This document shows, piece after piece, positions 1 through 64,000 of a stretch of DNA of 64,000 nucleotides (its first letter is position 1; every line of letters starts with the position of its first letter). The notes under the pieces are model-generated. The model searched no databases, was not told the origin of the DNA, and was given only the letters and a program-made list of their open reading frames with translations. The stretch spans positions 1,923,615 to 1,987,614 of the forward strand of contig OY763426.1 in the NCBI GenBank assembly GCA_963667495.1. The letters run 5' to 3'. The DNA comes from Candidatus Binatia bacterium (lineage in GTDB: Bacteria; Desulfobacterota; Binatia; Bin18). The position numbers were made by a program, and so were the translations under genes.

Positions 1-912
1 GCTCAGCGGGGCGCTCAACTCGATATTTCGTATTCCGTTCAGAAGCCCGCGACAGACACCATCGCCGTGGACTCGGACAACATCCCGGTCAGGGATAGCA
101 GCGGTGCCCTTGTTTTTCGTCCCGGCGGGCATGGCGCTTTATTGGAAAACCTGGCCGACCTGCAAGGCGATATCATTTTTATCAAGAATATCGATAATGT
201 CCTGCCCGACCGACTCAAGCCCGATACCTACCGGTATAAAAAACTCCTGTGCGGCTATCTGCTCCACCTCCAACAACAGACATTCTTTCATATCGCCCAA
301 CTCAAAGCCTCCCAGCCAAGTACAGCGGACGGTGCGCGTATCCCTATTGAGGCCGCCCGTCGTTTTGCTCAGGACGAGTTGTCGCTTGTCCTGCCGCCAG
401 ACTTTGAGCGCATACCAATCCCAACCCAACGCGATTTTCTCATCGAGCAATTTAATCGGCCGTTGCGTGTGTGTGGAGTGGTGAAGAATACCGGAGAGCC
501 GGGGGGAGGGCCTTTCTGGGTCAGCCAGGCCAACGGCGCTCCCTCGCTCCAAATTGTCGAGTCTGCCCAAGTCGATATGACAAACGCGGAGCAACGAGCA
601 CGCTGGCAAGCGGCCACGCACTTCAATCCGGTTGATCTCGCGTGCGGTGTGCGTGATTACCGTGGACGCCCCTTTCCGCTATCACAATTCACCGACCCCG
701 CGACTGGATTGATCTCCGAGAAATCAAAAGACGGACATTCTCTGCGCGCCCTGGAATTACCGGGGCTGTGGAACGGTGCGATGACGCACTGGAATACGGT
801 CTTTGTGGAAGTGCCGGGCAGTACGTTCCACCCCGTCAAGACGGTGATGGACCTGTTGCGCCCTGAGCATCAGTCCATCCCTGTTCCCCCATTGACAACT
901 CGACCCAATTGA
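1..912 (+). CDS. UGPase-like / DUF4301-like nucleotidyltransferase, 5' end outside window
   Basis: The frame is open from base 1, upstream of the listed ORF 67..912. It carries an FRPGGHGALL motif. The C-terminal FHPVKTVMDLL resembles the FLPVKTxxDLL beta-helix segment of eukaryote-type UDP-glucose pyrophosphorylases. Family assignment is from memory only. Confidence 0.35.
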   Translation, partial: AQRGAQLDISYSVQKPATDTIAVDSDNIPVRDSSGALVFRPGGHGALLENLADLQGDIIFIKNIDNVLPDRLKPDTYRYKKLLCGYLLHLQQQTFFHIAQLKASQPSTADGARIPIEAARRFAQDELSLVLPPDFERIPIPTQRDFLIEQFNRPLRVCGVVKNTGEPGGGPFWVSQANGAPSLQIVESAQVDMTNAEQRARWQAATHFNPVDLACGVRDYRGRPFPLSQFTDPATGLISEKSKDGHSLRALELPGLWNGAMTHWNTVFVEVPGSTFHPVKTVMDLLRPEHQSIPVPPLTTRPN

Positions 913-1025
913 GACTTTTTATAGCGCCAGATTTTCTGGCTGGCCCCTATTCTACGTGGTATGAGAGCAATATTTACGCGGAACAAGGTAGAAGGATTTT
1001 TGCGACTGACATAAGGACAGACACC

Positions 1026-2390
1026 ATGAGTGACGGACCTGTCATGCTGGAAGAATACGCACCGGAATCTCTCCTGACGATTGACGAATACGAGCCCTAT
1101 ATTGGCCAGGAACGGGTCGATGCGCTCAAGCAGCTTGCCACCCCCGTTGAGGGGAAAGGCTGGGCGAATATCAACTCGACCTTTGTGGGCGGTGGGGTGG
1201 CGGAGATGCTGCGGAGCGTGATTCCGTTGGCCCGCTCGCTCGGCGTCCACGCTCGCTGGTTTACCATCCAGGGCCACGAGGCATTTTTTCACGTCACCAA
1301 GAAGTTTCACAATACACTCCAGGGCGTGGACCAGCCGATTGCTCTTCAGGAGCTTTTTGACATCTATTTGGATAATCTGGCCGCTCACGCCAAAAACCCC
1401 GCAATCGAATCTGATCTGATCGTGGTCCATGACCCGCAACCCGCAGCGCTGATTATGAGTGGCCTGCTCATGGGCAATGTGCTGTGGCGGTGCCATATTG
1501 ATACGTCAACGCCGAACCCGACGGTGTGGCGCTTCCTGATTCCCTACCTCAATCAGTATGCGGGTGCGATTTTTACCATGCCCGAGTTTGTCGGACCGGG
1601 ACTACAGATCCCCCACTACCAAATTACGCCGTGCATTGACCCGCGGGCGGAAAAAAATAGGCAGCATACCGAAAACCGGGCAAAAGAGGTGCTCACCCCA
1701 CTGTTCCGGCAGCATGAGATCGACCCGGACCGTCCGATTCTGGCCGCCATTTCCCGCTACGATATCCATAAAAATCAGGCGACTATCCTGAGCGCCTTCA
1801 AACGCCTGTGTCAGGAGAAGACCTACGACCCGGCGCCCTACCTGATCTTTCTCGGCAATACCGCAACCGACGACCCCGAGGGTGCAGCCATGCTGGAGCA
1901 GTTGCAAGCGCAAGCTGGTGCTGACCCCGATATCCGCTTCTGGGTCAATGTCGAAAACAACGATCAGGTCGTCGGTTCGCTGATGCGTCTGGCCCGGGGC
2001 TTCGTCCATGTCTCAACCCGCGAAGGTTTTGGCCTGGTCGTGTCCGAGGCGCTGTGGCAAGGTACCCCGGTCATTGGCTCGCGTGTGGGAGGGATTGTGC
2101 AGCAGGTCGTTGACGGGCAGACGGGCTATCTGGTTGAACCGCTGGACGTTGAGGCAATTGCGGCGAAAATGGCCCGGATTCTTGATGAGCCAGAGCAAAC
2201 GGCACAGCTCGGTCGGCAAGCCCAGGAACACGTCCGCCAAAACTTCCTGCTCCCGGAATTGGTGCGGCGCTACCTGACCCTGCTCCGCTATTACACCGGC
2301 GTTGACCGGGACCACCCGCCGTTCCGCCTGAACCCAACCAGCTATCGCGAGGTGCTGGCCAGCCTCCTGCCGCCGCCGGTTCAGCCATAA
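1026..2390 (+). CDS. GT4-family glycosyltransferase (trehalose-synthase TreT-like / sucrose-synthase-like)
   Basis: The C-terminal EGFGLVVSEALWQGTPVIGSRVGGI matches the EX7E motif of Glycos_transf_1. AAGGA sits 7 nt upstream of the ATG at 1026. The longer 909-start ORF overlaps the preceding gene. Confidence 0.6.
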   Translation: MSDGPVMLEEYAPESLLTIDEYEPYIGQERVDALKQLATPVEGKGWANINSTFVGGGVAEMLRSVIPLARSLGVHARWFTIQGHEAFFHVTKKFHNTLQGVDQPIALQELFDIYLDNLAAHAKNPAIESDLIVVHDPQPAALIMSGLLMGNVLWRCHIDTSTPNPTVWRFLIPYLNQYAGAIFTMPEFVGPGLQIPHYQITPCIDPRAEKNRQHTENRAKEVLTPLFRQHEIDPDRPILAAISRYDIHKNQATILSAFKRLCQEKTYDPAPYLIFLGNTATDDPEGAAMLEQLQAQAGADPDIRFWVNVENNDQVVGSLMRLARGFVHVSTREGFGLVVSEALWQGTPVIGSRVGGIVQQVVDGQTGYLVEPLDVEAIAAKMARILDEPEQTAQLGRQAQEHVRQNFLLPELVRRYLTLLRYYTGVDRDHPPFRLNPTSYREVLASLLPPPVQP

Positions 2391-2503
2391 CCCCGCCCTA
2401 GCTTGGGTCCTTTGAGTTCTTTGGGTCCTTTGGGTCATTGGGTCAACAGACTCTATAGACCCTATTGACTCAACAGACTCTATAGACATAGGCATGAGCG
2501 CGT

Positions 2504-3604
2504 ATGGAGACCATGCTGATTACTGGCGGGGCCGGGTTTATCGGGAGTAATCTGGTCCGCCTCGCTCTGGCCGAAACAACGGCGTCTGTCGTTATCGTTG
2601 ATAAGTTGACGTATGCCGGCAGTCTGAACAATCTTGAAGACGTCCTCCAAAATCCGCGTGTAAGCTTTTCCCGGACCGATATTGCCGAGCAGCCGGCGGT
2701 GGCGGAATTATTCCGGACGTATCGGCCCCAGTCCGTAGTGAACTGTGCCGCGGAGACCCATGTGGACCGTTCCATTGATAATCCCTGGCCATTTGTTGAA
2801 ACGAATCTGATCGGGACATTTTATCTGCTGGAAGAGGCCCGAAAATATATGGCCTCCCTACGCGCCCAGGAGCCGTTCCGATTTTTGCATGTCTCGACAG
2901 ACGAGGTCTACGGCAGCCTCGGACCTGTGGGCAGCTTTTCCGAGTCCAGCCCCTACACGCCGAATTCGCCGTATTCCGCCTCAAAGGCGAGCGCGGACCA
3001 TTTTGTCCGAGCCTATTACGAGACATATGGTCTTCAGACGGTGACCACGAGTTGCTCAAACAATTACGGCCCCTATCAGTTTCCCGAAAAACTCATTCCG
3101 CTGATGATTCTGAACGCCCTTGAGGGCCAACCCCTCCCTATCTATGGCGATGGGCAACACGTCCGCGACTGGCTGCATGTTGAAGACCATTGCCGGGGCA
3201 TTTTGCTGGCTCTGCGGCAGGGTAAGAGTGGTGAACAATATAATATCGGCGGGGGGAGTGAGCGGACCAATCGCGCGGTTGTGGAGCAGCTCTGTACGAT
3301 TCTTGAAGAGTTGCTGCCCGTCTCAAAAAATGCGGCTCTCAAGAGGCAGGGCATTACCGCCTACGCTGACCTGATAACATGTGTGACCGACCGTCCTGGC
3401 CATGACCGGCGCTATGCCATCGATGCCACAAAAATCAGAACCCAGCTCGGCTGGCGGCCACGCTATACGTTCGAGCAGGGCCTGGCACAGACGGTCCGTT
3501 GGTATGTGGACAATCGGCGGTGGTGCGAAGCTATTGGGGCGGACAGGTATAACCGAGCGCGTCTGGGATTAGGTGCTGCGCCCCTGACAAAGGATAGATC
3601 ATGA
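2504..3604 (+). CDS. rfbB: dTDP-glucose 4,6-dehydratase
   Basis: [11 protein letters not shown] Rossmann motif and a YSASKA catalytic motif, about 360 aa. The start may instead be the second ATG at 2513. Confidence 0.9.
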
Positions 3605-4476
3605 AAGGTATTATCCTCGCCGGCGGTTCTGGTACGCGGCTGTATCCCATTACCCGGGCAGTCAGCAAACAGCTCATGCCCATCTACGATAAACCGATGA
3701 TCTATTACCCGCTCTCCACGCTGATGCTGGCGGGGATTCGTCAGGTCCTGGTCATTACCACACCCCATGAGCAGGAAGGCTTCCGGCGTCTCCTGAAAGA
3801 TGGTCAGTGGCTTGGCATGGATATCAGCTATGCGACCCAACCCCGCCCCGAAGGCATTGCTCAAGCCTTTCTGATTGGTCGTGATTTCATTGGCAGTGAC
3901 GCGGTTGCGCTTGTTCTCGGCGATAATATCTTCTATGGCCATGGCTTTCCGGACTCGTTGCGCGTGGCGACCCAGCGGACGAGTGGGGCGACCATTTTTG
4001 CCTATCAAGTCCGTAACCCGGAGCAGTACGGAGTTGTGGACTTCGACGCTCAAGGACGCGCTATCGGTCTCGAAGAGAAGCCGTCCAAGCCGCGCTCGAG
4101 CTACGCCGTTACCGGTCTCTATTTCTATGACAATCAGATTGTCTCCATTGCCGCAGACCTCAGGCCCTCCCACCGGGAGGAGTTGGAAATCACGGATGTG
4201 AATCGGGCCTATCTCCGTCTGGGAGGTCTGCATGTGGAAAAACTCGGTCGAGGAATCGCCTGGTTGGACACCGGGACACATGAGACGCTGCTCCACGCCT
4301 CGAATTTTATTCAAGCGCTGCAAGACCGGCAGGGCTTGATGGTCGCCTGTGTCGAAGAAATTGCCTATACCCTGGGGTATATTTCTGAAGCTGAAGTGCT
4401 CCGGCAGGCCAAGAGCATGAAGGGCAATGCCTATGGCCAATATCTCTTCCGTTTGATTCAGAATGAATCAGAATGA
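3601..4476 (+). CDS. rfbA: glucose-1-phosphate thymidylyltransferase
   Basis: [18 protein letters not shown]...SKQL sugar-nucleotidyltransferase signature. It overlaps rfbB by 4 nt. Confidence 0.92.
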
Positions 4477-4487
4477 AGAGAGCAGAC

Positions 4488-5057
4488 ATGCGCTTTCTCC
4501 CGACCAGACTCCCTGGCGTTACGGTGATTGAACCGGATGTGCATCACGATGCACGCGGCTTCTTCCTCGAAACCTACCACGCCCGTACCTATCAGGAGGG
4601 CGGGATCACGGCGACGTTTGTCCAGGATAACCATTCTCAATCATCGTATGGTACGCTCCGCGGGCTCCACGCCCAGATTCAGCACCCTCAAGGAAAGCTG
4701 ATCCGAGCCTTGGAAGGCGAAATTTTTGACGTAGCGGTGGATATTCGACGAGGCTCCGCAACCTTTGCCCAATGGATAAGCGTCGTCCTCTCAGCAAAAA
4801 ACTTTCGGCAGCTCTATATTCCGCCCGGCTTTGCCCACGGCTTTGCGGTCCTGAGTGAACGCGCTCAAATTATCTATAAGTGTACGGATTTCTATGATCC
4901 CACTGATGAAATCGGCTTGGCCTGGAATGATCCGGATATCGGTATTGAGTGGCCAGTGAAGACGCCACTGCTCTCAGCAAAAGACTTGGCCGCTCCGTTT
5001 CTGCGAGACATTGAAGCATCCCTGCCCATATTTCAGCCAGAGCCAGGAACGGATTGA
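4488..5057 (+). CDS. rfbC: dTDP-4-dehydrorhamnose 3,5-epimerase
   Basis: The cupin-type RmlC motifs are present (ViepdvhhDaRGFFlEty, GLHaQ, HGFavL). The start is taken at the second in-frame ATG. Confidence 0.88.
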   Translation: MRFLPTRLPGVTVIEPDVHHDARGFFLETYHARTYQEGGITATFVQDNHSQSSYGTLRGLHAQIQHPQGKLIRALEGEIFDVAVDIRRGSATFAQWISVVLSAKNFRQLYIPPGFAHGFAVLSERAQIIYKCTDFYDPTDEIGLAWNDPDIGIEWPVKTPLLSAKDLAAPFLRDIEASLPIFQPEPGTD

Positions 5058-5208
5058 AACAGCACAGACTGGAGCAGCGGCGCACTCTCCGCTTCCCTGC
5101 CCTTCAAGCGGGCGAAACAGGAGGAGGCAACATCCCATGTATTTATTGCTATATCACTAAAGGCTTGCCCACTGGTCTCTCTATGGGAAGCACCCGATAA
5201 ACTGTGCC

Positions 5209-6021
5209 ATGGGATATTCTGACGCCTGTCTACTCGCCGTCCTGCAAGGCTTAACCGAGTTTCTGCCTGTTTCTTCTTCCGGCCACCTCGTCCTTGTCCA
5301 GTATTTCCTCGGCAGTTCAGGAGAAATTGATCTGCTGTACAATATTGCCCTGCATGTTGCGACGGCAGTCGCTCTCCTGACCTATTTCCGTCGCGACCTT
5401 TACGGACTGTGCACCGGTCTCATCCGTACCGCGCCTCCTTCGCCGAGCGTCTTCTCTGGCCGCGAAAGGCAAACCGTTTTCCATATCGTTCTGGCCCTGA
5501 TTCCGACCGCACTCCTCGGGCTGTGTATCGACACCCTCTTCATCCCGTTTTTCCTCCGGCCCGATGTTGTCGGTTGCATGCTCCTCCTGACGGGGTGCTT
5601 GCTCTGGTGGGGCAAAGGACAAGGAGCCCGCACTCCGACAACACAGATGCACGCGCTCCACGCGCTCGTCATCGGTGTCCTCCAGGGCCTTGCCGTTATC
5701 CCTGGCATCTCTCGTTCTGGGGTAACGATTACAGGCGGCATTCTCCTGGGCCTCAAGAGAGAACTCGCGGCGCGCTTCTCTTTGCTTATCTCCATTCCGG
5801 CTATTCTTGGGGCCACCCTGCTGGAAGTCTCAAAGCTGGAGGAGCAGGCCCTGCCGCCCCTCGGCCCCTACGTCGCCGGTATGGTGGTCGCCGGCAGCGT
5901 CGGCTATGCGGCGATTGCTCTCATCCTTCGCCTCGTCCAACAGGAGCGATTTCACCTGTTTGCGTGGTATCTATGGCCCCTCGGTGGTCTGGTGAGTATA
6001 GGATTCCACCTGCTGGGGTAA
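5209..6021 (+). CDS. uppP: undecaprenyl-diphosphatase
   Basis: GLTEFLPVSSSGHL and SRSGvTItgg motifs of the BacA/UppP family. Confidence 0.9.
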   Translation: MGYSDACLLAVLQGLTEFLPVSSSGHLVLVQYFLGSSGEIDLLYNIALHVATAVALLTYFRRDLYGLCTGLIRTAPPSPSVFSGRERQTVFHIVLALIPTALLGLCIDTLFIPFFLRPDVVGCMLLLTGCLLWWGKGQGARTPTTQMHALHALVIGVLQGLAVIPGISRSGVTITGGILLGLKRELAARFSLLISIPAILGATLLEVSKLEEQALPPLGPYVAGMVVAGSVGYAAIALILRLVQQERFHLFAWYLWPLGGLVSIGFHLLG

Positions 6022-6096
6022 CAGCATTTCCGTTCTGTCAAGTGAAATAACCTCCGGCGATCCTGCCGGAAGCGCCGCGTCCGGAGCAGAGCGAGG

Positions 6097-6585
6097 CTAT
6101 TCTTCCGTCTTGATGATTGTGGGGGGGAGGGTGTCCGCCGCCGCGCCGATACGAATGATGAGCGTCCCGCCTTGGTGTTTGCGTCCACCGACAAAAAGCA
6201 TGCCCCGATTCGGAATTGATAACAGCGTGCTCATCAGCGGAGAGGGGGAGGCGCCTTCCATCAGCATCACGTGCAGCGCAATCTGTTCGTTCACATACTC
6301 TTTTGGAACGACCTGGAGGAACCGCCCACCGGGCAAGGAGAAGTTTGCCTGTTTGCCAAACTCGACTTGGCGACGCTCCTCCTGAACCAGACGATAGGCC
6401 GAATAGCGGAAGGCTAAAAGCTGAGAACGCATTCCGGTCAGACGATTATCAAATTCTTGTGAGGTGTCAGTTGCCAGGACGGTCTCAACACGGATATGAA
6501 CCATATCCCCTGCGGCGACTGAGGCAGTACACAGGCAAAACACGAGGACGGCCGGCACGGGAAAAGACAGGCGACACGTATTCAT
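6097..6585 (-). CDS. secreted hypothetical protein (signal peptide), last gene of ECF sigma operon
   Basis: N-terminal hydrophobic signal ending CTASVAAG. It overlaps the anti-sigma gene by 4 nt. Confidence 0.5.
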   Translation of the reverse strand: MNTCRLSFPVPAVLVFCLCTASVAAGDMVHIRVETVLATDTSQEFDNRLTGMRSQLLAFRYSAYRLVQEERRQVEFGKQANFSLPGGRFLQVVPKEYVNEQIALHVMLMEGASPSPLMSTLLSIPNRGMLFVGGRKHQGGTLIIRIGAAADTLPPTIIKTEE

Positions 6586-7136
6586 GGCAGCTTTTCCCCC
6601 AGTGTTTCATCGACCCAGATAACCGTGGCATTACTCGTCGGCTCATTCCAGACCAGGACGGTCGAGGTCGCGGAAAGAGATTCGATCTGGGCTTGATTAT
6701 TGAGGGCGACGACCACCGGCTTCCTGGCAGTCTGGATATGCACCGCTCCCCTCGAAGTCGGGAGCTGAGTGGAGACCGCCGCGGCAAAGAGACACAGACC
6801 AACGGTCGTTGCCCACACCGGAATATGCCACGAGAGGGGAGCGTGCCACTGCATGCGCCAGTGTCGAAAACGGTCCGCCCACTGGCTCGCCAGAGATGGA
6901 GGTTGGGCTGCTATGCCCTGCTCAATGCGAGGCCAGAAATCTGAGAAATCAAGACGAGAGACTTCCTCGTCGAGCGTTTGACATAGGGCCTCGTGCGTGT
7001 GTTCGAGCAATTGCATCCGGTGGGAACACGCTGGACAATCGGCGATCTGATCAGCAGCAGCATAACGCCGAGCCTCATCAAGCTCGTTGTCGTACACAAG
7101 AGAAATGAGTTGTGAGGGGTGAGAACAACTCGCCAT
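6582..7136 (-). CDS. anti-sigma factor, zf-HC2 (ChrR-like) with one TM helix
   Basis: CPACSHRMQLLEHTH zinc-finger motif and a central hydrophobic helix. It is directly downstream of the ECF sigma gene. Confidence 0.7.
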   Translation of the reverse strand: MASCSHPSQLISLVYDNELDEARRYAAADQIADCPACSHRMQLLEHTHEALCQTLDEEVSRLDFSDFWPRIEQGIAAQPPSLASQWADRFRHWRMQWHAPLSWHIPVWATTVGLCLFAAAVSTQLPTSRGAVHIQTARKPVVVALNNQAQIESLSATSTVLVWNEPTSNATVIWVDETLGEKLP

Positions 7137-7240
7137 ACGTTGGGCTATCCTGCTCTTAACGAGCTTCCCACCTGACGGTGCGGGGGAAGGAGGGGGGCGG
7201 TGTCTGACAACGGATGCGAATCATAGGCCAGAAGTCTTGA

Positions 7241-7813
7241 TTAGAGGTCGTGTCCGAGGCGTTTTTGCAGCTTTTTTCTTGCATAGTGCAGGCGACTCAT
7301 CACCGTTCCTCTGGAACACTGCAACACCTGACTGATCTCTTCATAGGACAGCCCCTCGACCGCCCGTAGTAATATGACCGCTTTATGGGCAGGCGTCAAC
7401 TCGTCAATAGCGGCCCGGATATGCTGTCCAAATTCGCGTTCGGCAACCTGATCTGAAGGATCAAGGCCCTGCGTATCTGGAATGCTCTCAATCCAATCGT
7501 CATCGTCATCTCCCCTTGACTGATGTCGCTCGAACAGTGCTCTTCGGCTACGCTGGCGCTGTCGGTCAATAGATAGATTTACAATGATGCGATAAAGCCA
7601 CGTATAGAAACTGGACTCTTCTTTAAACTTGCTGATGCTCGCAAAAACCTTGGTAAACGCTTCTTGGGCAACCTCAAGTGCATCTTCCCGGTCACGAAGC
7701 ATTCCCAGCGCAATTGCGACAGCCTTTCGCTGATACCGCTCGACCAGTTCCTGAAACGCCTGCCGGTCATCCTGCTTGCAACGCCGGACGAGTTCCCAAT
7801 CGCTTACTTCCAC
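7241..7813 (-). CDS. RNA polymerase ECF-type sigma-70 factor
   Basis: Region 2 (YTWLYRIIVNLSIDRQR) and region 4 (LSYEEISQVLQCSRGTVMSRLHYARKKL) motifs. Confidence 0.9.
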   Translation of the reverse strand: MEVSDWELVRRCKQDDRQAFQELVERYQRKAVAIALGMLRDREDALEVAQEAFTKVFASISKFKEESSFYTWLYRIIVNLSIDRQRQRSRRALFERHQSRGDDDDDWIESIPDTQGLDPSDQVAEREFGQHIRAAIDELTPAHKAVILLRAVEGLSYEEISQVLQCSRGTVMSRLHYARKKLQKRLGHDL

Positions 7814-8131
7814 CGTTTTCCAGCATCCTTAGGGTGAGACGTGAAAGGAGACATGACTATTCAGCACAAAGTCGCGAAAAAATACGGAGGTACACCTCCC
7901 CGGCCATAGTATCGGGCGCGCGTCTTTCCTAACAGACCCTCGTCGCTAACTGGAGGAGAAAAAACGAAAGAGGTGTGAATGGCACAGGAGTTTTTACGTC
8001 CAACAGCGGCAGATGCAGTTCCCCCTAGCCCTTGGTCAACTTGACAAGACGGGAAACCGGCCTTAAAGATTTCTGCCAAAAGCAGATTTTCATCATCCTA
8101 TGTATTGCCCATTCTCAGGCGCAACAAAACC

Positions 8132-8887
8132 ATGATCGAAGTACAGAATCTTACCAAACGCTATGGTGACCTGACCGCAGTGTCCGACATCTCTTTTCAG
8201 GCTGAGTCAGGCCAGATCCTTGGGTTTCTCGGACCGAACGGTTCTGGGAAAACCACGACCATGCGCATTATTACAGGCTTTATGCCGGCGACCATGGGAA
8301 CCGTCAAAGTGGCTGGATTTGATATCTTTGATGAATCCTTTGAGGCGCGCAAACGGATCGGCTATCTCCCGGAATCCCCACCGCTCTATAACGATATGAC
8401 GGTCACCGCATATTTGCGTTTTGTCGCCCACATCAAGGGCATGGCTCGCGCGGATATCCCGGACGCTTTGGACCGTGCGCTGGAGCGCTGTGGCCTGACT
8501 GAGGTGGCTTCTCGTGTCACCGGCTACCTTTCAAAAGGCTATCGGCAACGGGTGGGCCTTGCCCAAGCGATTATCCATAACCCGAGCGTCCTCGTTCTGG
8601 ACGAGCCAACAGTTGGCCTCGACCCGCAGCAGATTATTGGTATCCGTTCCCTGATTAAAGAGCTTGCCGGCGAACATACGGTTATCCTGTCTACGCATAT
8701 CCTGCCCGAAGTCGCTCAGGTGTGTGAGAAGGTCGTGATCATTAACGCCGGAAAAGTCGTGGCCGAGGATATGCTAGAGAATCTCGCCCAGGACCAGACG
8801 CTCGAAGACGTGTTTCTCAAAGCCATTGCCCAGGAAGAGCCAGGCGCGGCGGAAACGGAGGAGACGGTGGAGGAGGCCGCGGAATGA
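8132..8887 (+). CDS. ABC transporter ATP-binding protein (ABC-2 type)
   Basis: Walker A GPNGSGKTT, signature LSKGYRQR and Walker B LVLDEPT. Confidence 0.9.
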   Translation: MIEVQNLTKRYGDLTAVSDISFQAESGQILGFLGPNGSGKTTTMRIITGFMPATMGTVKVAGFDIFDESFEARKRIGYLPESPPLYNDMTVTAYLRFVAHIKGMARADIPDALDRALERCGLTEVASRVTGYLSKGYRQRVGLAQAIIHNPSVLVLDEPTVGLDPQQIIGIRSLIKELAGEHTVILSTHILPEVAQVCEKVVIINAGKVVAEDMLENLAQDQTLEDVFLKAIAQEEPGAAETEETVEEAAE

Positions 8888-9654
8888 GAAACGTCTTAAC
8901 CATCGTTCGCAAAGAGCTGCGGGCGTATTTTGTGTCGCCCATTGCCTACGTCGTCCTGACCGGCTTTCTCCTGTTGGGCGGCTGGTTTTTCTTTAACCTC
9001 CTCTCCCGCTTTAATATGCTGCTGAGTATTTATACCCAACTCCAGCAGGGAGCGGCAGATCAGCTGAATCTGAACGAGTTTGTCATCGCCCCGCTGATGC
9101 ATAACCTGTCGATTGTGCTGGTCATTCTCGTTCCCATGATCACGATGCGCGCCTATGCGGAAGAAAAAAAAGGCGGCACCTACGAACTCCTGCTGACCTC
9201 TCCGCTCCGCACGGGTGAGATTGTGTTAGGAAAATTCCTGGCCTCGTTTGTGTTCATTTGCATCATGCTGGGCATGACAGGGGTATACCCGGCGGTGCTG
9301 ATTGCGTTTGGCAATCCGGAGATTGGAGTTCTGCTGGCCGGCTACCTCGGCTTGTTGCTGTTGGCGACTTCTTTTGTGGCCGTCGGGCTCCTCACCTCGT
9401 CGTTTACCGAAAACCAGATCATCGCCGCCGTGAGCGGGCTGGTGGCCACGATGCTGCTGTATATTATCGGTTGGCCGGCAGATACGGCTGGTGAGGTGCT
9501 CGGACCTCTCTTGCGCTATTTATCAGCCACCGATCACTTTGCCGATATGGTCAACGGCCTGATTGACACCCAAGATTTAGTGTACTTTGCCAGCCTTATC
9601 CTGTTGTCCTTATTCTTGACCCAGCGTTCGGTTGAATCGCTGCGCTGGAGGTAA
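8884..9654 (+). CDS. ABC-2 family transporter permease
   Basis: Six predicted TM segments. It overlaps the ATPase gene by 4 nt. Confidence 0.75.
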   Translation: MRNVLTIVRKELRAYFVSPIAYVVLTGFLLLGGWFFFNLLSRFNMLLSIYTQLQQGAADQLNLNEFVIAPLMHNLSIVLVILVPMITMRAYAEEKKGGTYELLLTSPLRTGEIVLGKFLASFVFICIMLGMTGVYPAVLIAFGNPEIGVLLAGYLGLLLLATSFVAVGLLTSSFTENQIIAAVSGLVATMLLYIIGWPADTAGEVLGPLLRYLSATDHFADMVNGLIDTQDLVYFASLILLSLFLTQRSVESLRWR

Positions 9655-9658
9655 TGAT

Positions 9659-11209
9659 ATGGCGCGTCTTGGTTCGTTTTACGGAGTAGTCGGAGTCATT
9701 CTGCTGCTATTTGCCGGGGTGGCCTACTTCTTGACTCGCCATTTTTCGGCTTATGTTCTCGTTCATACGCTGACCGGTCTCGTGGCTGTGATTGGTGCAC
9801 TCGTCTCGTCCAGAGGGTCGGTCAAAACCTTTCTTGGTGAGCGCTCGACCAAATACGGAGCCAGTGCTGCGGTCTATTCCCTGCTCTTTATCAGTATCCT
9901 CATTCTGGTGAATTACCTGTCTACCCGTCACCATCACCGCTTCGACTTGACTGAGGCCAATATCTATAGCCTGTCTCCACAGTCAGAGAATGTGCTCCGT
10001 CAGTTGGATAAAAAACTTGAAATTGACGCCTTTGTCCAAGCCGGCTCGGACCCGCAACTGCGCGAACTGTTGAGTAGCTATGAGTATGATTCGGACAAAA
10101 TTTCTTCCCGGATCATCGATCCTGATCAGCGACCGGATTTGGCCGAGCGATTCCAGGTCACTACCCTGCCGACCGTTGTGTTGCGGTATGGGGACCAGAC
10201 CAATCTCATTAACAGAACAACAGAAGAAGACCTGACCAACGGCATCATCAAAATCTCTCGTCCGGACAAGAAAACCATTTACTTTCTCGAAGGTCACGGA
10301 GAGCCCAGCAGCCAGGACCTCCAGGATGCCGGGAGTTATGGGCAACTCAGGACCGCCCTTGAAAACGAGGGCTATGCCGTCAACACGCTGGTCCTCGCGC
10401 CGGATACAGCCGTACCGGAAGAGACCAATCTGCTGGTCGTGGCCGGCGCGCAGCGTTCTCTCCTGGCGCACGAGACCCAGTTGATCGATGCCTATTTGAA
10501 AAAGGCCGGCGCGGCCCTCTTCCTGCTCAACCCGCGGGCAACGCCAGAGCTGATTCCGTATCTGGCCCAGTGGGGGATTCAGGTCGGCAACGATGTCATC
10601 GTCGATGAACAACTCCAACTGCTGCGCGGACGAACGTTTACTCTCACCCCGCTGGCTCAGACCTATGGGGAACATCCGATCACTGCGGATCTGAGCCGAC
10701 GCGGCTCGGCGGCTCTCACGACCTACGGAATTTCCCGCTCGGTTGAAGCGGACGCCGACGGCCGGGCTGGAATCACACCAACCAGCTTGGTCAAGACCGG
10801 ACCGAACGCCTGGGCGGAAACCGACCTTGAGGAGGTGTTCCAAAACCAAAGCGTGCGGCTCGACGACCATGACCGCAAAGGCCCTATCTCGCTGGCTACT
10901 GCAGTCACCGTGGAGCTGAAAGAAATAGATCAGGAGCTTGAGGATACCGCCCGGATGGTTGTCTTTGGCAATGCCGGTTTTGCCAACAACCAGTTTATCG
11001 GCCAGTATTTTAACCGGGACTTGTTACTGAACACCGTGAGCTGGCTCGTCGGGGAAGAGGAGCTTATTTCCATCCGCCCCCGGACTATTCGCGCCTCGCG
11101 CGTTCAGCTCACAGCTGATCAAGGAACGACGGTCTTTTATCTCTCCGTCCTGATTCTACCCGAGATACTGCTCATTGCCGGGCTCGCCACGTGGTGGCGA
11201 CGGCGGTAA
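9659..11209 (+). CDS. GldG-like ABC-transporter auxiliary component
   Basis: N- and C-terminal TM anchors flank a large extracytoplasmic domain. It sits between the ABC-2 permease and a DUF4340 gene, the conserved GldA/GldF/GldG-type context. Confidence 0.6.
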   Translation: MARLGSFYGVVGVILLLFAGVAYFLTRHFSAYVLVHTLTGLVAVIGALVSSRGSVKTFLGERSTKYGASAAVYSLLFISILILVNYLSTRHHHRFDLTEANIYSLSPQSENVLRQLDKKLEIDAFVQAGSDPQLRELLSSYEYDSDKISSRIIDPDQRPDLAERFQVTTLPTVVLRYGDQTNLINRTTEEDLTNGIIKISRPDKKTIYFLEGHGEPSSQDLQDAGSYGQLRTALENEGYAVNTLVLAPDTAVPEETNLLVVAGAQRSLLAHETQLIDAYLKKAGAALFLLNPRATPELIPYLAQWGIQVGNDVIVDEQLQLLRGRTFTLTPLAQTYGEHPITADLSRRGSAALTTYGISRSVEADADGRAGITPTSLVKTGPNAWAETDLEEVFQNQSVRLDDHDRKGPISLATAVTVELKEIDQELEDTARMVVFGNAGFANNQFIGQYFNRDLLLNTVSWLVGEEELISIRPRTIRASRVQLTADQGTTVFYLSVLILPEILLIAGLATWWRRR

Positions 11210-11236
11210 GCGGTCTGTCTCTCCTCTACGCTGCGT

Positions 11237-12682
11237 ATGAGTGTGCCACGAACTATTCTCATGCTGATCGTCCTCCTGGGCCTGGGGGCGTACGTCTATT
11301 TTGTTGAGCTGCCAAAAGCCAAACAGGATACCGAAAAGCCGACGGTTTTGACATTTGAGAAGGAGTCGGTGGATACGTTGACCCTGACCTATCCCGAGCG
11401 AGAAATCAGTCTGCAACAGACCGCAGTGGGTGAGTGGAACCTCACGGCCCCCATACAGGCGAAAGCCGACGATACGGCGGTCAATAATATGTTGACCACC
11501 CTGGAAGACGAAGAGGTCACCCGCAGCCTGACCCCCCAGGAGCCGACCGACCTCGCCTTATATGGCCTGGCTCAGCCGCCCGTCGTTGTGCACCTTGTCC
11601 TGCAGGACGGCACGACACTGCCAAAAGTGTCGGTTGGCAAAGACACGCCTGTCGGATTTTCAGTCTATGTCCAAAAGGAAGGTGATCCGCAGCTTCATCT
11701 CACCCGTCAGGCGTTTCGCTTAGGACTCACCAAACACGTCAAAGAACTAAGAGATAAAGCGGTGCTACCGTTTGAGAGAGACAGTGTCACTCGGATAGCC
11801 ATCGATACCTCCGAGACCAGTATTGTTTTGGCCAAGACGGATGCTGGTTGGACGTTTGAACATCCCGCTCCATACGCCGTCGACGCCAGCGCTATACAAA
11901 CCTATCTCTCGACCCTGGAGGGCATCCGGGCAGAGGACTTCGTTGAGCAACCGCTGCTCGACCTGTCAGCTTTTGGACTCGACCCCGCTCAACTGACCGT
12001 TTCGCTCCACCTTGGGGAAGACACAAAACGAACACTATCGGTTGGAGACGAGAAAAGCGTGGATGCGGGGACAACGCAGCGTTACCTCAAGCGTGACAAT
12101 GGAGAAACGTTGTATCTTGTGCGCGCGGGTCTGCTGAAAGACCTGAGTAAGTCCGTCACCGATTTCCGAGATAAGGCTGTCGTCAGCATACCGGAAGGGA
12201 AAATCACCCAAGTCGTGATCACGCGCCAAGGGGGAGCGGGATTTACGCTCTCGCGAGAGGAAGAGAACGCGTGGGAAATTGACAGCAAATCTGAAGGAAC
12301 GCTCAAGACAGCCACCCTCAGCCAATTTGTCACTGATCTGCGAGAACTACGCGGATTCGAGATCGCCGCCGATAACCCGGAAGACTTGAGTCTATATGGA
12401 CTCGATGATCCGGCGGTCACCCTTGTCGCCACAGATAAGACCGGCGAAAAACTCGCGACTGTCTTTCTCGGCCAGACAACCCAAGAGGGAACGGAAAAGC
12501 ACTTTGCCATGCGGGCGGGAGGAGAGACCGTCTTTACCCTGCGGGATTATGTTTTTTCCCGGTTCGATAAGAATCCGGAAGATTTTTGGGAAAAGCCGGA
12601 GCCGGAAACGGAGAGCGCAGAGGAAACGCCCGCCTCAGAGCACAGGGAAGGGGTAGATGTTCAAGAAGAATTGCTGGAATGA
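11237..12682 (+). CDS. DUF4340 domain protein
   Basis: N-terminal TM anchor, then repeated beta-rich modules. DUF4340 genes canonically follow gldG-like genes. Confidence 0.5.
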   Translation: MSVPRTILMLIVLLGLGAYVYFVELPKAKQDTEKPTVLTFEKESVDTLTLTYPEREISLQQTAVGEWNLTAPIQAKADDTAVNNMLTTLEDEEVTRSLTPQEPTDLALYGLAQPPVVVHLVLQDGTTLPKVSVGKDTPVGFSVYVQKEGDPQLHLTRQAFRLGLTKHVKELRDKAVLPFERDSVTRIAIDTSETSIVLAKTDAGWTFEHPAPYAVDASAIQTYLSTLEGIRAEDFVEQPLLDLSAFGLDPAQLTVSLHLGEDTKRTLSVGDEKSVDAGTTQRYLKRDNGETLYLVRAGLLKDLSKSVTDFRDKAVVSIPEGKITQVVITRQGGAGFTLSREEENAWEIDSKSEGTLKTATLSQFVTDLRELRGFEIAADNPEDLSLYGLDDPAVTLVATDKTGEKLATVFLGQTTQEGTEKHFAMRAGGETVFTLRDYVFSRFDKNPEDFWEKPEPETESAEETPASEHREGVDVQEELLE

Positions 12683-12784
12683 ACCCACCCCGGCCCTTTG
12701 GGCCACCCCTCCCAAGAGGGGATAAAAAGCTCCCCTCCTTGGAGGGGTGCCGCGTCAGCGGCGGGGTGGGTTCCTCACCTCGCC
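12681..12784. repeat. palindromic GC-rich repeat element (family R), full copy starting at the stop codon of the upstream gene
   Basis: GAACCCACCCCGGCC...CCACCCCTCC-NNGG-AGGGGAT...ATCCCCTCCTTGGAGGGGTG..GGCGGGGTGGGTTCC, a nested inverted repeat. Confidence 0.85.
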
Positions 12785-12809
12785 GCTCAAAAGGCATTTC
12801 ATGAGACCA

Positions 12810-13505
12810 CTAATTTTCAATCACGACTTCAACCCGGCGATTTTTGGCTCGACCAGTTGAGTTATCCGACCCATCGGGATTGGTATTGGGCGCAACCGGA
12901 TACCGTTCGCCGTACCCCGTTGTTGTTACACGGGCCTGGTCGACACCCGAGGTCGCCAAGGTACTGGCGACACTAGCCGCCCGTCTTTCAGATAAGCGTT
13001 GGTTTGCTTCTTCGCCGCCAATAGCATCGGTATGACCTTCAATCGACACCCGTCGTCCCTGGGCCTGATCATTCAGCACGTCAGCAATGTCCTGAACTCG
13101 ACTCTGAGCATCACCGGTCAAATCGGACCGACCGAATTCAAACAACACATCCGGAAGATTGACCACCACACCGCGCTCGGTTTCACGCGCCTCAAGATTA
13201 CGTCGCTTGAGTTCTTCAAGCAGTTGGCGATTCCGTGATATTGCCTGGCGTTGCCGTTCAATTTGCTGCTGGTTCGCTGCGAGTTCCGTATCGCGTTTTT
13301 GAAATTGATTACCGACGACTGCGCCGGTGACACCCCCCAGCGCCCCACCAATAGCAGCTCCGGCCCCCGGATTCCCAACCGCAGCGCCAATAATTGCGCC
13401 GGTGGCGGCCCCAAGACCCGCGCCCCCCAAGGTACTCTTCTCTCGGGTTGACAACGGCTGCGCGCAGCCGACCGTGCAGACAAACATGAACAGCGACAGA
13501 TAAAG
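12810..13505 (-). CDS. OmpA-family outer-membrane lipoprotein with glycine-zipper N-domain
   Basis: Lipobox FVCTVGC. Glycine zipper GGAGLGAATGAIIGAAVGNPGAGAAIGGALGG. C-terminal OmpA_C motifs (FEFGRSDL, IEGHTD, N..LSERRA). Confidence 0.85.
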   Translation of the reverse strand, partial: LYLSLFMFVCTVGCAQPLSTREKSTLGGAGLGAATGAIIGAAVGNPGAGAAIGGALGGVTGAVVGNQFQKRDTELAANQQQIERQRQAISRNRQLLEELKRRNLEARETERGVVVNLPDVLFEFGRSDLTGDAQSRVQDIADVLNDQAQGRRVSIEGHTDAIGGEEANQRLSERRAASVASTLATSGVDQARVTTTGYGERYPVAPNTNPDGSDNSTGRAKNRRVEVVIEN

Positions 13506-13540
13506 AACGGTCTTTCTCATAGCCAACACTTTACTCCCGT

Positions 13541-13883
13541 CTAGTATTCCTGCTGCCGTTTGAGTTCTTCGAGTTCCTGCCGCTGCTGCTCAAGCTCGCG
13601 CTGCTGCTGCTCGAGCTGAAGTTGCTGGTTCTGCTGCTGAGTTTCTTGATTCTGCATTTTGTCCCCGACGACGGCGCCGGTGACGCCCCCTAGCGCTCCA
13701 CCAATGGCGGCTCCAGCCCCAGGACTCCCAACGACGGCGCCGATAATTGCGCCAGTTGCGGCACCGAGACCCGCGCCACCCAGTGTCCCCTTCTCCCGAG
13801 TTGAGAGTGGTTGAGAGCAGGCGCTCACAAGAAACGCCGCCAGCACCAGGATACCACCCCATCGTATCTTGCTCTTTGTGCAC
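13541..13883 (-). CDS. glycine-zipper lipoprotein, paralog of the N-domain of the adjacent OmpA lipoprotein, with Q-rich coiled-coil tail
   Basis: Lipobox LVSACS. A near-identical 60-aa glycine-zipper block. The start is set at the internal ATG after the lipoprotein signal. Confidence 0.7.
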
Positions 13884-14146
13884 ATCGCAGACCTCCCAGA
13901 CTCCGATCTTCTCCTATTCTTTACTCTGGTATCGGAATAAATCTTTACCTTTTCCACCTTAATCGGCCCCTGGTATCGGGTCAATATCACGAGGGGGAAT
14001 CCGCGTAGGATTCGGTAGAATGACACCGAAACGCGGTCCCTATAGGGGCCGTTGTCCCAAGGAGAGCCGCAGCGTCCATCCAGCGAATGCTGGCCCTTCA
14101 TATCCCGTGCGAATGGACAAGAAAGGAATCAATCTTTGAGCAGCAG

Positions 14147-17100
14147 TTAGACAGACTCACGTTGTACGCCCACCGTCAGGTTCGCTCCATCAATCTCTAC
14201 ACTCTGGACCTGATCTCCACTTGGCTGGCGGTGCACCAGGGCGCGGGCCAAGGTCTCTTGTTGGATATAGGTTTTGTGCTGCGTAATGGCATCACGTAAG
14301 CGCCCGTCCGCTTCATAGGTGACCGCAATGCGGTCTTCTACCTGATAGCCGGCTTCCTTGCGGAGTTGTTGGATATAATGCACAACCTCACGCGCCAACC
14401 CTTCCGCGATCAGGTCATCGTTTAGTTCGCACGGAAAATCGATAGAGATAAATCGATCCGAACGGATATCCGGCAGCCCTTCACGCGCGTGGCGCAGGAT
14501 CTGAATCTCATCGGGTTGGAAGGCGTCACCATTGAGTTGAATCGGTTCTCCCGCCTCAAGGATGAGCATCTGATCGAGGGGCAGATCGGTAATCCGTTTG
14601 CGAATCTGACCAAACGCCTTTCCAAAGCGAGGGCCGAGGAGCTGCGCGTTTGGCTTCGCACTGAGCGTCACTTTCTCAGCCTCCGCTGTGCTGTACACGA
14701 TCTCTTTGACGTTCAATTCTTCCTGCATATAGCCTTCCAACGGAAGTAACTCATCAAGAATCACTTGTTGACGATGGAGGATCGTTAGTGTTTGGAGCGG
14801 GATGCGTACTTTGACTTTCCGTTCGTTCCGCAAACTCCGCCCCAGCAAGATCACCCGCTGCATCCGAGCCACGGCATCTTCGAGCCGAGTGTCCACCTGG
14901 CTTTCATCGTAATCGGGGAACGGTTCGAGATGCACACTCTCTTCTGTCCCAGCCTCCTGGAGCGTGACCAGATTGGTATAAATGGCGTCTGCCAGAAACG
15001 GCGTAAACGGGGCCATGAGCTTGGAAAATGTCAACAGGACATCGTACAGGGCCTGATAGGCAAACTGCTTGTCAGCCACATCGTCCTCACTCCAAAAACG
15101 ACGCCGGTTGAGACGGACATACCAATTGGTCAACTCGTTGAGAAAATCCAGCAGCGCGGGGACCACGTTATACAGCCGATACTGCTCCATCTCGGTACTG
15201 ACCCGGCGAATGAGGGTCTGTTTGCGCGAAAGAATCCAGCGATCCAGAATATTGGGTGATGGCTCCTCCAGCGCGTGTGACGGGCGCCACTCGTCAACCA
15301 AGGCATACGTGACAAAGAATTTATAGGCGTTCCACCAGGGCAGGAGCAGGCGGCGGACCGTCTCCCGCACGCCGCGCTCACTAAAGCGGAGTTCTTCGGC
15401 CCGGACCAGGGGCGAGTTGATCAGATAGAGGCGCAGGGCATCGGCCCCATGCTCGTCCAGAATCTCTTCGGGCTCAGGATAGTTCTTGAGCCGCTTGCTC
15501 ATCTTCTTACCGTCTTCGGCCAGCACCATCCCGTTGACAACAACGTTGTGGAAAGCCGGCTTGTCAAACAGCGCAGCGGCGACGACCACCAGGGTGTAAA
15601 ACCAGCCTCGGGTCTGGTCCAGCCCTTCGGCAACAAAGTCTGCGGGAAACACCCGTGAGAACTGTTCTGCGTTCTCAAATGGATAGTGAATTTGCGCGTA
15701 GGGCATCGAACCGCTCTCGAACCAGCAGTCGAATACCTGCGGCACCCGCCGCATGACGCCGGTCCCGGTTGAATCGGGAAATGTCAGGTCATCGACAAAT
15801 TCACGGTGGAGATCGTCCACCCGCGTGCCGGTCCGCTCGGCGAGTTCATCAATGCTGCCCAGACACACGACTTCGGAGCCGGTCTCGTTTTTCCAAATCG
15901 GCAGCGGCGTCCCCCAGTACCGATTGCGGCTAATCGCCCAGTCGCGCGCGTTCTCCAGCCAGTTGCCAAAGCGCCCGTCTCGCAGATGATCCGGGACCCA
16001 GGTCGTCAGCTGATTATTTTTCACCAGTCGCTCACGAAAGGCTTCAACCCGGACAAACCAGGTCGTGACGGCCTTATAGATGAGCGGGGTCTCGCTCCGC
16101 CAACAGAAGGGATAACTGTGCTGGATCGTACCCTGGTGAACGAGCTGTTTTGCCTGCTTGAGCTGCTGAATGATTTTGGGGTCGGCTTCCTTGACGTGCA
16201 GGCCCGCAAAATCCCTGACGACCGGGGTAAACCGACCGTCATCATCGACCGGATTCACCAAGGGAATGCCCGCCTGCTGGCAGGCATAAAAATCCTCTTC
16301 CCCAAAGGCCGGGGCCATATGAACGATGCCGGTCCCGTCTTCGGTGGTCACATGCTCGGACTCGATGACCCGAAAGGCGCCCGCCTCCTTTTGGTCGACA
16401 AAATAGGGAAACAGCGGAGTAAACGTCCGTCCGGCGAGGTCCTTGCCCTGATAGCGGGCCTCAATGGTGTAGCTGTCTTCTTTGGGGAAGTAGGTCTTGA
16501 GCCGGGCCTCGGCCATAATATAGCCGGCATTATCCGCGTGGTCGCGGACCTTCACATAGTCGATGTCAGAGCCGACGGCTAAGGCCAGATTCGACGGCAG
16601 GGTCCAGGGCGTGGTGGTCCAGGCAATAAAAAAGACCTGCTCTTCGCCTTCGGCGGCAAAGCGAACCGTGATGGCCGGGTCTTGAACATCTTTATAGTTC
16701 AGATTGGCTTCAAAATTTGACAGCACTGTTCCCAGCCGGGTGGAAAATGGCAGGACCTTATAGCCTTCATAGACCAAATCCTGGTCCCACATCTGCTGGA
16801 AGACCCACCACACCGTCTCCATAAAGGAGGCGTCCATGGTCCGATAGTCATTCCGGAAATCGACCCAGCGGCCCATCCGCCGCACCGTTTTTTCCCACTC
16901 CTGAGTGTAGCGCAGAACAATCTTCCGGCATTCATTATTGAAATTGGCAATCCCGAATTTTTCGATCTCGGCCTTGCCACTCACCCCGAGAGCCTGTTCG
17001 ATTTCCATCTCGACCGGCAGACCGTGACAGTCCCAGCCAAATCGGCGGTCCACATACCGCCCGCGCATGGTCCAAAAACGGGGGATAATGTCTTTAATCG

Positions 17101-17284
17101 TCCCAGCCAATAAATGTCCGTAGTGCGGCAATCCGGTCGCAAAGGGCGGGCCGTCATAGAAAATAAAGGGCGGTTGCGCTTGGGTTTTGGCCAAGGTCTT
17201 CTTGAAAATATCGTGTTTGTCCCACGCCTGTAGCACTGCCAGTTCGACCTCGGACAGCTTCACGTTTTCCGCAACCGGTTTCAT
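14147..17284 (-). CDS. ileS: isoleucine--tRNA ligase, type 2
   Basis: HYGH motif, KMSKRLKNYPEP and a 1045-aa length lacking the type-1 zinc-binding C-terminus. Confidence 0.95.
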   Translation of the reverse strand: MKPVAENVKLSEVELAVLQAWDKHDIFKKTLAKTQAQPPFIFYDGPPFATGLPHYGHLLAGTIKDIIPRFWTMRGRYVDRRFGWDCHGLPVEMEIEQALGVSGKAEIEKFGIANFNNECRKIVLRYTQEWEKTVRRMGRWVDFRNDYRTMDASFMETVWWVFQQMWDQDLVYEGYKVLPFSTRLGTVLSNFEANLNYKDVQDPAITVRFAAEGEEQVFFIAWTTTPWTLPSNLALAVGSDIDYVKVRDHADNAGYIMAEARLKTYFPKEDSYTIEARYQGKDLAGRTFTPLFPYFVDQKEAGAFRVIESEHVTTEDGTGIVHMAPAFGEEDFYACQQAGIPLVNPVDDDGRFTPVVRDFAGLHVKEADPKIIQQLKQAKQLVHQGTIQHSYPFCWRSETPLIYKAVTTWFVRVEAFRERLVKNNQLTTWVPDHLRDGRFGNWLENARDWAISRNRYWGTPLPIWKNETGSEVVCLGSIDELAERTGTRVDDLHREFVDDLTFPDSTGTGVMRRVPQVFDCWFESGSMPYAQIHYPFENAEQFSRVFPADFVAEGLDQTRGWFYTLVVVAAALFDKPAFHNVVVNGMVLAEDGKKMSKRLKNYPEPEEILDEHGADALRLYLINSPLVRAEELRFSERGVRETVRRLLLPWWNAYKFFVTYALVDEWRPSHALEEPSPNILDRWILSRKQTLIRRVSTEMEQYRLYNVVPALLDFLNELTNWYVRLNRRRFWSEDDVADKQFAYQALYDVLLTFSKLMAPFTPFLADAIYTNLVTLQEAGTEESVHLEPFPDYDESQVDTRLEDAVARMQRVILLGRSLRNERKVKVRIPLQTLTILHRQQVILDELLPLEGYMQEELNVKEIVYSTAEAEKVTLSAKPNAQLLGPRFGKAFGQIRKRITDLPLDQMLILEAGEPIQLNGDAFQPDEIQILRHAREGLPDIRSDRFISIDFPCELNDDLIAEGLAREVVHYIQQLRKEAGYQVEDRIAVTYEADGRLRDAITQHKTYIQQETLARALVHRQPSGDQVQSVEIDGANLTVGVQRESV

Positions 17285-17690
17285 CGCGTCGTATTCCTCA
17301 CCCGAAGAGTAGATTTGCCGTCTAGGCTACCGATTGGGCTATCTTTTTGCTAGAGGGCACTCGAAACGGGCGGACTTGACCCTGTGTCACAGAAGGGCCA
17401 TGAATAGACCATCAGGAAAAAAGAAGACGGCAAGCATCACACTGAGAGGAGACTGTGCGGATGGGCAAACGGATGATGGTCAACTTCGGCAAGGAAGGCT
17501 TTCCGCAGTACGAGGAGGTTGAGGAGGAGGGCATGGCAAAACCCTGTGCGATGGGCCTGCCATGGGTGAATCCCGATACCGTCAGAACGCTTGCGCTGAG
17601 GCAGGTCGGACGGACCGGCCCCAAAGGGGAGACCCTGGAAGCTGCCGAAGCACCGCCCGAAACCGCGTCCGAGCCGAACGAATAAATCGT

Positions 17691-18122
17691 CTAGCCTCGG
17701 GGGAGACGCTTGGCTGTAGGCTTTGGCCGTTGACGTCGCTTCACGGGCTTCTGAGACGCCACGGCGAAATCAGGGTCACCGTCCGGGGCTAACAACGGGT
17801 GCTGATGGAGACGTATCCCAAAAAAATAACAACAGGACTGGCTATCGAGGTTATTATCAAAGGTGCGCTGCTGACCATCCTCAAAGTCCACCCGCGCTAA
17901 GCAGGTCCCCCCTTCCAGGACCGAGGTCATTTCCTCAACCACCTCGCCGGTACCCCATTCTTCATAGTGGCGATGGATCACATAATCTCCAACCGGAGAT
18001 ACAAACGGTGTTTGGCAGACATGCGGCAGCCTTACGGGCAAGTCAGATTGCGTTTGCAAGGGTTGTAGCTGAAAACATGTGGCGATGGAAGCAAGTGATG
18101 AAAAAGCGACAGCGAGGTCCAC
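17691..18122 (-). CDS. hypothetical protein, possible DUF3553-like (GDxVxHxxWGxGxV) domain; start uncertain
   Basis: VGDYVIHRHYEEWGTGEVVEE...VDFEDGQQRTF motif recalled as DUF3553-like. Weak. Confidence 0.25.
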   Translation of the reverse strand: MDLAVAFSSLASIATCFQLQPLQTQSDLPVRLPHVCQTPFVSPVGDYVIHRHYEEWGTGEVVEEMTSVLEGGTCLARVDFEDGQQRTFDNNLDSQSCCYFFGIRLHQHPLLAPDGDPDFAVASQKPVKRRQRPKPTAKRLPRG

Positions 18123-18131
18123 GCCGACGAT

Positions 18132-19007
18132 TCACGCCGAAAGCCCGCTATCCTGCAGAATAGATGCCCTCCTTCGGTAGGGAGCGTGGAAAGAGACATT
18201 CTTCGCCCAGGCTGCAAGCGGCAGACCGCTTGTCCCGGAGCGCTCTGCCAGAGCGGCTCGATTCCGTATTAGCCTGGGGTCCAGGGAAACCGTATCACTG
18301 CCCATCACAACGACATTGCCGCTCGGTACCGAGCAGGCAGTCGTATACCGGAAGGCCGCGGCAAACGTCCTGCGCGCGGCATCATACACTGGTGTAGAAG
18401 AGTGCAGGTTGGAAACGACCAGCCCGTGGGGACCCAGGCACGCACGGCATTCGGCGTAGAAATCGTAAGTCAAAAGATGGGGAGTAACCCCTTCGGCTCG
18501 GTAGGCGTCCAACATGATAAGATCGTAGGTCGTCCCAGCCGCTCGTGCGCGTACATACGACCTGCCATCGGCAATCACAGCGCGCTGACGCTCGTCCGGG
18601 AAAAACCCAAAGAAGCGGGTAGCAATGTCAACAACGAGGGGATCAAGTTCAACGCTATCGAGTTGCGCGTTTTCAAAAACATGGTGCAATACCATTTGCA
18701 GCCGCCCGCCCCCAAGGCCGATCAAAAGAATACGCCGTGGCTGAGCACACCACACCAGGGCTAACACCATAGCCTGAGTGTAGGGGGAGAGGAGGTCCAA
18801 GGGAGAGCGGGGGTCGAGCCGGGATTGGACTTCTTCAACGCGACTCTGCTGGTGTCGATAGCACAGCAGCAACTGATTATGCTTTCTGCGGATGACGACA
18901 TGGTTGTAGGCAGACCGGCGCTCAAAGAGGACGCCCTGTGGAGAGCGACGGAGTGGGGCGAGGCGACGGGTGATTGCCGCCAGATTGTGTTCTTGCCAGG
19001 GGGACAT
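18132..19007 (-). CDS. spermidine-synthase-like (polyamine aminopropyltransferase fold) protein
   Basis: The LLIGLGGG..., D-x-vElDp, DAY blocks typical of the spermine/spermidine synthase family. Confidence 0.6.
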   Translation of the reverse strand: MSPWQEHNLAAITRRLAPLRRSPQGVLFERRSAYNHVVIRRKHNQLLLCYRHQQSRVEEVQSRLDPRSPLDLLSPYTQAMVLALVWCAQPRRILLIGLGGGRLQMVLHHVFENAQLDSVELDPLVVDIATRFFGFFPDERQRAVIADGRSYVRARAAGTTYDLIMLDAYRAEGVTPHLLTYDFYAECRACLGPHGLVVSNLHSSTPVYDAARRTFAAAFRYTTACSVPSGNVVVMGSDTVSLDPRLIRNRAALAERSGTSGLPLAAWAKNVSFHAPYRRRASILQDSGLSA

Positions 19008-19074
19008 GCCTGAGTGGGGTCCGGATATTGGCTTGACTATTCGGGCTCAGGCCGGGCTTTATCTTCCCTAGCCC

Positions 19075-19494
19075 CTACCTGCTCTGGGTCGCAATAGCCA
19101 AACGACCGAGCCCTTCGGTGCGAGCCAGGTCCATGACCTGAACGACTCGATTATGGGTGACATCGCCGTCCGCCCGAATAACAAGTGTCACGTCTGCGCC
19201 TTGGCTCTTTTCGGCCTTAAAGCGGGCTTCGAGTTCGGCAATAGTCGTCGGTGTCTCGCCCAAGAAGAGTTGACCATCTTTCTTTAGGCTCACGCTCAGG
19301 CGTTTTTTTTCAGCCGGAGGTTTCGCCGATGCGGCCTTGGGCAGGCTCACGTCGACCTGGCCTTCGCGTGTTTTCTGAAAGGTTGCCAGAAAGCTGAACG
19401 TGATGAAGAAGAAGATGAACATATTGATGATGATATCAGTGAGCGCCAGCGGCTCCATACTCGTCAAGATTTTCGCTTTGCGCTTAAACTGCAT
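19075..19494 (-). CDS. exbD: biopolymer transport protein ExbD/TolR
   Basis: Single N-terminal TM. ExbD periplasmic domain pattern (L.I..DG.......V). Confidence 0.85.
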   Translation of the reverse strand: MQFKRKAKILTSMEPLALTDIIINMFIFFFITFSFLATFQKTREGQVDVSLPKAASAKPPAEKKRLSVSLKKDGQLFLGETPTTIAELEARFKAEKSQGADVTLVIRADGDVTHNRVVQVMDLARTEGLGRLAIATQSR

Positions 19495-20194
19495 GACGAG
19501 TTGGCTCCTGTAGCGGCACGGCCTCCGGGAGGGCTTCTTGCGCGGTTGTCCCGGTCAGGGCATCGAGGAGTTCTTCGGTACGCGTCTCGGTCAGACGGGT
19601 CAAACGCTGTATGCGGGAGGTCAGGTGGTTGTACAAAAGATAGTAAGGGATGGCGACCGTCAGCCCTGCTGCTGTGGTCAACATGGCCTTATAAATACCA
19701 CCGGCCAGCACGCCAACGGTAATTTGGTCGCCCAGCGTCTCCCAACTCATAAAGGCTTCGACCAGGCCAATAATCGTACCCAGGAAGCCCAGCATGGGTG
19801 CGACCCCGACCACACTTGCCAGGGCCGTCATATACGCCTCCAGCCCGGCCACCACCTCGCCTCCAAATCGTTCCAGGCGTCGCGTCAGCTCCGCCCGTTC
19901 CTCAACGCGATACAGGAAGGCCGTCTCGAACAGCCGGCCGAGCGGCGTGTTGTGCTCGCGGCAGACTTGGAGCGCCGCGTTCAGGGTACCCTCTTGGTCG
20001 AGATGCCCTCCCTGAATGAGGAGGTGCAGGCGCTCGCACAGCCGATTGAGCTGCGAGCGAAATCGCGCCAAGCCCCAAAACTTCGTAAGGACAATAGCCA
20101 GCGCGAAAATGGACAGGGCGATAATGAGATACATTATATTCCCGCCCTGGTCGATAAAATACAGAATTCCCGGAGAATCCACCTGTGTTGGCAT
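19484..20194 (-). CDS. exbB: MotA/TolQ/ExbB proton-channel protein
   Basis: Three TM segments. Conserved MLGFLGTIIGLVEAF...AGGIYKAMLTTAAGLTVAIP signature. Confidence 0.88.
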   Translation of the reverse strand: MPTQVDSPGILYFIDQGGNIMYLIIALSIFALAIVLTKFWGLARFRSQLNRLCERLHLLIQGGHLDQEGTLNAALQVCREHNTPLGRLFETAFLYRVEERAELTRRLERFGGEVVAGLEAYMTALASVVGVAPMLGFLGTIIGLVEAFMSWETLGDQITVGVLAGGIYKAMLTTAAGLTVAIPYYLLYNHLTSRIQRLTRLTETRTEELLDALTGTTAQEALPEAVPLQEPTRHAV

Positions 20195-20215
20195 AGCGCG
20201 GTATATGTAGCGGAG

Positions 20216-20272
20216 TTCCCCTCTGAGGGGAAGGGTAGCGTCCTTCGACTTCGCTCGGCTACGCTCAGGATA
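20216..20272. repeat. short GC-rich repeat module (CTTCGACTTCGCTC..ACGCTCAGGA type), related to a module inside the 48.3-kb copy
   Basis: Near-identical to CCTTCGACTTCGCTTCACTACGCTCAGGATG at 48330-48375. Confidence 0.55.
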
Positions 20273-20360
20273 CTCGGAGACAAGGAAGAACGCGGCTCAG
20301 ACCTTTCCTTTTTTTTATCCGGCTGGTAAGCCGCAGAGAATTGCTAGGAGGCAGTCTGCA

Positions 20361-20762
20361 ATGGGAAGAATAGTCGCAACAGTGGATATCGAAAATTTCT
20401 CCGAAACCGGCTCGTCTATTAAACTGGACGCCCTCGTTGATACCGGAGCAAGCTACCTCACCTTACCGTCACACTGGAAGAGCCGGTTCGGCGCGTTTGC
20501 TTCGGAGGAGACGGTTGAACTGCACACAGCGACCCAAGAAGTTGTCCAAGGAACAGTCTGCGGTCCGGTGAAAATAAGTGTGGAAGGATTTCGATCTATA
20601 TATAACGAGGTGCTTTTTATAGACATGAAGCCAGAGAACGGCGAATATGAGCCATTACTGGGTTATATCGCGCTTGAGCAATGTGGAGCGGCCGTGGATA
20701 TGCTCGGCCACAGGTTGGTCCCGGTAAAGTATATGGATGCGAAATCGCATGAAACGATGTGA
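20361..20762 (+). CDS. retropepsin-like (clan AA) aspartyl protease
   Basis: ALVDTGASYLTLP catalytic D-T/S-G-A motif, about 130 aa. Confidence 0.65.
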   Translation: MGRIVATVDIENFSETGSSIKLDALVDTGASYLTLPSHWKSRFGAFASEETVELHTATQEVVQGTVCGPVKISVEGFRSIYNEVLFIDMKPENGEYEPLLGYIALEQCGAAVDMLGHRLVPVKYMDAKSHETM

Positions 20763-20775
20763 ATAAGGAAACACC

Positions 20776-21243
20776 ATGGCTGTTCCAGTAGCAAAACCAC
20801 CACTCTCTGAGCACGACTACCATGCGTGGCTCCTTGAACAGGCGGCCCGTCTTCGTGCTCGTCAGTTTGACCAGATTGATTGTGAGGTGCTCGCGGAGGA
20901 GGTGGAAGACATGGGGCGGAGTGAACGGCGCGCGGTCGAAAGCCATCTGAAGAATCTTCTCATCCACCTTTTGAAATGGGCTAAGCAAAGGGAACGTCGC
21001 TCAGGAAGCTGGCGAGACAGCATTGACAATGCGCGAGATGCGCTTGCCGACTTGCTCCAAGACAGCCCCAGTCTTCGCCCTCAGCTCCCAGAATTTGTCA
21101 AGCGGCAATACCCCCGTGCCCGTCGGAGCGCCGCCAACCAAACCGGTCTGACAGTTTCGCGCTTTCCCGTCGCCTGCCCTTTCCGCTTGGAAGAAATTCT
21201 TGACGCCGATTTCTTTCCGGAGACGCTTGAGGAAAGAGGGTAG
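20776..21243 (+). CDS. DUF29 domain protein
   Basis: N-terminal HDYHAWLLEQAARLRARQFDQIDCEVLAEEVEDMGRSERRAVESHLKNLLIHLLKW matches the DUF29 family consensus recalled from memory. Confidence 0.6.
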   Translation: MAVPVAKPPLSEHDYHAWLLEQAARLRARQFDQIDCEVLAEEVEDMGRSERRAVESHLKNLLIHLLKWAKQRERRSGSWRDSIDNARDALADLLQDSPSLRPQLPEFVKRQYPRARRSAANQTGLTVSRFPVACPFRLEEILDADFFPETLEERG

Positions 21244-21276
21244 AAAGGGCCCTCTCCGAGTCTGCTTCATAACCAC

Positions 21277-21858
21277 ATGATAAAGGACGCTGCCATGAGA
21301 AACCTCTTGACAAGTCATCGCTCAATCACGGTTAGGCTTTTCCGCCGGCATTTTTTCTACCGCTTCTGTCTGATTGTACTCGGGGTTTGCGTCTTATCCG
21401 TTTTTCCAGAGTCCCCTCTTCAGGCTCAGCCACAGAATGTGGAAGTCCAGGTCCGGCCATTAAACGCAATAGCCCCGGAGATCGTCGTCCCGCCGGGCAG
21501 AGGCTCCTCTGCCATGCGCAGGACCACGGACGACATGCGCAGAGCCGCGGATGACAGGTGGGAACGCGCTCGGGACAGCGAAAACTTTGTGGTGGAAGTG
21601 AAGATTCACAATGGGACCGACCGCGCCTATCTGATTAAAGCCAATAAGGTCTCGTTACGCGCCGAGTCTGGCGAACGGGTGAGACCGCTGGAAGAAAGCG
21701 AAGAGAGTCCGACCCCTGTCCTCACGGATCAGACCATTGCGCCCGGCGCGGAAGTCCGAGGCTATCTCTCTTTCCCGCCTGGTTCCTATACAGGCGCACG
21801 GGGGTTTCTCATTGAAGAGGGCACCCAGGCGAACGAGGGGTTTAGCATAGACTTTTAG
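21277..21858 (+). CDS. secreted/membrane-anchored hypothetical protein
   Basis: N-terminal hydrophobic segment followed by a beta-rich domain. Confidence 0.4.
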   Translation: MIKDAAMRNLLTSHRSITVRLFRRHFFYRFCLIVLGVCVLSVFPESPLQAQPQNVEVQVRPLNAIAPEIVVPPGRGSSAMRRTTDDMRRAADDRWERARDSENFVVEVKIHNGTDRAYLIKANKVSLRAESGERVRPLEESEESPTPVLTDQTIAPGAEVRGYLSFPPGSYTGARGFLIEEGTQANEGFSIDF

Positions 21859-21890
21859 GCTTGCCGGTGGGCTCTGTGTCCAGATTCTGC

Positions 21891-24239
21891 CTATTCTTGG
21901 CGAATTTCCGGGGGAACAAACGCGGTCACGGGCGGTGGGTCGCCCTGATAGCGTTCGACCTGAACCAGGGTGGTATGCGCGCTGGGTCCCTGACCCAGCT
22001 TTGAGGTGCCTTTGTCCAAAGTAAGCACATTGGGGTTGCCGTGTTTTTCCAATGACCCCGGCACTCCCGGTTCGAGCGGATCATACCACGCGCCCGTGGG
22101 AAGCTGGACTACGCTCTTCTGGATGTTGGAGGTAATGCGCACGCCAGCCAGACATTGGCCCCGGTCATTAAAGACCCGGACAATATCGCCCTCGCTCAGC
22201 CCTCGCGTCTGGGCATCGGCCGGATGAATCCACAGGGGCTCGCGTTCGGCGACCTTTAAGCTGCGACTGACCGATCCCTGATCGAGTTGGCTGTGCAGAC
22301 GGCCGACCGGCTGATTAGAAGTCAAGTGGAGGGGGTAGTGCACGGCTCTCTCGCTCCCCAGCCATTCGGCCGGTTCCATCCAGGTCGGGTGAGGCGGACA
22401 ATCGTCGTAGTGATAGGACGCAATCCGCTCTGACCAGATCTCGATTTTCCCGGATGGCGTGTCCAGCGGATGAGTGTCGGGATCGGTCCGAAAGGCGGAC
22501 AGAAAGGGCTGGGGCTCAGACGGGAGCGGCAGTTCAAAATAACCGTCTTCCCAAAACTGCTCAAAGTCAGGCAAAGCAAAACCGCGTTCGCTCGCCCGTT
22601 CGCGGGAGAGGGCATAGAGGTGGCGCAGCCAACCCGCTTCGTCCCGTCCTTCGGTAAACCCTTCCCGAAAGCCAAGACGCTCGGCTAGGTCTGCAAAAAT
22701 ATCATGATCGTTCCGCGCCGCGCCGACCGGCTCTATCGCCTGTTTATTGGCTACCACAAAGCTGTCGCGGGGCGTGCAGACCATATCGTTGCGTTCGAGC
22801 GGGGTCGTCGCCGGGAGGATGATATCCGCGTGGCGGGCCATGGGCGTCCACCACGGCTCATGGACGATAACGGTCTCCGGCTTTTGCCAGGCACGTAACA
22901 GGCGGTTCAAATCCTGATGGTGATGGAAGACGTTGCCGCCGACCCAGTAGACCAGGCGAATATCAGGATAGGTCGCCCGGCGTCCGTTATAGTCGAATTC
23001 CGTGTTCGGATTCAGCAGAAGGTCGGCAATTCGGGCAACCGGAATGACATCCTCAACCGGGTGGGCACAGCGGTCCAAGGTGGCCCAGGGAATGCGAGAG
23101 GACGGGTTTCCGACCGTGGCGACGGAAGAGTAGCCATAGCCAAACCCTCCGCCGGGGAGGCCGATCTGTCCCAGCATGGCGGCCAGGGTGATTGCCATCC
23201 AATAGCTCTGCTCGCCATGGTCCGCCCGTTGGAGGGACCACGCTATCGTAATCAGCGTGCGTTTGGCGGCCATACGCCGGGCCAGCGTGGTAATCGTCTC
23301 TGCCTTCAGGCCGGTAATATTGGCCGCCCACTGCGCGTCTTTGGGCTGGCCATCGCTTTCGCCCATGAGATACGGTTGAAACCGCTCAAAGCCAACGCAG
23401 TACCGAGCCAGGAATTCGAGGTCGGCCAGCCCCTCTGTGACCAGGGTATGAGCCAGACCGAGCATCAGCGCCATATCGGTATTGGGGCGCGGGGTCAGCC
23501 ATTCGGCCCGTAGAAAGTCGGCCGTGTCGTTTTTCACCGGACCGATATTCAGGAATTCGACCCCTGCCTGCCGGCAGGCCTCCAGGCCCGCTCGGGTGCG
23601 ATGCCGGGCCACTCCGCCATAGGCCACCTGCGCGTTTTTGAGGGGCATGCCGCCAAACGCCACCACCAGTTCGGAATGTTGAGCGATCGTCTGCCACGAG
23701 GCCTGCTCGACCAGCAAACGAAAAAAATTCCCGGCAATATAGGGCATGGCCACATCGGCCGCGGCGTGGCTGTAGGTGTTTATGGAACGGACAAAGCCAC
23801 CAAAGAGATTGAGGAAGCGATGCAACTGACCTTGGGGGAAATGAAAGGAACCGGCGCTGCCCCAGCCGTATGAACCGGCATAAATCGCCCGGTTGCTGAA
23901 CGTGCTGCGGATACGCTCGAGTTCGGCGGCAACAAGATCAAGCGCCCGCTCCCAACTGAGGGCGACAAAAGGCTCGCCCCCACGGGTGCCACTGCCCGGG
24001 CCGTTCCCGAGCCAGCTTTCTCGTACCATGGGTTGGCGGATGCGGAGATCGTCATTGACCGCCTCAATATATGAACGCCCAAGAGGAGAAGGGTCCGGGT
24101 CTTCGGGTATGGCATCCATGGCAACTAAACGACCCTGTGTGACCCGAGGCGCATAGCCACCCCAGTGAAAGGCCGAACGTGGATTCAGAGAGGAAACGTG
24201 TCCTCCCTTCCTCTTTGCAGTGTTGTCAGCGGTTTTCAT
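21891..24239 (-). CDS. molybdopterin guanine dinucleotide S/N-oxide reductase (BisC/TorZ-like, DMSO reductase family)
   Basis: 782 aa. MopB-type blocks and a C-terminal molybdopterin dinucleotide-binding region. No twin-arginine signal, so cytoplasmic BisC-like. Confidence 0.8.
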   Translation of the reverse strand: MKTADNTAKRKGGHVSSLNPRSAFHWGGYAPRVTQGRLVAMDAIPEDPDPSPLGRSYIEAVNDDLRIRQPMVRESWLGNGPGSGTRGGEPFVALSWERALDLVAAELERIRSTFSNRAIYAGSYGWGSAGSFHFPQGQLHRFLNLFGGFVRSINTYSHAAADVAMPYIAGNFFRLLVEQASWQTIAQHSELVVAFGGMPLKNAQVAYGGVARHRTRAGLEACRQAGVEFLNIGPVKNDTADFLRAEWLTPRPNTDMALMLGLAHTLVTEGLADLEFLARYCVGFERFQPYLMGESDGQPKDAQWAANITGLKAETITTLARRMAAKRTLITIAWSLQRADHGEQSYWMAITLAAMLGQIGLPGGGFGYGYSSVATVGNPSSRIPWATLDRCAHPVEDVIPVARIADLLLNPNTEFDYNGRRATYPDIRLVYWVGGNVFHHHQDLNRLLRAWQKPETVIVHEPWWTPMARHADIILPATTPLERNDMVCTPRDSFVVANKQAIEPVGAARNDHDIFADLAERLGFREGFTEGRDEAGWLRHLYALSRERASERGFALPDFEQFWEDGYFELPLPSEPQPFLSAFRTDPDTHPLDTPSGKIEIWSERIASYHYDDCPPHPTWMEPAEWLGSERAVHYPLHLTSNQPVGRLHSQLDQGSVSRSLKVAEREPLWIHPADAQTRGLSEGDIVRVFNDRGQCLAGVRITSNIQKSVVQLPTGAWYDPLEPGVPGSLEKHGNPNVLTLDKGTSKLGQGPSAHTTLVQVERYQGDPPPVTAFVPPEIRQE

Positions 24240-24322
24240 GGGTCAGGATTTTCCTCTGAGACAGAAGAGCCAAGGGGCACGCTCGCGTACCCCTCGGAAA
24301 GCGGTGAAGAACAAGGAGGCGC

Positions 24323-26725
24323 TTACGCCCCACACGTTTGGTTGGCAAAGTCCTGAATTTTGGTCTTGAGGCTGGTATCACCGAGTCGTTTCAGCATTCT
24401 TTGAGCGCTACTGACCGTCTTACACGCCTGGGTCGCATTGCCGAGGGTGTCATTCAGACGGGCGACTTCAAACGTCCCGCGAAACCAGAGCGGATCACCG
24501 ACCTGGGTACCCTTGAGCATAGCCTCCCACAGGGAGAGTGCCCGTTTTTTATCTCCCCGTACCTCAGAGACCTGGGCGAGCCCGACAATGGCGACCAGCG
24601 CATAGGCGCCCTGCTTTTGCTCAAGGTCTGTATAGATAATCTCAGCCTTGTCGTATTGCTTGGTATCGAGATAGAGCTGGGCCAAGTCATAATGGAAGCG
24701 ATCCGGAGACTGATCCTCCGCAAATTGGCCATCGTTCTTGAGCCATACTTCATGCAGACGTGCCAGCGTCCGCTTGGCAATGAGTGCGTTGTCTGTATCA
24801 TTCTGACGGCGGAGCTTACGGATGTCTTTTTCCAGCACGCCAGACAGTCCGGCCAGGAGTTCCTGCTGTTTGTCGGGCTGGTAGCGATCTACAATTTTCT
24901 CGACGTCGTTGGCGAGGTCGGCATAGCGCCCGGTCTTCTGCAGGGCGACCAGCCGGGTACGGGAAACGGTTTCAAACGCATCGGGCTGCTTCGGATATTT
25001 CTCTTCAAAGCCGTCGAGGAAAGAGACGATCTGTTCGGCGTTCGCGTCCATATCGTGACTCAAATAGACTGCATGCATCACGCTGACCTTGCCCGGATAT
25101 TCACGATAGGGGTTTCGATTCACCAGTTTGGGACTGCGCTTGGCCAACGTCGCGCTGTTCTTCCAGTAGGCGTCCAGACTGGCTCCAATCCGCTGGCGGA
25201 TAGCGTCTTCACTCAGCCCACTACTGGTATCGCCGTCTTCAATCGCGTGCAGAACCTCGAAGTAGGCCTGGAGCGTGGCATAGTCGGCTCGCACCCGGAA
25301 CGCCGGCGCACCGCGCACCTTTTTATACGCATCGGCTGCCTTCAAATACTCCTCTTGCTCCTGGTAATACTCACCCAGCCGGAAGTGGGCTTCGTAGATG
25401 GACCGGTGCTTGGGGTATTTCCGCGCAAAGTCGCGAATCGCCTGCACATACAGCTTCCCATTCCGCGCACTTTGATCCCGGGCGTATAAGGACTCCGCCG
25501 CCTTGAACTGAAAGTACTCCGCGTCAGACGCGTGCTTGGTCTTTGCCCCCCCGTTGTTGAGAAAGGTGTCCAGGGTATTGATGGCCTGTCGATAGCGACG
25601 TTGTTCATACAGCCCCACGCCCAGGTAGTATTGCGCGTCTGTCTGATACACGGCAGCGTTGGGATCGTTTGAAGCAATGACTTCCTCAAGAAAAGGAACC
25701 GCTTTGGCAAAGCGCCGTTTCTGCATGTGCTCCTTGGCTTTTAACCAGGGCGGAAACGGGTTTTCCTGCTCGGCAATGACGAGTTCTTCCTCGCGCGTCA
25801 GCTCTGCCTGTATCAACGCGTCGGCTCGGTCCTGCCACTTGCCGCCGGCCTTGCGGAGTTCAAGAATCAATCCGAGGAGTTGACCGCGCAACTGGCTGCG
25901 CTTCTTACCGCTCGCCTTTCTACTCTGCCTGGCAATATTTTTTGCCTGCTGGAATTGGGCTTGCGCCATTTCCGTCGGAGAAGGTCGGGTTTTCCCGCCA
26001 CGCTTGGCATAGCGCCGCGTCTGCTCCAGCGCCCTCTGGGCCTTTCGTTTCATATCGGTAGACACGCCGGGCTGTTTGAGCAGCAGTTCAAAATCCCGGA
26101 TGGCCCAGTCAAACTTCTCAAGTTCGCGCTCGCTCAGCGCTCGACCGAACAGACTCTCGTTCTTGAGCCGCGAGGCTTGATCGCCAACCGCGAATTCCCC
26201 AAAGCCGTTCATGGCTGTCGTCAACAGGGTTTCCTTTTTCTTCTCATCGAACGTGAACGAGCCGATGTAGTTCAGCCAGTTCAGGAAATATAAGGCACGC
26301 GCCGCCACCCCTTGTTCAGCACGGTATTCCTGTGAGTCCTGCACGGCCTCCAGGTCGCCATCCCGCGCAATGACATCCTGCGTCATCTGGTCAATGCGCT
26401 TGAAACTGCCGGTATAGATATCGTTGAGCGGACCATGGAGCGTCTCATAGATATCGCGAATAGCTTTTTTGCTCGACGGGGTTTTAACTGATTGGGCCAA
26501 ATTGGGGAGTGCAACAAATTCTAAGGCAACCGGGCCCAGGATTTGAATGGCTTGCAGCTTGGCTTGCGCATCCCAACTCCCCTGTTTCAGTGCATTGGCT
26601 TTGCTCCGGGCCTGCTTCGCTCGGGCAGAGAGTTCAGCAATAGACGCCGCCTCGACCTCGGAGTTCAACCAACCCAGGTTCAGGCTCAGAGAGATCATAC
26701 CGATAATGGAAACCAGACGCCGCAC
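24323..26725 (-). CDS. tetratricopeptide-repeat protein, 800 aa, N-terminal signal peptide
   Basis: Signal peptide MRRLVSIIGMISLSLNLGWLNSEVEAAS, then many TPR-like helical repeats. Confidence 0.6.
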   Translation of the reverse strand: MRRLVSIIGMISLSLNLGWLNSEVEAASIAELSARAKQARSKANALKQGSWDAQAKLQAIQILGPVALEFVALPNLAQSVKTPSSKKAIRDIYETLHGPLNDIYTGSFKRIDQMTQDVIARDGDLEAVQDSQEYRAEQGVAARALYFLNWLNYIGSFTFDEKKKETLLTTAMNGFGEFAVGDQASRLKNESLFGRALSERELEKFDWAIRDFELLLKQPGVSTDMKRKAQRALEQTRRYAKRGGKTRPSPTEMAQAQFQQAKNIARQSRKASGKKRSQLRGQLLGLILELRKAGGKWQDRADALIQAELTREEELVIAEQENPFPPWLKAKEHMQKRRFAKAVPFLEEVIASNDPNAAVYQTDAQYYLGVGLYEQRRYRQAINTLDTFLNNGGAKTKHASDAEYFQFKAAESLYARDQSARNGKLYVQAIRDFARKYPKHRSIYEAHFRLGEYYQEQEEYLKAADAYKKVRGAPAFRVRADYATLQAYFEVLHAIEDGDTSSGLSEDAIRQRIGASLDAYWKNSATLAKRSPKLVNRNPYREYPGKVSVMHAVYLSHDMDANAEQIVSFLDGFEEKYPKQPDAFETVSRTRLVALQKTGRYADLANDVEKIVDRYQPDKQQELLAGLSGVLEKDIRKLRRQNDTDNALIAKRTLARLHEVWLKNDGQFAEDQSPDRFHYDLAQLYLDTKQYDKAEIIYTDLEQKQGAYALVAIVGLAQVSEVRGDKKRALSLWEAMLKGTQVGDPLWFRGTFEVARLNDTLGNATQACKTVSSAQRMLKRLGDTSLKTKIQDFANQTCGA

Positions 26726-26875
26726 GCTTGCACTCCTTTTTCGACCCTGCCCTGCACGTTATGGTCTTGCGTTCAAAGCCCCTACAGTCCATCCCCGCCT
26801 GCACGAAGAGAAACGCTTGTCCAGCACTGAGTCAGGGTTCTCTGGTATCATGCTATTTGACCACCAGACTGCATT

Positions 26876-28117
26876 CTACTCCAAGTCCCGCAAGTATTTC
26901 GCCATCTCCACTTCCCAGCGCGAACCAAAGGTCATAATGATGATGTTCTTGGTCAAGGCCTTTTCCTCAGTCAGCGGGATAAAGTCTCCTCCGCCAGCCC
27001 GGGCCACGGATGCCATGGTATGCCGGAAGTCGCGATAGAAACCCGGTAGCGGCGTTGGCTGAAAGGCGATATTCATGACTTTCCCGGTCTGCTCCCAGAG
27101 CGCGTACTCAAAGTCCTCGTGCATCTTATCGGCCAGGTCCATCACACTGACCACTCCACCGCGCGCCTGGAACCCTTGCGCCAAGCCCAGCACGCTGCTC
27201 ATGCTCTCCGGATGAGGCGGCGAGCCAGCGGCAAGAATCACCACCCGACGGGAGCGTTTCCGCCAGCTCAAATCGTTCATGGCCGCGTCCATGCCTTCAT
27301 ACACCGCTTCCGGCCAATCGCCACCCCCGTCGGAGTGCAGATTGGCCAAAAAGCCTTTGAGCTTGGGTGTGGAAAAACTCAAGTCAACCCACTTGGTGAC
27401 ATATTCTTCACCCCTGTCACGATAGGCCACAACCCCGATCCGTGAGGTCGGGACGAGCTTGCGCAACAGCGTCACCAGCTTTGTCAAGCGGTCACGAACC
27501 GAATCGATCACAAACTGCATGCTGTCAGTTGCGTCGATCACCAGGGCAACATCCAGACCAACCTTACGCAGCCCGCGACCATAGTCGCCAAAGCCCCCGC
27601 CCCCGCCGAGGTCTCCAGCGCCAACCAGACCGCTGAGCTGGGCGTCGATACCAGAAAAACTACTGTCGGCGCGCTGGACCTCAATCGTCACCGGTCCGAT
27701 GCCCGAGAAGACGGGAATGGCCGCCCGTTGGATAGGGGCCTGGAGTGGACCGGTTGATGACGGACCAGTCGGACGTGCTCTATTCGGTGCGAGGTCTTCC
27801 ATGGTCAGGATGCCCGGAATATCCTCCAGCGAGGGCTCCCCCTCCCAATCGTCCGGCATCTCCTCCTCCGCCATGGCGTCCAGTTCTTCTTGCGTGAGCG
27901 GCAATGCGTTGACCCGGACCATTTCCGGCTCTTTCATGATGGTCACTGCCGTGGTGGCAAAGATGGACAAAATGAGAATATGAGCCGCCGTCGAGAAGGC
28001 GAACCAACGTGCATTTCTGCCAAAGCCCCCGCCTCGATACAGCCACAAATCCTCTTGGATTTTACGCTCGACTGAAGTGCTCTCGGATGTTGTTGTATTG
28101 TCTTCGGGTGAAGCCAT
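26876..28117 (-). CDS. membrane-anchored VWA-domain protein with TonB/TolA-like N-terminal architecture
   Basis: One TM (WFAFSTAAHILILSIFATTAVTIM), an acidic/Pro-rich linker, then a VWA domain with the MIDAS motif VIDATDSM. Confidence 0.7.
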   Translation of the reverse strand: MASPEDNTTTSESTSVERKIQEDLWLYRGGGFGRNARWFAFSTAAHILILSIFATTAVTIMKEPEMVRVNALPLTQEELDAMAEEEMPDDWEGEPSLEDIPGILTMEDLAPNRARPTGPSSTGPLQAPIQRAAIPVFSGIGPVTIEVQRADSSFSGIDAQLSGLVGAGDLGGGGGFGDYGRGLRKVGLDVALVIDATDSMQFVIDSVRDRLTKLVTLLRKLVPTSRIGVVAYRDRGEEYVTKWVDLSFSTPKLKGFLANLHSDGGGDWPEAVYEGMDAAMNDLSWRKRSRRVVILAAGSPPHPESMSSVLGLAQGFQARGGVVSVMDLADKMHEDFEYALWEQTGKVMNIAFQPTPLPGFYRDFRHTMASVARAGGGDFIPLTEEKALTKNIIIMTFGSRWEVEMAKYLRDLE

Positions 28118-28152
28118 GGCTCTCCCCTCCTTTGGCGATTACGACGGACCGC

Positions 28153-28572
28153 TTACCCTGCCTGTCTGGCCGCAATCGCGACCTGAGCCGCTCCGGCCCG
28201 TTGGGCAATGGAGAGAATTTTTACCGCCTCTCCTAAAATGACATCCTTATCCCCTTCAAGGACAACCGGCACGTCCGGCTTGGCCGTGACTTGCTGCCGA
28301 ATGGCCACCTCAAGATCGGCCATGGTCACCGGTCTGGCGTTCACAAAAATTTCCTTTTGGGGTGTCACCGTAATCACAATCTGACGTGGCTCCGAGTCGG
28401 TTTCCTGCACCTCGGGCAGGTTAATTTCCGCTCCGGATTGGACCATCGCCACACTTGTCACCATAAAGATGATCAGTAGCACCAAAAAGATGTCGCACAA
28501 GGGAACGATATTGATCTCGGCCATAATATCGGATCCACTCCCGCTCTTCTTGCGTGGGCTAGTCATTCCCAT
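28153..28572 (-). CDS. biopolymer transport protein ExbD/TolR family
   Basis: The listed ORF is over-extended. The real start is the ATG preceded by GGAGGAAAG at ~28570. A single TM plus ExbD periplasmic domain. Confidence 0.8.
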   Translation of the reverse strand: MGMTSPRKKSGSGSDIMAEINIVPLCDIFLVLLIIFMVTSVAMVQSGAEINLPEVQETDSEPRQIVITVTPQKEIFVNARPVTMADLEVAIRQQVTAKPDVPVVLEGDKDVILGEAVKILSIAQRAGAAQVAIAARQAG

Positions 28573-29203
28573 GAGCTTTCCTCCCCAGGCGGACTGCTTC
28601 GAGGACACGGTCTGAGCTGATCGTTGTGGCCGCCTCGATCCGCTCAAGCTTGGTATGAAAATAGTTATAGAAGACCACCGCAACGATCCCGACTGCGAGA
28701 CCAAGAGCCGTTGCAACCAACGCCTCGGAAATACCACCGGCCACCACAGCAAAACCACCACTGCCCTCAACCGCCATATTTGTGAAGGATTTGATAATCC
28801 CGATGACAGTGCCGAGTAGCCCAATGAAGGGCGCACTCACGCCGACTGTTCCCAGCACCCAGATGCTGCCTTTGAGCGCCTCGATTTCCTCGAAGCGCCG
28901 GTCCTCAATGATTTCAGACAAATATTCGAGCGATTCGCCCTCTTGTTGGGAAAGGACATCACGAAATATCCGGCCCGCCGGTTTATCCGCCTGCTCCTCG
29001 GCGGAGGTGATCGCTGCTTGAAAATCACCCTTCTGTAAGACGCCAACCAGACCGCCGGCAATCTGCAAGGTCCCCCCAATCAATCCGCGCAGGGCAACTA
29101 TCCGTTCAAAGATGATAGTGATGACAACCACCGACATTATGATCAGGGGATAGGTGATATACCACCCCTGCTGGATCATATCGAGAACACTTAAACCTTC
29201 CAT
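28559..29203 (-). CDS. MotA/TolQ/ExbB proton-channel family protein
   Basis: Three TM segments. GLLGTVIGIIKSF...GGISEALVATALGLAVGIVAV signature. Stop/start overlap with the downstream exbD-like gene. Confidence 0.85.
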   Translation of the reverse strand: MEGLSVLDMIQQGWYITYPLIIMSVVVITIIFERIVALRGLIGGTLQIAGGLVGVLQKGDFQAAITSAEEQADKPAGRIFRDVLSQQEGESLEYLSEIIEDRRFEEIEALKGSIWVLGTVGVSAPFIGLLGTVIGIIKSFTNMAVEGSGGFAVVAGGISEALVATALGLAVGIVAVVFYNYFHTKLERIEAATTISSDRVLEAVRLGRKAHGND

Positions 29204-29245
29204 TCTGAACCCTCCTCTTGTGTGGGATGTCTTATCTGTTTTTTC

Positions 29246-29830
29246 CTATATCGCTTCTCTCTCCGAAGAAGAGACGCCGGTTGGTCCATCGGCCTTCAAT
29301 CCTTGACCATTCTGCCCATCGATTGTGGCCAGGAATTCCTCAAGCCAATAAATTTCCCCTTTCAAATACGCCAATCCATGCGCAATAATCTGGGCTTGCG
29401 GGAGCGTTACACCCTGCTCATTCCAGTAGGCCTGCTGCTCGGTGACCCAGGCCAGCCGCATGCGAGTCCATTCAAGTTGGCTCTGGAGTGCCTCACGCAG
29501 CTCTGAGTTGTCAAGCAGATGACCAAAGGCGAGCGCGGCGTTCAAGGGGTCAAAGACTTTGGTTCGCTCCTTGGTGTCGAACAGTTGGCGGCGCAACTCA
29601 ACCCGTAAATAGTCGTGGCCGGCCGGCGTGATTTGGTAGACCTGCCGGGCCGGATAGTTGCCCTTTTGCTCGACTTTGGTCTTTTCCACATAACCGGCCT
29701 GTTCAAGCTGCCCGAGGTTATAGTAGAGCGAGCCACCACTCAGGTTGATATACTTGGCGTACAGCCGGTGCTCGACTTCCTGCCGTAGTTCATAACCATG
29801 AAACGGCTTCTCGGATAACAGCCCTAAGAT
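29246..29830 (-). CDS. PadR-family transcriptional regulator (start codon uncertain)
   Basis: The translation upstream of the listed ORF continues ...VQLVILGLLSEKPFHGYELRQEVEHRLYAKYINLSGGSLYYNLGQLEQAGYV, the PadR winged-helix N-terminus. No in-frame ATG there; an ATT or other non-ATG start is inferred. Confidence 0.7.
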   Translation of the reverse strand: MLGLLSEKPFHGYELRQEVEHRLYAKYINLSGGSLYYNLGQLEQAGYVEKTKVEQKGNYPARQVYQITPAGHDYLRVELRRQLFDTKERTKVFDPLNAALAFGHLLDNSELREALQSQLEWTRMRLAWVTEQQAYWNEQGVTLPQAQIIAHGLAYLKGEIYWLEEFLATIDGQNGQGLKADGPTGVSSSEREAI

Positions 29831-29981
29831 GACGAGTTGAACGCTAATGCCGCACCCCCATAAACTAATTTAATCAGACTAGTTAAAGGAAGTGGAGATT
29901 CAAGTCAAGAGGTTTGTCATTCTTTTTTCGATGATGAAAAATTTTTATCTTTAATAAAAAGTCGAGTTGACTCCTTCAGGA

Positions 29982-30692
29982 TCAATCAGCATCAATAATG
30001 CCACGCCCTCGCAACAGATTGAGAATAATATCCAAGCTGTGCTCGCGCAGATGAATCTTGAGCTGATCGTAGAGGGTAAAATTGGTCAGGCGGAGAAAGG
30101 GGCGGCCGTGAACAAAGTCAATAATGTTGATACAGCCGAAGTCCTGCTCGATATTAAAAATCCTTCCCTGTGTGACCCCTGTGGCATGGGCCAAAAAAGC
30201 GTTGTTCACGCCCCCATGCGCAACCAGGAGAACGGTCTGCCAATCATCTTTGGCCAAGAGGGTTTGTAGGAGTCGCCCGGCACGGGCATAGACCTGGCGA
30301 AAACTCTCTCCGCCCAGGTAGGATTCGTCCCAGTCAGAATCCGTATTTTTAAAGAACTCCTGAATCTCCTTGAATATGTCGGTCAGGCTTTTTTGGGCCA
30401 GGACCGTATCACTCGGGATGATCTCGCTCAGCTCCGGCGCCACCTGAATGTCCAACTCTTTTTCTGTGGCGATGATCTGGGCGGTTTCATACGCCCGCTC
30501 AAGCGGACTGGCGTAAATCGCATCAAGCGGCACCCCCCGAAAGAGCAACGCGACCGCGGCGGTCTGCTCTTGCCCGCGTTCGGTCAGTGCCCCGTTCCCC
30601 AGCGCCCCTTCGTTTGCCACCCGTTGATACAGGGTTTCCCCATGACGCATCAGGTAGATGCGGCGCCCGTCCATCAGTCCTCTTTCCATGTT
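29982..30692 (-). CDS. histidine phosphatase family protein (phosphoglycerate-mutase-like)
   Basis: RHGE catalytic motif (IYLMRHGETL) and a second His block VAHGG. Confidence 0.8.
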   Translation of the reverse strand, partial: NMERGLMDGRRIYLMRHGETLYQRVANEGALGNGALTERGQEQTAAVALLFRGVPLDAIYASPLERAYETAQIIATEKELDIQVAPELSEIIPSDTVLAQKSLTDIFKEIQEFFKNTDSDWDESYLGGESFRQVYARAGRLLQTLLAKDDWQTVLLVAHGGVNNAFLAHATGVTQGRIFNIEQDFGCINIIDFVHGRPFLRLTNFTLYDQLKIHLREHSLDIILNLLRGRGIIDAD

Positions 30693-31506
30693 ATTTCTTG
30701 GCAAACGGCTTATCGCGATCACGTAGGGCTTCTTTGAGCCCGCGTTCCATCATTTTCTTGACCTCATTTTTGACCGTTTTGGTCTGGTGGGCAATCACGT
30801 CAAATTCCGTTGCCGACTGTTCAGCCGCATACAGGCCCATGGCTTCGAAAAAGCGATTGGTCGCCGCCTTATGGAGCGTCAGCAGGTCAACCGGAACCGC
30901 GGCAACGCGGCGGGCGTAACGCAGTACCTCGTCCTCCAGTTGCTGTTTCGGGTAGACGTTGTTAATCAGGCCGTTTTCCAGCGCTTCCGCTGCGGTCATG
31001 GAATCTCCGGTAAAGAGGAACTCTTTGGTCTTGCGCATCCCCATCAGATAGGGCCACATGGCCAGCGACGGGAGTACCCCGAGCGAACGTCCGGCCGGGT
31101 GGCCGAACTGGGCATCGTCGGCCGCAAAGACCAGATCACAATGTCCGACAAACTCCGTCGCTCCGGCCAAACAATAACCGTGAACCTGCGCAATAGTTGG
31201 TTTGGGCAGGTTCCACAGACGCTGCCAGCGGGCGACGAGCTTGCGCAATCCCCAGCGGTCGCTGGTGACACTGAAGCCTCCACCCGGTCCTGAAACCGGC
31301 TGGAGATCATAGCCCGCACAGAAGGCCCGCCCGGCCCCACGAATAATCAGGACACTGGCATCATTGTCCGCTTCAAACTCGTCCAGGGCCGTGTCCAACT
31401 CGGACAAGAGTTGGCGGCTCATCGCGTTCAGTTTCTCCGGGCGATTCAGCGTCACGCGGACGATTTTGTCTTCAACCTGTTCGTAGATAATGGCCTCGTA
31501 TCCCAT
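30691..31506 (-). CDS. enoyl-CoA hydratase/isomerase (crotonase) family protein
   Basis: GRAFCAGYDL oxyanion-hole motif. The start is the ATG preceded by GGAAAGGAGAG at ~31506. Confidence 0.85.
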   Translation of the reverse strand: MGYEAIIYEQVEDKIVRVTLNRPEKLNAMSRQLLSELDTALDEFEADNDASVLIIRGAGRAFCAGYDLQPVSGPGGGFSVTSDRWGLRKLVARWQRLWNLPKPTIAQVHGYCLAGATEFVGHCDLVFAADDAQFGHPAGRSLGVLPSLAMWPYLMGMRKTKEFLFTGDSMTAAEALENGLINNVYPKQQLEDEVLRYARRVAAVPVDLLTLHKAATNRFFEAMGLYAAEQSATEFDVIAHQTKTVKNEVKKMMERGLKEALRDRDKPFAKK

Positions 31507-31710
31507 AGTGGGCTCTCCTTTCCCTGCTGGCTGCTGGTAGAGAGAATAGAAGGTCTGGCTTACCACAGGCGACCATGAGTGCATAGAGACAAATGGCTGG
31601 TCAGCTTCACCTGCCAGCAATCATCCTTGTTCCGTATTCTTCTTCTGCGTACAGTCGCAGTACAGATGCGAGCGTAATCGTGTTCTGTTGTTCCGCAGCC
31701 GGAGGTCCCC

Positions 31711-32787
31711 ATGTCAACGGATGTAACCGCACTCCTCAGCAGCGCTGTCCGATCAGGCGCTTCTGACATCCATCTCAGCAGTGGCGCACCGCCCATGATT
31801 CGGCTCGACGGGGTCATGAAACGGCTTGATCAGACCCCGCTGTCCCGGGATGAGGTCCATACCCTGGTGTACGACATTATGGATGAGGAGCAGCGGAAGG
31901 CGTTTGAGGAGAGTCTCGAACTCGACTTCTCCTATGACCTGGGTGATGTGGGGCGCTTTCGGGTGAATGTCTTTATGCAGCAACGCGGTGAGGGTGCGGT
32001 GTTGCGGGCCATTCCAACGGTGATTGCCTCGTTCGAGGAACTCGGGCTGCCACCGATTCTCAGCCAACTGTGTGCACGGAGAAAGGGGCTGGTCCTGGTG
32101 ACCGGTCCAAGCGGCTGTGGAAAATCGACCACCCTGGCCGCCATGGTCAACCACCTCAACAAGACCGTCGACGGTCACATCGTCACGATCGAAGACCCCA
32201 TCGAGTTCACCCACCAGTCCAGGAAATGCCTCGTCAACCAGCGTGAACTCGGTGTCCATACCCATTCGTTTGCCAAGGCGCTACGGGCGGTATTACGCGA
32301 AGACCCCGACATTATTCTGATTGGTGAAATGCGCGACCTGGAAACCATCCAACTCGCTCTCACGGCCGCAGAGACCGGCCACCTTGTTTTGAGCACCTTA
32401 CACGCGCCCGGCGCAGCGCAGACCGTTGACCGGATCATTGACGTCTTTCCAGCCGCCCAACAGGCCCAGATTCGGACCCAGTTCGCCGACGCGATTGAAG
32501 CCATCATCACCCAGACTTTGTGTCAAAAGAAAGGCGGGGGGCGAGTCGCGGCCCTGGAAATTCTGGTGGGCAGCCCGGCAGTCCGCACGCTGATCCGCGA
32601 GGGCAAGGGGCACCAAATTCTCTCAGCCCTCCAGGTCGGCCAAAAGGATGGGATGCAGACCATGGACAGGGCGCTTTCTGACCTCGCCACGCGAGGGCTT
32701 ATTACGCAGCAAGAAGCGCAAGCCAAGAGCCCGACCCCGAACCTCTCTGGTCAGGCTGGTCGGGCACTCCTACGCGCGCCGGGCTAA
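31711..32787 (+). CDS. pilT: type IV pilus twitching-motility ATPase PilT
   Basis: Walker A GPSGCGKST, Asp/His boxes and the PilT-specific AIRNLIRE-like motif (AVRTLIREGK). Confidence 0.9.
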   Translation: MSTDVTALLSSAVRSGASDIHLSSGAPPMIRLDGVMKRLDQTPLSRDEVHTLVYDIMDEEQRKAFEESLELDFSYDLGDVGRFRVNVFMQQRGEGAVLRAIPTVIASFEELGLPPILSQLCARRKGLVLVTGPSGCGKSTTLAAMVNHLNKTVDGHIVTIEDPIEFTHQSRKCLVNQRELGVHTHSFAKALRAVLREDPDIILIGEMRDLETIQLALTAAETGHLVLSTLHAPGAAQTVDRIIDVFPAAQQAQIRTQFADAIEAIITQTLCQKKGGGRVAALEILVGSPAVRTLIREGKGHQILSALQVGQKDGMQTMDRALSDLATRGLITQQEAQAKSPTPNLSGQAGRALLRAPG

Positions 32788-33053
32788 GTATCACGCTGAG
32801 CTCGAAGTGGAAAACGATCGGGATGGCGAATGGTTTCCACCCCGAGATCAACGTCTAACTCGGGCCAATAAAAGTGACCGGGAGTTGGTTCCCTCACGTT
32901 CAGGATTTTCCCCACGGCAACATCTTTGAACCATGGAAAATCCTCATAAGAGAGGAAAAACTCCTCTTCGCCAGCGAGCAACCAGACGCCGTGCGCAGAG
33001 ATACTCGTAATCTCAACTTCCGAAGTGCTCATGCCAAGCGGCTCGGAACTCAT
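32784..33053 (-). CDS. DUF2442 domain protein
   Basis: About 89 aa, pattern similar to the 34.0-kb DUF2442 gene. Recalled family consensus. Confidence 0.5.
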   Translation of the reverse strand: MSSEPLGMSTSEVEITSISAHGVWLLAGEEEFFLSYEDFPWFKDVAVGKILNVREPTPGHFYWPELDVDLGVETIRHPDRFPLRAQRDT

Positions 33054-33264
33054 TTTTTAGCAGGGATATAGAGTTCTATGCATTAACACCAAAGCGGTGT
33101 AGTCGTTCATCGCTAACATAGAATTAAGCAGTCGGCGTAAAACTGAACACGCGTGAATGTTTCGTCCGTTTTCTCTTGCTCATTTACGTTTCCGCTTGAA
33201 CCCAGGTTCCCATTTTTCGGGGTCGGGTAAGTAGGCTGTAATCAGCACCGCTGGACTTGTCTGG

Positions 33265-33720
33265 TTAGCTACTGCTTCTATCGAACTCTAGCCGGCCTGC
33301 CTGTTGATAGAGTTCGGCCAAAGCCTCTTCGGCTTTTTCATACATACCTTGCAGTGTTCTGTCTTTCCTTATCAGTGGATGGCTACCAAGAAATTGATAG
33401 ATATAATCCAATGCGACAGACGCTCGGTCCATGAGTTCGAAGTAATGTCCATCGTTTATTGCCTCGTCCGTATCGTCGGGGAAAAGGGTTGATCCTTCGC
33501 CCGTTTCTTTTACTTCAAGTATCGGACAACGGAACGCATGGAGAAAATACCTTATGTCTTCTCGCAGTTCCTCGGCCGTTTCACCCATAGGCGCAACTGG
33601 TTCTTGTGTCCAACCTTCTATGCCGCCGTCCTCCCGGTAATACACCTCGTGGACATGATAGGTCACCGAGTCTGTTTCGGTGTGATGGTTCCTGATTACT
33701 CTGTAATTCCAGTGTGGCAT
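33265..33720 (-). CDS. hypothetical protein in AT-richer islet
   Basis: 151-aa ORF with a reasonable codon pattern and no recognisable motif. Confidence 0.4.
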   Translation of the reverse strand: MPHWNYRVIRNHHTETDSVTYHVHEVYYREDGGIEGWTQEPVAPMGETAEELREDIRYFLHAFRCPILEVKETGEGSTLFPDDTDEAINDGHYFELMDRASVALDYIYQFLGSHPLIRKDRTLQGMYEKAEEALAELYQQAGRLEFDRSSS

Positions 33721-33739
33721 TTCTTTTCAACTAATGCTC

Positions 33740-34010
33740 AAGCCCAGCCGCCGCGTTAGCGGTCGGCTGAAGCGTCTTTTGGGGCATCAGGCTAGAGCAA
33801 TTTACGCTTCCGTATAGCCAGCCGTTCCCTTCCGTAGGGTGCCTCCCATGCACCAGCCTCCTGGTGCGCAGGGCGCACCCTACGAGAGCCCGAGCCGAGC
33901 GCGGACTGGCACGGCTACAACTTAGCGTAAACCGGACTAGTGACCAGAGCCGCTTCTGCGGTGCAACTCCAAACCCAGGGCGCCAGTGACCTTCAGGATT
34001 GTGTAGCGGC
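33740..34010. other. noncoding segment with nested perfect hairpins and imperfect terminal inverted repeats (candidate structured RNA or miniature element)
   Basis: GTAGGGTGC..[GCACCAGCCTCCTGGTGC]..GCACCCTAC nested hairpin. Flanking CTAG..TTTACGCT..ATAGCC and GGCTAC..AGCGTAAA..CTAG inverted arms. CTGAAGYGYTTT direct repeats at both ends. Confidence 0.3.
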
Positions 34011-34011
34011 A

Positions 34012-34269
34012 TCAGCCGTCCGCTGAAGTGCTTTGTTGTACAATGTCGCACTTGTCGTACACAAACTCAGGGTCAAGGTCAGCACCACACTCCCAGGTAA
34101 TTGTGTCAAAAGAGACATGGGCGGTTTCGAAAATTCTTGAGTCTCGTATTTTTTGAAAAACCCCAAAGCTCAAGTAAGGCTTCATATCCAGCAATCCGCT
34201 CTCTCCATTATCGAAAGCTACTGATAGGATATAATCCTCTTTACACGCAACAGATGTTATAGCAGGGGG
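34012..34269 (-). CDS. DUF2442 domain protein
   Basis: About 85 aa from the internal Met. Immediately downstream of a DUF4160 gene, the canonical pairing. Confidence 0.6.
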   Translation of the reverse strand, partial: PPAITSVACKEDYILSVAFDNGESGLLDMKPYLSFGVFQKIRDSRIFETAHVSFDTITWECGADLDPEFVYDKCDIVQQSTSADG

Positions 34270-34282
34270 CATCAAATTATCC

Positions 34283-34564
34283 TTATTGTAGTGGCTGAAT
34301 CTTAAACGGTTCTTCCCCATTCAGGACGAGCTCCCAATCTGCCATGAGCTCTTCTTGGTGAAGCTCTGCCCACGCCAAAACTAACTTCGTCTGCCTTCTT
34401 GGCAGCGTGCTATCAATAATCTCACAAGTGCGAATATCGACCCTTGCCTTATGTTCAGCATAGTAGACATGAAAGTGAGGCGGAGGGTGCTCGCCAGGTG
34501 CAAAATACATCCTGATGATAATGCCATAAAACATCGATATGGTTGGCATTCCGAAATTCCTCAT
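34283..34564 (-). CDS. DUF4160 domain protein
   Basis: ISMFYGIIIRMYFAPGEHPPPHFHVYY matches the DUF4160 hallmark (IyMYyeDHnPPHfHa). Confidence 0.7.
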   Translation of the reverse strand: MRNFGMPTISMFYGIIIRMYFAPGEHPPPHFHVYYAEHKARVDIRTCEIIDSTLPRRQTKLVLAWAELHQEELMADWELVLNGEEPFKIQPLQ

Positions 34565-34682
34565 TATGCAACTATTGAAAGCACAATCCCCGGTACCGTG
34601 ACTAGCGTAAGCATATACTTGCGTATTGCAATTTTTGCTTCATCTGTCAGTTGAGTTTTCTCGCTCATGCCATTCCCCGCTT

Positions 34683-35393
34683 TCAAACTTGGTGAACTGT
34701 ACCAACTGGTGGTGTCTTGAGCACTGCCTGGGCAAGAGCCAGGTCGTCCGGGGTCGTGATCTTGAAATTGAGCACGTCGCCGGGAACGATACGGACGGGC
34801 CGGCCCATTTGCTCAACCAGGGTGGCATCATCCGTTCCCGCGATGCCCCGCTGCCGCGCCCAGCGGTGGGCTGCTCGGATCACTCCGACCCGGAACGTCT
34901 GGGGTGTTTGCGCCAGCCACAAATCATGCCGGGAGACCGTCTCACGGATCGTGTGCTGCGCATCGGCGCGCTTAATGGTGTCGCGGACCGGGGTTGCCAC
35001 AACCGCGCTGCCCGTTTCGGCAGCCGCGTCAATACTGCGTTGAATTGCCTCAACGCTGATGAACGGCCGGGCCGCGTCATGAATCACCACAACCTCACAC
35101 TGGGTCTCAAGCGCAGCCAAACCGTTCCGGACCGAATCCTGCCGTTCCGCCCCCCCGTGGATAACGGTAATCGGCTGTGGCCAGGGGCCGTGCGTGTGGA
35201 GTACCTCCTGGCAAAGAGTCTCGCGCTCGGCAGCAACCACCACAACTATGCGCCGGACCATCTCAATGGGGGTAAAACGCCGCAGGGTATGCACGAGAAT
35301 CGGTCTGCCGACAACAGACAGAAAAGGTTTCGGCAACCCGCTTTGCAGCCGCGTGCCTTTTCCCGCGGCGACAATGACAACATTGACGTGCAT
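34683..35393 (-). CDS. ispD: 2-C-methyl-D-erythritol 4-phosphate cytidylyltransferase
   Basis: VIVAAGKGTRLQSGLPKPF N-terminus, VHDAARPF and TPDDLALA motifs. Confidence 0.9.
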   Translation of the reverse strand: MHVNVVIVAAGKGTRLQSGLPKPFLSVVGRPILVHTLRRFTPIEMVRRIVVVVAAERETLCQEVLHTHGPWPQPITVIHGGAERQDSVRNGLAALETQCEVVVIHDAARPFISVEAIQRSIDAAAETGSAVVATPVRDTIKRADAQHTIRETVSRHDLWLAQTPQTFRVGVIRAAHRWARQRGIAGTDDATLVEQMGRPVRIVPGDVLNFKITTPDDLALAQAVLKTPPVGTVHQV

Positions 35394-35400
35394 GCGCTGC

Positions 35401-35837
35401 CTACTCCGGTGGCACGGCTTCAGTCAGATGCTCAACCAGAATGACCTCGCCATGCCCGATTGAGGACCCGACAAATCCGGCAGCACGTGCGAGAGCATAT
35501 TTTGAGCGAAATAAGTCGTGGACTTTTTCGCTTTCAGCCGTGTCTGTCACGAACTGCGCCTTTCCGGTGAGGGTGAGTTGACCGATTTTCAATTGCATCT
35601 GTGGGCTTTTTTGCAGGTTGCGATACCAATGGGTTTTCCCGTCTTTTCCGGATTGGATATACAAAGCACCCTGGTCGTAGACAAACCAAATCGGTGTCGT
35701 ACGGGGCTTGCCACTCTTGCGTCCTATGGTTGTGATTTCGAGCGTTGACTCGTTGGCGACCTGGGCCAGGGCGTCCTGAAGTCTGCTCTCCTGGGCATGG
35801 CTGGACGTTCCTATGCATATGCTCACAAAAAGGAGCA
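35401..35837 (-). CDS. secreted nitroreductase-family deazaflavin-dependent oxidoreductase-like (DUF385/PNPOx-like) protein
   Basis: Signal peptide, then an ITTIGRKSGKPRTTPIWFVYD...YIQSGKDGKTHWYRNL pattern typical of DUF385 split-barrel proteins. The start is set at the internal Met before the signal peptide. Confidence 0.5.
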
Positions 35838-36040
35838 TGAGCCCGGTCCAGTGACGTTTCCGTACTGTAAAGAGGAAACGTGTCGGCTTCTGTATGGCTG
35901 TTGGAGGACACGTTACCTCTTTGTCACATTGTGTCATGTTCACCTCCCCCCTCTCTATACAACAACACGATCTATAGTTTCTCAGCGCAAGGATCTATGG
36001 TAGCGTATCTGTATCCTGGACTGACGAGGAGGAAGCCGCG

Positions 36041-36379
36041 ATGGCCACCCAGTACCATTTCCGTGTCGCGAACGAAAGCATCGAGGTGCAGACGGGCACC
36101 CACGCGTCCCCGAACATTACCATCACCATGCAGGAGAGTGATTACCTGGATATGGTCAACGGCAAACTCAACGGCCAAATGGCCTTCATGACCGGCAAGC
36201 TGAAAATTGCCGGAGATATGGGCTTGGCGCTCAAGCTCCAAAACCTCTTTTCGCCGCCGGAGGCCGACAGCCCGCCGATGGAAACCGTCCAGCAAGTCAT
36301 TGACGGCACGCCGGAGGGGTTCAACGCTGAGGCGGCCAAGGGTATGGACGCCGTCTTTCAGTTTGATCTGACTGACTGA
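36041..36379 (+). CDS. SCP-2 sterol-transfer-family protein
   Basis: [29 protein letters not shown]2 signature. Confidence 0.7.
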
Positions 36380-36491
36380 ACACTCGGATTTTTCACATCC
36401 AGGGAGGAGGGACTCTTCTCTCTGGGCTCCCCATCGTTTCACCAGCATGCCCCGTTGCTGGTAACGGCTGTATGCTCCCGTAGGAACCCGC

Positions 36492-37673
36492 ATGTCAAAA
36501 CGGACTGTTATCGGCCTGATGTCCGGCACGTCTCATGATGGGATTGATGCCGTGCTGGTTGATATTGCCCGCGTGCGGGGTCGCTTCCGCATTCAACAAC
36601 GGGCATTCCGCTCATTCCCGTACTCCCGACCGGTGAGAGCCCGTCTCTTGAGGGTCAGTCAGGGAGCCCGGATTGATGCCGGTGAGGTCTCACAAGTCAA
36701 TGTGCTCCTCGGCGAGTTGTTTGCCCGGGCGGTGCGCAAGCTGTGCGAACGCGCAGCCGTCTCCTGGGAGCAGGTCGATGCCATCGGCTCCCACGGACAT
36801 ACTGTTTATCACAACCCCCACCAACGACCCGGACCAGGTTCAACCCTCCAGGTCGGAGAACCTGCCGTCATTGCGCAGCGGACTGGCATTACGACGATAG
36901 CCGACTTTCGGCCGGCAGACGTGGCGCTGGGCGGAGAGGGGGCGCCGCTCGTTCCCTATGTGCATGCGTTTCTGTTTCAACAGCCCAGCCGTGCGGTCGC
37001 CGTGCATAATATCGGCGGGATTGCCAACCTCACCTACCTGCCGCCCCGTTCCGCAAAACAAGATCTGCTGGCCTTTGATACCGGCCCTGGGAATATGTTG
37101 ATCGACACTGTTGTCCATACGGTTACTCAGGGCAAGCAGTGGTACGACCGGAACGGCCGGATGGCCAAAGCCGGGAGCGTGCACGCACGTTTCCTGGACG
37201 AACTGCTCCGGCATCGGTATTTTGCCCGGCGTCCGCCCAAGTCGACCGGCAGGGAAGAATTCGGTGCGCCGTTTGCCGAGCGGTTTCTCAAACGCGCGGC
37301 CCAACTCAAGCTATCCCCCAACGACCAAGTGGCGACGGCAAGCGCTGTTACCGCTACGAGCATGGCTCGCGCGTATCACGACTTTATCCTGCCGCACGGC
37401 CCGCTCGCTGAGGTCTACCTCACCGGTGGTGGAGCACTCAACCCGACTCTGCGAGCGCAGTTCGCTCAGGCCCTGCCGGCTGTCCGCGTCCGACTGCTTG
37501 AAGAGACCGGCTATGAGAGCCAGTCGTTGGAAGCCTTGGCGTTTGCCGTTCTCGCCTATGCGACCGTGTACGGCCTGCCCTCGAACGTGCCGAGTGCAAC
37601 CGGCGCGCGGCTGCCGGCTGTTCTTGGAAAAATCATTCCTGGTAAGAACTACCGTGATGTGCGGTTGCGCTAA
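36492..37673 (+). CDS. anmK: anhydro-N-acetylmuramic acid kinase
   Basis: GLMSGTSHDGIDAVLV N-terminus and an ASKHA fold, about 390 aa. Confidence 0.88.
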   Translation: MSKRTVIGLMSGTSHDGIDAVLVDIARVRGRFRIQQRAFRSFPYSRPVRARLLRVSQGARIDAGEVSQVNVLLGELFARAVRKLCERAAVSWEQVDAIGSHGHTVYHNPHQRPGPGSTLQVGEPAVIAQRTGITTIADFRPADVALGGEGAPLVPYVHAFLFQQPSRAVAVHNIGGIANLTYLPPRSAKQDLLAFDTGPGNMLIDTVVHTVTQGKQWYDRNGRMAKAGSVHARFLDELLRHRYFARRPPKSTGREEFGAPFAERFLKRAAQLKLSPNDQVATASAVTATSMARAYHDFILPHGPLAEVYLTGGGALNPTLRAQFAQALPAVRVRLLEETGYESQSLEALAFAVLAYATVYGLPSNVPSATGARLPAVLGKIIPGKNYRDVRLR

Positions 37674-37699
37674 CAGAGAGGACAACAATATGGCAAAGC

Positions 37700-38763
37700 A
37701 TGTTGTGGTGATTCCCGGTGATGATGCGGCACCCGAGGCAATGGCGCCAACGGTTGAAATCCTGAAAAACTTTGCGCTGGACCTGCGCTTCACCGAGTTT
37801 TCATCAGGTGAAGAGGGAGTGAAGCAGTACGGCTCACGGAAGGAATTTGAGAGCGCGCTGCGTGCGGCGATAGACCAATCGGACTCGACCCTCTTTGGCT
37901 CGACTAATGGCACAACCGGCGGGATCGGCTATCTCCGCTGGGGAAAGCAGACGTATGCCAATGTCCGCCCGGCCCGCTGGCGGCCAGGATTTCGGAGCCC
38001 GCTCAAAAACCCGGAAGCCATTGATTTTGTTGTGGTCCGAGAAAACCTGGAAGACCTGTATATGGGGGTTGAGGGCGACCTGAATACGCTTGCGCCGCTC
38101 GGCTTGACGAGTGCGATTACGCGTCAACCGCTCGATACCACAGCGCCGGGCCTGTTTGCCATTAAAGCGATTACCGAGCACGGCTCCCGCCGCATCGCCC
38201 GCTTCGCCTTCGAACTGGCGCGCAAGCGCAAGGCCCAGGGTGGCAAGGGGCTCGTCACCTGTACCAGCAAGTATAATATGCTGCGGAAAAGTGACGGGCT
38301 ATTCCGTGAAGTTGTCGAAGCAACGGCCAAAGAATATCCCGACCTGGGCTATGAGCAATACATTGTCGATGATTTTGCGCGGCGTCTCGTCGCCAGCCCG
38401 TCGCAATTTGACGTCGTTGTCATGCCGAACTTGTACGGTGATATTCTATCCGATGTTGCTGCCGGTACCATTGGTGGCCTCGGACTCGCACCGAGCGGGT
38501 GCTACGGCGACACCTATGCCTATTTTGAGTCCGTCCATGGCTCCGCACCTGATATTGCCGGCCAGAACATTATCAATCCGACCGCAACATTGCTCTCCGC
38601 GGCGCTGCTGCTCGACTATCTCGGCTGGACTGATGAGGCCCGACGCCTTGAGGACGCAATCGCACGGGTGTACGCCGGCGGCGAGACCCTTCCGCCTGAC
38701 CAAGGCGGGTCCGCCTCAACAACGGCGTTCTGTGCGGCGGTCCGGAACGTACTCTTTGGCTAA
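37700..38763 (+). CDS. isocitrate/isopropylmalate dehydrogenase family protein (LeuB / tartrate dehydrogenase-like)
   Basis: NLYGDILSDVAAGTIGGLGLAPS signature. The real start is at ATG ~37700 after AGAGAGGA. The listed 550-aa ORF is an upstream over-extension overlapping anmK. Confidence 0.85.
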
Positions 38764-38771
38764 AAGATTTG

Positions 38772-38948
38772 ACACCGCTCAGGCGCCGCTCTGGCTCACG
38801 GCCCGCGCAACGCGGGCTTAATTGGGTTATTTTATACCGCTCAAGCGCCGCTCTGGCTCACGGCCCGCGCAACGCGGGCTTAGGATTGTTGTACCCCGCT
38901 CAAGCGCCGCTCGGGCTCACGGCCCGCGCAACGCGGGCTTAAAGAAAA
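38772..38948. repeat. three tandem copies of a ~47-nt core plus 10-15 nt variable unit, each with a perfect GCCCGCG-CAA-CGCGGGC stem-loop
   Basis: ACCGCTCARGCGCCGCTCTGGCTCACGGCCCGCGCAACGCGGGCTTA repeated three times between the convergent dehydrogenase and rpoD operons. Confidence 0.8.
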
Positions 38949-39093
38949 TCAGTACTGAGCGGGAAAGATGGCGCCCGAATTTTGTCAATCCACATACACT
39001 GGCTCTTACGACCCCTTCGACCAAGCTCAGGGCGGGTCCTTCCCCTCCGTTCGTACTGAGCGTAGCCCCCAGAGGGGCGAAGTCGAAGTAGGC

Positions 39094-39342
39094 TCAGGGC
39101 GGGGCTTGGTCGGGAATTTGTCCCGCAGGTTTGCTCCGGGAGCGCTTCACAACAACAACATTTTGGCCGTTGACTCGAACGGTGCGTTTATCTGAGCTAG
39201 GAGAAGACTGCTGGACCGGCTTGCGGCCACGTTCCTCCCGCCACCGTCTGAGTTGTTGTTCCAGGTCTTTCGAATTCACTCGTTCCTCCAATTGGGTCTG
39301 TTGGGTCTGTTGGGTCTGTTGGGTCTGTTGGGTCCGACCCAA
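39094..39342 (-). CDS. small basic hypothetical protein with (TQQ)n N-terminal repeat, directly downstream of rpoD
   Basis: 82-aa ORF. The N-terminal repeat is encoded by 4-5 tandem ACCCAACAG nonamers. The ORF may be spurious. Confidence 0.25.
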   Translation of the reverse strand: MGRTQQTQQTQQTQQTQLEERVNSKDLEQQLRRWREERGRKPVQQSSPSSDKRTVRVNGQNVVVVKRSRSKPAGQIPDQAPP

Positions 39343-39353
39343 CAGACTCCATG

Positions 39354-41156
39354 TTAGCTATCGATGAAGGCTTCCAGACTCTTCGCTCGGGTCGGGTTGC
39401 GCAGTTTCCGTAAGGCTTTGGCCTCAATCTGACGGATGCGCTCACGGGTTACGGCAAAGCGCTGTCCGACTTCTTCCAGCGTGTAGTCTGTCTTTTCGTC
39501 AATGCCGAACCGCATGCGCAGAATCTGCTCCTCGCGCGGCGTCAGGGTGGCAAGGACTTTGCGCGTCTGCTCCTCCAAACTCAGGGCCATCGCCGCGTCT
39601 GCCGGAGAGAGGGTCTGCCGGTCTTCAACAAAATCGCCCAGCGAACTCTCTTCATCATCGCCAATTGGCGTCTCCAGGGAGACCGGCTCTTTGACAATCT
39701 TGAGGACCTTCCTGACTTTGTCCGCCGGCACTTCCATTTGGGTGGCAATCTCTTCCGGCGAGGGTTCCCGGCCGAGCTGCTGGACCAGGTAGCGAGAGGT
39801 CCGCAACACCTTATTGATCGTCTCAATCATATGGACCGGGATCCGAATCGTCCGGGCCTGGTCGGCGATGGCGCGACTCACAGACTGTCGAATCCACCAC
39901 GTTGCATAGGTCGAGAATTTATAGCCGCGTTGATACTCAAATTTCTCAACCGCGCGCATCAGGCCGATATTGCCCTCCTGGATCAGGTCAAGAAATCCCA
40001 GCCCACGGTTGACATAGCGTTTGGCAATACTCACCACCAGGCGCAGATTGGCCTCAATGAGACGGCGCTTGCCTTCTTGAGCCTGTGCCTCTCCCCGCGT
40101 GATCGTCCGCAGGGCCTGACGCAGCTCGTCCTTATTCGTTCCCAGCTGCCTCTCAATGCGCTGAATTTCTTTGCGGGCGTCCTTGATAAGCTGACTGGCC
40201 TCTTGGAGTTTCTGCTCCTGGGCCTTTCCACCGATCTCTCTCGCTCTCGGACGGGTACTCCCATTCTTCGATGTGGATGCCCGCGCCAGCGTAATAATCT
40301 CAGACGCCTTGCAATTCAGGAGGGACTCTTGTCTGCGGATCGTCCGTTCCTGCTTGTCCAGCCTGACGCCGACTTCCTTTAATTTATCGGTGACAACCGT
40401 AATATGACGCCGACCCAAAGGCAGGCTGTCCAGTGAAGTCCTGCTCCTATCGCGGAGCGTGCCCAACCGCTTCAGCGCTTTCTCCCGCTCTGCGATAGGA
40501 CTCCGCTTGCGAGATGCTTGTGTCGCTTTCTCCCACTCTCCGGCCAGGCGCTTGAGCGACCCCATACGACTCAGAAAGAGCGTAACCCGCTGGTCTTCCT
40601 TGCCGGACGTATCCGTATCCTCTTCTTCGTCGCCAAAAATACGCCGCGCCTCTGTCTCATCCTGTTTGAGCCGACTTCCCAGAGATAAGATGTATTGGAG
40701 CGCCAGAGGAGTGGAGAAGATTTCCTGGCGAATGCACTTCTCCCCAGCCTCGATCTCTTTTGCGATCGCAACCTCCTCCTCTCGGCTCAGGAGTGGGATA
40801 TTGCCCATCTCCTGGAGGTACATCCGGACAGGGTCTGACGTGTCTCCCGTTGCAGGCTCTCCAGCCGCTACCACTCTCTCTCCCCAGCTCTCTCCGTCCT
40901 GTTTCACCGTTTCAGGAGCAGCGGTCTCCCCTTCTTCAAGAACATCAACCGTCTCAATATCCATATCTTCAAGAATGGACATGACGGTTTCCGTTTCTCG
41001 TGCCGGTTTCTCCCTTTGCGACGTTGAAGACGCAGGGGTGACAGCCCGGGCTTTTATGAGCATGGACTTTTCAGACTGCCGCGCCGCTGTCCGGGTGGAT
41101 GTCTTTTGGGAGGCTTGCAAAACAGTCGCCGTTTTTCTGTTTTCCTTTTTTTCCAT
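39354..41156 (-). CDS. rpoD: RNA polymerase sigma factor RpoD (primary sigma-70)
   Basis: [11 protein letters not shown] region 1.2, the region 2.4 block, and region 4.2 ([28 protein letters not shown]). Confidence 0.93.
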
Positions 41157-41482
41157 AAGATGCTTCAGCCCCCTTTACATGAACAGCATCAAAACACGAC
41201 AGGACACAGCTCCACCCTCATCCCAACGCATAGAAAAGGTACAGGGAAGGGTGGGTTGCTCCGACAGGAATGCTTCTGCTTATCTGATCCAAAAGAATTT
41301 ACAGGCGGGCCGATGCCCTTGGCTAGAGCTTTGAAAAAACAAGAATCCGCCCATGGTACGGACAGTCAGGGGGGAAGTCAAGAGAAGACTGGGTCGTGGT
41401 TCAGTTTCAAATCGCTCTTGACCTCTGAGGCGGAGCGCCCCCCTCCCTGGCCCTCCCCCTCAGAGACGCGTGATGCGAAACG

Positions 41483-41705
41483 GAACCCACCCCGGCCCTT
41501 CGGGTCACCCCTCCCAAGAGGGGAGCTTTTTTATCCCCTCCAGGGAGGGGTGAGTTTGCCCCGATCCGGCAGCCCCCCTTCTGACGAGCGCTGATTCCTG
41601 GGAATGGGCATCACACGTCAGAGGGGGGAGGGAAAATCTGCTCCCTCTCCCCTGGAGGGAGAGCCCGTCCTGAGCCCAGTCGAAGGGGGCTGGGGTGAGG
41701 GGGAA
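41483..41705. repeat. composite copy of the GC-rich repeat family (R core plus CCGTCCTGAGCCCAGTCGAAGG module)
   Basis: GAACCCACCCCGGCCCTTCGGGTCACCCCTCCCAAGAGGGGAG...ATCCCCTCCAGGGAGGGGTG, then CCCGTCCTGAGCCCAGTCGAAGGGGGCTGGGGTGAGGGGGAA. Confidence 0.8.
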
Positions 41706-41743
41706 CAAGCAAACTGAACCACGACCGAAAATCAGGCCGTGGA

Positions 41744-42349
41744 CTAATGCCTGACCCGGAGTTTCCTGAACCAGTACTGCAACCCCTGGAGCATATCCTG
41801 CTGAGCTCCGACGGAATCGGTGGCGTGGGAAATATAGACCCCCGCTTCGAGCAGCGCCCCCCACAACAGGCGGGCGAGCGCTTGGTACGGGACCTCTTCT
41901 TCGAGAAAGCCTTCCGCTTTCAACTGTTTGAAGCCAGCCGTGATGAAATTCAGGGCCGGCACGTTTGCATGCCAGATTTCCGGGCCTAACACAGCCGGGC
42001 CGTCAGTGTAAATGATGCGCTGCGCGTCCTTTTCGGACATGGCTTCAACAACTATGGTGAGGCCGGTCTCGATAAGCCGCTGCCAAGTGTCCCCATCACT
42101 CTCCTGTATCCGCCCCAGCAGCGCCTGCGTCCTTGACTGTCGAAACCGCTCAAAAACGGCCCGGAATAAATCCTCCTTATCCCGAAAATGATAATAGAGC
42201 GCCCCTCTGGTCACCTTGGCGCGTTCCACAATTTCGTTCGTGGATGTGCCGGCATACCCTTGCGTGGCAAAGAGTTCATGGGCCACGTCCAGCAATGCTA
42301 TTCTGGTCTTCTCATATTGTTCCGCTTTCGTGAGCCCTGGCTCTGCCAT
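41744..42349 (-). CDS. TetR/AcrR-family transcriptional regulator
   Basis: N-terminal HTH (GYAGTSTNEIVERAKVTRGALYYHFRDKEDLF). Confidence 0.88.
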   Translation of the reverse strand: MAEPGLTKAEQYEKTRIALLDVAHELFATQGYAGTSTNEIVERAKVTRGALYYHFRDKEDLFRAVFERFRQSRTQALLGRIQESDGDTWQRLIETGLTIVVEAMSEKDAQRIIYTDGPAVLGPEIWHANVPALNFITAGFKQLKAEGFLEEEVPYQALARLLWGALLEAGVYISHATDSVGAQQDMLQGLQYWFRKLRVRH

Positions 42350-42390
42350 GCACCCTACCCCCCTGATTTCCTTTAAGTATTGATGGGTGA

Positions 42391-42530
42391 GTCATGATAC
42401 ATATCACCTGTATTATTGAATTGCAAATGTACAGGCGATATGTATCTTTCACTCAAGGGTTGACATACAGACAACGTATATGTATTATCAGCCCAACATA
42501 CAGACGATATATATTCTAAGGTTGTCAGTC
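42391..42530. promoter_or_regulatory. array of four related ATACAKAY...ATATGTAT sites in the tetR / tadD-like divergent intergenic region (candidate operator)
   Basis: ATACATATCACCTGTAT and its near-inverted copy TACAGGCGATATGTAT. ATACAGACAACGTATATGTAT and ATACAGACGATATATAT follow downstream. Confidence 0.4.
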
Positions 42531-42658
42531 GAAAGGCGTTGAGGGACGCCTGAAATATGACTCACTGTAAAGACACCTGGATAACGTTTGGCAGGGATTC
42601 TCAGGGCAGCGCAACGCATTGAACCGAGTCCACTCGGACTTGACATCCACTATGAAAC

Positions 42659-43390
42659 ATGAAGACCTTCTCTTCTCTTCTCTTCTCTTCTCTTCTCTTC
42701 TCTTCTCTGAGCGCGTGTAGCAGCGTATCAGTCGGAAGAGGAGTGTTGGACCCGGCCCAACAGCAGATGTTGGACCGCGGCCTGGAAGTGTCGTCCGTGG
42801 CCGTAAAAACCGGCCAGCCCGTTGCGGCCGGGCGGATGTACGAACGCCTGTCCACCTCCTTCCCGAGCGCCCCGGAACCGAAACTCGGACTGGCCTATAT
42901 GGCCCTGCACGCCGGTGACTTTGCGACCGCCGACGCCCTGTTCACCGAAGCCAGCAGCCTGGCAACGTTGCCGGCCCTCAAGGCCGAGGCCCTGCTCGGC
43001 GCCGGGCGGGCCAGTCTGGGACGCGAAGACCTCGCCACGGCCAGGACCCATTTTCTTGCCGCCGCCGAACTGGCCACCGGCACCTCGGTCGCGCCCTGGG
43101 TCATGAACGGTCTGGCGGTCGTGGCCGCGCTTGAGGGCGATTATCCCTTGGCCGAACAGCATTACAAAGCAGCGCTGGCCGTGGCGGCGCATCCGCTCAT
43201 CACCGCCAACCTGCTGCGGACGCTCGTCGAATCGGGCCGCCTCGACGCAGCCCGCCAACTCCACGCCAGCCGTGACGACACCTACTGGGCGGAAAGCGAC
43301 CGGGTCGAGTTGCCACAACTGCTCAAAAACAACGACAGAACCCACCCCGGCCCTACGGGCCACCCCTCCGAGGAGGGGAGCAGATTATAA
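42659..43390 (+). CDS. TPR-like lipoprotein, TadD-like candidate
   Basis: Lipobox LSAC. The signal peptide carries FSSLL repeats. TPR-like helical content. The last 17 codons and the stop come from a repeat-family copy (THPGPTGHPSEEGSRL*). Confidence 0.55.
   Translation: MKTFSSLLFSSLLFSSLSACSSVSVGRGVLDPAQQQMLDRGLEVSSVAVKTGQPVAAGRMYERLSTSFPSAPEPKLGLAYMALHAGDFATADALFTEASSLATLPALKAEALLGAGRASLGREDLATARTHFLAAAELATGTSVAPWVMNGLAVVAALEGDYPLAEQHYKAALAVAAHPLITANLLRTLVESGRLDAARQLHASRDDTYWAESDRVELPQLLKNNDRTHPGPTGHPSEEGSRL
42668..42710 (+). repeat. pentanucleotide (TTCTC/CTTCT)n simple-sequence tract inside the signal-peptide coding region
   Basis: At least 6 tandem pentamers are visible. The ORF-track translation (FSSLL-FSSLL-FSSL, and REEKR x3 on the opposite strand) implies about 8 units. 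Confidence 0.85.
43338..43385. repeat. half-copy of repeat family R forming the 3' end of the TadD-like gene
   Basis: GAACCCACCCCGGCCCTACGGGCCACCCCTCCGAGGAGGGGAG. Confidence 0.8.
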
Positions 43391-43416
43391 AGAGGGGATT
43401 AAGGGGGGAGAAGAAA

Positions 43417-44676
43417 GTGAAGATGAATACCAGGCAAAAGACCCCCAAGCCGGACCGGCCGCTCCACCGCTCACTGTGGGCACTCAGCCTCGGTCTGGCG
43501 TTCAGCCTCGGGTTTGCTGAACACGGAGTGACGGCAGAGCCGATCAAGCCGATCCCGGTCATGACCGAGGTGAACGAAGCCAAAGCCGCACTCGGCAGGC
43601 GGCTGTTCCACGACACGAGACTCTCCAAGAACGATACAGTCTCCTGCGCCACCTGCCACGACCTGAGTGCCGGCGGGGATGACGGACAGGTCGTATCCAT
43701 CGGTATTGAGGGCCGGCCCGGGCTGGTGAACGCGCCCACCGTGTTCAACTCCGGTTACAATTTCAAACAGTTCTGGGACGGCCGGGCGCACACCCTCGAA
43801 GAGCAGGTTGACGGCCCGTTACAGAGTCGCATCGAGATGGAAAGCATCTGGCCCGATGTCGTAACCAAACTCTTCCAGGACGAGGACTATCCCCGCCTGT
43901 TCCAGCAGGTGTATCCCAACGACGCTCAGGCGATTTCACGCCAGAACATCAAAGACGCCATCGCCGAGTTCCAGCGTTCCCTCATCACCCCCAACAGTCG
44001 CTTTGACCAGTGGCTCAGGGGCAATGTCGAAGCCCTCAACGAACAGGAGAGAGAAGGCTACGCCTTGTTCAAGCGCTACGGCTGCGTGTCCTGTCATCAG
44101 GGGGCAAATGTGGGCGGCAATATGTTTCAAGTCTTCGGCGTGATTAACGACTATTTCAGAAAGCGGGGCAATATCACCGACGCCGACCTCGGACGCTTCA
44201 ACGTCACCGGGAACGAGGTCGACAAACACGCCTTCAAAGTTCCGAGCCTGCGCATGGCCGCGCATACGGCCCCCTATCTGCACGACGGCAGCGCAGCGAC
44301 CTTACGCGACGCGGTCGATGCCATGTTCGAGTTCCAACTCGGACGGGAAGCGCCGGATGAGGACAAGGAGGCCATCGTGGCCTTCATCAAGACTCTGGCC
44401 GGAGAATTCCAAGAAAATAATGACGGCTTTGACTTCAGGCAGGGTCCGACCTCTGCTGAGTTCCGGGAAAGCCTCAACGGCAACCTTGGGCAGCGTGCGG
44501 CACCGACCGGAGTCCAGGAAATCTCTACGACAGGTGCCGCTCAGGAGAGTCCTCCTGCGGACATCGCCGAAACAATTTCCCAAAACGGCTCAGCCCGCCC
44601 GCTGCGCACGGGCCGAACCGCCAGAACAAAATCCAAAGTAGGACGGGCAACGGGCCCGGTCCGTTCGGGACGATAA
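43417..44676 (+). CDS. di-haem cytochrome c peroxidase (CCP/MauG family), secreted
   Basis: Two CxxCH haem motifs (CATCH, CVSCH) and a signal peptide. Low-complexity C-terminal tail. Confidence 0.85.
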   Translation: MKMNTRQKTPKPDRPLHRSLWALSLGLAFSLGFAEHGVTAEPIKPIPVMTEVNEAKAALGRRLFHDTRLSKNDTVSCATCHDLSAGGDDGQVVSIGIEGRPGLVNAPTVFNSGYNFKQFWDGRAHTLEEQVDGPLQSRIEMESIWPDVVTKLFQDEDYPRLFQQVYPNDAQAISRQNIKDAIAEFQRSLITPNSRFDQWLRGNVEALNEQEREGYALFKRYGCVSCHQGANVGGNMFQVFGVINDYFRKRGNITDADLGRFNVTGNEVDKHAFKVPSLRMAAHTAPYLHDGSAATLRDAVDAMFEFQLGREAPDEDKEAIVAFIKTLAGEFQENNDGFDFRQGPTSAEFRESLNGNLGQRAAPTGVQEISTTGAAQESPPADIAETISQNGSARPLRTGRTARTKSKVGRATGPVRSGR

Positions 44677-44707
44677 CCCACACTGAAGCCACCGAGGAAT
44701 CAGCGCC

Positions 44708-46510
44708 ATGAAATCCAAATCAATCACTATCGGCATCTTCCTGTCAGTCCTCTTTGTCGTAACCGCCGCCGGATTCTACTGGATGGCCGCGCAGGCCAAA
44801 GCCGGCGAGCATCATCTCGCCATTGCCACCGTACAACGGATTCAGCAAATCGAATCGCAGTGGAGTGTCGAAGTGGCCCGCGTCCGCTCCGACCCCTTTG
44901 CCGACTTCGACACCCTGACCCAATTCATCCCCCGGATGGAGCGCCTCAAGGATACCCTGGCGAGCGCTATCCGAAACACGTCCAGCCTGCCGAGCCGCTT
45001 GGTCAACACCACCAATGCCTACCTGAGCGCCGTTACCGCCAAGGAGGAACGCATTGAGCGCTTCAAGACCGGCTACGCCGTGCTGCGCAATTCCGTGCGC
45101 TATCTGCCCCTGGCCGCCACCAATGTGATGCAGCAGATGCAGACCAATGGGGCCAACCCGGCTTTCATCAAGAATGTGGCGACCGTCACCGACGATATCA
45201 ACACCTATCTGGCGAGCCCGGCCCCCCCGGAAAAGGAGCGCCTGACGCGGGTGCTGTCCGAACTGGGCAACAACATTGCGACCCGCCATCCCCCGCTGGT
45301 CAATACGGCCATGAACTTTGTCGCCCACGGCCAGGTCCTGCTCGAAAAGCAGGGGCCGACCGAAGAGATATTCCAGGAGGCGACCTCCGATCAAATCAGC
45401 GAGCTGGGCGGCACCATCATCAAAGGGTTGGAGGATGAAATAGACCGGACCGAGGCCCTGGCCACCTGGTACGAGCGCGGCATCATCGGCACGGGCATCG
45501 CCCTGTGGCTGATGTGGTTGACCATCGCGGTCAAAGCGCCCAGGGGCAAAGACCAACGGAACAGAGGCAGCACAGCAGTCCTGCCGCAAAATCCGTTACT
45601 GCTGAGAGAACAGGCCGGTCCCAGACCGGACGAAGGACTCGACCGCCTGACTGCGGACCTCATGAAAACCGGACCGATCAACACCGAAGAGAGCGACTCA
45701 ACCGCTGCCGCAGAGTTCACGGCCTACCAGGTCGGGGTGGATATCGCCGCCGAGCATTTGATGACCCTGGTCGAGCGTATCAAAAGCAGCACCTCAATGC
45801 TGGCCGACGTATCGGACCAGCCGGCTCCCAATGGGGTGGAGGGGGCCGACCTGCTGAGCCAGCCGACTGACGATGAGACGGAAAGTGCCGACCTGCCAGC
45901 CCCGCCGGCGGACAATGGCATGGCGTCTGCCGCCGACCCGGCGGACAAGGACTGGGGCATGACGGCCGCGGTCGTCGCCAACATCCACACGCAGACCGAC
46001 GACATCATGGAGTTGGCGAAGCGCCTGCCCGCGCTGGCACCCAAACGCGACGGGGGCTACACTCAGCTTGACCTCAACGACTCCCTCGACGAAATCGCCG
46101 ACACCATCCAGGCCACGAGTCGGTCGCTGGTCGTCAAGGAACTGAACCCCCTCCCGACCATACCGGCCTCGGAACACGAGGTTTCTCTGATGTTCACCAG
46201 TATCATGGAGAACGCCGCGTTAGCGATTCAGGAACGGGGCCAGAAAAAGGGTATCATTCGGGTGGAGACCAAACAGCAGGCCGACCACATTGAGGTCACC
46301 ATCACGGACAATGGAACTGGCATCCGGCCCGAGCGGCACAAGAAGGTTTTCAGCCCGTTCTACACCACCCGAGACGGGGCCTTGGGCATGGGCCTCACCA
46401 CGGCCCAATACCTGGCGGAGAAATACAACGGCGCCATCCGAATGAACTCCATCCCAAACCGCGGCACGGCCATCCAGGTGTCCCTGCCCATCCACACGCA
46501 TGCGCAATAA
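44708..46510 (+). CDS. membrane sensor histidine kinase-like protein (periplasmic sensor domain + HATPase_c)
   Basis: N-terminal TM, a ~240-aa extracytoplasmic domain, a second TM, then a C-terminal GHKL ATPase (N box ENAALA, G1 DNGTGI, G2 GMGL). No clear HisKA H-box recognised. Confidence 0.7.
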   Translation: MKSKSITIGIFLSVLFVVTAAGFYWMAAQAKAGEHHLAIATVQRIQQIESQWSVEVARVRSDPFADFDTLTQFIPRMERLKDTLASAIRNTSSLPSRLVNTTNAYLSAVTAKEERIERFKTGYAVLRNSVRYLPLAATNVMQQMQTNGANPAFIKNVATVTDDINTYLASPAPPEKERLTRVLSELGNNIATRHPPLVNTAMNFVAHGQVLLEKQGPTEEIFQEATSDQISELGGTIIKGLEDEIDRTEALATWYERGIIGTGIALWLMWLTIAVKAPRGKDQRNRGSTAVLPQNPLLLREQAGPRPDEGLDRLTADLMKTGPINTEESDSTAAAEFTAYQVGVDIAAEHLMTLVERIKSSTSMLADVSDQPAPNGVEGADLLSQPTDDETESADLPAPPADNGMASAADPADKDWGMTAAVVANIHTQTDDIMELAKRLPALAPKRDGGYTQLDLNDSLDEIADTIQATSRSLVVKELNPLPTIPASEHEVSLMFTSIMENAALAIQERGQKKGIIRVETKQQADHIEVTITDNGTGIRPERHKKVFSPFYTTRDGALGMGLTTAQYLAEKYNGAIRMNSIPNRGTAIQVSLPIHTHAQ

Positions 46511-47288
46511 GGGAGTCGCACAGGAGGGATCACGTATGTTTCCTATCGATCGGGCCTCAGTTTTGTTGCGTGCTTTTCCCAGGAATCGCCGCTCGCGGTC
46601 CGGGGCCAACCCACCCCGGCCCGTTGGGCCACCCCTCCAAGGAGGGGATTTTTTCCTATCCCCTCCTTGGAGGGGTGCCGCGTCAGCGGCGGGGTGGGTT
46701 CCCCCCGCCCGCCAGACAACACTATCTGCATCACACCTCACCCATTTCACCCGGTTTCTCACCTGCCGGCGCGGCGCCGTGGCCCTGGAGAGCGCCCTTG
46801 CCGTCATCCCCCTCATCATCTGTCTGGTCGGGGTGTTCGAGATAGTCCAGAGCGTCTTTGTCCGCGACCTGATCCAGCGCGCCGCCTACCAGACCGCTTA
46901 TGAAAATGTGCTCTACGACGGCGCGGCCAGTAACGCCGCTGAGTTGCTCACGCGCTACCGTAATGCGCTCAACGGCGAGGTTGGCGGGCTTCTCAGCTTT
47001 GCCCTGGACGGTGAAGGCGCGTGTAGTGAGACGCCGCCTGCGGGCAGCCCGGCGGTGGACTTCTGCCTGAAGGTCTGCATCACCGCTTACGACAGTCCCT
47101 CCGCTATACCGTCCGATGGAGAGAATTCCTGCGACGACGCCAAGCTCGGTGGCGATGCCGGCGACATAGTGGTGGTCACCGTGGTGGCAACGTCCCAGTC
47201 CGCGCTGAGCGAACTCCAGCAGGGTTTCTTTGGTGACAATGGCATGATGGTCACCGCGGTCAGGCGCAACGAGCTGGAGGCAGCATAG
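46500..47288 (+). CDS. TadE-like pseudopilin family protein; N-terminal leader read through a repeat copy; start uncertain (likely ATG ~46537 after GGAGGG)
   Basis: RRGAVALESALAVIPLIICLVGVFE TadE N-terminal motif immediately after the repeat-encoded ANPPRPVGPPLQGGD...GWVPPARQ. Confidence 0.6.
   Translation: MRNKGVAQEGSRMFPIDRASVLLRAFPRNRRSRSGANPPRPVGPPLQGGDFFLSPPWRGAASAAGWVPPARQTTLSASHLTHFTRFLTCRRGAVALESALAVIPLIICLVGVFEIVQSVFVRDLIQRAAYQTAYENVLYDGAASNAAELLTRYRNALNGEVGGLLSFALDGEGACSETPPAGSPAVDFCLKVCITAYDSPSAIPSDGENSCDDAKLGGDAGDIVVVTVVATSQSALSELQQGFFGDNGMMVTAVRRNELEAA
46607..46702. repeat. full copy of repeat family R inside the 5' part of the TadE-like ORF
   Basis: CAACCCACCCCGGCCCGTTGGGCCACCCCTCCAAGGAGGGGAT..ATCCCCTCCTTGGAGGGGTGCCGCGTCAGCGGCGGGGTGGGTTCC. 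Confidence 0.85.
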
Positions 47289-47289
47289 C

Positions 47290-48135
47290 ATGGCCGGACG
47301 ACGACAAGCCCTTCCCGGAGCGGGTTCCCCCGGGTCGCCGGGGGCGAAACCCACCCCGGCCTCCTTCGACGGGACTCAGGACCGGCTTCGCCAAGCTCAG
47401 GACCACCCCTCCCGAGAGGGGATAAAGGAACCCACCCCGGCCCTTCGGGCCACCCCTCCGAGGAGGGGAGCAGAATATCCCCTCCTCGGAGGGAAAGAGG
47501 AAACGTATCCTCCAACAGACCGGAGATGCTGGACACGTTTCCTCTTTGTGCCGCGTCAGCGGCGGGGTGGGTTCCCCCGGGCGGTAGGGTGGGTTTTCCG
47601 CGCCGCCCGGCAATTCCTGCGCAATACGCGCGGCGCGGCCGCGCTGGAGAGCGCGATTGGGGCCGTTGTCCTCGTCACCACATCAACCCTGGCCTTCGAT
47701 CTGTACACGCGGGCAACCACAACCGCGACCGGCCTGAACGTCGCGGTCACGGTCGCCGACTATGTGAGTCTGGAAAAGGAGCCGAAGGCATCCGAGATGA
47801 CGGCCCTGGCCACATTCCTGCACGGCGAATTCTTCCCCCAGGCCGATGCCGCCTTCGTCGTCACCGCCGTCCAGGGCGCAACCGGTGAGAACCAGAAGTG
47901 GACGTGGAGCAAACAGATTCTCGTCGATGCAGACGCCATCACTGACCCCGACCTGGCCACGTGCAGCCAGGTTGCCGGAGCGGATAACAAAGCAACACTG
48001 CCCACCGCCCTCGCGCTGAAAGCCAACGAAATCGTGGTCGTGGCCGAGGTCTGCGTCAAACACGCGGGCGGGGTATCCTACTATCATCACATCCTGCCCC
48101 CCCGCTCCGAGAATGCGCCAGTCCTTCAGTCCTGA
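47290..48135 (+). CDS. second TadE/TadF-like pseudopilin family protein; 5' region composed of repeat copies; start uncertain
   Basis: ARQFLRNTRGAAALESAIGAVVLVTTSTLAFDLY TadE-like motif after ~100 repeat-derived codons. Confidence 0.55.
   Translation: MAGRRQALPGAGSPGSPGAKPTPASFDGTQDRLRQAQDHPSREGIKEPTPALRATPPRRGAEYPLLGGKEETYPPTDRRCWTRFLFVPRQRRGGFPRAVGWVFRAARQFLRNTRGAAALESAIGAVVLVTTSTLAFDLYTRATTTATGLNVAVTVADYVSLEKEPKASEMTALATFLHGEFFPQADAAFVVTAVQGATGENQKWTWSKQILVDADAITDPDLATCSQVAGADNKATLPTALALKANEIVVVAEVCVKHAGGVSYYHHILPPRSENAPVLQS
47346..47600. repeat. composite repeat block (two R cores plus GAAAGAGGAAACGTATCCTCC..GGACACGTTTCCTCTTTG module)
   Basis: Modules as named, ending CCGCGTCAGCGGCGGGGTGGGTTCC. 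Confidence 0.85.
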
Positions 48136-48144
48136 GATTCTGCC

Positions 48145-49986
48145 ATGACACGATACAACAGCGCGGAAAGCGCAACGCTCCAACCCACCCCGCCGCTAAC
48201 GCGGCACCCCTCCGAGGAGGGGATATTTTCTCTTCCCCTCCTTGGAGGGGTGGCCGAAGGCCGGGGTGGGTTCCCTTTCCTCTCCCCTCTCGGGAGGGGT
48301 GGTCCTGAGCTTGGCGAAGCCTGTCCTGAGCCTCCTTCGACTTCGCTTCACTACGCTCAGGATGAACGGGGTCGAAGGAGGACGGGGTGGGTACTCCCCC
48401 GCTTCCTCCGCTGCCGGCGGGCCGCGGGCACGGCCCTGACCGCGGCCCTGTTCACCCTCATGAGCCTGGCCGGCATCGCCTTTGCCAGCGACCACGTCTG
48501 GCTGGTCTATCAGCGCGACCTGCTCAAGGCCGCCACCGATGCGGCCAGCATTGCCACCACCAAGGCTCTGCACGCGCTCCCCTCCAGCCTGACCAATAAA
48601 AAAGTCAAGAAAAAACTGCTCCCCACTGCCAAGCGCTACATTCTGGCCAACATCCCGGAAGGCTACCGCGACCAGGTAAAAAAGACCTGGGAGGTCTCTA
48701 TCCGTCCCAACCGCAAGGCCGGTACGGTCAGGGTTTTCGCCACCGCCGACCTGGGCGGGGCCATCTTCGGCACGTGGCTGTGGGGTACGGTGGTCAGCGC
48801 GACCAAAGCAAAGAGTAAAACCGAGCGGGTTGAGAGCCTTTCCGAGGTCGTGTTGGCCATCGATATCACCAGCTCAATGCATGGAACTCTGGCTGGAGGG
48901 AAAACCCGCATGCAGGCCGTCAAGACCGCAGCCCTGACCTTGGTCGATGTCCTGACCGAAGGTGCAGGGAAATCCGTCGCCGTCGGCCTCGTGCCCTGGC
49001 ACTTCCAGGTGACACTTGACCCCGCCACACGAACGCGCTGGACAGACAACAACTGGGCCAGGTATCCGACCAAGCAGTATTATCCCAATCCCGGAGGCAA
49101 CGGCCCGGGCGAATGGCAGGACCCCCTGCCATCCCAGCCCGAAGCCTGGAAAGGCTGTGTGGACCAGCGCCAGACCTCCGGCTCGAACCCGCTTGGCCTG
49201 TCCACCGTCTCACCCCGAGTTGCGCCGTTCACCATGGGATTTTACTCTGCTACGGTCCCTGAATCCAACATAGGTAGCAGGATAGCCATCGCTTTCACGT
49301 GCGACCCGAGTAAGGGTAGGGGGGAGGGGCAGGTTTGTTATGCCGGGTGCGCCGAGGATGAGAATAAATGCGGGAAGTCAGAGGCGCTTCCCTACCGCTC
49401 ATGCCTGTCGGAGGATATCTGCTTCGATTTGTCTGGCCGGGTTGAACATCAACGGCCGCAGTGGAACTGCGAGCCTGACTCCTCTCTGTCATTGTCAGCG
49501 TTGCCTCCAATCCAGCCGCTGACAGAAGATACCACCACAATCAAGGATGGCATTACCGCCTTGGAACCAGCCGGGGCTGTCACCTATTCGGCGCTTGGCG
49601 TGCTGTGGGGCCATCGGCTGCTGGCACCGACGTGGCGCGACGCGTGGGGTGACCCGGTGCATCCGGTGGACCCGAGTCAGCATCAGGGCGCACAAAAGGC
49701 GCTGGTGCTGCTGACCGACGGGCAGGACACCTACGCCCGCTATACAAAAGCGACGCTGGAGGAACACCGCCAGACTGCCTGCAAAGCGGCCAAGGACGCC
49801 GGCATCAAGGTCTTTGTCATTGGGGTCGGAGACCTGCCGCGAGCGCAGCTCACCCAGTGTTCGAGCCAGGACCGCGACCCCAGCGGCGAATACCTTTTTC
49901 TGTACCAGAACGCCACCGCCGAAAACCTGCAAGCCGCCTTTGAGTCAATTGGCCGGCAACTCGTCCGGTTTCGGCGGGTGAGTTGA
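48145..49986 (+). CDS. TadG-like Flp-pilus assembly protein with VWA domain; 5' region composed of repeat copies; start uncertain
   Basis: RFLRCRRAAGTALTAALFTLMSLAGIAFA TadG/TadE-type N-terminal anchor, and a VWA MIDAS motif VLAIDITSSM. Confidence 0.65.
   Translation: MTRYNSAESATLQPTPPLTRHPSEEGIFSLPLLGGVAEGRGGFPFLSPLGRGGPELGEACPEPPSTSLHYAQDERGRRRTGWVLPRFLRCRRAAGTALTAALFTLMSLAGIAFASDHVWLVYQRDLLKAATDAASIATTKALHALPSSLTNKKVKKKLLPTAKRYILANIPEGYRDQVKKTWEVSIRPNRKAGTVRVFATADLGGAIFGTWLWGTVVSATKAKSKTERVESLSEVVLAIDITSSMHGTLAGGKTRMQAVKTAALTLVDVLTEGAGKSVAVGLVPWHFQVTLDPATRTRWTDNNWARYPTKQYYPNPGGNGPGEWQDPLPSQPEAWKGCVDQRQTSGSNPLGLSTVSPRVAPFTMGFYSATVPESNIGSRIAIAFTCDPSKGRGEGQVCYAGCAEDENKCGKSEALPYRSCLSEDICFDLSGRVEHQRPQWNCEPDSSLSLSALPPIQPLTEDTTTIKDGITALEPAGAVTYSALGVLWGHRLLAPTWRDAWGDPVHPVDPSQHQGAQKALVLLTDGQDTYARYTKATLEEHRQTACKAAKDAGIKVFVIGVGDLPRAQLTQCSSQDRDPSGEYLFLYQNATAENLQAAFESIGRQLVRFRRVS
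48181..48395. repeat. composite repeat block (R core plus CTGAGC/CTTCGACTTCGC module)
   Basis: CAACCCACCCCGCCGCTAACGCGGCACCCCTCCGAGGAGGGGAT...GGCCGGGGTGGGTTCC...GACGGGGTGGGTACTCC. Confidence 0.85.
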
Positions 49987-50167
49987 GCGGGGGGTATGAG
50001 AGTGGAACGGGTGACGGATATGATGGTGTTTGGCGGCCTGGGGAACCCACCCCGGCGAATGAATTGAGGAGGAAGGAAGCAGACAGCAATTTTACAGTTA
50101 AAAAACAGATATGGCCCACAATCGCGTTCGTTGACAACAACCCCAAACCGCAGGAAAGGAAACAGAT

Positions 50168-50380
50168 ATGCAGACTATCGTTCGTTACGGAAAACAGTTT
50201 ATTCAGTATGTGCGCAAAAACAGTGCCGTTTCGGCGTTGGAGTATGCGATTTTGATAGGGGTTGTTTCTGTGGCTATTGCGGCCGTGCTCTTTAATCTTG
50301 GCCAAAATATCAAAGGGGCGGTAGACGCGGCTAGTGAGAAAGTAACGGCGGCGAGAAAAGCCGCTAAGGTTAATAACTAA
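50168..50380 (+). CDS. Flp-family type IVb pilin
   Basis: 70 aa with a polar leader, then SAVSALEYAILIGVVSVAIAAVLF, an Flp-like xxAxEYxL motif plus a hydrophobic helix. Confidence 0.7.
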   Translation: MQTIVRYGKQFIQYVRKNSAVSALEYAILIGVVSVAIAAVLFNLGQNIKGAVDAASEKVTAARKAAKVNN

Positions 50381-50465
50381 TTAGACTTCATCCCTCCTTG
50401 GTTCCAGGTAAGAGTGGAGTTCCTATACGGACTTCCGCCATTCAGACCACGAGGAAAGCGCACCT

Positions 50466-50657
50466 ATGAAGCACCTCGCACGCCACACCCAAAAGTTCGC
50501 CTGCTACCTGTGCAGCACGCGCGCGGTGTCGGCCCTGGAATACGCCCTGGTGGTCGGCATCTCGGTTGTGGCCGTGGCGGGGGCCTATGAGGCGTTCAGG
50601 GCTGATATCGTGGCGTTGATGACGACCCTTGGGCAGCAGATCGGTGGGGGGAATTGA
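50466..50657 (+). CDS. Flp-family type IVb pilin (paralog)
   Basis: 63 aa, RAVSALEYALVVGISVVAVAGAY. Confidence 0.7.
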   Translation: MKHLARHTQKFACYLCSTRAVSALEYALVVGISVVAVAGAYEAFRADIVALMTTLGQQIGGGN

Positions 50658-50696
50658 GATGGGTGATGCCCAGTGTGTGCTCTGGCCGCTGGGGGC

Positions 50697-50805
50697 AACC
50701 CACCCCGGCCCTGCGGGCCACCCCTCCAAGGAGGGGATTTTCCGCATATCCCCTCCCCTATCCCCTCTCGGGAGGGGTGCCGCGGAGCGGCGGGGTGGGT
50801 TGGCT
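50697..50805. repeat. full copy of repeat family R between flp2 and cpaC
   Basis: GCAACCCACCCCGGCCCTGCGGGCCACCCCTCCAAGGAGGGGAT...CGGCGGGGTGGGTTGG. Confidence 0.85.
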
Positions 50806-50850
50806 CCGTTGTCATTGCCTCACCTGACCCGGCCCGTATAGTATTGCAGT

Positions 50851-53580
50851 GTGTTGGCAACGATGCATTGCGCGTACAGGCGCGTACTGTGGCTGCTGCT
50901 GGTTGGCCTATGGCTGGCCGCCGCCGGCCCGAGCTACGGTCAGGTCCCGAACGGCAACGGGCTGGAGGTGGTGCCGATTGAGACGCGCGCCGGGGCGCAT
51001 GAGGGCTATGGCCGCCTGGTGTTCGACTGGCCGTGGGCCGTGGCCTATGGCGCGCAAATGGAAGGAACGACGCTGACTGTCATGTTCGACCGCCGTCTGC
51101 AGACCACCTTCGGGCAGGTGCCGCGCTATCTGGGGGCGTATATCAGCGATATCGCCTTGGGCTCGGACCGCCAGAGCGTGGTGGCAACCCTGACCGACGA
51201 GTACCGGCTGCGGACGTTTTTGCTCAATAGCGAGGACGGCGGCGTTAAAGTTGTAGTCGATTTGTTGGCCGACGGAGAGGCAGGCTCGATGCTTGCCCAG
51301 GCTCCGACCCCCCTTGCCCCGGAGTCGTCTCCCGAGGCCGTCCCCGGAGATTCCCCCTCCCCCATAATCTCCGGGGACTCCCCCTCTCCCCCCACCCCTG
51401 CGCTGCCCTTTGCCGTTGGACCATCCCCGCTTGGGGAGGGAGAAGGGGAGAACCCACCCCGGCCTACGGCCACCCCTCCAGGGAGGGGATTAGAAGGGGA
51501 AACCTCCGCAACCGAAGTGGCCGGGCCGCCCGAAGTGGACACGATATCCCCTCCTGGGATGGGTGCTGCGGAGCAGCGGGGTGGGTTAGCGGACGTACCG
51601 CCATCCCTTGACCCGAACGAGGAACAGTTAGCAGAACAGAGTGCAGACCAGGCGGTGGCTCCCCCATCGGAAACGGTAACGGAGCCGGCGGGGGCAAACC
51701 CACCCCGGCCCGTTGGGCCACCCCTCCAGGGAGGGGATGAGGAAGAGGCTCGTCTCTCGGGAGGAGCAGAAATATCCCCGTCTGTGAAAACCGACGCGGA
51801 TACACCTCCGGCGGAGCCCGACTCGTCACTCGAATCGGTTCCGACCGCCGAAGCGACGCCTCCGGTTGAGACAACCGCAGCGCCCGAACAAGTTACGGAA
51901 CCCGCACCCGAGGCTGCTCCCCCGGCTGAAACCGCAGCAGCGTCCTCGTCTGTCGCCGCGAACGGGGACCAGACAACCGGACAGAACGCAGACCAAGCGG
52001 TGGCTCCCCCATTGGAAACGGTAACTGAGACGGCGGGGGCAAACCCACCCCGGCCCGTTGGGCCACCCCTCCAGGGAGGGGATGAAGAAGAGGGACCCCC
52101 TGCAATGGTCACCCCTCCCGAGAGGGGATCAGAGGAGGCTCCCCCGGCGGTGAAAGCAGATGCGGACGTGCCTCCGACTGAACCGACACAAGAAACCGTC
52201 TCAGAAGAGACACCTCCGGTCACGACCGACCCGAATCCCGAATCCCCAACCCCCGATCAGGCCGGGCACCCACAGGGGGGTGCCCCTACACCCGATCGGG
52301 CCGGGCACCCACAGGGGGGTGCCCCTACACCCGACCCCAACTCCCAATTCCCTACCCTGCCGGCCTCGGTGCGGATTCCGGTCTCTCAGAGCCGCCTCTT
52401 TCGGCTGGATACGCCGGCGGCGTCGGTCTTTGTGGCCGACCCGGCCATTGCGGATGTACAGCTTGTGTCGTCCGGGGTGCTGTTCGTGGTGGCCAAGGCC
52501 GTGGGCCGCACATCGGTGGCGGTGCTGGATGCCGATAGCGCGCTGATTGGCGAGTGGACCATCAACACGGTCCTGGATATCCAGCCGGTGCGGGCCGCGC
52601 TCGAAGGCGTGCCGGCGCTCGGCAACGTGACGGTCCGTCAACTCAACAGAGGCGTGGAACTCGGCGGCACGGTGGCTTCGATTGCCGAGGCCGACCTGGC
52701 CCTGCGACTGACGACCACCGCTCTGCCGGAAGAGACGCCGGTGGAAAACCGCATTCGCGTGACCGGCAAACAGCAGGTCAACCTGGAAGTGCAGATCGCC
52801 GAAGTGCAGCGTAGCGTCAGCGAAACCCTGGGTTTCAACTGGGAAGTGCTGCCGGAGATTGGCGACGGGCGCGCCCTCGGCATGCGGGTCGGGCGTTTCT
52901 TTTTTGATGAGGCGCTGGGCGGATTCCTGTCGCAGGAATCGGACGACGGGCGGGCCGCGGCCTTGTTCGGCAGCAGCGGTGTTGCCGCCGGCAGAGTCAC
53001 GGTGCGGGGGATGATCGATGCCCTGGCCTCCGCGGGGCTGGCCACGGTGCTGGCGCGGCCCAATGTGACTGCGGTCTCGGGCGAGACGGCCAGCTTTTTT
53101 TCGGGTGGGGAATATCCCCTGCCGTCGGGCTTTGAGGACGGCGCGATTATTTTTGAGTATAAAAAATACGGCGTGCTGCTGGATTTTGTGCCGACGATTA
53201 TTGACAGCGGGCGCATTATGCTGACCGTGCGCCCGGAAGTGTCGCAGCGCTCGGACACGGACTCGCTGACCGTCACCGGGATCGATATTCCGGTCATCAA
53301 TGTGCGCCGGGCCGAGACTACGGTGGAGGTCGGCGACGGCGAGTCGATTGTGATTGCCGGGCTGTACCGCGACCAGAGCGAGGCGATTGAGTCCGGTCTG
53401 CCGGTCGTCAAGGATATTCCGCTGCTGGGCATGTTGTTCGGCTCGCAGTCGGTCCGCTCAAGTGCCACCGAGCTGATTGTGGTGGTCACGGCGCGGCTGA
53501 CCACCGCCACAGTCATGCCCCGCACGACCGACCAGAACCGCCAACTGCCGGGGCGGCGGGTGCGCGGGTATCATTATTGA
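50851..53580 (+). CDS. cpaC: Tad/Flp pilus secretin CpaC/RcpA. The N-terminal ~150-aa domain is possibly AMIN-like, followed by a ~450-aa Pro/Glu/Thr/Ala-rich linker.
   Basis: Signal peptide. Pilus-formation N-domain (RLFRLDTPAASVFVADPAIADVQLVSSGVLFVVAKAVGRTSVAV). C-terminal secretin core (VNLEVQIAEVQRS...GGEYPLP...VVVTARL). Confidence 0.8.
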   Translation: MLATMHCAYRRVLWLLLVGLWLAAAGPSYGQVPNGNGLEVVPIETRAGAHEGYGRLVFDWPWAVAYGAQMEGTTLTVMFDRRLQTTFGQVPRYLGAYISDIALGSDRQSVVATLTDEYRLRTFLLNSEDGGVKVVVDLLADGEAGSMLAQAPTPLAPESSPEAVPGDSPSPIISGDSPSPPTPALPFAVGPSPLGEGEGENPPRPTATPPGRGLEGETSATEVAGPPEVDTISPPGMGAAEQRGGLADVPPSLDPNEEQLAEQSADQAVAPPSETVTEPAGANPPRPVGPPLQGGDEEEARLSGGAEISPSVKTDADTPPAEPDSSLESVPTAEATPPVETTAAPEQVTEPAPEAAPPAETAAASSSVAANGDQTTGQNADQAVAPPLETVTETAGANPPRPVGPPLQGGDEEEGPPAMVTPPERGSEEAPPAVKADADVPPTEPTQETVSEETPPVTTDPNPESPTPDQAGHPQGGAPTPDRAGHPQGGAPTPDPNSQFPTLPASVRIPVSQSRLFRLDTPAASVFVADPAIADVQLVSSGVLFVVAKAVGRTSVAVLDADSALIGEWTINTVLDIQPVRAALEGVPALGNVTVRQLNRGVELGGTVASIAEADLALRLTTTALPEETPVENRIRVTGKQQVNLEVQIAEVQRSVSETLGFNWEVLPEIGDGRALGMRVGRFFFDEALGGFLSQESDDGRAAALFGSSGVAAGRVTVRGMIDALASAGLATVLARPNVTAVSGETASFFSGGEYPLPSGFEDGAIIFEYKKYGVLLDFVPTIIDSGRIMLTVRPEVSQRSDTDSLTVTGIDIPVINVRRAETTVEVGDGESIVIAGLYRDQSEAIESGLPVVKDIPLLGMLFGSQSVRSSATELIVVVTARLTTATVMPRTTDQNRQLPGRRVRGYHY
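51450..52085. repeat. three in-frame R-core copies (51450-51492, 51695-51740, 52040-52085) inside the secretin linker, within a ~117-nt segmental duplication
   Basis: Translated as ENPPRPTATPPGRG and twice as ANPPRPVGPPLQGGDEEE. The flanking QNADQAVAPPLETVTE(T/P)AG context is duplicated. Confidence 0.8.
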
Positions 53581-53597
53581 AGTGTGATGCAACAAAG

Positions 53598-53700
53598 GAA
53601 CCCACCCCGGTCCTTCGCCAGGCTCAGGACCACCCCTCCAAGGAGGGGAGCAGCACACATCCCCTCTTGGGAGGGGTGCCGCGTCAGCGGCGGGGTGGGT
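53598..53700. repeat. repeat family R copy immediately after the cpaC stop
   Basis: GGAACCCACCCCGGTCCTTCGCCAGGCTCAGGACCACCCCTCCAAGGAGGGGAG...GGCGGGGTGGGTATG. Confidence 0.85.
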
Positions 53701-53796
53701 ATGACGGGCGTATCGTCCTCGTCTGCCGTTGCGGATGGGGCAAGAGAAAAGGGGGTGGTTCCTTCCTCGGAAGGGGTTGGCGATTTGGGAAGGTCG

Positions 53797-54020
53797 AACC
53801 CACCCCGGCCCGTTGGGCCACCCCTCCTTGGAGGGGAGCAGCACATCCCCTCTTGGGAGGGAAAGAGGAAACGTATCCTCCAAACAGCCCTCAATGCCGG
53901 ACACGTTTCCTCTTTGTGCCGCGTCAGCGGCGGGGTGGGTTATCCCCGGTCGGACAGTGTATACGGGAACCCACCCCGGTCCTTCGCCAAGCTCAGGACA
54001 GGCTCTCCGAGGAGGGGATG
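53797..54020. repeat. composite repeat block (R cores plus GAAAGAGGAAACGT module)
   Basis: Same modules as the 47.3-kb and 54.8-kb blocks. Confidence 0.85.
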
Positions 54021-54035
54021 AAAAAGGGGAGGCTA

Positions 54036-54400
54036 TGAAACGCAAGATCGTACCGTATAACCCACGCCTGAAAGAACGCGCGCGCTCCCTTCGGCAGCAT
54101 ATGACGCGGGCGGAGGTGCTGTTGTGGCAACAGCTCAGGGCGCGGCAGATGGAGGGCTGTGATTTTGACCGCCAACGCCCGATCGACGAGTATATCGTGG
54201 ACTTTTTCAGCAAAGACCTGATGCTGGCCATTGAGGTTGATGGCGTCACCCACGACAGTGCGACGGGACAGCAACACGACCGGCGGCGACAGCAACGGCT
54301 GGAAGCGCTGGGGGTGCGGTTTTTACGCTTTCAGGATGAAGAGGTCAGGCAGAACCTGGAAGGAGTGTTGACGGTGATTCGGGAGTGGGTCCGGGGAAGG
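54036..54400 (+). CDS. DUF559 (Vsr-like fold) endonuclease-domain protein
   Basis: PYNPRLKERARSLRQHMTRAEVLLWQQLR...DFFSKDLMLAIEVDGVTHD...RRRQQRLEALGVRFLRF matches the DUF559 consensus. ATG after GGGGAGG. Flanked by repeat blocks on both sides. Confidence 0.65.
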
Positions 54401-54494
54401 AACCCACCCCGGTCCTTCGCCAAGCTCAGGACCACCCCTCCAGGGAGGGGATAGAAAAAACTAGGGGTGCTGCGAAGCAGCGGGGTAGGCGGGG
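54399..54494. repeat. repeat family R copy
   Basis: GGAACCCACCCCGGTCCTTCGCCAAGCTCAGGACCACCCCTCCAGGGAGGGGAT. Confidence 0.8.
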
Positions 54495-54503
54495 ATGGTG
54501 TGG

Positions 54504-54755
54504 TTATTGGCGGGGTGAGGCTTGGGCGCTGCGCTCCAAAAGCTCACGGAGGCCCGCACTCTGCTCACGGAGACTCGCACTCTGCTCACGGAGGCCCGCA
54601 CCCATGTCCTCAAGGGCTTTGGCCTGCTGGATCATCAAGACGGTACTGGCCTCCCGGCTCGTATTATTTTTTCGCATCTCCCAAATGCCCCAGGCAATAA
54701 TGCCGAGTTGTGCCATATAATAGCTGATGGATGCCCATTCAAATGTCGTCATATT
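54504..54755 (-). CDS. small single-TM hypothetical protein with LREQSA(S/G) x3 repeat
   Basis: The internal Met of the listed ORF. The rest of the listed ORF is repeat-derived. It contains a 21-nt x3 tandem repeat. Confidence 0.35.
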   Translation of the reverse strand, partial: NMTTFEWASISYYMAQLGIIAWGIWEMRKNNTSREASTVLMIQQAKALEDMGAGLREQSASLREQSAGLRELLERSAQASPRQ

Positions 54756-54835
54756 CTTTCCCTTGTCAACATGTGTTGACTGCTCCTGAAAGTAGGGAAC
54801 GCCATACGCCCTGTCAACGGCGCAACGTGACACTA

Positions 54836-55030
54836 TATCCCCTCTTGGGAGGGAAAGAGGAAACGTATCCTCCAAACAGCCCTCAATGCGGGACACGTTT
54901 CCTCTTTGTGCCGCGTCAGCGGCGGGGTGGGTTTGCCCGGTCGGACAGTGTATACGGGAACCCACCCCGGCCTGCGGCCACCCCTCCGAGGAGGGGATAA
55001 GACTAAAGCTCCCCTCTTGGGAGGGGATGA
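54836..55030. repeat. composite repeat block (GAAAGAGGAAACGT module plus R core)
   Basis: Modules as named. Confidence 0.85.
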
Positions 55031-55056
55031 AGAGGTAATGCGGAACACTGAGGAGA

Positions 55057-55380
55057 ATGCCCATGCCCACCCCACCCCACCGCTTTCTGCCCGTACTGCT
55101 GGCCGTCGCGCTGACCTGTGCCGGTTGTAGCGTGGTGCCGCTGTCGCTGTACCAGACCCTGCCGTCCACCCGCATGGCGCTGGCCACGCTCGAAGAGACG
55201 CAGCGCAGCCTGGACGACACGCGAGCGGATTATGCGGATAGCCTTGAGGCGGCCCCGGTCGAACGACCGGTCGCGGCCTATGGAGCGACTCATGGCGCGT
55301 ATCAGCGCTGGGTAGCGGACGAGGTGCGTGAGCTGCCGGACGTGTCGCAAACCATCGCTATCGGAGGGGGCGACACCTAG
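55057..55380 (+). CDS. lipoprotein of unknown function in Tad locus (possible CpaD/RcpB-position analog)
   Basis: Lipobox LTCAGC. 107 aa. Confidence 0.4.
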   Translation: MPMPTPPHRFLPVLLAVALTCAGCSVVPLSLYQTLPSTRMALATLEETQRSLDDTRADYADSLEAAPVERPVAAYGATHGAYQRWVADEVRELPDVSQTIAIGGGDT

Positions 55381-55413
55381 AGCCCGAGGCGGTCTGACTG
55401 AGGAAAGCAGGTA

Positions 55414-55678
55414 TATGACAGAGTACGAAACAGCCAACCTCGCCCTCCAAACAGCCAGCCTCACGCTTCAGCGGTATACCGTCATCGCGCAAGTGCTGAT
55501 TGGCGCGGTACAATGTATGCTGATCGCCGGTGGGTTGTGGCTCATGAAAAAGGCGGCCAGCACCCGGGACGCGCAACACCAGGAGGCGAGAGACCAGCAT
55601 CGAGAAACCATGGTCGTGCTCCAACAGCAGGGCGAAGCCTTGCGTACCCTGATTGAGCGCACGGCCCCACCGGCATGA
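55414..55678 (+). CDS. small single-TM hypothetical protein, architecture similar to the 54504-54755 gene
   Basis: ATG after GAGGAAAG. TM helix VIAQVLIGAVQCMLIAGGLWLM. Q-rich helical tail. Confidence 0.4.
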
Positions 55679-55748
55679 ATTCCTGTCACTACAAAAAGTC
55701 AATCCGACACGGAGCAATTGGAACGCCGAGAGATTGAGAGCGCCGTCC

Positions 55749-56894
55749 ATGGAAGCGACCGATACCAGCAGTATCCTGGCTTTTGCGGCTGACACGGAAA
55801 CCGAACGGGTGCTGAAAGGCGCGCTGGCCGGGCGTGGGGCCCAGGTGCGGCGCGGGGACATGACGGCAGCCATCAAAACGCTGAGTTCGGCGGCCTCACC
55901 CCGCTTGCTGCTCGTTGACCTGGACGGCACCGAGTTTCCGGTCGGACGGATTCACGAGTTGGCCGCGGTGTGCGAGTTCGGCACCGCGGTCGTGGCCGTC
56001 AGCTCGAATGACACGGCCCGCTTTACCCGCGAACTGCTGGCCTGCGGGGTCAGCGATTATCTGCCCAAACCTCTGACGGTCAGCGATATTCACGATGCCG
56101 TGACCACCGCACTCAGAGACGAGGATGAGGCGGAGGCCCGTTTGTACGCCGGACGGGTGATTGCGTTTGCCGGCTGTGGTGGCAGCGGGGCCACGACTCT
56201 GGCCGCGCTGACGGCCCTGACCGCGGCGACTCAGGGCAGCTATGTGTCGGTCCTGGACCTGGAGCGGACCGCCGGGGCGCTGCCGCTGATGCTGGATGTG
56301 GAGCCGGCGGTGGGGTTTGACGAGTTGCTTGACCTGGCGGCCAAACCCGACCCGGACCCGGACATGATTGATGGGGTGCGGACGCGGGTGACGCCGCGTG
56401 TCTCTGTGTACGGCTATCGGGCGGGCGACAGCCTGCCTCCCCCGCCCACGGCTGAGGCCGTCCTCTGGTTGATGGAGCAGTTGGCTAACCGTTCCCACCT
56501 GGTGATCGTGGACGGCCTGACGGATACCGACCTGCTGTTTTCCGTGTTGCCAACTGCCAACGAACGGGTGCTGGTCTTTGAGCCGACTCTGGTCAGTCTG
56601 AACCGGGTGATTCGCCGCCTGGTGCTGCTCGGCAATGACAACCCGAGCCTGCTGGTCGAAAACCATACGCGAGCGCCCAAGGGGGCCTTGTCCGCGGAGG
56701 ATATTCGTTACACCCTGGCTGGGCGCGAGCCGGACGCGACCATGCCCTTTGAGCCCGGCCTGCCGGCGGCCACCAACTACGGTCTGCCGGAACGGGAGTT
56801 CGGCAAAAAATACCGCAAAGCCCTGGAAGCGCTGACCGTCCGGCTGATCCGACCGGCCACTTCGCTGGCCGACGCGGTGCAGAACGACTATTAA
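55749..56894 (+). CDS. cpaE: Flp pilus assembly protein CpaE/TadZ (receiver-like domain + MinD/ParA-like ATPase)
   Basis: N-terminal pseudo-receiver (LLLVDLDG), then a deviant Walker A region (FAGCGGSGATTLAA). Confidence 0.7.
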   Translation: MEATDTSSILAFAADTETERVLKGALAGRGAQVRRGDMTAAIKTLSSAASPRLLLVDLDGTEFPVGRIHELAAVCEFGTAVVAVSSNDTARFTRELLACGVSDYLPKPLTVSDIHDAVTTALRDEDEAEARLYAGRVIAFAGCGGSGATTLAALTALTAATQGSYVSVLDLERTAGALPLMLDVEPAVGFDELLDLAAKPDPDPDMIDGVRTRVTPRVSVYGYRAGDSLPPPPTAEAVLWLMEQLANRSHLVIVDGLTDTDLLFSVLPTANERVLVFEPTLVSLNRVIRRLVLLGNDNPSLLVENHTRAPKGALSAEDIRYTLAGREPDATMPFEPGLPAATNYGLPEREFGKKYRKALEALTVRLIRPATSLADAVQNDY

Positions 56895-56916
56895 CGCGTA
56901 GTTAAAGGGGATTTAT

Positions 56917-58365
56917 ATGCCACGCACTGCTTTTGGCCGTCGCCCGAAACCTTCCGCCCCCCAGCCCGCCTCCAGCCCGCCCCCAGCCGGCGAACCGGCT
57001 GGGGGGCAGCCTGCTCCGGGGGACGCGGCGCCCCAGGAACAGCCCCCGCGAGCGGCGGAGGCCGGTGCCGCCGAGCCGGGGCGCCGGCTGGCCGCGGACC
57101 GGCTGATTGCCGATATGGCGGCACAAATCCACCCGACGGTGGTGCAGTCGCTCGATATGTCCAAGGCGGCCGACCTGAGCCGGAACGAACTGGCGGTGCA
57201 AATCCAGGCTTTTCTGGACAGGCAAGAGTCGGTTGCCTCGGACCTGACGCCGCTGGACCGCCGGCGCGTGGTGCAGCGACTGGTGGACGATATCAAGGGC
57301 CTTGGTCCGCTGGAGCCGCTGTTCAACGACCCGGCTGTCTCCGACATTCTGGTCAATGGGCTCAAATCGGTCTATGTCGAACGTAAGGGCAAGCTGGAGC
57401 AGGCGGAGATCCGCTTCCGCGACGAGCAGCACTTGCTGAATATCGCCCAGCGGATTGCCAGTTGGGTCGGGCGGCGCATTGACGAGGCCAGCCCGATGGT
57501 GGACGCGCGCCTGCCGGACGGCAGCCGGGTGAATATCGTCATTCCGCCGCTGGCGATTGACGGTGCGGCATTCTCCATCCGGCGCTTTGTGGCCCGTGGC
57601 ATCAGCCTGGCCGACCTGGCCGAGCGCAACGCCTTTACCCCGGCCATGGGCCGGCTGCTCCAGATTTGTGCCAAGGCCCGGCTGAATATCCTGATTTCGG
57701 GCGGGACGGGCGCCGGGAAAACGACCTTTCTGAACGCCCTGTCGCGCGAGATCAGCAATGCCGAGCGGCTGGTGACCATCGAGGATTCCGCGGAGTTGCA
57801 GTTGCAGCAGCCGCATGTGGTCCGGCTGGAAACGCGCACCAAGAGTGTGGAGGGGACGGGCGAGGTGAGCATCCGCGATCTGCTGATTAACGCCCTGCGG
57901 ATGCGACCCGACCGGATTATCGTGGGTGAGGTGCGCGGCGGCGAGGCCAACGAGATGCTGCAAGCCATGAATACCGGTCATCCGGGCTCGATGTGTACGC
58001 TCCACGCCAATAATCCGCGTGATGCGCTGGGCCGGCTCGAAAACATGCTGATGCAGACCTCTGGTGAGATACCGCTGTCGGCCATGCGCCGCCAGATTGT
58101 GTCGGCTGTTGATCTGGTCGTGCAGTTGTCCCGGCTGCGTTCCGGGCATCGCTGTGTGACCAGTATTACGGATGTGGTCGGGATGGAGGGCGATATTATT
58201 ACCACTGAGGAGATGTGGCGCCGTCTGCCGGGCGAGGCGCATGAGTTTGAGCAGAGCGGTCGTCAACCGTCCTGGATGGCCGCGGTGGACGCCGCGGGGT
58301 TGCGCGCCGAGTTGCTGGAGGTGCTCCAGATGGGGAACGCGAGAAACGTGGAGGCCGCGGCATGA
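56917..58365 (+). CDS. cpaF: Flp pilus assembly ATPase CpaF/TadA
   Basis: Walker A GGTGAGKTT, Walker B, and His/Asp boxes of the T2SS/T4SS secretion ATPase family. Ala/Pro-rich N-terminus. Confidence 0.9.
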   Translation: MPRTAFGRRPKPSAPQPASSPPPAGEPAGGQPAPGDAAPQEQPPRAAEAGAAEPGRRLAADRLIADMAAQIHPTVVQSLDMSKAADLSRNELAVQIQAFLDRQESVASDLTPLDRRRVVQRLVDDIKGLGPLEPLFNDPAVSDILVNGLKSVYVERKGKLEQAEIRFRDEQHLLNIAQRIASWVGRRIDEASPMVDARLPDGSRVNIVIPPLAIDGAAFSIRRFVARGISLADLAERNAFTPAMGRLLQICAKARLNILISGGTGAGKTTFLNALSREISNAERLVTIEDSAELQLQQPHVVRLETRTKSVEGTGEVSIRDLLINALRMRPDRIIVGEVRGGEANEMLQAMNTGHPGSMCTLHANNPRDALGRLENMLMQTSGEIPLSAMRRQIVSAVDLVVQLSRLRSGHRCVTSITDVVGMEGDIITTEEMWRRLPGEAHEFEQSGRQPSWMAAVDAAGLRAELLEVLQMGNARNVEAAA

Positions 58366-59396
58366 ATATGATGCTGACGTTGCTGGTCTGTGTGGCCGGG
58401 GTGATTATCCCCGGCCTGCTGGCCCTGCTCATTCTTGGCAACCCGCTGCTGAGCATGATGATTGCCGGGGTTGCGCTGCTGATTGAGATTCCCTGTGTGT
58501 ATCTCGTTGCCGTCTTCTGGCCGCAGCAGCGGGAGTTGAAACGCCGGCTGACGCAGGTCGCGGCCACGCTCAAGGGTAAGCCGCTGTCGGACGCGACGCC
58601 GAGTAACCGGGACAGTATTTTTCGTGAGCAACGCCGCAAGTCGCGACTGGTTGGCTGGCTGGAGCGCCGATTCCCGCTGGTTGATGTCCGTCGGGCGCTG
58701 CCCACGGCGGTCGGGCTGGGCGTGCTGGGCATGATCGCGGCAGGAGTGGGCGCAGTCTGGATGGGTTTCGGGCCGCTGGCGACGCTCTTTTTGCTGGTGG
58801 CTGGCGGACCGGGATGCGGCTGGTTTGTGCTGGCCAGGCAGGACAGCGGCCAGCGCAACGAGTTCACCAAGATATTTCCCGAAATCACCGATCAGGTGGT
58901 GCGTCTGGTGCGGGCCGGCGTTCCGTCCATGGAGGCCATCTCGATTGTGGCTCAGGAGGCCCAGCCGCCGGTCGGCGGGATCATGCGCGACGTTGCCTCG
59001 GCGGTGGCCGCAGGGTTGGACCCGGAACCCGCCATTCGCAATGTTGCCGCGCGCGTTCGTATCCCGGCGTTTTCGCTCTTCTCTGCCGCGGTCTGTTTGC
59101 AACTGACGACCGGAGGCGGCATCTCCGGCGCGCTGGGCAATCTGTCGGCGACCCTGCGCGCCCGCCTCGACTTGGAGCTCAAGGCCACGGCTTCGACGGC
59201 CCAGACCCGGCTGACCCTGGCGATTATCTCGCTGGTGCCGGTCGTTGTGCTGATCAGCCAGAATTTCACCAATCCGCAGGCGATTGAGACCTTGTTTTAC
59301 ACTGAGTCGGGTGGCACCCTGCTCCGCTACGGGGTGGGTCTGATTCTGAGCGGGCTGCTGGTCGCCCGCGCCCTGTCGGCCCGGATTGGACGGTAG
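58362..59396 (+). CDS. tadB: Flp pilus assembly inner-membrane protein TadB
   Basis: GspF-like domain. Overlaps cpaF by 4 nt. About 340 aa with N- and C-terminal TM clusters. Confidence 0.75.
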   Translation: MNMMLTLLVCVAGVIIPGLLALLILGNPLLSMMIAGVALLIEIPCVYLVAVFWPQQRELKRRLTQVAATLKGKPLSDATPSNRDSIFREQRRKSRLVGWLERRFPLVDVRRALPTAVGLGVLGMIAAGVGAVWMGFGPLATLFLLVAGGPGCGWFVLARQDSGQRNEFTKIFPEITDQVVRLVRAGVPSMEAISIVAQEAQPPVGGIMRDVASAVAAGLDPEPAIRNVAARVRIPAFSLFSAAVCLQLTTGGGISGALGNLSATLRARLDLELKATASTAQTRLTLAIISLVPVVVLISQNFTNPQAIETLFYTESGGTLLRYGVGLILSGLLVARALSARIGR

Positions 59397-59489
59397 GTGA
59401 TGGCTTATTTTGGGGAACAATATACTTGACGCACTCAGGAAATAAAAGGGCACAACCTACTTAGGACAGCCAGGAAGGAGTATAGCCCA

Positions 59490-59906
59490 ATGAACAAAGT
59501 TTGGACGATGCTTGCGGCGGTGAGTTTCATGCTGGCAGCGTTTGCTGGCTGCGACGATGCCAAGATAGCGTCCAGGAACTTATCGAAAGCAGCGGAAAAT
59601 TTTGAGATCGACCGGCGTATCATCTTTTACAACGGTATCACTGACACCTACATGCTCACCATATATGGGCGCTGCGCTATTGACGATCAAAGAAAACAAC
59701 TGGAAGTGGTGTGCAAGGTCAGCCAGGATGCCTACAAAAAGCACTTCCTGGGGCTGTCCGACAATGTGACCTATTTCGCGGAACAGTTGGAAACGGCGAA
59801 TGTGAGCGCCTATCACTACCGTGTCACCTTTAAGCCGCAGACGATTTTGCCGGATATCGACTTCCGGGGAAGCGGCACGGAATTACTCGAAAACAAGTCG
59901 GAATAA
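59490..59906 (+). CDS. lipoprotein of unknown function (cargo of AT-rich insertion)
   Basis: Lipobox LAAFAGC. AT-richer composition than its surroundings. Confidence 0.5.
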   Translation: MNKVWTMLAAVSFMLAAFAGCDDAKIASRNLSKAAENFEIDRRIIFYNGITDTYMLTIYGRCAIDDQRKQLEVVCKVSQDAYKKHFLGLSDNVTYFAEQLETANVSAYHYRVTFKPQTILPDIDFRGSGTELLENKSE

Positions 59907-59957
59907 TCAGTTTGAATGGATGTCCTAAGTATGTTGTTCCCTTATTTTGTACCCCCG

Positions 59958-60176
59958 CCCTCTCCCTCCAGGAGACTTGACCTCCCCTCCTTGAAGGGAA
60001 AGAGGAAACGTATCCTCCAACAGGCTGGAGATGCTGGACACGTTTCCTCTTTGTGCCGCGTAGCGGCGGGGTGGGTTTCGTCGTCTCGCTGCACCCCTGC
60101 GCCCGAGCAGCACCCACCCCGGCCCTTCAACGAGGCTCAGGACAGGCTCTTCGGGCCACCCCTCCGAGGAGGGGAT
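59958..60176. repeat. composite repeat block at the left side of the AT-rich insertion
   Basis: GAAAGAGGAAACGTATCCTCC..GGACACGTTTCCTCTTTGTGCCGCGTAGCGGCGGGGTGGGTTTCG...CACCCACCCCGGCCCTTCAACGAGGCTCAGGACAGG..GGGCCACCCCTCCGAGGAGGGGAT. Confidence 0.85.
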
Positions 60177-60357
60177 TATATACAGTGTTACCCACCCTTA
60201 GCATGGATGCAGTGTTCACGCATTCACCGTTTTTACTGCTTTTGACTTCTGAATTTTTGTTGTTCCGTGGACTTGACAGCGTAATATACAGATATATACT
60301 CGGGCCTGACAGGGCAGCATTCTGCTTTCTTGTTCCTTGGAAGGGAGACTCGTATGG

Positions 60358-60521
60358 CAATCCAAAAAAAGGCGAATCATAAGCGCACCCCTGCGTCTAA
60401 TAAGGGTGGGCGTCCTGCTCGGCCTATGCCTGAGTTGATTCCTGATACGCCTGAGAATATCGCCCGTGCTTCGATGATGGGGCCGCCGAAGAAGAAGTGG
60501 CAGTATGAACAATCACAATAA
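60358..60521 (+). CDS. small basic hypothetical protein
   Basis: ATG after GAAGGGAG. Lys/Arg/Pro-rich 54 aa. Confidence 0.3.
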
Positions 60522-60526
60522 CAATC

Positions 60527-60838
60527 ATGCTAGGCTCAGAAGAACTTCTGAAGTGGGGCATTCCATTTTTTGCGGTGATAATTGCTCTTATTGGTACGGT
60601 ATGGAGGATCAGGGTCGATTATCGACGTGAGATACGTGAGGCCGATGAGGCGGCGGAAAAACGCCGAAACGAACGTATGGATGCTATCGAGAACCGACTC
60701 AATGAGCGTCTAAAGGAAATACAGGATGGGCTTCTGGCTTGGAACGAGAAAGTCCATGACCTTGAAATAGATTTGGCTCAAACAATAGGGCGGCTTGAGG
60801 GACGACAAGAGGCCGAAACTCCGAGAACGCCTAGATAG
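60527..60838 (+). CDS. small membrane-anchored coiled-coil hypothetical protein
   Basis: N-terminal TM (IPFFAVIIALIGTVW), then a heptad-rich helix. Confidence 0.4.
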   Translation: MLGSEELLKWGIPFFAVIIALIGTVWRIRVDYRREIREADEAAEKRRNERMDAIENRLNERLKEIQDGLLAWNEKVHDLEIDLAQTIGRLEGRQEAETPRTPR

Positions 60839-61039
60839 GAGTCATGTAGTATGGAACATCGAGAAACTAACCAAAATCTGATAAGCCCTGAAGTTGAACG
60901 GAGCTTCGACCGCATTCAATCTGCCATGTCTCTTTCTGATAAGCGGTTAGGCAGTATTGAGCGTTTAGCGAAAGAACTGGAGTCTCTTGTCGAAGAAAAG
61001 GAAAATACACAAGAACAAGAGTAATTGTACTTGGATAGA

Positions 61040-61067
61040 AAGCCCGGCTGACTGGCCGGGCTTTCTT
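61040..61067 (+). terminator. Rho-independent terminator-like hairpin
   Basis: GCCCGGC-TGACTG-GCCGGGC followed by TTTCTT. Lies after the small-ORF cluster. Confidence 0.6.
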
Positions 61068-61071
61068 GTGC

Positions 61072-61416
61072 CTACTTCCCAACCAAATCCTTGTACCGTA
61101 GCCGCTTATTCATCAGCCCCCGCGCCATGCACTCCATTTGGACAGCCGTATCAAGCGGGCGCTGGTTGTGACGGCCTGCAAACTCGTTGACATACCGGCC
61201 TAAGTGTTTCTCACTCATCTTGTGGTAGGTGCCGTAGTAGCCTCTCTTGGGCATACTCCAGAAGCTCTCAATGCCGTTCGTGTGGGCTTGTCCGTTGACG
61301 TACCCCCAACGCATAGCCGAAATTGTGACGAAGGGTATGGATCGGCTAGAGATGGGAATAAAAGATGATGCAAAATCAGAGATTGTTCGTCTGTCGCAGG
61401 GATTACCATATGTCAC
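61072..61416 (-). pseudogene. C-terminal fragment of an IS1595-family (ISXO2-like) transposase
   Basis: [38 protein letters not shown] matches the conserved C-terminal ISXO2-like transposase domain. No N-terminal part or inverted repeats. Confidence 0.65.
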
Positions 61417-61906
61417 TCATTTACTCGCGCTCTACGCCACCAAGGTGGCAATAAGCAGAAAGAGTATGGAGGTTGAAAGTGAAGACGTAAATAAGGGAAT
61501 GGAAAGAGCCCTCGAACAATGGCAGGAATCAATCAAGACAACATATTATCGCGCAACTAAGAGCCAACAACCAGGGAACATTTTCAAGGAAGTTATCCTA
61601 GCTTGTGCATTTGCCGAAAATGATGAGTTGGGGTATTTCTCTGCCGGAAATGTGCGAGAACCTTTACGTATTATCACCAGTCGAGAATACGATATTCCAA
61701 ACTTTGCGCGGCATCTGAAAGAATTTAGTGGGCAAGAGCGCGGAGGGCTTCTTTATCGAACAGGACAGAAACGCCAGATACGTTATCGTTTCAACAGCCC
61801 ATTGATGCGGCCATATATCGTCATGAAAGGGTTCGCGGATGGTTTGATTACTCAAGAGGTTTTTCACAGACTGCTACCTAATCAGCCAATGCGTATGGTT
61901 CCCTAA
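61247..61906 (+). pseudogene. truncated AAA+/ORC-like ATPase C-terminal fragment, overlapping the transposase remnant
   Basis: Helical lid and winged-helix-like C-terminal region ([16 protein letters not shown]...). No Walker A region. The 5' part overlaps the IS fragment on the opposite strand. Confidence 0.4.
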
Positions 61907-61949
61907 TATATCAAATATGAACTTGGCTTGGGTAAGATTGTATATAATT

Positions 61950-62075
61950 CCCTCTTGGGAGGCCCGTCCTGAGCCCAGCCGAAGGAGGTGCCGCGCCAGC
62001 GGCGGGGTGGGTTTGGCGGGCGGTCGTACCAGGACCCACCCCGGCCCTGCGGGCCACCCCTCCGAGGAGGGGAGA
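61950..62075. repeat. repeat block at the right side of the AT-rich insertion
   Basis: CCCGTCCTGAGCCCAGCCGAAGGAGGTGCCGCGCCAGCGGCGGGGTGGGTTTGG...GACCCACCCCGGCCCTGCGGGCCACCCCTCCGAGGAGGGGAG. Confidence 0.85.
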
Positions 62076-62101
62076 GTAAGAAGTAGAGGAGAACAGCAGT
62101 C

Positions 62102-63064
62102 ATGTTCTGGATTGTCGTGATCACAACGGTGGCTTGTCTGGCAGTTGTCGGTGTGCTGGTTTTTCTTAGCAGCCGCCAGGCCCAGGTGCTGGACCGCCGG
62201 CTCGTCAAGGTGCGGGCCTGGGCCGTGGCCGCCCATGGCGACCAGCAGAAACAGCGCAAACAGCACGGCGAGGGGGGTTCCCTGCGTCTGGTGTCGTCCG
62301 CGCTGCTGGATGTGGCGTCCCGGCTGGTGCCGGTCGGGGCGGCCGAGCGAGCCAAGCTGAAAGACACGCTCACGAAGGCGGGGTTTCATCGGCCCGACGC
62401 CTTGTCGATATTCATGACGGTCAAGCTGGTCGTGATGCTGTCCAGCGGCATTCTGCTGAGCTGGCAGACCTCGGCGGGACAGTGGCTGGGGGAATATACC
62501 TCAACGCCGGCCATTCTGCTGGCGGGTCTGGCCGGGGCGGTGATCGGGGGAATTATGCCTGAGATGGGCCTGGACCGCCTCGGCACCCGCCGGCAGAGCC
62601 GGATGGCCGCGGCGCTGCCGGATGCTCTGGACCTGATGACGCTCTGCCTTGAATCCGGTTTGACTTTTGAGCGCACCCTGTCTCGGGTGGTGCGGGAGTT
62701 GGGGTCCATGGCACCCGACCTGGCCCGTGAGTTTGCGCTGTCCGAGGTGGAACTGCGGCTCGGCACTGAGCGTAAGCATGTGTTGCACGACCTGCACGTT
62801 CGGACCGGGGTGGAGGGGTTGCGCGACCTGTCCTCGACCATTACGCAGGGCGAGCGCTATGGCACGCCGCTGGCCCAGTCCATGCGGAATATCGCTCTCA
62901 GTGAACGGCAGCAGCGCGCGGCGCGGATTGAGGTCCAGGTCGCGCGGCTGCCGGTGTTGATGAGCATGCCCATGCTGCTGCTGGTGACGCCGGGAACCCT
63001 GCTGCTGGTGGCGGGACCGGCCTTTGTCTCGACCATGGAGATGCTGGGCAACCTGGGCCAGTGA
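62102..63064 (+). CDS. tadC: Flp pilus assembly inner-membrane protein TadC
   Basis: GspF-like domain with N-terminal TM and C-terminal TM pair. Follows tadB across the insertion. Confidence 0.7.
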   Translation: MFWIVVITTVACLAVVGVLVFLSSRQAQVLDRRLVKVRAWAVAAHGDQQKQRKQHGEGGSLRLVSSALLDVASRLVPVGAAERAKLKDTLTKAGFHRPDALSIFMTVKLVVMLSSGILLSWQTSAGQWLGEYTSTPAILLAGLAGAVIGGIMPEMGLDRLGTRRQSRMAAALPDALDLMTLCLESGLTFERTLSRVVRELGSMAPDLAREFALSEVELRLGTERKHVLHDLHVRTGVEGLRDLSSTITQGERYGTPLAQSMRNIALSERQQRAARIEVQVARLPVLMSMPMLLLVTPGTLLLVAGPAFVSTMEMLGNLGQ

Positions 63065-63098
63065 GGGGCGCTGCGTATTGCGTTCTCTGGGGGCTTGG

Positions 63099-63195
63099 GG
63101 AACCCACCCCGCCGCTACGCGGCACCCCTCCCGAGAGGGGATTTTTTGCTCCCCTCCTTGGAGGGGTGGCCCGCAGGGCCGGGGTGGGTTCCCCG
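63099..63195. repeat. full copy of repeat family R after tadC
   Basis: GGGAACCCACCCCGCCGCTACGCGGCACCCCTCCCGAGAGGGGAT...ATCCCCTCCTTGGAGGGGTGGCCCGCAGGGCCGGGGTGGGTTCC. Confidence 0.85.
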
Positions 63196-63377
63196 CGCAT
63201 TGACACCCCTGCGGGAGCCCTTTATAGGGAGGGCATGGAAGAGTATGAAGCCGTGGCGCAGGCCGCAGTGGCGGCCTTGCAAGGGGCCAATCAACCCAAG
63301 TGGACGGATGTGCTGGCAGCGAAGACCCTGATTGAACGGACGGCCACCCGGAACTGACGGGCCGGCTCTGCCCTCCT

Positions 63378-64000
63378 CAAGTCCCGATGTCCTCCTCCTC
63401 TCAGCCTCACGACCCGGCCTGCTCGATTTTCTGCCTGCTGTGGGCCATTGCCGCGCTGCTGCACATTATCTGGGACACTGTCCTGCTTCACAGCGCACCA
63501 TTCACAACGCTGGGGCCGCTGTCGGAGATTGTCCTGGCCTGCGCTGCCGCGGCCGTCATCCATCGCCCGTCCTCGGTCCGGCGTTTGCTCCTGCTGGCGG
63601 CCGTTCAGGTTTTGCAGGTCGGCTATCAGCTTCCGTATACCCCCAATCACTGGTTGCTGACGGGGTTTGTCAATCTGACGATCCTGTGTGCGGCCCTCGG
63701 TCTGAAAGCCCGTGCCTGGCGGTCTCCCCTTCGCTCTGCGGAGTTGTACCGGGCGTTTACGCCCGCCGTTCGGCTTGAGGTGATTATTTTTTACTTTTTT
63801 ACCTTTTTTCATAAGCTGAACGCGGATTTCCTTGACCCATCCTCCAGTTGCGCCGCGACCTTCATTGGCCATATCACCGACCTGTTCTCTGTGCCGTCCC
63901 TGCCCGCCCTGGCATCGCTGGCGATATTCGTCACCCTGGGTGTCGAAGGTGCGCTCCCCATCGGGCTGGCCATCCCCCGGCTACGGCTGCCGGCAGTACT
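63378..64000 (+). CDS. polytopic membrane protein, 3' end outside window (not in ORF track because no stop within window)
   Basis: ATG at ~63378, open to the window end. Several hydrophobic helices (CSIFCLLWAIAALLHIIW, LLLLAAVQVLQVGY, VIIFYFFTFFHKL). Confidence 0.4.

Follow-up and report, generated by a model that had tools for sequence, protein, structure and literature searches.

Positions 24323-29203 held four co-oriented, tightly packed ORFs on the minus strand (exbB-like, exbD-like, VWA and TPR, in that order), which probably constitute a dedicated force-transduction module of the Ton/Tol type, with a VWA domain at the end of the transducer in place of the C-terminal domain of TonB or TolA. 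The window, i.e., the whole 64-kb stretch of DNA analyzed, is part of a Candidatus Binatia MAG. Across Binatia and neighboring uncultured lineages, the four genes are kept together as a unit, and we infer that the VWA protein is coupled to the motor and transduces force. To our knowledge, how diderms supply the periplasm and outer membrane with energy from the inner membrane is well understood only for Ton and Tol. A VWA-headed transducer would, if true, be a third type and widen the range of what 5:2 motors drive.

A previous interpretation of this DNA, made from the letters alone (here called the sequence-only reading), had regarded the system as uncharacterised. This no longer stands, since the class was proposed in 2025 from genomes by Williams-Jones et al. 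(Mol Biol Evol 2025, PMC12204202), who, working independently on related vWA proteins, used comparative genomics and AF3 modelling to describe inner-membrane-tethered vWA "force transducers" beside tolQ, tolR and TPR genes. The window cassette is a further member of that class, in a new lineage.

Organization of the locus

The four ORFs were found again where the sequence-only reading had placed them (Table 1), and the start/stop overlap that it had described between the two motor genes amounted to 14 nt, with the same overlap in homologous loci. The true start of the exbD-like gene was the ATG at 28572, and the exbB stop codon, TAG, occupied 28559-28561; L001 was among the loci with this overlap. 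The exbB-like gene was preceded by a GGAGG Shine-Dalgarno sequence. Judged from the sequence, the overlap and the Shine-Dalgarno sites suggest translational coupling within the cassette, which supports a single module. At the other end, the terminator-like hairpin 3' of the TPR gene likely marks the end of the operon.

Directly upstream of exbB, a PadR-family regulator gene was present as a clade-specific accessory, found in the equivalent position in more than 27 loci, L001 and L007 among them. On translation, its wHTH was encoded upstream of the first ATG/GTG/TTG; with no canonical start codon ahead of the wHTH, the upper end of the gene can be placed only approximately. Elsewhere in the window were PilT, a Tad pilus locus and a GldG-like ABC component.

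In the motor, the TM aspartate of the exbD-like protein was conserved (PLCDIFL). The window also contained a second, divergent ExbB/ExbD pair, which shared only 29% and 24% identity with the first. Synteny placed TPR-ExbB2-ExbD2-SpeE contiguously in L001, L007, L032 and others; in the window, some 4 kb of other genes lay between the TPR gene and this second pair.

Table 1. Coordinates of the cassette, its domains and associated features
Feature	Position	Strand	Basis or remarks
Second, divergent ExbB/ExbD pair plus SpeE-like	18132..20194	-	Pfam
SpeE-like protein	18132-19007	-	
Second-pair ExbD	19075-19494	-	
Second-pair ExbB	19484-20194	-	
Terminator-like hairpin	24270..24297	-	12 pairs, 8 G-C, 26 nt past TPR stop codon
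Secreted TPR/helical-solenoid protein, 800 aa	24323..26725	-	TPR Pfam matches
Signal peptide of TPR protein, residues 1-26	26648-26725	-	AxA site
TonB/TolA-architecture transducer with VWA head, 413 aa	26876..28117	-	VWA Pfam matches, AF2, Foldseek
VWA domain, residues ~186-413	26876..27562	-	PF25106/PF13519/PF00092 (VWA_4, VWA_2, VWA)
Periplasmic linker, residues 62-185	27563..27934	-	AF2 pLDDT, composition
Single TM helix, residues 38-61	27935..28006	-	Hydrophobicity; AF2 helix 35-62
exbD/tolR-like subunit, 139 aa	28153..28572	-	PF02472, E 3e-27
exbB/tolQ-like proton-channel subunit, 214 aa, three TM helices	28559..29203	-	PF01618, E 1.9e-31
PadR-family regulator gene	29246..29866 (upper end approximate)	-	Vir_act_alpha_C/PadR C-terminal Pfam match

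Architecture of the proposed transducer

Domain searches and fold agreed that the 413-aa protein has the TonB/TolA layout with the C-terminal domain exchanged for a VWA domain, as the sequence-only reading had proposed, and a single hydrophobic helix was found in it. The AF2 model as a whole was mediocre (pLDDT 57). Full-length homologues ranged from 39 to 97% identity. Within the TM helix, the family alignment showed S42-x3-H46 (nt 27980-27994), both residues being invariant in 18 diverse homologues, with L/F53 and T55/T57 on the turns that follow; an S-x3-H lay inside the TM helix in 100 of the 123 TM-bearing cluster representatives. An hhalign comparison aligned R37/S42/H46 with R13/S18/H22 of TolA, an alignment that is statistically non-significant. 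The S42-x3-H46 pair corresponds to the motor-docking motif of TonB and TolA, in the TolA register, the likeness being at motif level only; it gives the strongest additional support to the sequence-only reading. The counts of K and R flanking the helix do not by themselves decide the topology. However, relatives with an N-terminal FHA domain, FHA-TM(SxxxH)-VWA, place the N terminus in the cytoplasm and the VWA domain in the periplasm.

The linker, previously noted as acidic and Pro-rich, had a net charge of -12, with 10% Pro and 15% Gly. It was disordered in the AF2 model (pLDDT of <50 at residues 62-75 and 86-182) and measured 113-153 residues across the family. Just after the helix, E65-L72 is a candidate "motor box" with the family consensus ExIKVKxL, i.e., an alternating E-x-I/V-K/R-V-K-x-L pattern in which V69 was at least 90% conserved; the AF2 monomer formed no strand there, and its confidence in that segment was low. 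A conserved motif, W-E-G-E-P-S-L-x-D-x-P-G, is followed by a Pro/Gly-rich disordered stretch, and the conserved columns of the linker were V69, G93, S96, D99, G102 and L104.

For its part, the C-terminal VWA assignment was corroborated by Pfam matches and by a Foldseek probability of 1.0 to the BatA-like 4jdu, integrin I-domains and ANTXR; several close homologues carried precomputed PF00362 matches. The claim that the domain has an intact MIDAS (DATDS) held in part: the D195-x-T197-x-S199 triad (D195-A-T197-D-S199, nt 27521-27535) was conserved, but the last Asp was replaced by Gly298. This residue belongs to AGSPPH297-302, in which Ser299 comes next, and many relatives had GDAPPH. The second loop, GGGD264-267-W-P-E270, contributed invariant columns, with GGGDxPE conserved in the motif census. 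By alignment and motif census, the VWA domain thus departs from the canonical MIDAS (a DxSxS triad with a Thr and an Asp farther downstream), and with the last Asp missing, metal-dependent ligand binding by the head is uncertain. The C-terminal tail of the domain, FGSRWxVEMAKYLRDLE, was highly conserved.

The absence of a TonB-C or TolA-III domain extended from the operon to the 64-kb window and the homologous loci. Neither domain gave a Pfam or NCBIfam match in the 413-aa protein (PF03544; PF06519, PF13103), and hhalign of the transducer against E. coli TonB was not significant and returned nothing past the linker. Likewise, Pfam scans of ~45 window ORFs and the Pfam-annotated genes of L001-L008 showed no TonB_C, TolA, TolB or Pal domain, and neither TolB nor Pal adjoined the cassette in the window or in those eight loci.

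The TPR protein

The 800-aa product, described earlier as a signal-peptide TPR protein, indeed contained TPR repeats and a conserved Sec signal peptide. This signal peptide had no lipobox Cys, and two Cys near the C terminus (768 and 798) were conserved; the conserved signal peptide and the paired Cys are consistent with a periplasmic protein. Its most conserved block, residues 121-235, holds an invariant D122-G-D124-L-E loop. The AF2 model was all-alpha, with a pLDDT of 88.

Conservation of the four-gene unit

The cassette recurred with gene order and strand unchanged in ~85 of the 88 fetched loci, so the arrangement is not due to chance. In these ~85 loci the exbB-like gene was directly upstream of exbD, VWA and TPR, and in cassette-order loci the TPR gene was always downstream of the VWA gene. 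The linkage of the VWA gene to the ExbB/ExbD pair and the secreted TPR gene was tight and conserved, even with VWA identity falling to 39% within cassette-bearing loci. More distant relatives had the same four parts reordered, as VWA-ExbB-ExbD(-ExbD)-TPR, and the TPR protein of one such rearranged cluster (L090) was homologous to that of the window. Wherever the VWA protein and the motor were linked, a TPR protein of ~700-800 aa was present. In some relatives, the motor was not adjacent (the FHA-fused P0191, L088 and L091). The only universally conserved neighbors were the four core genes. At least 541 stretches of the species-representative genome collection encoded a relative, and all carriers found were uncultured MAGs.

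Proposed mechanism and alternative explanations

In the proposed force-transduction module, ExbB and ExbD would form the usual 5:2 proton-driven stator, and the TM helix of the transducer would dock outside the ExbB pentamer via S42/H46. The beta-prone ExIKVKxL segment after the helix could then bind the periplasmic dimer of ExbD, as the motor box of TonB and TolA does, so that proton flux would pull or reel the ~125-residue linker and place a mechanical load on the periplasmic VWA head. With an integrin-beta-like metal site (DxTxS plus GGGDxPE), the head would grip a partner. As a guess, this partner would most likely be the co-encoded TPR protein, acting as a periplasmic or outer-membrane-proximal scaffold; candidate contacts are its acidic D-G-D-L-E loop or the groove of its TPRs, which might receive the C-terminal tail of the VWA domain. 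The most likely output is envelope tethering or remodelling rather than nutrient import. A more far-reaching version, which we regard as doubtful, would make the cassette a bacterial "integrin-like" mechanical coupler, in which the 5:2 motor pulls an integrin-beta-I-like VWA head that engages the D-G-D-L-E loop under load. Such a coupler would add a third functional branch to Ton/Tol force transduction, serving neither import nor Pal mobilisation, with FHA-fused relatives linking the anchor to Ser/Thr phospho-signalling.

The top NCBIfam matches of the cassette, TolQ, TolR and tol_pal_ybgF, would suit an analogue of Tol-Pal that stabilises or constricts the outer membrane, with the TPR protein in the role of CpoB/YbgF and the VWA head replacing TolA domain III. 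The label "TolA-binding protein" given by JGI to several TPR homologues points the same way, as do the envelope genes (Lnt, heptosyltransferase, ArnT-like) that flank the cassette in one lineage. This explanation is nevertheless unlikely: the scores lie far under the equivalog cutoffs (105 versus 221 bits for TolQ, 88 versus 127 for TolR and 42 versus 90 for tol_pal_ybgF), which makes the exbB-like protein a divergent family member; TolB and Pal adjoin the cassette in none of the examined loci; and the TPR protein has 800 aa against the ~260 aa of CpoB, with a YbgF match spanning just 43 residues. This alternative concerns the output, and the motor-coupling step is common to it and to the force-transduction module. 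In Bat operons, for their part, TM-anchored VWA proteins are encoded together with a TPR protein, a pairing that the cassette resembles, and the top Foldseek match of the VWA model was 4jdu, a BatA-like "aerotolerance-related membrane protein". A static VWA/TPR envelope complex of this kind would merely share an operon with ExbB/ExbD, the motor serving an unlinked TonB and passing no force through the VWA protein; the nearby second ExbB/ExbD pair, which has no transducer, could also be cited in its favor. We consider it quite improbable, since the S-x3-H is invariant in the anchor and the ExbB/ExbD linkage persists through gene-order rearrangement and deep divergence. In addition, a MoxR-type AAA+ ATPase and a DUF58 protein are hallmarks of bat operons, yet neither gene occurred in any of the annotated loci, and the Foldseek likeness is that of a generic VWA domain, with integrin and ANTXR scoring about equally.

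Two further roles start from other motors of this type. Zorya anti-phage systems use a MotAB/ExbBD-like stator, and the second ExbB gave a marginal ZorA match (E 2.6e-4, PADLOC models). That the 5:2 motor senses envelope perturbation in such a defence is nonetheless hardly conceivable, given that none of the four core proteins had a PADLOC match, that nuclease or helicase effectors were lacking, and that the chromosomal context is stable across the whole class and is not a defence island. By analogy with the Agl-Glt/CglB machinery of Myxococcus, the motor might instead drive the VWA protein as an adhesin-like element in surface adhesion or gliding, a role on which Williams-Jones et al. (PMC12204202) speculated; CglB is reported to be a VWA adhesin that a TolQR-like motor powers in an indirect way (PMC9946355), and the PilT, Tad pilus and GldG-like genes lie in the same window. 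We judge this very unlikely. The VWA domain is tethered to the inner membrane, and a linker of ~125 residues on such a tether would let it reach the periplasm or outer membrane, not the cell surface. Moreover, Glt-like outer-membrane components were not linked to the cassette, with only the four core genes universally conserved, and the pilus genes were not syntenic with it in other lineages.

Comparison with known systems

With TonB-ExbB-ExbD and TolA-TolQ-TolR, the cassette shares homologous motor subunits (PF01618, PF02472), including the TM aspartate of ExbD, and a matching transducer topology, with S-x3-H (TolA S18/H22 register) and a disordered spacer that spans the periplasm. It differs in carrying a VWA head and not TonB_C or TolA-III, so that TonB boxes or TolB have no head here for beta-strand augmentation; in having the 800-aa TPR protein as an obligate partner; and in lacking any linked TonB-dependent transporter, TolB or Pal. 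With the Bat operon (BatA/BatB VWA, BatC TPR), it has in common a membrane-anchored VWA protein and a TPR protein in one operon, whereas it lacks MoxR and DUF58 and has an ExbB/ExbD motor and a single TM anchor with S-x3-H.

Compared with the beta-I domain of integrin beta-3, DATDSM/DLSYSM, GGGDWPE/NRDAPEGG and AGSPPH/TDAKTH were in register, at a non-significant probability of 7.7%. Relative to the integrin beta I-like and hemicentin-type VWA domains (PF25106, PF00362), the window protein has Gly298 for the last MIDAS Asp and lacks a hybrid domain, a PSI domain and the ADMIDAS acidic pair. The TPR protein recalls PflA and PflB, which form the periplasmic TPR scaffold at the stator ring of the Campylobacter flagellum (PDB 9hmf chains K and L). 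These, too, are long secreted TPR solenoids (~700-800 aa) that work next to a stator of the 5:2 MotAB family, and they were the sole bacterial periplasmic matches in the Foldseek top 50 for the TPR model; this is an analogy only, with TM-scores of just ~0.2, as for all long solenoids, and no sequence similarity.

The closest relationship is with the class of Williams-Jones et al. (PMC12204202), reported in the PVC group, Bacteroidetes, Rhodothermaeota and Proteobacteria, whereas the window belongs to Binatia and relatives. Both have a single TM helix near the N terminus that bears the SHLS/His motif, then a disordered domain II (~100 residues) and, at the C terminus, a vWA fold; in both, the gene is syntenic with TolQ-like and TolR-like genes, and an uncharacterised TPR gene co-occurs. 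[quoted passage not shown] In the archetype, Tichowtungia aerotolerans, which has two transducers, the order is TPR-tolQ-tolR-tolR-vWA and the two tolR genes are heterologous, while the window has exbB-exbD-VWA-TPR and one exbD; the archetype VWA is without DxSxS/DxTxS, in contrast to the integrin-beta/VWA_4-type domain of the window with DxTxS and GGGDxPE. When our family alignment was compared by hhalign with Tichowtungia transducer 1 (PMC12204202 supplement), the score was too low to establish similarity in sequence (probability 7%, E 0.005); the alignment was collinear, starting in the TM helix and reaching beta-4 within the VWA domain. To the 2025 proposal, the present analysis adds a four-gene unit that is strictly conserved in Binatia and neighboring uncultured lineages, a TPR protein that is the constant companion of the linked VWA protein and motor and not an occasional neighbor, a head in the integrin-beta/VWA_4-like subfamily with a specific MIDAS variant, and the existence of FHA-fused relatives.

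Organization of the cassette

Most likely, the cassette is a module of the Ton/Tol type whose transducer is tipped with a VWA domain. All four ORFs that the sequence-only reading had placed on the minus strand (24323 to 29203) were present as described, including the overlap between exbB and exbD, which share 14 nt; the same 14-nt overlap was also observed in homologous loci. Since the genes are tightly spaced or overlapping and are followed by a hairpin with a T-rich tail, the four look like a single operon. Neither Rfam nor a tRNA scan gave any match in the window. A gene for a PadR-family regulator lies upstream of exbB; its winged-helix N-terminus is encoded 5' of the first in-frame ATG, GTG or TTG, and a full-length product (about 200 aa in relatives) would require a noncanonical start codon.

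Features of the cassette and of its surroundings in the window
Feature	Position	Strand	Remarks
ABC ATPase, GldG-like ABC_transp_aux protein (PF09822), DUF4340 protein	8105-12682	plus	ABC-2-type accessory cluster
Two adjoining glycine-zipper proteins	12810-14101	minus	
Second ExbB/ExbD pair, then SpeE-like (PF01564) cytoplasmic protein	18132-20194	minus	
Two small ORFs	20361-21243	plus	inserted region
DUF4352 protein	21277-21858	plus	inserted region
DMSO-reductase-family molybdopterin oxidoreductase	21891-24239	minus	inserted region
Hairpin	24297-24270		12 bp, G+C-rich, T-rich tail
TPR protein	26725 (GTG) to 24323	minus	800 aa
VWA protein	start 28117	minus	413 aa; 35 nt past exbD stop; AAGGAGG site ahead of start
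ExbD-like protein	start 28572 (ATG)	minus	139 aa; PF02472, E 3e-27
ExbB-like protein	28559-29203	minus	214 aa; PF01618, E 1.9e-31; stop TAG 28559-28561
PadR-family regulator	29246-~29866	minus	
PilT-like T2SSE ATPase	31711-32787	plus	
Small TPR protein, di-haem cytochrome c peroxidase (MauG/CCP family), DAHL-domain histidine kinase	42659-46510	plus	
Tad/Flp-type pilus locus	46500-63064	plus	GC up to 0.61-0.66
613-aa protein with C-terminal VWA domain	48145-49986	plus	pilus locus
Secretin with pilus-N domain	50851-53580	plus	pilus locus
T2SSE ATPase	56917-58365	plus	pilus locus
Two T2SSF proteins	58362-59396, 62102-63064	plus	pilus locus

Conservation and spread

In a scan of the genome collection, at least 541 stretches encoded relatives; most of the best 80 were from Binatia, and some were labelled Methylomirabilota, Deltaproteobacteria or Polyangiaceae. 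When all fetched loci were translated and searched with the proteins of the window, the order ExbB-ExbD-VWA-TPR on one strand was found in about 85 of 88, essentially all those long enough to show it, with VWA protein identities down to 39%. The co-occurrence of the four genes, proposed as a check in the sequence-only reading, was thus borne out. Clustering of the neighbors in 80 loci revealed no other universal gene beyond the four core ones, the counts being lower bounds (the greedy ORF caller also took some antisense ORFs in GC-rich loci), and in three context look-ups the contigs were too short to inform.

In an exhaustive HMMER search that covered 1.84 billion cluster representatives, 71 matches were obtained at E ≤1e-30 and 1,893 at E ≤1e-10. 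Divergent relatives (34 to 47% identity) were located in rearranged clusters, either VWA-ExbB-ExbD-ExbD-TPR, with TPR proteins of 685 to 797 aa, or VWA-ExbB-ExbD-TPR, with one of 713 aa. The TPR protein of one rearranged cluster was homologous to that of the window (phmmer E 7e-43). Judging from these clusters and this homology, the four-component set predates any single gene order. A cultured carrier was sought by cluster-member look-up and protein search, and the sources were all metagenomes or MAGs. The genes for the PilT-like ATPase, ECH and His_Phos_1 proteins beside padR and the cassette are syntenic between Binatia and Methylomirabilota loci (L001), which looks like conserved gene order, not a functional link.

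Anchor helix, linker and topology of the VWA protein

The predicted transducer layout of the VWA protein held up. A region of 37 residues precedes a single hydrophobic helix (residues 38 to 61; 35 to 62 in the AF2 model), which is followed by an acidic, proline-rich linker (residues 62 to 185; net charge -12, 10% Pro, 15% Gly) with pLDDT values below 50 at residues 62 to 75 and 86 to 182. In accordance with the proposed lack of TonB_C and TolA-III, neither domain was found in this protein by Pfam or NCBIfam. Within the helix, S42 and H46 were invariant among 18 homologues of 46 to 86% identity, and among the best 150 representatives, 123 had a predicted TM helix, which contained S-x3-H in 100 of them. 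The pair corresponds to the Ser and His of SHLS, the motor-binding motif of TonB and TolA (Williams-Jones et al., Mol Biol Evol 2025; PMC12204202). In hhalign comparisons with the Escherichia coli sequences, R37, S42 and H46 fell on R13, S18 and H22 of TolA, in a match that, at 16 residues, was too short to reach significance, and TonB gave no match. With these outcomes, a TonB/TolA-like anchor is predicted solely from the S-x3-H motif and its conservation.

Residues 65 to 72, just past the helix, alternate in a conserved pattern (consensus ExIKVKxL) and coincide in position with the TonB/TolA "motor box" strand, with no strand there in the AF2 model. We know of no counterpart for a second conserved linear motif, W-E-G-E-P-S-L-x-D-x-P-G (residues 90 to 102).

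The Lys and Arg residues flanking the helix (about three on the N-terminal side, two to five on the other) were ambiguous for the positive-inside rule. Some relatives, however, have the same TM helix and VWA domain preceded by an N-terminal FHA domain, a cytoplasmic phosphopeptide-binding domain. Since FHA precedes the homologous helix, a cytoplasmic N-terminus and a periplasmic VWA domain are expected, the orientation of TonB and TolA. The order FHA, TM helix with S-x3-H, linker and VWA was observed in the homologous proteins P0164, P0190, P0191, P0196, P0198, P0206 and P0209 and at positions 7001 to 9019 of the related locus L089. Their VWA domains are of the GDAPPH type (see below), many of these proteins end in a long helical extension, and no ExbB/ExbD adjoined the one such locus inspected; such proteins may represent a form of this anchor that is linked to phospho-signalling.

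The VWA head

From residue 189 on, the AF2 model (pLDDT 57, used for fold and not for detail) shows an alpha/beta domain in the beta-alpha order of the VWA fold. Pfam rendered VWA_4, VWA_2 and VWA at modest scores, and Foldseek matched VWA structures with a probability of 1.0, among them the BatA-like 4jdu, integrin I-domains, anthrax-toxin receptors and Rpn10. A PDB sequence search with the family profile gave no match. Three motifs are conserved in the family alignment: D195-x-T197-x-S199, G264-G-G-D267-x-P-E270 and G298-S-P-P-H302. In a weak profile alignment (probability 7.7%) with the integrin beta-3 beta-I domain, they fell on DLSYSM, NRDAPEGG and TDAKTH, with Gly298 opposite the last MIDAS Asp. 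Thus, of the "intact MIDAS" previously claimed, the DxTxS part stands, but the last Asp is replaced by Gly298. This site varies by clade: GDAPPH in many broader relatives, GSPPH in the clade of the window and SSPPH in the clade typified by the homologue P0124, which is also motor linked. The C-terminal 17 residues (FGSRWxVEMAKYLRDLE) hardly vary.

The TPR protein

Across 73 orthologues, the TPR protein keeps a Sec signal peptide that has an AxA site but lacks a lipobox, and two C-terminal cysteines (768 and 798) are conserved in at least 90%. Its most conserved block, residues 121 to 235, includes an invariant D122-G-D124-L-E126, which AF2 places in the loop that joins a long helix (83 to 120) to a short one (125 to 129) of an all-helical solenoid (pLDDT 88). 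A PDB sequence search found no relative, and Foldseek returned generic long TPR solenoids (for example, Ctr9, TTC7 and Ski3), all at TM-scores of about 0.2. The sole bacterial periplasmic matches among the top 50 were to the Campylobacter flagellar-stator scaffold (9hmf_K and 9hmf_L), at about 0.2 an analogy only.

Second motor block and other loci

In the subclade that includes the window, with PadR upstream, a second ExbB/ExbD pair and a SpeE-like gene lie directly 3' of the TPR gene. Judging from identities of only 29% and 24%, the two motor pairs are old paralogues. The second block has no transducer gene of its own, and loci L046 and L050 lack the second motor but have the SpeE-like gene after the TPR gene. 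Relative to loci such as L001 and L007, the window has an insertion of about 4 kb (20361 to 24239) that separates the TPR gene from this block.

The window also contains an ABC-2-type accessory cluster of a kind annotated as gliding associated in Bacteroidetes, a Tad/Flp-type pilus locus and a peroxidase-histidine kinase region. One of the two glycine-zipper proteins carries a C-terminal OmpA-family peptidoglycan-binding domain; it is the only Pal-like protein of the window and is not syntenic with the cassette elsewhere.

Proposed mechanism and alternative explanations

From knowledge of TonB and TolA and the conservation pattern, the motor would have a 5:2 stoichiometry, the helix would dock on it via S42 and H46, and force would pass along the linker. 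The favored candidate ligand of the VWA head is the TPR protein, because it is present wherever the VWA protein and motor are linked. Contact might be made between the MIDAS face and the D-G-D-L-E loop, or the TPR groove might bind the invariant tail that ends the VWA protein.

A Tol-Pal analogue would agree with TolQ, TolR and YbgF being the top NCBIfam matches, but all those scores were far under the cutoffs and TolB/Pal was linked in none of the loci examined. A static complex of the Bat type, for its part, would leave S-x3-H and the persistent motor linkage unexplained, and MoxR and DUF58 are absent from the annotated loci. A gliding or adhesion role is disfavored by the predicted tethering of the VWA protein to the inner membrane, and Glt-like partners were not conserved in the clustering of 80 loci. 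As for a role in defence, PADLOC gave no match for any of the four core proteins.

Comparison with known systems

In the 2025 study cited above (PMC12204202), vWA proteins tethered to the inner membrane were described whose helix bears SHLS and which also contain a motor box and a disordered linker. They are encoded next to one tolQ-like and two tolR-like genes and a TPR gene, and they occur in Bacteroidetes, Rhodothermaeota, Proteobacteria and the PVC group; the study gives AF3 models but no known function for them. Literature searches, including full text, found no other directly relevant work. The system had been called uncharacterized; this holds as regards experiment, but its class had already been proposed. 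Compared with the archetype of Tichowtungia aerotolerans, the system of the window belongs to another lineage, has another gene order and contains one exbD instead of two. Its VWA protein keeps DxTxS, whereas the Tichowtungia sequence (supplement of that paper) lacks the DxS/TxS motif; an hhalign comparison of the family with that transducer was collinear but not significant. Given the shared layout and these differences, the cassette is filed as a new member of this recently proposed, experimentally uncharacterized class.

Follow-up and report, generated by a model that had tools for sequence, protein, structure and literature searches.

The closest known kind of repeat to the one analysed here is the BoxC/PIT/TMECO group of intrastrand-triplex motifs, a kinship overlooked when a preliminary description labelled the present repeats REP/MITE-like. 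As shown by CD and NMR, the E. coli motif folds into a triplex in vitro, and every inverted pair of the motif is reported to unite two loop types (Holder et al. 2015, PMC4666352). In E. coli, the distance between TMECO no. 9 and ycjD, a gene of the DUF559 family, is 168 nt; of 5426 genomes of this species, 3378 have ycjD. The median number of BoxC copies is 19 in genomes possessing ycjD vs 8 in those lacking it (p = 1e-9, kinship ignored), and the latter still carry 1-18 copies.

The window analysed here, a 64,000-nt stretch of Binatia DNA, contains repeats built from half-elements. On the G-rich strand, a half-element reads as a C-stem (CCCCTCC), a loop of 2-4 nt, a G-stem (GGAGGGG), a small variable hairpin (H1 or H3, or module D), and a final block, GGGGTGG, which is the mirror image of the purine G-stem with T for A. 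Two half-elements inverted to each other make up a ~90-nt palindrome in the order A-H1-B-spacer-B'-H3-A', while other hairpins (module C) are nested by insertion into elements, and elements stand in tandem rows with spacers of ~22 nt. The BoxC/PIT/TMECO repeats have the same architecture and a different sequence. Moreover, the loop between G-stem and mirror block is 3 nt in the E. coli motif, whereas the window elements carry a hairpin of 12-24 nt there, with H1 and H3 taking the roles of the two E. coli loop types. About 20 half-elements of the window obey a perfect 7-triplet mirror rule, and compensatory changes were found in H3 (4/4 pairs). At DUF559 loci, the variants of modules A and B co-vary exactly as the mirror rule predicts: 128 combine ACCCACCCC with CCCTCC, 37 combine ACACACCCC with CCCTCTC, and one is discordant (Fisher 3e-36). 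The layout is that of a purine-motif intrastrand-triplex repeat, triplex formation being established for the E. coli sequence only, and we regard the window repeats as a new, more elaborate version of the E. coli BoxC/triplex-motif repeats. The repeats and the genes around them are as follows.

12681..12775, plus strand: complete element, A-H1-B-spacer-B'-H3-A' (covariance model, 93 bits; fold -72.8 kcal/mol, z = -7.9), between convergent genes; sole family copy in the first 41 kb, kept in the 97%-identical relative L090
20216..20295, strand not assigned: module D-type only, CCTTCGACTTCGCTC...GCTCAGGA (direct-repeat family D13, 76% identical to 48329-48387)
41483..41701, plus strand: left half and B' (41483-41556), then B-like hairpin and module D (41640-41701) (motif matches, self-BLAST, covariance model)
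42659..43390, plus strand: TadD-like TPR lipoprotein gene (Pfam TPR families, translation), with final codons (RTHPGPTGHPSEEGSRL) from half-element 43338-43383
46536..47288, plus strand: TadE-like gene 1 (Pfam TadE)
46602-46705: complete element within TadE1 (covariance model, 98.7 bits)
47290..48135, plus strand: TadE-like gene 2
47347-47577: composite repeat in TadE2, consisting of A-D-B, A-H1-B-B' with module C, and H3-A' (fold -106.5 kcal/mol)
48145..49986, plus strand: TadG-like vWA gene (Pfam VWA)
48182-48390: reverse-oriented composite repeat in TadG, a complete element with B and D modules
50043..50057, plus strand: lone module A fragment 3' of tadG (motif match)
50168-50380 and 50466-50657: two Flp pilin genes (ORFs)
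50696..50801, plus strand: complete element with expanded spacer, right after both Flp pilin genes (covariance model, 88 bits)
50863..53580, plus strand: Tad secretin, CpaC/RcpA-like (Pfam Secretin and T2SS-T3SS_pil_N; translation)
51450-51587, 51696-51738 and 52041-52129: in-frame copies in the secretin linker (translation)
53598..53701, plus strand: complete element with module D replacing H1, beginning right behind the secretin stop codon (covariance model, 89.5 bits)
53796..53941, plus strand: complete element with module C nested in B' (repeat families, folding, covariance model)
53967..54019, plus strand: left half (A-D-B), 15 nt 5' of the DUF559 start codon (repeat islands)
54035..54454, plus strand: DUF559 (Vsr-like PD-(D/E)XK) endonuclease gene, 139 aa (Pfam DUF559, E = 5e-31)
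54400..54492, plus strand: left half (A-D-B) forming the DUF559 tail, and degenerate right end (GCTGC-GAAG-CAGC GGGGTAGGCG) homologous to L025 (covariance model, 37.5 bits)
54837..55035, plus strand: right half with module C (54837-54935), 25-nt spacer, left half and B' (54958-55035); block missing in L025
59978..60177, plus strand: right half (to 60077) containing module C, then left half (60110-60177) containing module D; the left edge of a low-GC insert between tadB and tadC
61946..62074, plus strand: right half (to 62015) containing module D, then left half (62032-62074); the right edge of this insert, directly 5' of tadC
63097..63193, minus strand: complete element at the operon end, after tadC (covariance model, 95.4 bits); on the plus strand, B hairpin then T-run, with a terminator-like site at 63125

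Across the whole window, module A (RAACCCACCCCGGCC, at most one mismatch) was matched 20 times vs 0.03 expected, 19 times in 41483-63191 and once at 12681, and module B (CCACCCCTCCNNGGAGGGGAT, at most two mismatches) 27 times vs 0 expected. Module C (GAAAGAGGAAACGT...ACGTTTCCTCTTT) occurs four times (at 47493, 53861, 54853, and 59998), and the arms of module D ten times. Self-BLAST of the window yielded 22 repeat islands (1631 nt in all), 21 of them beyond 41.4 kb. Covariance model R1 found six complete ~90-nt elements (at 12682, 46608, 48182, 50697, 53599, and 63101) and ~13 further partial or composite ones, all except one element within 41.4-63.2 kb. The existence of the family and its modular, nested build, both proposed earlier from the sequence, are borne out by the module counts and the covariance model, while the sequence at 20216, listed then as a copy, is related by module D only. 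Among the matches listed for the exact 26-base A+B pattern are sequences of Binatia, Kiritimatiellota, Verrucomicrobiota, Lentisphaerota, Armatimonadota, Bacteroidota, Acidobacteriota, and Cyanobacteria, and the members in other phyla adjoin unrelated genes and also sit within mnmA and a radical-SAM gene. The window repeats belong to a family of short G/C-rich half-elements found across phyla and form a Binatia lineage within it.

Copies persist inside genes, in agreement with the earlier suggestion that genes tolerate them: the secretin linker carries three in its reading frame, another three fall in the N-terminal parts of TadE1, TadE2, and TadG, and two make up C-terminal tails. The half-element core, A-H1-B, lacks stop codons in any frame, because of which copies survive within coding sequence. 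The preliminary description extended this to the element in all six frames, but whole elements do contain stops: only 8 of the 22 islands, the half-elements, are free of them, and the islands pooled hold 24 vs 44.9 +/- 4.8 in dinucleotide shuffles. As had also been supposed, the repeats explain spurious ORFs, as well as N-terminal ORF extensions, and real ORFs contain the peptide readings listed: the secretin has NPPRPVGPPLQGGD, the TPR protein has THPGPTGHPSEEG at its end, and TadE2 has EPTPALRATPPRRG. Half-elements encode the C-terminal tails of the TPR lipoprotein and of DUF559 (its last 17 codons). In TadE1, the element is in frame between ATG 46536, the only usable start, which is preceded by GGAGG, and the conserved RRG|AVALE motif; no in-frame ATG, GTG, or TTG lies between repeat and motif. 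The repeats of TadE2 and TadG are likewise in frame, and the source genome annotation calls an identical 613-aa TadG product. The N-terminal regions of TadG orthologues are hypervariable and repeat-built, and many Binatia keep a repeat there. The secretin linker is Pro/Glu-rich, and one of its three copies is common to the L025 orthologue.

The Tad locus is a real hotspot, yet repeat density tracks DUF559, not pilus function. Within the 8-kb block from 48001 to 56000 there are 18 element ends vs a median of 2 (maximum 10) in 70 other repeat-bearing Binatia blocks, so that the dense clustering reported earlier stands, but it is not specific to Tad. All five DUF559-bearing Binatia blocks contain 10-18 ends per 8 kb, vs at most 6 in the other 69. 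The remaining dense arrays, with 10-15 ends per 8 kb, are at DUF559 genes; three of them adjoin the type II secretion gene gspD, and the one at L037 an IS4-like transposase. L025, the closest relative, has only 6 ends in its homologous Tad locus, which is without DUF559. In the window, the cluster peaks at the DUF559 gene, which tells more about the locus than any other feature and which the preliminary description passed over; the unit is located right 3' of the secretin, and most intergenic gaps of the operon hold elements. Arrays in three Binatia genomes are tight (within ~500 nt of DUF559), whereas the window copies spread over ~20 kb, and therefore proximity to DUF559 is not the whole explanation.

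The profile of the window DUF559 matches PDB 3HRL (1e-22) and 3R3P (9e-4), the latter being the catalytic domain of the homing endonuclease I-Bth0305I (PMC3239194), and its acidic and histidine residues are invariant in 20 diverse sequences. Among 80 metagenomic relatives chosen by core protein motifs only, modules adjoin the gene in 71, with module A within 160 nt on the 3' side in 61/75 and A' within 130 nt on the 5' side in 51/75. In 43 of 44 loci, the same arm variant stands on both sides of the gene, and for some arms the identity extends over 34/34 nt. A C-terminal tail encoded by module B was found in 46 of 120 homologues, vs one with the motif in the protein core. Lineage-specific motifs built in the same way flank four more distant relatives, from Picosynechococcus, Neisseria, Azospirillum, and Pseudanabaena, and a gene-less element at L203 has a spacer identical to the DUF559 5'UTR. 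Across many bacterial phyla, this triplex-motif repeat type flanks a DUF559 gene. The arrangement is B'-A'-gene-A-B in most metagenomic loci, matching inverted half-elements around the gene, and A-H1-B-gene-A-H1-B within Binatia arrays; since it varies by lineage, no single element boundary is definable. Most repeat-bearing loci of other phyla show no DUF559 gene in their neighbourhood, with two in the 834 kb of such loci covered.

Close relatives differ in the presence or absence of copies at the same Tad locus, the polymorphism that an earlier-proposed strain comparison was to look for. Clean insertions without target-site duplication were seen between L008 and L098 (133 nt), between L076 and L092 (73 nt, module C alone), and between the window and L025 (230 nt vs 0 nt, the block at 54837), and L045 and L069 differ by an inversion of the element interior. 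We infer that DUF559 may mobilise the repeats. The elements would be non-autonomous, with the small DUF559 nuclease gene as their likely partner; the nuclease would nick or cut the folded motif, and host repair or recombination would then copy elements and gene to nearby or homologous sites. This mechanism would account for insertions without target-site duplication, nested insertions, interior inversions, and the dense arrays close to the gene. The proposed relation resembles that of a RAYT-REPIN pair, or of a homing endonuclease gene and its target. To our knowledge, a PD-(D/E)XK hydrolase performs no strand transfer on its own, and therefore the copying step is hypothetical. As a whole, the reading as a triplex-motif half-element family that spread in linkage with DUF559 and filled the Tad operon is the one we favour, with moderate confidence.

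It seems rather unlikely that we are dealing with ordinary REP/BIME- or MITE-like elements that an unseen transposase (RAYT-type Y1 or DDE IS) mobilises from elsewhere in the genome, with DUF559 as a passenger or selfish gene that settles in, or homes to, arrays already there. REP/REPIN-like elements do show inverted palindromic pairs, mosaic clusters, and insertion without target-site duplication (PMC3116915), an IS4-like transposase adjoins repeats at four loci, and DUF559 could parasitise the arrays, given its homology to a homing-endonuclease domain. However, no Y1 transposase was found among the recurrent neighbours of the repeats, no GTAG-type tetranucleotide was read in the elements, and the missing target-site duplications argue against DDE-type MITEs. 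In most metagenomic DUF559 loci, modules occur at the gene only and fall to chance level (0.15 per kb) beyond 400 nt; therefore, the arms travel with the gene rather than forming a landing pad. That BoxC copy number tracks ycjD also speaks against a passenger.

Still less probable, indeed very unlikely, is that DUF559 is a host repair nuclease resolving triplexes or hairpins, while motifs multiply by slippage and gene conversion at fragile sites, the linkage arising only because arrays grow at sites that have such structures already. In its fold the nuclease resembles Vsr, itself a repair nuclease (PMC3239194), triplex-motif loci are unstable (PMC4666352), and the Binatia gene is chromosomal, of low copy number and mostly conserved position, with occurrence on plasmids and phages being rare. 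A repair gene, however, gives no reason for matching inverted arms conserved beyond its own protein sequence across phyla, and a pure anti-triplex role predicts fewer copies with the gene, whereas E. coli genomes with ycjD hold more.

In folding, a 10-bp outer stem (AACCCACCCC/GGGGTGGGTT) closes a 3- or 4-way junction in complete elements, and element folds reach -73 to -106 kcal/mol (z-scores -8 to -12), which makes them extremely stable. Such stability would suit host-selected structural or regulatory modules (terminators, hairpins for mRNA stabilisation or processing, or triplex replication/recombination signals), kept in the Tad operon for pilus-component stoichiometry with an incidental DUF559 link, as would the intrinsic-terminator pattern of three copies, including the operon-end one, the copy right after the pilin genes, the nearly uniform orientation on the coding strand, and the retained repeat of TadG orthologues. 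We consider this improbable as the main explanation: it leaves the DUF559 association unexplained, copies are polymorphic between close relatives, and those elsewhere have unrelated neighbours or sit within mnmA and the radical-SAM gene. Terminator-like sites show no significant excess (23 vs 17 +/- 3.6 expected), and earlier work, in the account of Holder et al. 2015 (PMC4666352), found neither promoter nor terminator activity for the E. coli motif. Some copies, those in which a T-run follows the B hairpin, are probably also terminators or hairpins that stabilise mRNA.

The motifs listed for the palindromic repeat family in the preliminary description exist in the window far above chance, as module A (RAACCCACCCCGGCC, at most one mismatch) gave 20 matches against 0.03 expected and module B gave 27 against 0 expected in the motif count; module C and the arms of module D occur four and ten times, respectively. 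Self-comparison of the window delineated 22 repeat islands with a total of 1631 nt, 21 of which lie within 41.4-63.2 kb. Covariance modelling and folding bore out the family as well. The covariance model R1, which was trained on 40 complete elements, identified six complete copies in the window (at 12682, 46608, 48182, 50697, 53599, and 63101) and about 13 partial or composite copies. A complete element, which unites two inverted half-elements in about 90 nt (order A-H1-B-spacer-B'-H3-A'), is predicted to fold into a junction enclosed by an outer stem of 10 bp (AACCCACCCC/GGGGTGGGTT); the junction is three-way in elements without module C and four-way in those with it, and the energies are -73 to -106 kcal/mol with z-scores of -8 to -12. 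The elements had also been described as free of stop codons in all six frames, which is true for the A-H1-B core of the half-element and for eight of the 22 islands, but not for complete elements, each of which has one to three stops, placed in the spacers and the H3 loop GTCA. Over all islands, 24 stops were counted, compared with 44.9 +/- 4.8 in dinucleotide shuffles.

No match was found in Rfam 15 at the gathering thresholds across the whole window, and a permissive E-value run on 46400-48500 matched the repeat copies to generic miRNA-precursor hairpin models alone; a known RNA family is ruled out by this result as the identity of the elements. Literature searches on the DNA motifs and on the repeat-encoded peptides returned nothing relevant. 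The stability of the folds would suit regulatory hairpins selected by the host, an explanation that we consider improbable. Intrinsic termination was rejected as a general role, because only three elements fit the terminator pattern and the total count is not above that of shuffled sequences. Certain copies probably serve as terminators.

The densest part of the family lies in a Tad/Flp pilus locus, in which the following features were identified:

Tad/Flp pilus locus genes: TPR lipoprotein, two TadE-like, TadG-like vWA, two Flp pilins, secretin, tadB, and tadC
54035-54454: DUF559 gene, encoding a Vsr-like nuclease of 139 aa
55653-56894: TadZ-like gene
56917-58365: putative ATPase-like ORF

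The TadG product has a 100% identical protein in NCBI/ENA, and window positions 7041-15043 are 97.3% identical to a metagenome-assembled Candidatus Binatia genome (L090). The G+C content is about 0.55 up to 44 kb, where it increases to about 0.62, and is 0.61-0.66 within about 44000-50000, and the cumulative GC skew has its minimum near 49-50 kb, where the repeat density also climbs; these shifts could stem from a different island origin or from altered strand bias.

Measured against 70 repeat-bearing Binatia blocks of 8 kb, rather than against the whole source genome, block 48001-56000 holds 18 element ends, the median of the blocks being two. The next-densest blocks are that of comparison locus L037 (10 ends) and then that of L025, the homologous Tad locus of the closest relative (6 ends). 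As 18 ends exceed the count in all 70 blocks, the Tad locus is a genuine hotspot, part of which is old, since relatives share the N-terminal region of TadG and one of the copies in the secretin linker. All five DUF559-bearing blocks contain 10-18 ends, and every other block contains at most six. Within the window, the density is 4/kb up to 1 kb from the DUF559 gene, 1.75/kb out to 8 kb, and about 0.05/kb in the first 41 kb. The proposed enrichment in the Tad locus thus stands relative to repeat-bearing blocks, but the best predictor of density is the presence of DUF559 and not pilus function.

The DUF559 gene (Pfam E = 5e-31) is located in the densest part of the cluster, with one half-element 15 nt upstream and its last codons supplied by another. 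The orthologous Tad locus L025 lacks the gene; there, 143 nt take the place of 932 nt in the window. In three other Binatia genomes, the DUF559 gene stands in a tandem array of complete elements (period about 114 nt) that adjoins a type II secretion secretin gene, and the spacer of one neighbouring element without the gene is the same sequence as the 5'UTR of the DUF559 gene. A repeat-encoded tail is present in 46 of 120 DUF559 homologues, with repeat-tailed proteins in Binatia, cyanobacteria, and Bacteroidota, and the tail motif occurs in the protein core of one of the 120. For an unbiased test, the tails were trimmed, a core alignment was built, and 80 metagenomic DUF559 relatives were fetched. 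Module A lies within 160 nt 3' of the gene in 61 of 75 relatives and A' within 130 nt 5' of it in 51 of 75; at least one module adjoins the gene in 71 of 80, and beyond 400 nt the modules are at chance level. The usual layout is B'-A'-gene-A-B, that is, inverted arms of about 30 nt on either side, and the arm variants match across the gene in 43 of 44 loci. In more distant relatives (Picosynechococcus, Neisseria, Azospirillum, and Pseudanabaena), the motifs are particular to each lineage and share this design. The physical association between repeats and DUF559 is tight. If DUF559 were a repair enzyme that had come to lie beside the repeats by chance, as the Vsr-like domain might suggest, matching arms would hardly be expected, and we regard this explanation as very improbable.

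The DUF559 core profile matches PDB 3HRL (1e-22) and, more weakly, 3R3P (E = 9e-4), the catalytic domain of I-Bth0305I, and residues E67, D69, H73, and D82 are invariant in the core alignment. To our knowledge, no function has been assigned to DUF559, a family of small Vsr-like nucleases with very many members, and the DUF559 literature yielded nothing on repeats or mobility. Plasmids and phages were dismissed as vectors, because relatives are rare there (17 plasmid and two phage records), and a simple TIR-gene-TIR insertion sequence was dismissed as the sole model, because the modules are not ordered around DUF559 in Binatia as they are in other lineages. On the Pseudanabaena galeata plasmid pPg_02 (L207), a 4866-nt CDS is annotated as "DUF559 domain-containing protein"; its DUF559 domain is flanked by stop-free triplex-type repeats, and the ORF may owe its length to read-through across them and be an artefact of annotation.

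The repeat family is spread across phyla. The exact 26-base A+B pattern was found at more than 111 loci of species-representative genomes, belonging to Binatia, Kiritimatiellota, Verrucomicrobiota, Lentisphaerota, Armatimonadota, Bacteroidota, Acidobacteriota, and Cyanobacteria, and the overall architecture is conserved across them. B' and A' of the right half are near-invariant although they lie outside the search pattern, and hairpin H3 is variable with compensatory changes at four of four pairs. Modules A and B are related by mirror plus complement (GGAGGGG then GGGGTGG; in a variant lineage, GAGAGGGG then GGGGTGTG). Their variants co-occur at DUF559 loci as 128:0:1:37, and the mirror rule is kept in 165 of 166. 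This rule gives the layout of a purine-motif intrastrand triplex, which is the architecture of BoxC/PIT/TMECO, and about 20 half-elements in the window (CCCCTCC/GGAGGGG/GGGGTGG) have seven of seven allowed triplets; the Binatia-type motif may fold as a triplex. The strict TMECO pattern (CCCTCNCCC-N3-6-GGGNGAGGG-N3-GGGNGAGGG) has no match on either strand of the window, and the second loop is longer, at 12-15 nt where it is formed by H1 or H3 and 24 nt where it is formed by module D, which makes the family a variant of the BoxC/PIT/TMECO kind and not a strict sequence member. In most metagenomic DUF559 flanks, the second loop is 2-4 nt. Among the 40 aligned elements, which were chosen for a GGCC-type H1, H3 is of a different type in nearly all (mostly GCCGC or GCCGG), and a few elements are GGCC-type on both sides.

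BoxC has been known since the 1990s, and PIT (Hoyne et al., 2000) and TMECO (Holder et al., 2015; PMC4666352) were described later. According to the latter study, TMECO has 23 copies in MG1655 and 3610 in 262 proteobacterial genomes, is always intergenic, has a second loop of 3 nt (TTA or CCG), forms a triplex in vitro, and occurs in inverted pairs that always unite two loop types; its carrier loci show elevated instability, and neither a function nor a neighbouring mobility gene was ever found (PMC4666352). The window family resembles BoxC/PIT/TMECO in its pyrimidine stem, complementary purine stem, and mirror purine block (class II purine motif), in being G/C-rich, multi-copy, and frequently arranged as inverted pairs with two loop types, in the instability of its loci between relatives, and in having no transposase nearby. 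Presence in Proteobacteria and the abundance of related G/C-rich motifs in cyanobacteria (PMC4666352) are counted as further likenesses. Unlike TMECO, with stems of 9 nt (CCCTCNCCC/GGGNGAGGG) and a 3-nt second loop, the window elements have stems of 7 nt, a hairpin of 12-24 nt (H1, H3, or module D) as the second loop, and additional nested hairpins (module C); they reach about 20 half-elements per 22 kb, compared with 23 in the entire MG1655 genome, and also lie within coding sequence. The association with DUF559 is not mentioned for TMECO (Holder et al., 2015; PMC4666352). The window therefore presents a much richer version of the BoxC/PIT/TMECO design at very high density.

A DUF559 gene is also found near BoxC in E. 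coli, where ycjD lies 168 nt from BoxC/TMECO no. 9 (L205, E. coli K-12 1351204-1351760), with a remnant partial duplicate of the ycjD 3' end between the two. The ycjD stop codon falls in a degenerate C-stem, CACCCTCTCCCTGA. As a single copy, ycjD is present in 3378 of 5426 complete E. coli genomes. In a sample of 60 evenly spaced genomes, the 37 with ycjD have a median of 19 BoxC places (range 11-27), compared with eight (range 1-18) in the 23 without it (Mann-Whitney p = 1.3e-9, uncorrected for phylogeny). Since E. coli has both ycjD and BoxC, a role of DUF559 can be tested directly in the laboratory.

Repeats are polymorphic between relatives. Orthologous Binatia loci display clean insertions of 133 and 230 nt and one of 73 nt that is module C by itself, one flipped element interior, and one palindromic family swapped for another, and the target-site duplication of a DDE-type MITE is absent from the three clean filled/empty site pairs. 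Such clean insertions, flip, and swap are compatible with recombination- or repair-based copying or a REP-like mechanism and do not fit DDE-type transposition. Further unrelated palindromic families in Binatia, e.g. GCCGTCATTCCCGCGAAAGCGGGAATGACGGC and GCGGGCTTCCAGCCCGC, are insertion-polymorphic too (L004 4521-4628, L092 948-1168, L037 about 2850-2900, and L025 4976-5119).

Movement of the repeats by an unseen transposase is rather unlikely. IS4-like and IS1595-like genes, candidates for a parent insertion sequence with matching terminal inverted repeats, occur near repeats. DUF559 is the only gene regularly bracketed by the arms, and ORF clustering around the 111 loci listed gave no Y1 transposase among recurrent neighbours, which comprise luciferase-like monooxygenases and short-chain dehydrogenases (both expanded host families) and an IS4-like transposase. 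IS4-like DDE transposase genes of about 400 aa stand directly beside elements in Binatia at L037 211-1419, L053 2525-3733, L089 4814-6022, and L084 3925-5067, and the L037 and L089 products have identical Pfam results. Some insertion sequences target REPs. By analogy, the IS4-like insertion sequence may target palindromes.

A parallel for a repeat with a gene of its own is the REP/REPIN system with its RAYT transposases (Bertels and Rainey, 2011, PMC3116915; PMC3337134; PMC5581495). Like REP/REPIN, the family has short palindromic units as inverted doublets (six complete doublets with the stable folds given here) and mosaic clusters, and lacks target-site duplication; like RAYT, DUF559 is a low-copy chromosomal gene bracketed by inverted copies of its unit, and copies are fewer in lineages without the gene, as with E. 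coli ycjD. The bracketed gene, however, encodes a PD-(D/E)XK Vsr-like hydrolase of about 120 aa (PF04480) instead of a tyrosine transposase of the Y1/HUH type, no GTAG/CTAC tetranucleotide is conserved in the consensus built from the 40 aligned elements, and the family has a triplex-type mirror block and is near-identical in sequence across phyla. Homing endonucleases of the EDxHD/Vsr-like type, I-Bth0305I among them (Taylor et al., 2011; PMC3239194), share the homologous nuclease domain and the presence or absence of the gene between otherwise orthologous loci. In contrast to them, the DUF559 protein consists of the nuclease domain and the repeat-encoded tail without a NUMOD/HTH region, its gene is free-standing outside any intron or intein, and its presumed target would be a multi-copy repeat instead of a conserved host gene. 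Very small nested modules and a mosaic make-up are likewise seen in the small dispersed repeats of cyanobacteria, which Elhai and colleagues are said to have described in 2008 as inserting into hairpin loops, and in pneumococcal BOX elements, but the sequences are unrelated. We know of no mirror block described for either of these and of no associated nuclease gene.

Taken jointly, the gene-proximal enrichment of modules across phyla, the two-sided co-variation of the arms, and the copy-number contrast in E. coli make DUF559 a candidate partner of the repeats; it may act on the motif and drive its copying. A broader reading, which we rate somewhat below an even chance, is that DUF559 is the dedicated partner of BoxC/PIT/triplex-motif repeats across bacteria, cutting the motif and spreading both the repeats and its own gene. 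In each lineage, the target of the nuclease would be the lineage's own motif, a folded hairpin plus mirror strand; the nuclease would cut there, and host repair of the cut would lead to gain, loss, and local amplification of repeats and to spread of the DUF559 gene. The pairing would be a nuclease-based counterpart of RAYT-REPIN. If true, this would give an origin to a repeat class unexplained since the 1990s: for about 30 years, BoxC/PIT/TMECO has been known without origin, spreading mechanism, or function, and DUF559 is a concrete candidate partner for it.

Elements also occupy coding sequence. The secretin carries three in-frame copies in a Pro/Glu-rich linker, just one of which is shared with the orthologue of the closest relative. 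Besides repeat insertion, this linker is enlarged by duplication, with a 345-nt-spaced pair (51614-51748 and 51959-52093, 90% identical) and a 39-nt unit present 2.3 times at 52244-52334. In TadE1, TadE2, and TadG, no in-frame ATG, GTG, or TTG occurs between the repeat and the conserved N-terminal motif (RRG followed by AxALE, or PRFLRCRRAA); usable starts lie upstream of the repeats, and GGAGG precedes those of TadE1 and TadE2. The in-frame copies are presumably translated. In Binatia TadG orthologues, the mature part is conserved and the N-terminal region ahead of it is hypervariable; this region is short and repeat-free in some (e.g. MSPARFLRCRR) and in many is one whole element directly after the ATG (e.g. 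MQKGTHPGLRPPLQGGEQNTSPLGRGAAQAAGWVVHFIRCRR). The C-terminal ends of the TPR protein and of DUF559 fall inside half-elements. Complete elements lie in frame in conserved enzyme genes of Verrucomicrobiota and Kiritimatiellota, namely mnmA (L109), a radical-SAM, RlmN-like gene (L017), and the gene at L100, and the exact repeat pattern is present on eight IMG/VR viral contigs, several with a copy in frame in an ORF (half-elements in L113, L115, L114, and L119). If the broader reading of DUF559 is true, stop-free half-elements would repeatedly supply real proteins with new peptide segments, as in the N-terminal regions of Tad pseudopilins, the linker of the secretin, MnmA, and the radical-SAM enzyme. 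Repeat-derived segments bear on the evolution of disordered linkers and N-terminal extensions, and such coding sequence in surface-structure genes affects gene calling in metagenome-assembled genomes through false ORFs, fused ORFs, and misplaced start codons.

Several other repeats were noticed in the window. A perfect pentanucleotide repeat (CTTCT, 8.4 copies) at 42667-42708 lies in the signal-peptide region of the TPR (TadD-like) lipoprotein gene (42659-43390); with a unit length indivisible by three and a position at the 5' end of a gene for a surface structure, it has the textbook arrangement of a phase-variation switch that works by strand slippage. Between tadB and tadC, a 2.7-kb low-GC (about 0.49) insert (59397-62100) has repeat elements at both edges. 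It encodes a lipoprotein of the Phage_VG64 family (59490-59906) and includes small ORFs together with a fragment of an IS1595-family transposase gene, truncated and on the minus strand (61072-61416). At 38767-38942, ORF 37111-38763 is followed by an unrelated unit of 59 nt, present three times in tandem, which contains the hairpin GGCCCGCGCAACGCGGGC. Intergenic tandem 9-nt repeats (TTGGGTCCT/TTGGGTCTG) occur at 2403-2487 and 39292-39334, and similar runs in other Binatia loci (L004 and L076) indicate a separate short-repeat family. Finally, a 21-nt tandem repeat with 2.9 copies (54542-54601) is located in the minus-strand ORF 54504-54752, directly 3' of the DUF559 unit.

Follow-up and report, generated by a model that had tools for sequence, protein, structure and literature searches.

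At this Tad/Flp (type IVc) pilus locus, copies of a short palindromic repeat lie in the reading frames of several genes, and it must be asked where translation of these genes starts and what the repeats contribute to the proteins. The original prediction offered two answers: either the repeats have been domesticated as disordered peptide segments, or they have damaged the 5′ ends of the genes. We compared the locus, which lies in a 64-kb stretch of DNA analysed as a whole (hereafter the window), with at least 17 orthologous loci from sponge 'Binatia' metagenome-assembled genomes (MAGs). The comparison suggests that the copies are probably passengers in the reading frame, with translation starting at upstream ATGs and running through repeats that are filtered for frame but are not adapted protein modules.

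The repeat element and its distribution

The locus is identified by Pfam matches to Flp_Fap, to Secretin with pil_N and, twice, to T2SSF; T2SSE was seen in the context of a related contig (L144), and matches to CpaE are weak. A six-frame motif search found no prepilin-peptidase (A24) motif or gene in the window. Exact-protein look-ups for Flp1, Flp2 and CpaF returned no record; in scans of the JGI metagenome collection, TadG retrieved no relative and CpaC nothing closer than 63%. The sole insertion sequence remnant near the locus is an IS1595 fragment. The pilin genes and intergenic repeats are:

50168-50380 and 50466-50657, + strand: two Flp pilin genes (Pfam Flp_Fap), neither containing a repeat
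50697-50801: complete element, intergenic, in the gap between flp2 and cpaC
53599-54030: intergenic array of elements 3′ of cpaC

The box AACCCACCCC occurs in 29 exact copies in the window (0.23 expected), 25 of which lie between 43.3 and 63.2 kb, the ~20-kb Tad locus. A longer half-unit pattern, AACCCACCCCG-N9-16-ACCCCTCC, is found 18 times in the window, with none expected, and 132 half-units were counted across 16 related loci. The complete element is palindromic, GC-rich and ~91-93 nt long; it consists of AACCCACCCCG, a side hairpin, CACCCCTCC..GGAGGGGA and an AT-rich loop, followed by the inverted half, such that its terminal inverted repeats are AACCCACCCCG and CGGGGTGGGTT. The two imperfect palindromes, inverted relative to each other and separated by a short spacer, can form a hairpin, and the predicted fold of the element is a very stable three-way junction (z -7 to -9). 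The stems of the side hairpin covary (GCCGC/GCGGC, GCTGC/GCAGC and GGCCC/GGGCC), which points to constraint at the level of DNA or RNA. No Rfam family matched between 42 and 64 kb at gathering thresholds, and a protein search with the repeat-encoded peptide gave no candidates.

Copies run in either orientation and in several frames, and some are intergenic; of the window's 17 repeat blocks, about 8 overlap ORFs supported by orthologs. Read by hand, the 42-nt core is open in all six frames, whilst repeat blocks taken whole are depleted of stops but not free of them (54, against 94 +/- 8 expected from composition, or ~57%). These features are best explained by a non-autonomous palindromic DNA element of REPIN/MITE-like type, which appears to have multiplied in a 'Binatia' lineage associated with sponges, with its copies concentrated in the Tad locus.

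Leader sequences of TadE1, TadE2 and TadG

Three consecutive genes carry repeats ahead of their N-terminal hydrophobic anchors:

46536-47288, + strand: TadE1, a TadE-like pseudopilin whose likely start is ATG 46536 and not 46500
46608-46700: complete 93-nt palindromic element in the TadE1 leader (two inverted 42-nt half-units plus loop), read as ANPPRPVGPPLQGGDFFLSPPWRGAASAAGWV
47290-48135, + strand: TadE2, TadE/TadF-like by its motif RG↓AAALES and its position
47348-47595: composite repeat array of ~250 nt after the TadE2 start, with several modules including a nested hairpin module
48145-49986, + strand: TadG-like gene with an 86-codon leader, an N-terminal transmembrane (TM) anchor and a C-terminal VWA domain (E=8.8e-9)
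48182-48393: composite repeat block in the TadG leader

The Pfam TadE match of TadE1 is marginal (22.7 bits, cut-off 22.9). TadE2 has no match in Pfam or NCBIfam, nor does the N-terminus of TadG; the names of these two rest on context, on a G-x4-E or TM motif and on the C-terminal VWA domain. The anchors directly follow ~34 (TadE1), ~88 (TadE2) and ~72 (TadG) repeat-derived codons, as had been predicted. TadE1 (...CRRG↓AVALES) and TadE2 (...NTRG↓AAALES) both have the features of a class III signal peptide, each followed by a hydrophobic stretch. Pilin leaders of this type are hydrophilic, variable in length and cytoplasmic, and are removed by a prepilin peptidase; TadE and TadF are substrates of TadV (PMC10191384).

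The original prediction saw no conventional start between repeat and anchor. This is correct as far as it goes: no in-frame ATG, GTG, TTG or CTG lies between the two in TadE1 or TadG, and no in-frame ATG, GTG or TTG in TadE2, where a CTG is located five codons before the cleavage glycine. However, conventional starts do exist upstream of the repeats, at ATG 46536, 47290 and 48145. ATG 46536 of TadE1 has AGGAGG 8 nt upstream, and both the Shine-Dalgarno (SD) sequence and the ATG are conserved in L001 and L003. ATG 47290 of TadE2 is accompanied by GGAGG and is located 1 nt past the TadE1 stop; when aligned with L003 and L015, in which start and TadE1 stop overlap, it proves homologous by position to the ancestral start. 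ATG 48145 of TadG is conserved in L001, L003 and L015.

We considered whether the lack of a start 3′ of the repeat reflects loss of an ancestral one, and set this aside because DNA alignments place the ancestral or conserved starts upstream of the inserts. Since these starts are upstream and in frame, the insertions lie inside leader-coding sequence; the proposed damage to 5′ ends finds no support in the window, where the ancestral SD/ATG of TadE2 and TadG and the conserved SD/ATG of TadE1 are all in frame with what follows. Had orthologs shown conserved starts downstream of the repeats, the copies might have been merely upstream of the genes. Conserved starts are indeed present in repeat-free relatives for both TadE1 and TadE2 (the repeat-free TadE1 relatives have a downstream ATG that the window lacks), but in neither gene are the copies merely upstream.

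The frame is kept throughout a series of different inserts. The TadE1 leader comprises 72 codons in the window and ends ...RFLTCRRG↓AVALES; in L001 the copy is 3 nt shorter and in the other orientation, L003 has a half copy, and all three are in frame, whilst TadE1 of L009 carries an independent in-frame insertion of a different repeat family. The composite array of TadE2 is present in the window and L001 only. Leaders of TadG orthologs measure 18-258 nt and are in frame throughout, from the 6-codon ancestral leader of L016 and L017 to at least nine different repeat-bearing leaders (63-258 nt) that are all open behind the conserved ATG. Within the TadG block, positions 48183-48392 are exactly inverted in L001 (4420-4211; blastn minus strand, 210 nt, 98.6%, 0 gaps) between collinear flanks. 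The block is bounded by the inverted repeats AACCCACCCC and GGGGTGGGTA, and the ORF is open in both orientations; in either, the register of the ORF is the only one open, which 2.8% of shuffles achieve.

Measures of constraint differ among the three genes. Between the window and L001 the mature part of TadG diverges by 14%, and it is still stop-free, as are only 0.3% of unconstrained simulations, so that the integrity of this ORF is incompatible with neutral decay; its dN/dS is 0.88. The corresponding value is 0.42 for TadE2 and ~1.1, from few substitutions, for TadE1, in which 13 codons of the leader outside the repeat differ non-synonymously, and 1 synonymously, between the window and L003 (counted on the alignment). 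Judged by the TadG ORF, and by dN/dS of TadE2 and of the two ends of cpaC (below), the Tad genes are alive.

At the nucleic acid level, the element at 46608-46700 is predicted to fold as a three-way junction of -51.6 kcal/mol (z -9.5). In window orientation, terminator-like hairpins with T-runs lie on the sense strand at 46632-46647 (TadE1 leader) and 48207-48222 (TadG leader); the scan that detected them reports consensus matches, of which it found 20 against 11.9 +/- 3.8 expected.

The CpaC secretin and its linker

A further insertion site is the secretin gene:

50851-53580, + strand: cpaC, a single 909-codon ORF encoding signal peptide, N-domain, linker, pilus-N and secretin domains
51451-51587: split element in the linker, with a forward half at 51451-51490 (ENPPRPTATPPGRG), a 55-nt spacer and a reverse half at 51546-51587 (SPPGMGAAEQRGGLA)
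51697-51738, + strand: forward half-unit, read as ANPPRPVGPPLQGGDEEE
52042-52083 and 52095-52138, + strand: forward half-unit (ANPPRPVGPPLQGGDEEE) and partial hairpin copy (PPAMVTPPERGSEE)

The single frame with three forward cores, at 51451, 51697 and 52042, was correctly called, although the reverse half-unit at 51546-51587 and the partial copy at 52095-52138 had been missed. The Pfam matches in the protein are T2SS-T3SS_pil_N (aa 505-571) and Secretin (aa 724-883). Upstream of these, a conserved N-terminal domain (aa ~35-140) is followed by a linker rich in Pro, Glu, Thr and Ala (aa ~140-500). The N-domain gave a weak, AMIN-like match, but we do not adopt this identity as the match is below threshold (E=0.005); an AlphaFold (AF2) model of the domain has a pLDDT of 44.

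All 14 database proteins that match the N-domain are truncated (141-240 aa), which might suggest a split gene. This reading was rejected after inspection of two of the source contigs, as L144 has many split genes and L145 an IS1595-containing insertion. In 16 genomes the signal peptide, N-domain, linker and secretin are encoded by one ORF, with no internal signal peptide before the pilus-N domain, whilst the length and repeat content of the linker vary. The split element of the window is present with a short spacer in L001 and L004, and the linkers of the window and of the ~98%-identical genome L001 differ by at least four indels, all in frame. In L012, L005, L008 and L041 an otherwise equivalent linker has few copies or none. 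That of L041 is likewise rich in Pro, Glu, Ala and Thr and has zero copies, indicating that the linker is older than the repeats.

The two ends of cpaC have dN/dS values of 0.10-0.22. Nonetheless, three or four relatives (L018, L014, L145, L010) have a cpaC that is broken at repeats or close to them. Damage, which finds no support at the 5′ ends in the window, is thus seen in some relatives, with cpaC interrupted in L018, L014 and L145. Taken with the leaders, alignment with relatives identifies the repeats as in-frame insertions into cytoplasmic leaders and into a Pro/Glu-rich secretin linker, and the comparative data support in-frame read-through at both kinds of site.

C-terminal tails

Two further genes end in repeat sequence:

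42659-43390, + strand: TPR lipoprotein gene ('TadD-like'; Pfam TPR matches)
54035-54454, + strand: DUF559 endonuclease-fold gene (Pfam DUF559, E=5e-31)

A forward half-unit (43339-43382) supplies the final 17 codons and the stop of the TPR gene, which ends in THPGPTGHPSEEGSRL. Eleven orthologs that do not have the repeat end in KNNDKDKGETQ or similar, whilst that of L018 has a repeat at the identical point. The predicted origin of this C-terminus from a half-copy is hence real, but the tail (43339-43390) lies outside the interval 46500-53580 to which it had been assigned. The DUF559 gene is flanked by two direct half-units, and its last 17 codons and stop derive from one at 54401-54451; in L001, L004 and L014 the gene also runs into repeats, with differing lengths.

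Explanations for the in-frame repeats

The explanation that we favour requires little of the repeats themselves. Since the 42-nt core is stop-free in six frames, copies that are multiples of three are able to persist inside genes, and they would do so where an extra disordered peptide rich in Pro, Gly, Arg and Glu is harmless. Such tolerant places would be the hydrophilic cytoplasmic leaders before the anchors of the TadE-like pseudopilins and TadG, the naturally disordered periplasmic linker between the CpaC N-terminal domain and the secretin core, and the extreme C-termini of the TPR and DUF559 proteins. Initiation would occur at the ancestral or conserved ATGs 5′ of the repeats and ribosomes would read through the copies; in TadE1 and TadE2, where the G↓xxxxE prepilin-peptidase site is intact, the leader is likely cut off and the mature protein unchanged. 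Selection for the reading frame, maintained in the TadG and TadE1 leaders and over many linker indels, would filter the copies without making them adapted modules. Some observations count against this account: dN/dS values of 0.88 and ~1.1 are compatible with relaxed constraint on TadG and TadE1, the hairpins and terminator-like motifs on the sense strand of their leaders could lower expression, and leaders of 72-105 residues are far above the usual length. The lack of family-model matches for TadE2 and TadG and of a prepilin-peptidase gene or motif in the window, the interrupted cpaC of L018, L014, L010 and L145, and the truncated database proteins with the N-domain weigh on the same side.

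These observations are in part shared with the proposal that the leader copies are untranslated, the 5′ ends destroyed, and TadE1, TadE2 and TadG dead or started non-canonically by the anchor, with only the secretin linker being read. The depletion of stops makes open frames easy to obtain, such that long upstream ORFs could be accidents of GC-rich, stop-poor repeats; the dN/dS values close to 1, the CTG of TadE2 and the strong hairpins and terminator-like motifs of the elements also fit. We nonetheless regard it as unlikely, as the upstream ATGs are positionally conserved, have SD sequences or stop-start coupling, and stay in frame over at least nine TadG and three TadE1 inserts; the 210-nt TadG block is open solely in the register used; TadE1 and TadG have none of the four start codons between repeat and anchor; and the intact TadG ORF argues against neutral decay. 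It is rather unlikely, too, that the elements are mainly cis-regulatory DNA or RNA (attenuators, mRNA stabilisers or an invertible switch) whose translation is incidental. The sense-strand terminator-like motifs favour such a role, the TadG motif being antisense after the inversion in L001 and the TadE1 motif absent there, as does the frequency of repeat-bounded rearrangements at the locus. But these motifs are consensus matches (20 against 11.9 +/- 3.8 expected), the full element should form a long central hairpin with the T-run inside its loop, the single inversion is between two genomes with no recombinase gene found nearby, and in-frame translation would still be needed under any regulatory role. 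A specific form of this idea, in which the TadE/TadG leader blocks are invertible or replaceable in-frame modules whose orientation sets a sense-strand terminator-like hairpin and U-tract, is very doubtful; if the blocks did switch, phase-variable read-through into tadG-flp-cpaC could vary piliation in the symbiont population with the ORF intact in both states.

Domestication of the repeat peptides as spacer or interaction modules under selection, which might tune the length of the secretin linker or regulate the leaders, is quite improbable. It draws on a bias among linker copies, of which the forward ones read NPPRP... 20 times, PTP eight times (some false positives) and THP never, whilst reverse copies read ...RGG in 11 of 11 cases and the loops encode acidic runs (DEEE), a T-rich loop being found elsewhere. 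However, the counted copies include many orthologs, which are not independent, and the covariation of the stems points to a constraint on nucleic acid, not on peptide. Among genomes 95-99% identical, copies differ in number, position and orientation, being present or absent, nested, split or inverted, and the linkers of L041, L012, L005 and L008 do with few or none, which speaks against the domestication originally suggested. Finally, some related database contigs are visibly error-ridden, as with the split genes of L144, and assembly artefacts in repeat-rich MAGs could account for the in-frame copies or for what differs between genomes. This is extremely improbable: more than 15 independent assemblies, many being HiFi chromosome-level sponge MAGs, show the same architecture and intact ORFs, and errors are expected to break frames, not to preserve them. 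On balance, the elements behave as tolerated passengers, and we found no sign of domestication in the sequences compared.

Relation to known repeat families

As passengers in the reading frame, these repeats may offer a well-documented case of selfish palindromic DNA inside genes outside Rickettsia, in which related genomes provide a natural series of empty, filled, nested, inverted and disrupted states for each site. They also point to parts of a pilus and secretion machine, pilin-type leaders and the secretin interdomain linker, that appear to tolerate arbitrary peptide inserts. A practical warning follows for repeat-rich symbiont MAGs, in which misplaced starts, split genes and invented proteins will enter gene calls and homology searches. 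If the inversion were dynamic, phase variation of an adhesion pilus would, in this host-associated bacterium, be tied to REP-like elements.

The architecture of the element resembles that of REP sequences and REPINs, which are mobilised by RAYT: two inverted imperfect palindromes with a short spacer form a long hairpin, and copy number is high, with singlets, doublets and clusters (PMC3116915, PMC3337134). REPINs, however, lie almost entirely outside genes, and at this locus about half of the blocks are in ORFs; a GTAG-type 5′ motif is missing from the element, the 64-kb window shows no RAYT gene, and the Y1_Tnp domain is absent from the ORFs scanned. With ERIC, BOX, Correia and the Anabaena MITEs it shares terminal inverted repeats, the lack of a transposase of its own, and occasional in-frame ORF fusions and C-terminal replacements (PMC10969869). 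No consistent target-site duplication is visible in the element flanks, and in-frame copies are unusually dense for one operon (four to six genes). The TadG block is also like intragenic invertons, in which a coding segment between short inverted repeats leaves the ORF intact in both orientations (bioRxiv 10.1101/2023.03.11.532203 / PMC10028968), although here the orientations come from two genomes and not from one population, no invertase was identified at the locus, and what is recoded is a leader presumably devoid of function.

The closest parallel is with the Rickettsia palindromic elements (RPEs; Ogata et al. 2000), which PMC10969869 summarises as in-frame palindromic repeats of about 100-150 nt inside unrelated genes. 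Like them, the repeats described here are short, palindromic and present in many copies, in frame in unrelated genes as well as in non-coding DNA; they are in frame and stop-free within cpaC, TadE1, TadE2, TadG and the TPR and DUF559 tails. In both, a peptide segment is added and the genes are not destroyed; the sites of RPEs suit protein function, and those at the Tad locus may do so too. The differences are considerable: neither the sequence family nor the phylum is related, and the repeats here, at ~92 nt, are shorter, very GC-rich and modular, with half-units, nested insertions and arrays. RPEs are found in surface loops of folded enzymes, whilst the inserts at the Tad locus occupy a Pro/Glu-rich, disordered interdomain linker, cleavable or cytoplasmic leaders before anchors, and C-terminal tails. 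By analogy, we file the Tad-gene repeats as RPE-like, that is, as putative 'selfish DNA inside genes' of the kind first described in Rickettsia.

The Tad locus and its relatives

The window carries a Tad/Flp (type IVc) pilus cluster at 42.6-63.1 kb on the + strand, comprising:

42659-43390, +, TPR lipoprotein
43417-44676, +, cytochrome-c peroxidase
44708-46510, +, histidine kinase
46536-47288, +, TadE1, small TadE-like gene
47290-48135, +, TadE2, small TadE-like gene
48145-49986, +, TadG-like gene with a C-terminal VWA domain
50168-50380, +, Flp pilin
50466-50657, +, Flp pilin
50851-53580, +, cpaC secretin
54035-54454, +, DUF559 gene
55057-55380, +, small lipoprotein
from 55653, +, cpaE, cpaF and tadB, followed by 2.7 kb of inserted DNA and tadC

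Only TadE1 matches a family model, and marginally; TadE2 and TadG are named from their position and N-terminal motifs. The locus is otherwise complete, but all frames of the window lack a prepilin peptidase (A24, GxGDxK-type motif), a gene that must be encoded elsewhere. The G+C content of the locus (44-58 kb) is 0.61-0.66, compared with 0.52-0.61 in the rest of the window (1-42 kb), an excess for which the GC-rich repeats account only in part.

Searching one genome per species with the C-terminus of CpaC yielded 79 loci (L numbers). The closest belong to MAGs labelled 'Candidatus Binatia', one labelled 'Candidatus Poriferisocius' and others from sponge metagenome series; comparable MAGs derive from PacBio HiFi sponge genome projects (PMC12648040). 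L001 (OZ246888.1) is ~98% identical to the window in collinear DNA, whilst secretin-core identity is 78-95% for L002-L015, L018 and L041, and ~60% for L016-L024.

The palindromic element

In the basic element, 91-93 nt long, AACCCACCCCG is followed by a short side hairpin and by CACCCCTCC-NN-GGAGGGGA; an AT-rich loop (8-12 nt) then leads to an inverted half ending in CGGGGTGGGTT. Half-units occur as well, as do nested insertions and arrays that include other hairpin modules. The single strand folds as a three-way junction (z-scores -7 to -9). The side-hairpin stems exist in mutually compensated versions (GGCC/GGCC, GGCCC/GGGCC, GCCGC/GCGGC and GCTGC/GCAGC), so that it is the base pairing that is conserved. 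Within the window the 10-nt box is present in 29 copies (0.23 expected), 25 of which lie between 43.3 and 63.2 kb, and the half-unit pattern in 18 (0 expected). No Rfam family matches the element. By our own translation the 42-nt core is stop-free in all six frames, and whole repeat blocks contain 54 stops, against 94 +/- 8 predicted from composition. A complete element at 12680-12772 directly adjoins a DUF4340 gene (11237-12682): the final A of that gene's TGA stop is also where the element begins.

In-frame reading also applies to at least two further repeat families, in the cpaC linkers of L003, L008 and L013, the TadE1 leader of L009, and at 3276-6296 of L004. One encodes IGVRASSPQAAKMAALPGSG and another SPHPDPLPEGEGEG; L004 carries the module FDSAGATLRANE...SVAPEGQSRS in frame. 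Tolerance of in-frame repeats thus extends beyond a single element.

Insertions in the TadE and TadG leaders

The original prediction placed the membrane anchors of TadE1, TadE2 and TadG directly after repeat-derived codons, which we find to number 34, ~88 and ~72, respectively; it also saw no obvious conventional start in between, and none of the three ORFs does offer an ATG, GTG or TTG in frame there. The repeat-derived tail of the TPR gene is likewise real, but lies outside the region to which it had been assigned.

In repeat-free relatives, the TadE1 start is an ATG with a Shine-Dalgarno (SD) sequence, five codons ahead of RFLxCRRG. This ATG is missing from the window, L001 and L003, which share an AGGAGG and an ATG 25 nt downstream of the stop codon of the kinase gene (window 46536). 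Behind this shared start lie three different inserts, all in frame: one is an element of 93 nt, another an element 3 nt shorter and in a different orientation, and the third a half-unit. In L009 another repeat family has inserted independently, again in frame. In L007 a copy lies upstream of the intact TadE1 SD and ATG, and is therefore truly intergenic. The TadE2 ATG (47290), with GGAGG nine nt upstream, lies 1 nt past the TadE1 stop and aligns with the ancestral start, which overlaps that stop in L003 and L015; the ~270 nt of repeats following it are found in the window and L001 only. TadG has a conserved start codon (MTRYNSAESATLQ... in the group to which the window belongs, MQ(T/K)(G/E)THP... 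in others), followed by at least nine leaders of differing content and length (63-258 nt), all open; in L016 and L017 the leader is six codons long.

The retained upstream starts and varied open leaders thus place the insertions inside leader-coding sequence, with selection probably holding the upstream start in frame with the anchor. In the non-repeat part of the TadE1 leader 14 codons differ between the window and L003, 13 of them non-synonymously (our own count on the alignment); the leader sequence is evidently unconstrained, with frame alone under constraint.

Within the TadG leader, a 210-nt block consisting wholly of repeat modules (window 48183-48392) aligns gaplessly to the opposite strand of L001 (4420-4211), with 98.6% identity and collinear flanks. 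The inversion boundaries lie inside the boxes AACCCACCCC and GGGGTGGGTA. The TadG ORF is open through the block in both orientations, solely in the register used, as occurs in 2.8% of composition-matched shuffles. Inversion transfers a terminator-like hairpin and T-run from the sense strand in the window to the antisense strand in L001. The event may be either a one-off rearrangement or a switch.

The CpaC linker

As predicted, cpaC is one uninterrupted frame (a single 909-codon ORF) with three repeat cores in its linker, where forward half-units at 51451, 51697 and 52042 read ENPPRPTATPPGRG once and ANPPRPVGPPLQGGDEEE twice; a reverse half-unit (51546-51587) and a partial copy (52095-52138) had been overlooked. 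A single ORF encoding a signal peptide, a conserved N-domain, a long Pro/Glu/Thr/Ala-rich linker and the secretin core is common to 16 genomes. The L016 and L017 secretins have two N-domains, and in the more distant L019-L024 CpaC is plain, at 440-480 aa. No signal peptide precedes the pilus-N domain, and the whole ORF is therefore needed to export the core.

L041 has an equivalent linker without any copy of the element; the linker is therefore older than the repeats. Among the window, L001, L004 and L003, the linker copies amount to in-frame indels (present or absent, nested or split); the window and L001 differ by four or more of them. The choice of frame is uneven: forward copies use the NPPRP frame 20 times, PTP 8 times and THP never, and 11/11 reverse copies read ...RGG, although these counts are not independent, since many copies are orthologous. 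The frame is lost in some relatives, by a stop beside a repeat (L018), several frameshifts (L014) or truncation (L010); in L145, ~4 kb of DNA with an IS1595 transposase interrupts the linker immediately behind a half-unit.

A 39-nt tandem duplication in the linker (52244-52334; 2.3 copies, 94% matches) encodes TPDQAGHPQGGAP twice; its unit, unrelated to the palindromic element, is present once in L001 and L004. In the more distant L025-L033, L036, L040 and L042 (Alphaproteobacteria and other MAGs) the TPR ('TadD-like') domain is fused to the CpaC N-terminus via a long linker; the Binatia clade encodes it separately, in an upstream gene. In L037, L038 and L039 the CpaC-like ORFs are giant: the part corresponding to query aa ~510-640 (the pilus-N domain and what follows) occurs in ~10-20 tandem copies upstream of the secretin core.

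Genes and DNA at repeat-rich sites

Two direct half-units bracket the DUF559 (Vsr-like endonuclease fold) gene, which some relatives carry at this position downstream of cpaC (L001 12226-12702, L004 6502-6975, L014 11766-12278) and others lack; its C-terminus always continues into repeats of varying length. The gene could be cargo or a player in repeat mobility. A ~570-bp cassette (window 59403-59956, L001 11525-12095) codes for a small protein resembling a lipoprotein, which strongly matches Pfam Phage_VG64 (E=1e-53); it follows tadB in the window and cpaC directly in L001, and has therefore translocated between repeat-rich sites. The tadB-tadC gap (59400-62100) holds ~2.7 kb of foreign DNA flanked by repeats, with an IS1595-family transposase fragment (61075-61416); ~2 kb of it (59956-61987) is missing from L001.

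Gene integrity and interpretation

dN/dS between the window and L001
cpaE: 0.05
cpaF: 0.14
cpaC, C-terminal end: 0.10
cpaC, N-terminal end: 0.22
TadE2: 0.42
TadG: 0.88
TadE1 (few substitutions): about 1.1

Everything described in the original prediction is present; neither of the explanations it offered is favoured. Domestication of the repeats as peptide modules sits poorly with linker copies that vary as presence/absence, nested or split forms among relatives, and damage to the 5′ ends with start codons retained upstream of the in-frame insertions. On sequence grounds, we take the repeats to be tolerated in-frame insertions behind retained start codons, neither domesticated modules nor destroyed 5′ ends. 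The main weakness of this argument is the high dN/dS of TadG, which we take as a sign not of decay but of diversifying or relaxed selection acting on an exposed component; mature TadG is 14% divergent from L001 and intact, whereas just 0.3% of unconstrained simulations remain free of stops. The stretch 48383-51772, from the TadG body through both Flp pilins into the 5′ part of cpaC, shares ~84-85% DNA identity with L001, compared with ~98% in the flanks (Flp1 protein, 73%), and looks like a hypervariable or recombined patch over exposed pilus parts.

Pilin-type leaders are hydrophilic, cytoplasmic and variable in length, and are cut off by prepilin peptidase; TadV substrates include TadE and TadF, and TadG is a membrane-anchored component (PMC10191384). 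TadE1 (...CRRG|AVALES) and TadE2 (...NTRG|AAALES) retain Gly at -1 and Glu at +5. Insertions upstream of the cleavage site would be discarded along with the leader, that in TadG would remain as a cytoplasmic tail, and those in CpaC would lengthen an already disordered tether.

The phenomenon itself is of a known kind; as far as we could find, this element family, with its clustering in a single pilus operon and its bias towards leaders and the secretin linker, has not been described. The elements probably act as passengers filtered for length and frame, like Rickettsia palindromic elements and other intragenic MITEs (PMC10969869); they resemble REPINs in structure (PMC3116915) but, unlike REPINs, are not extragenic.
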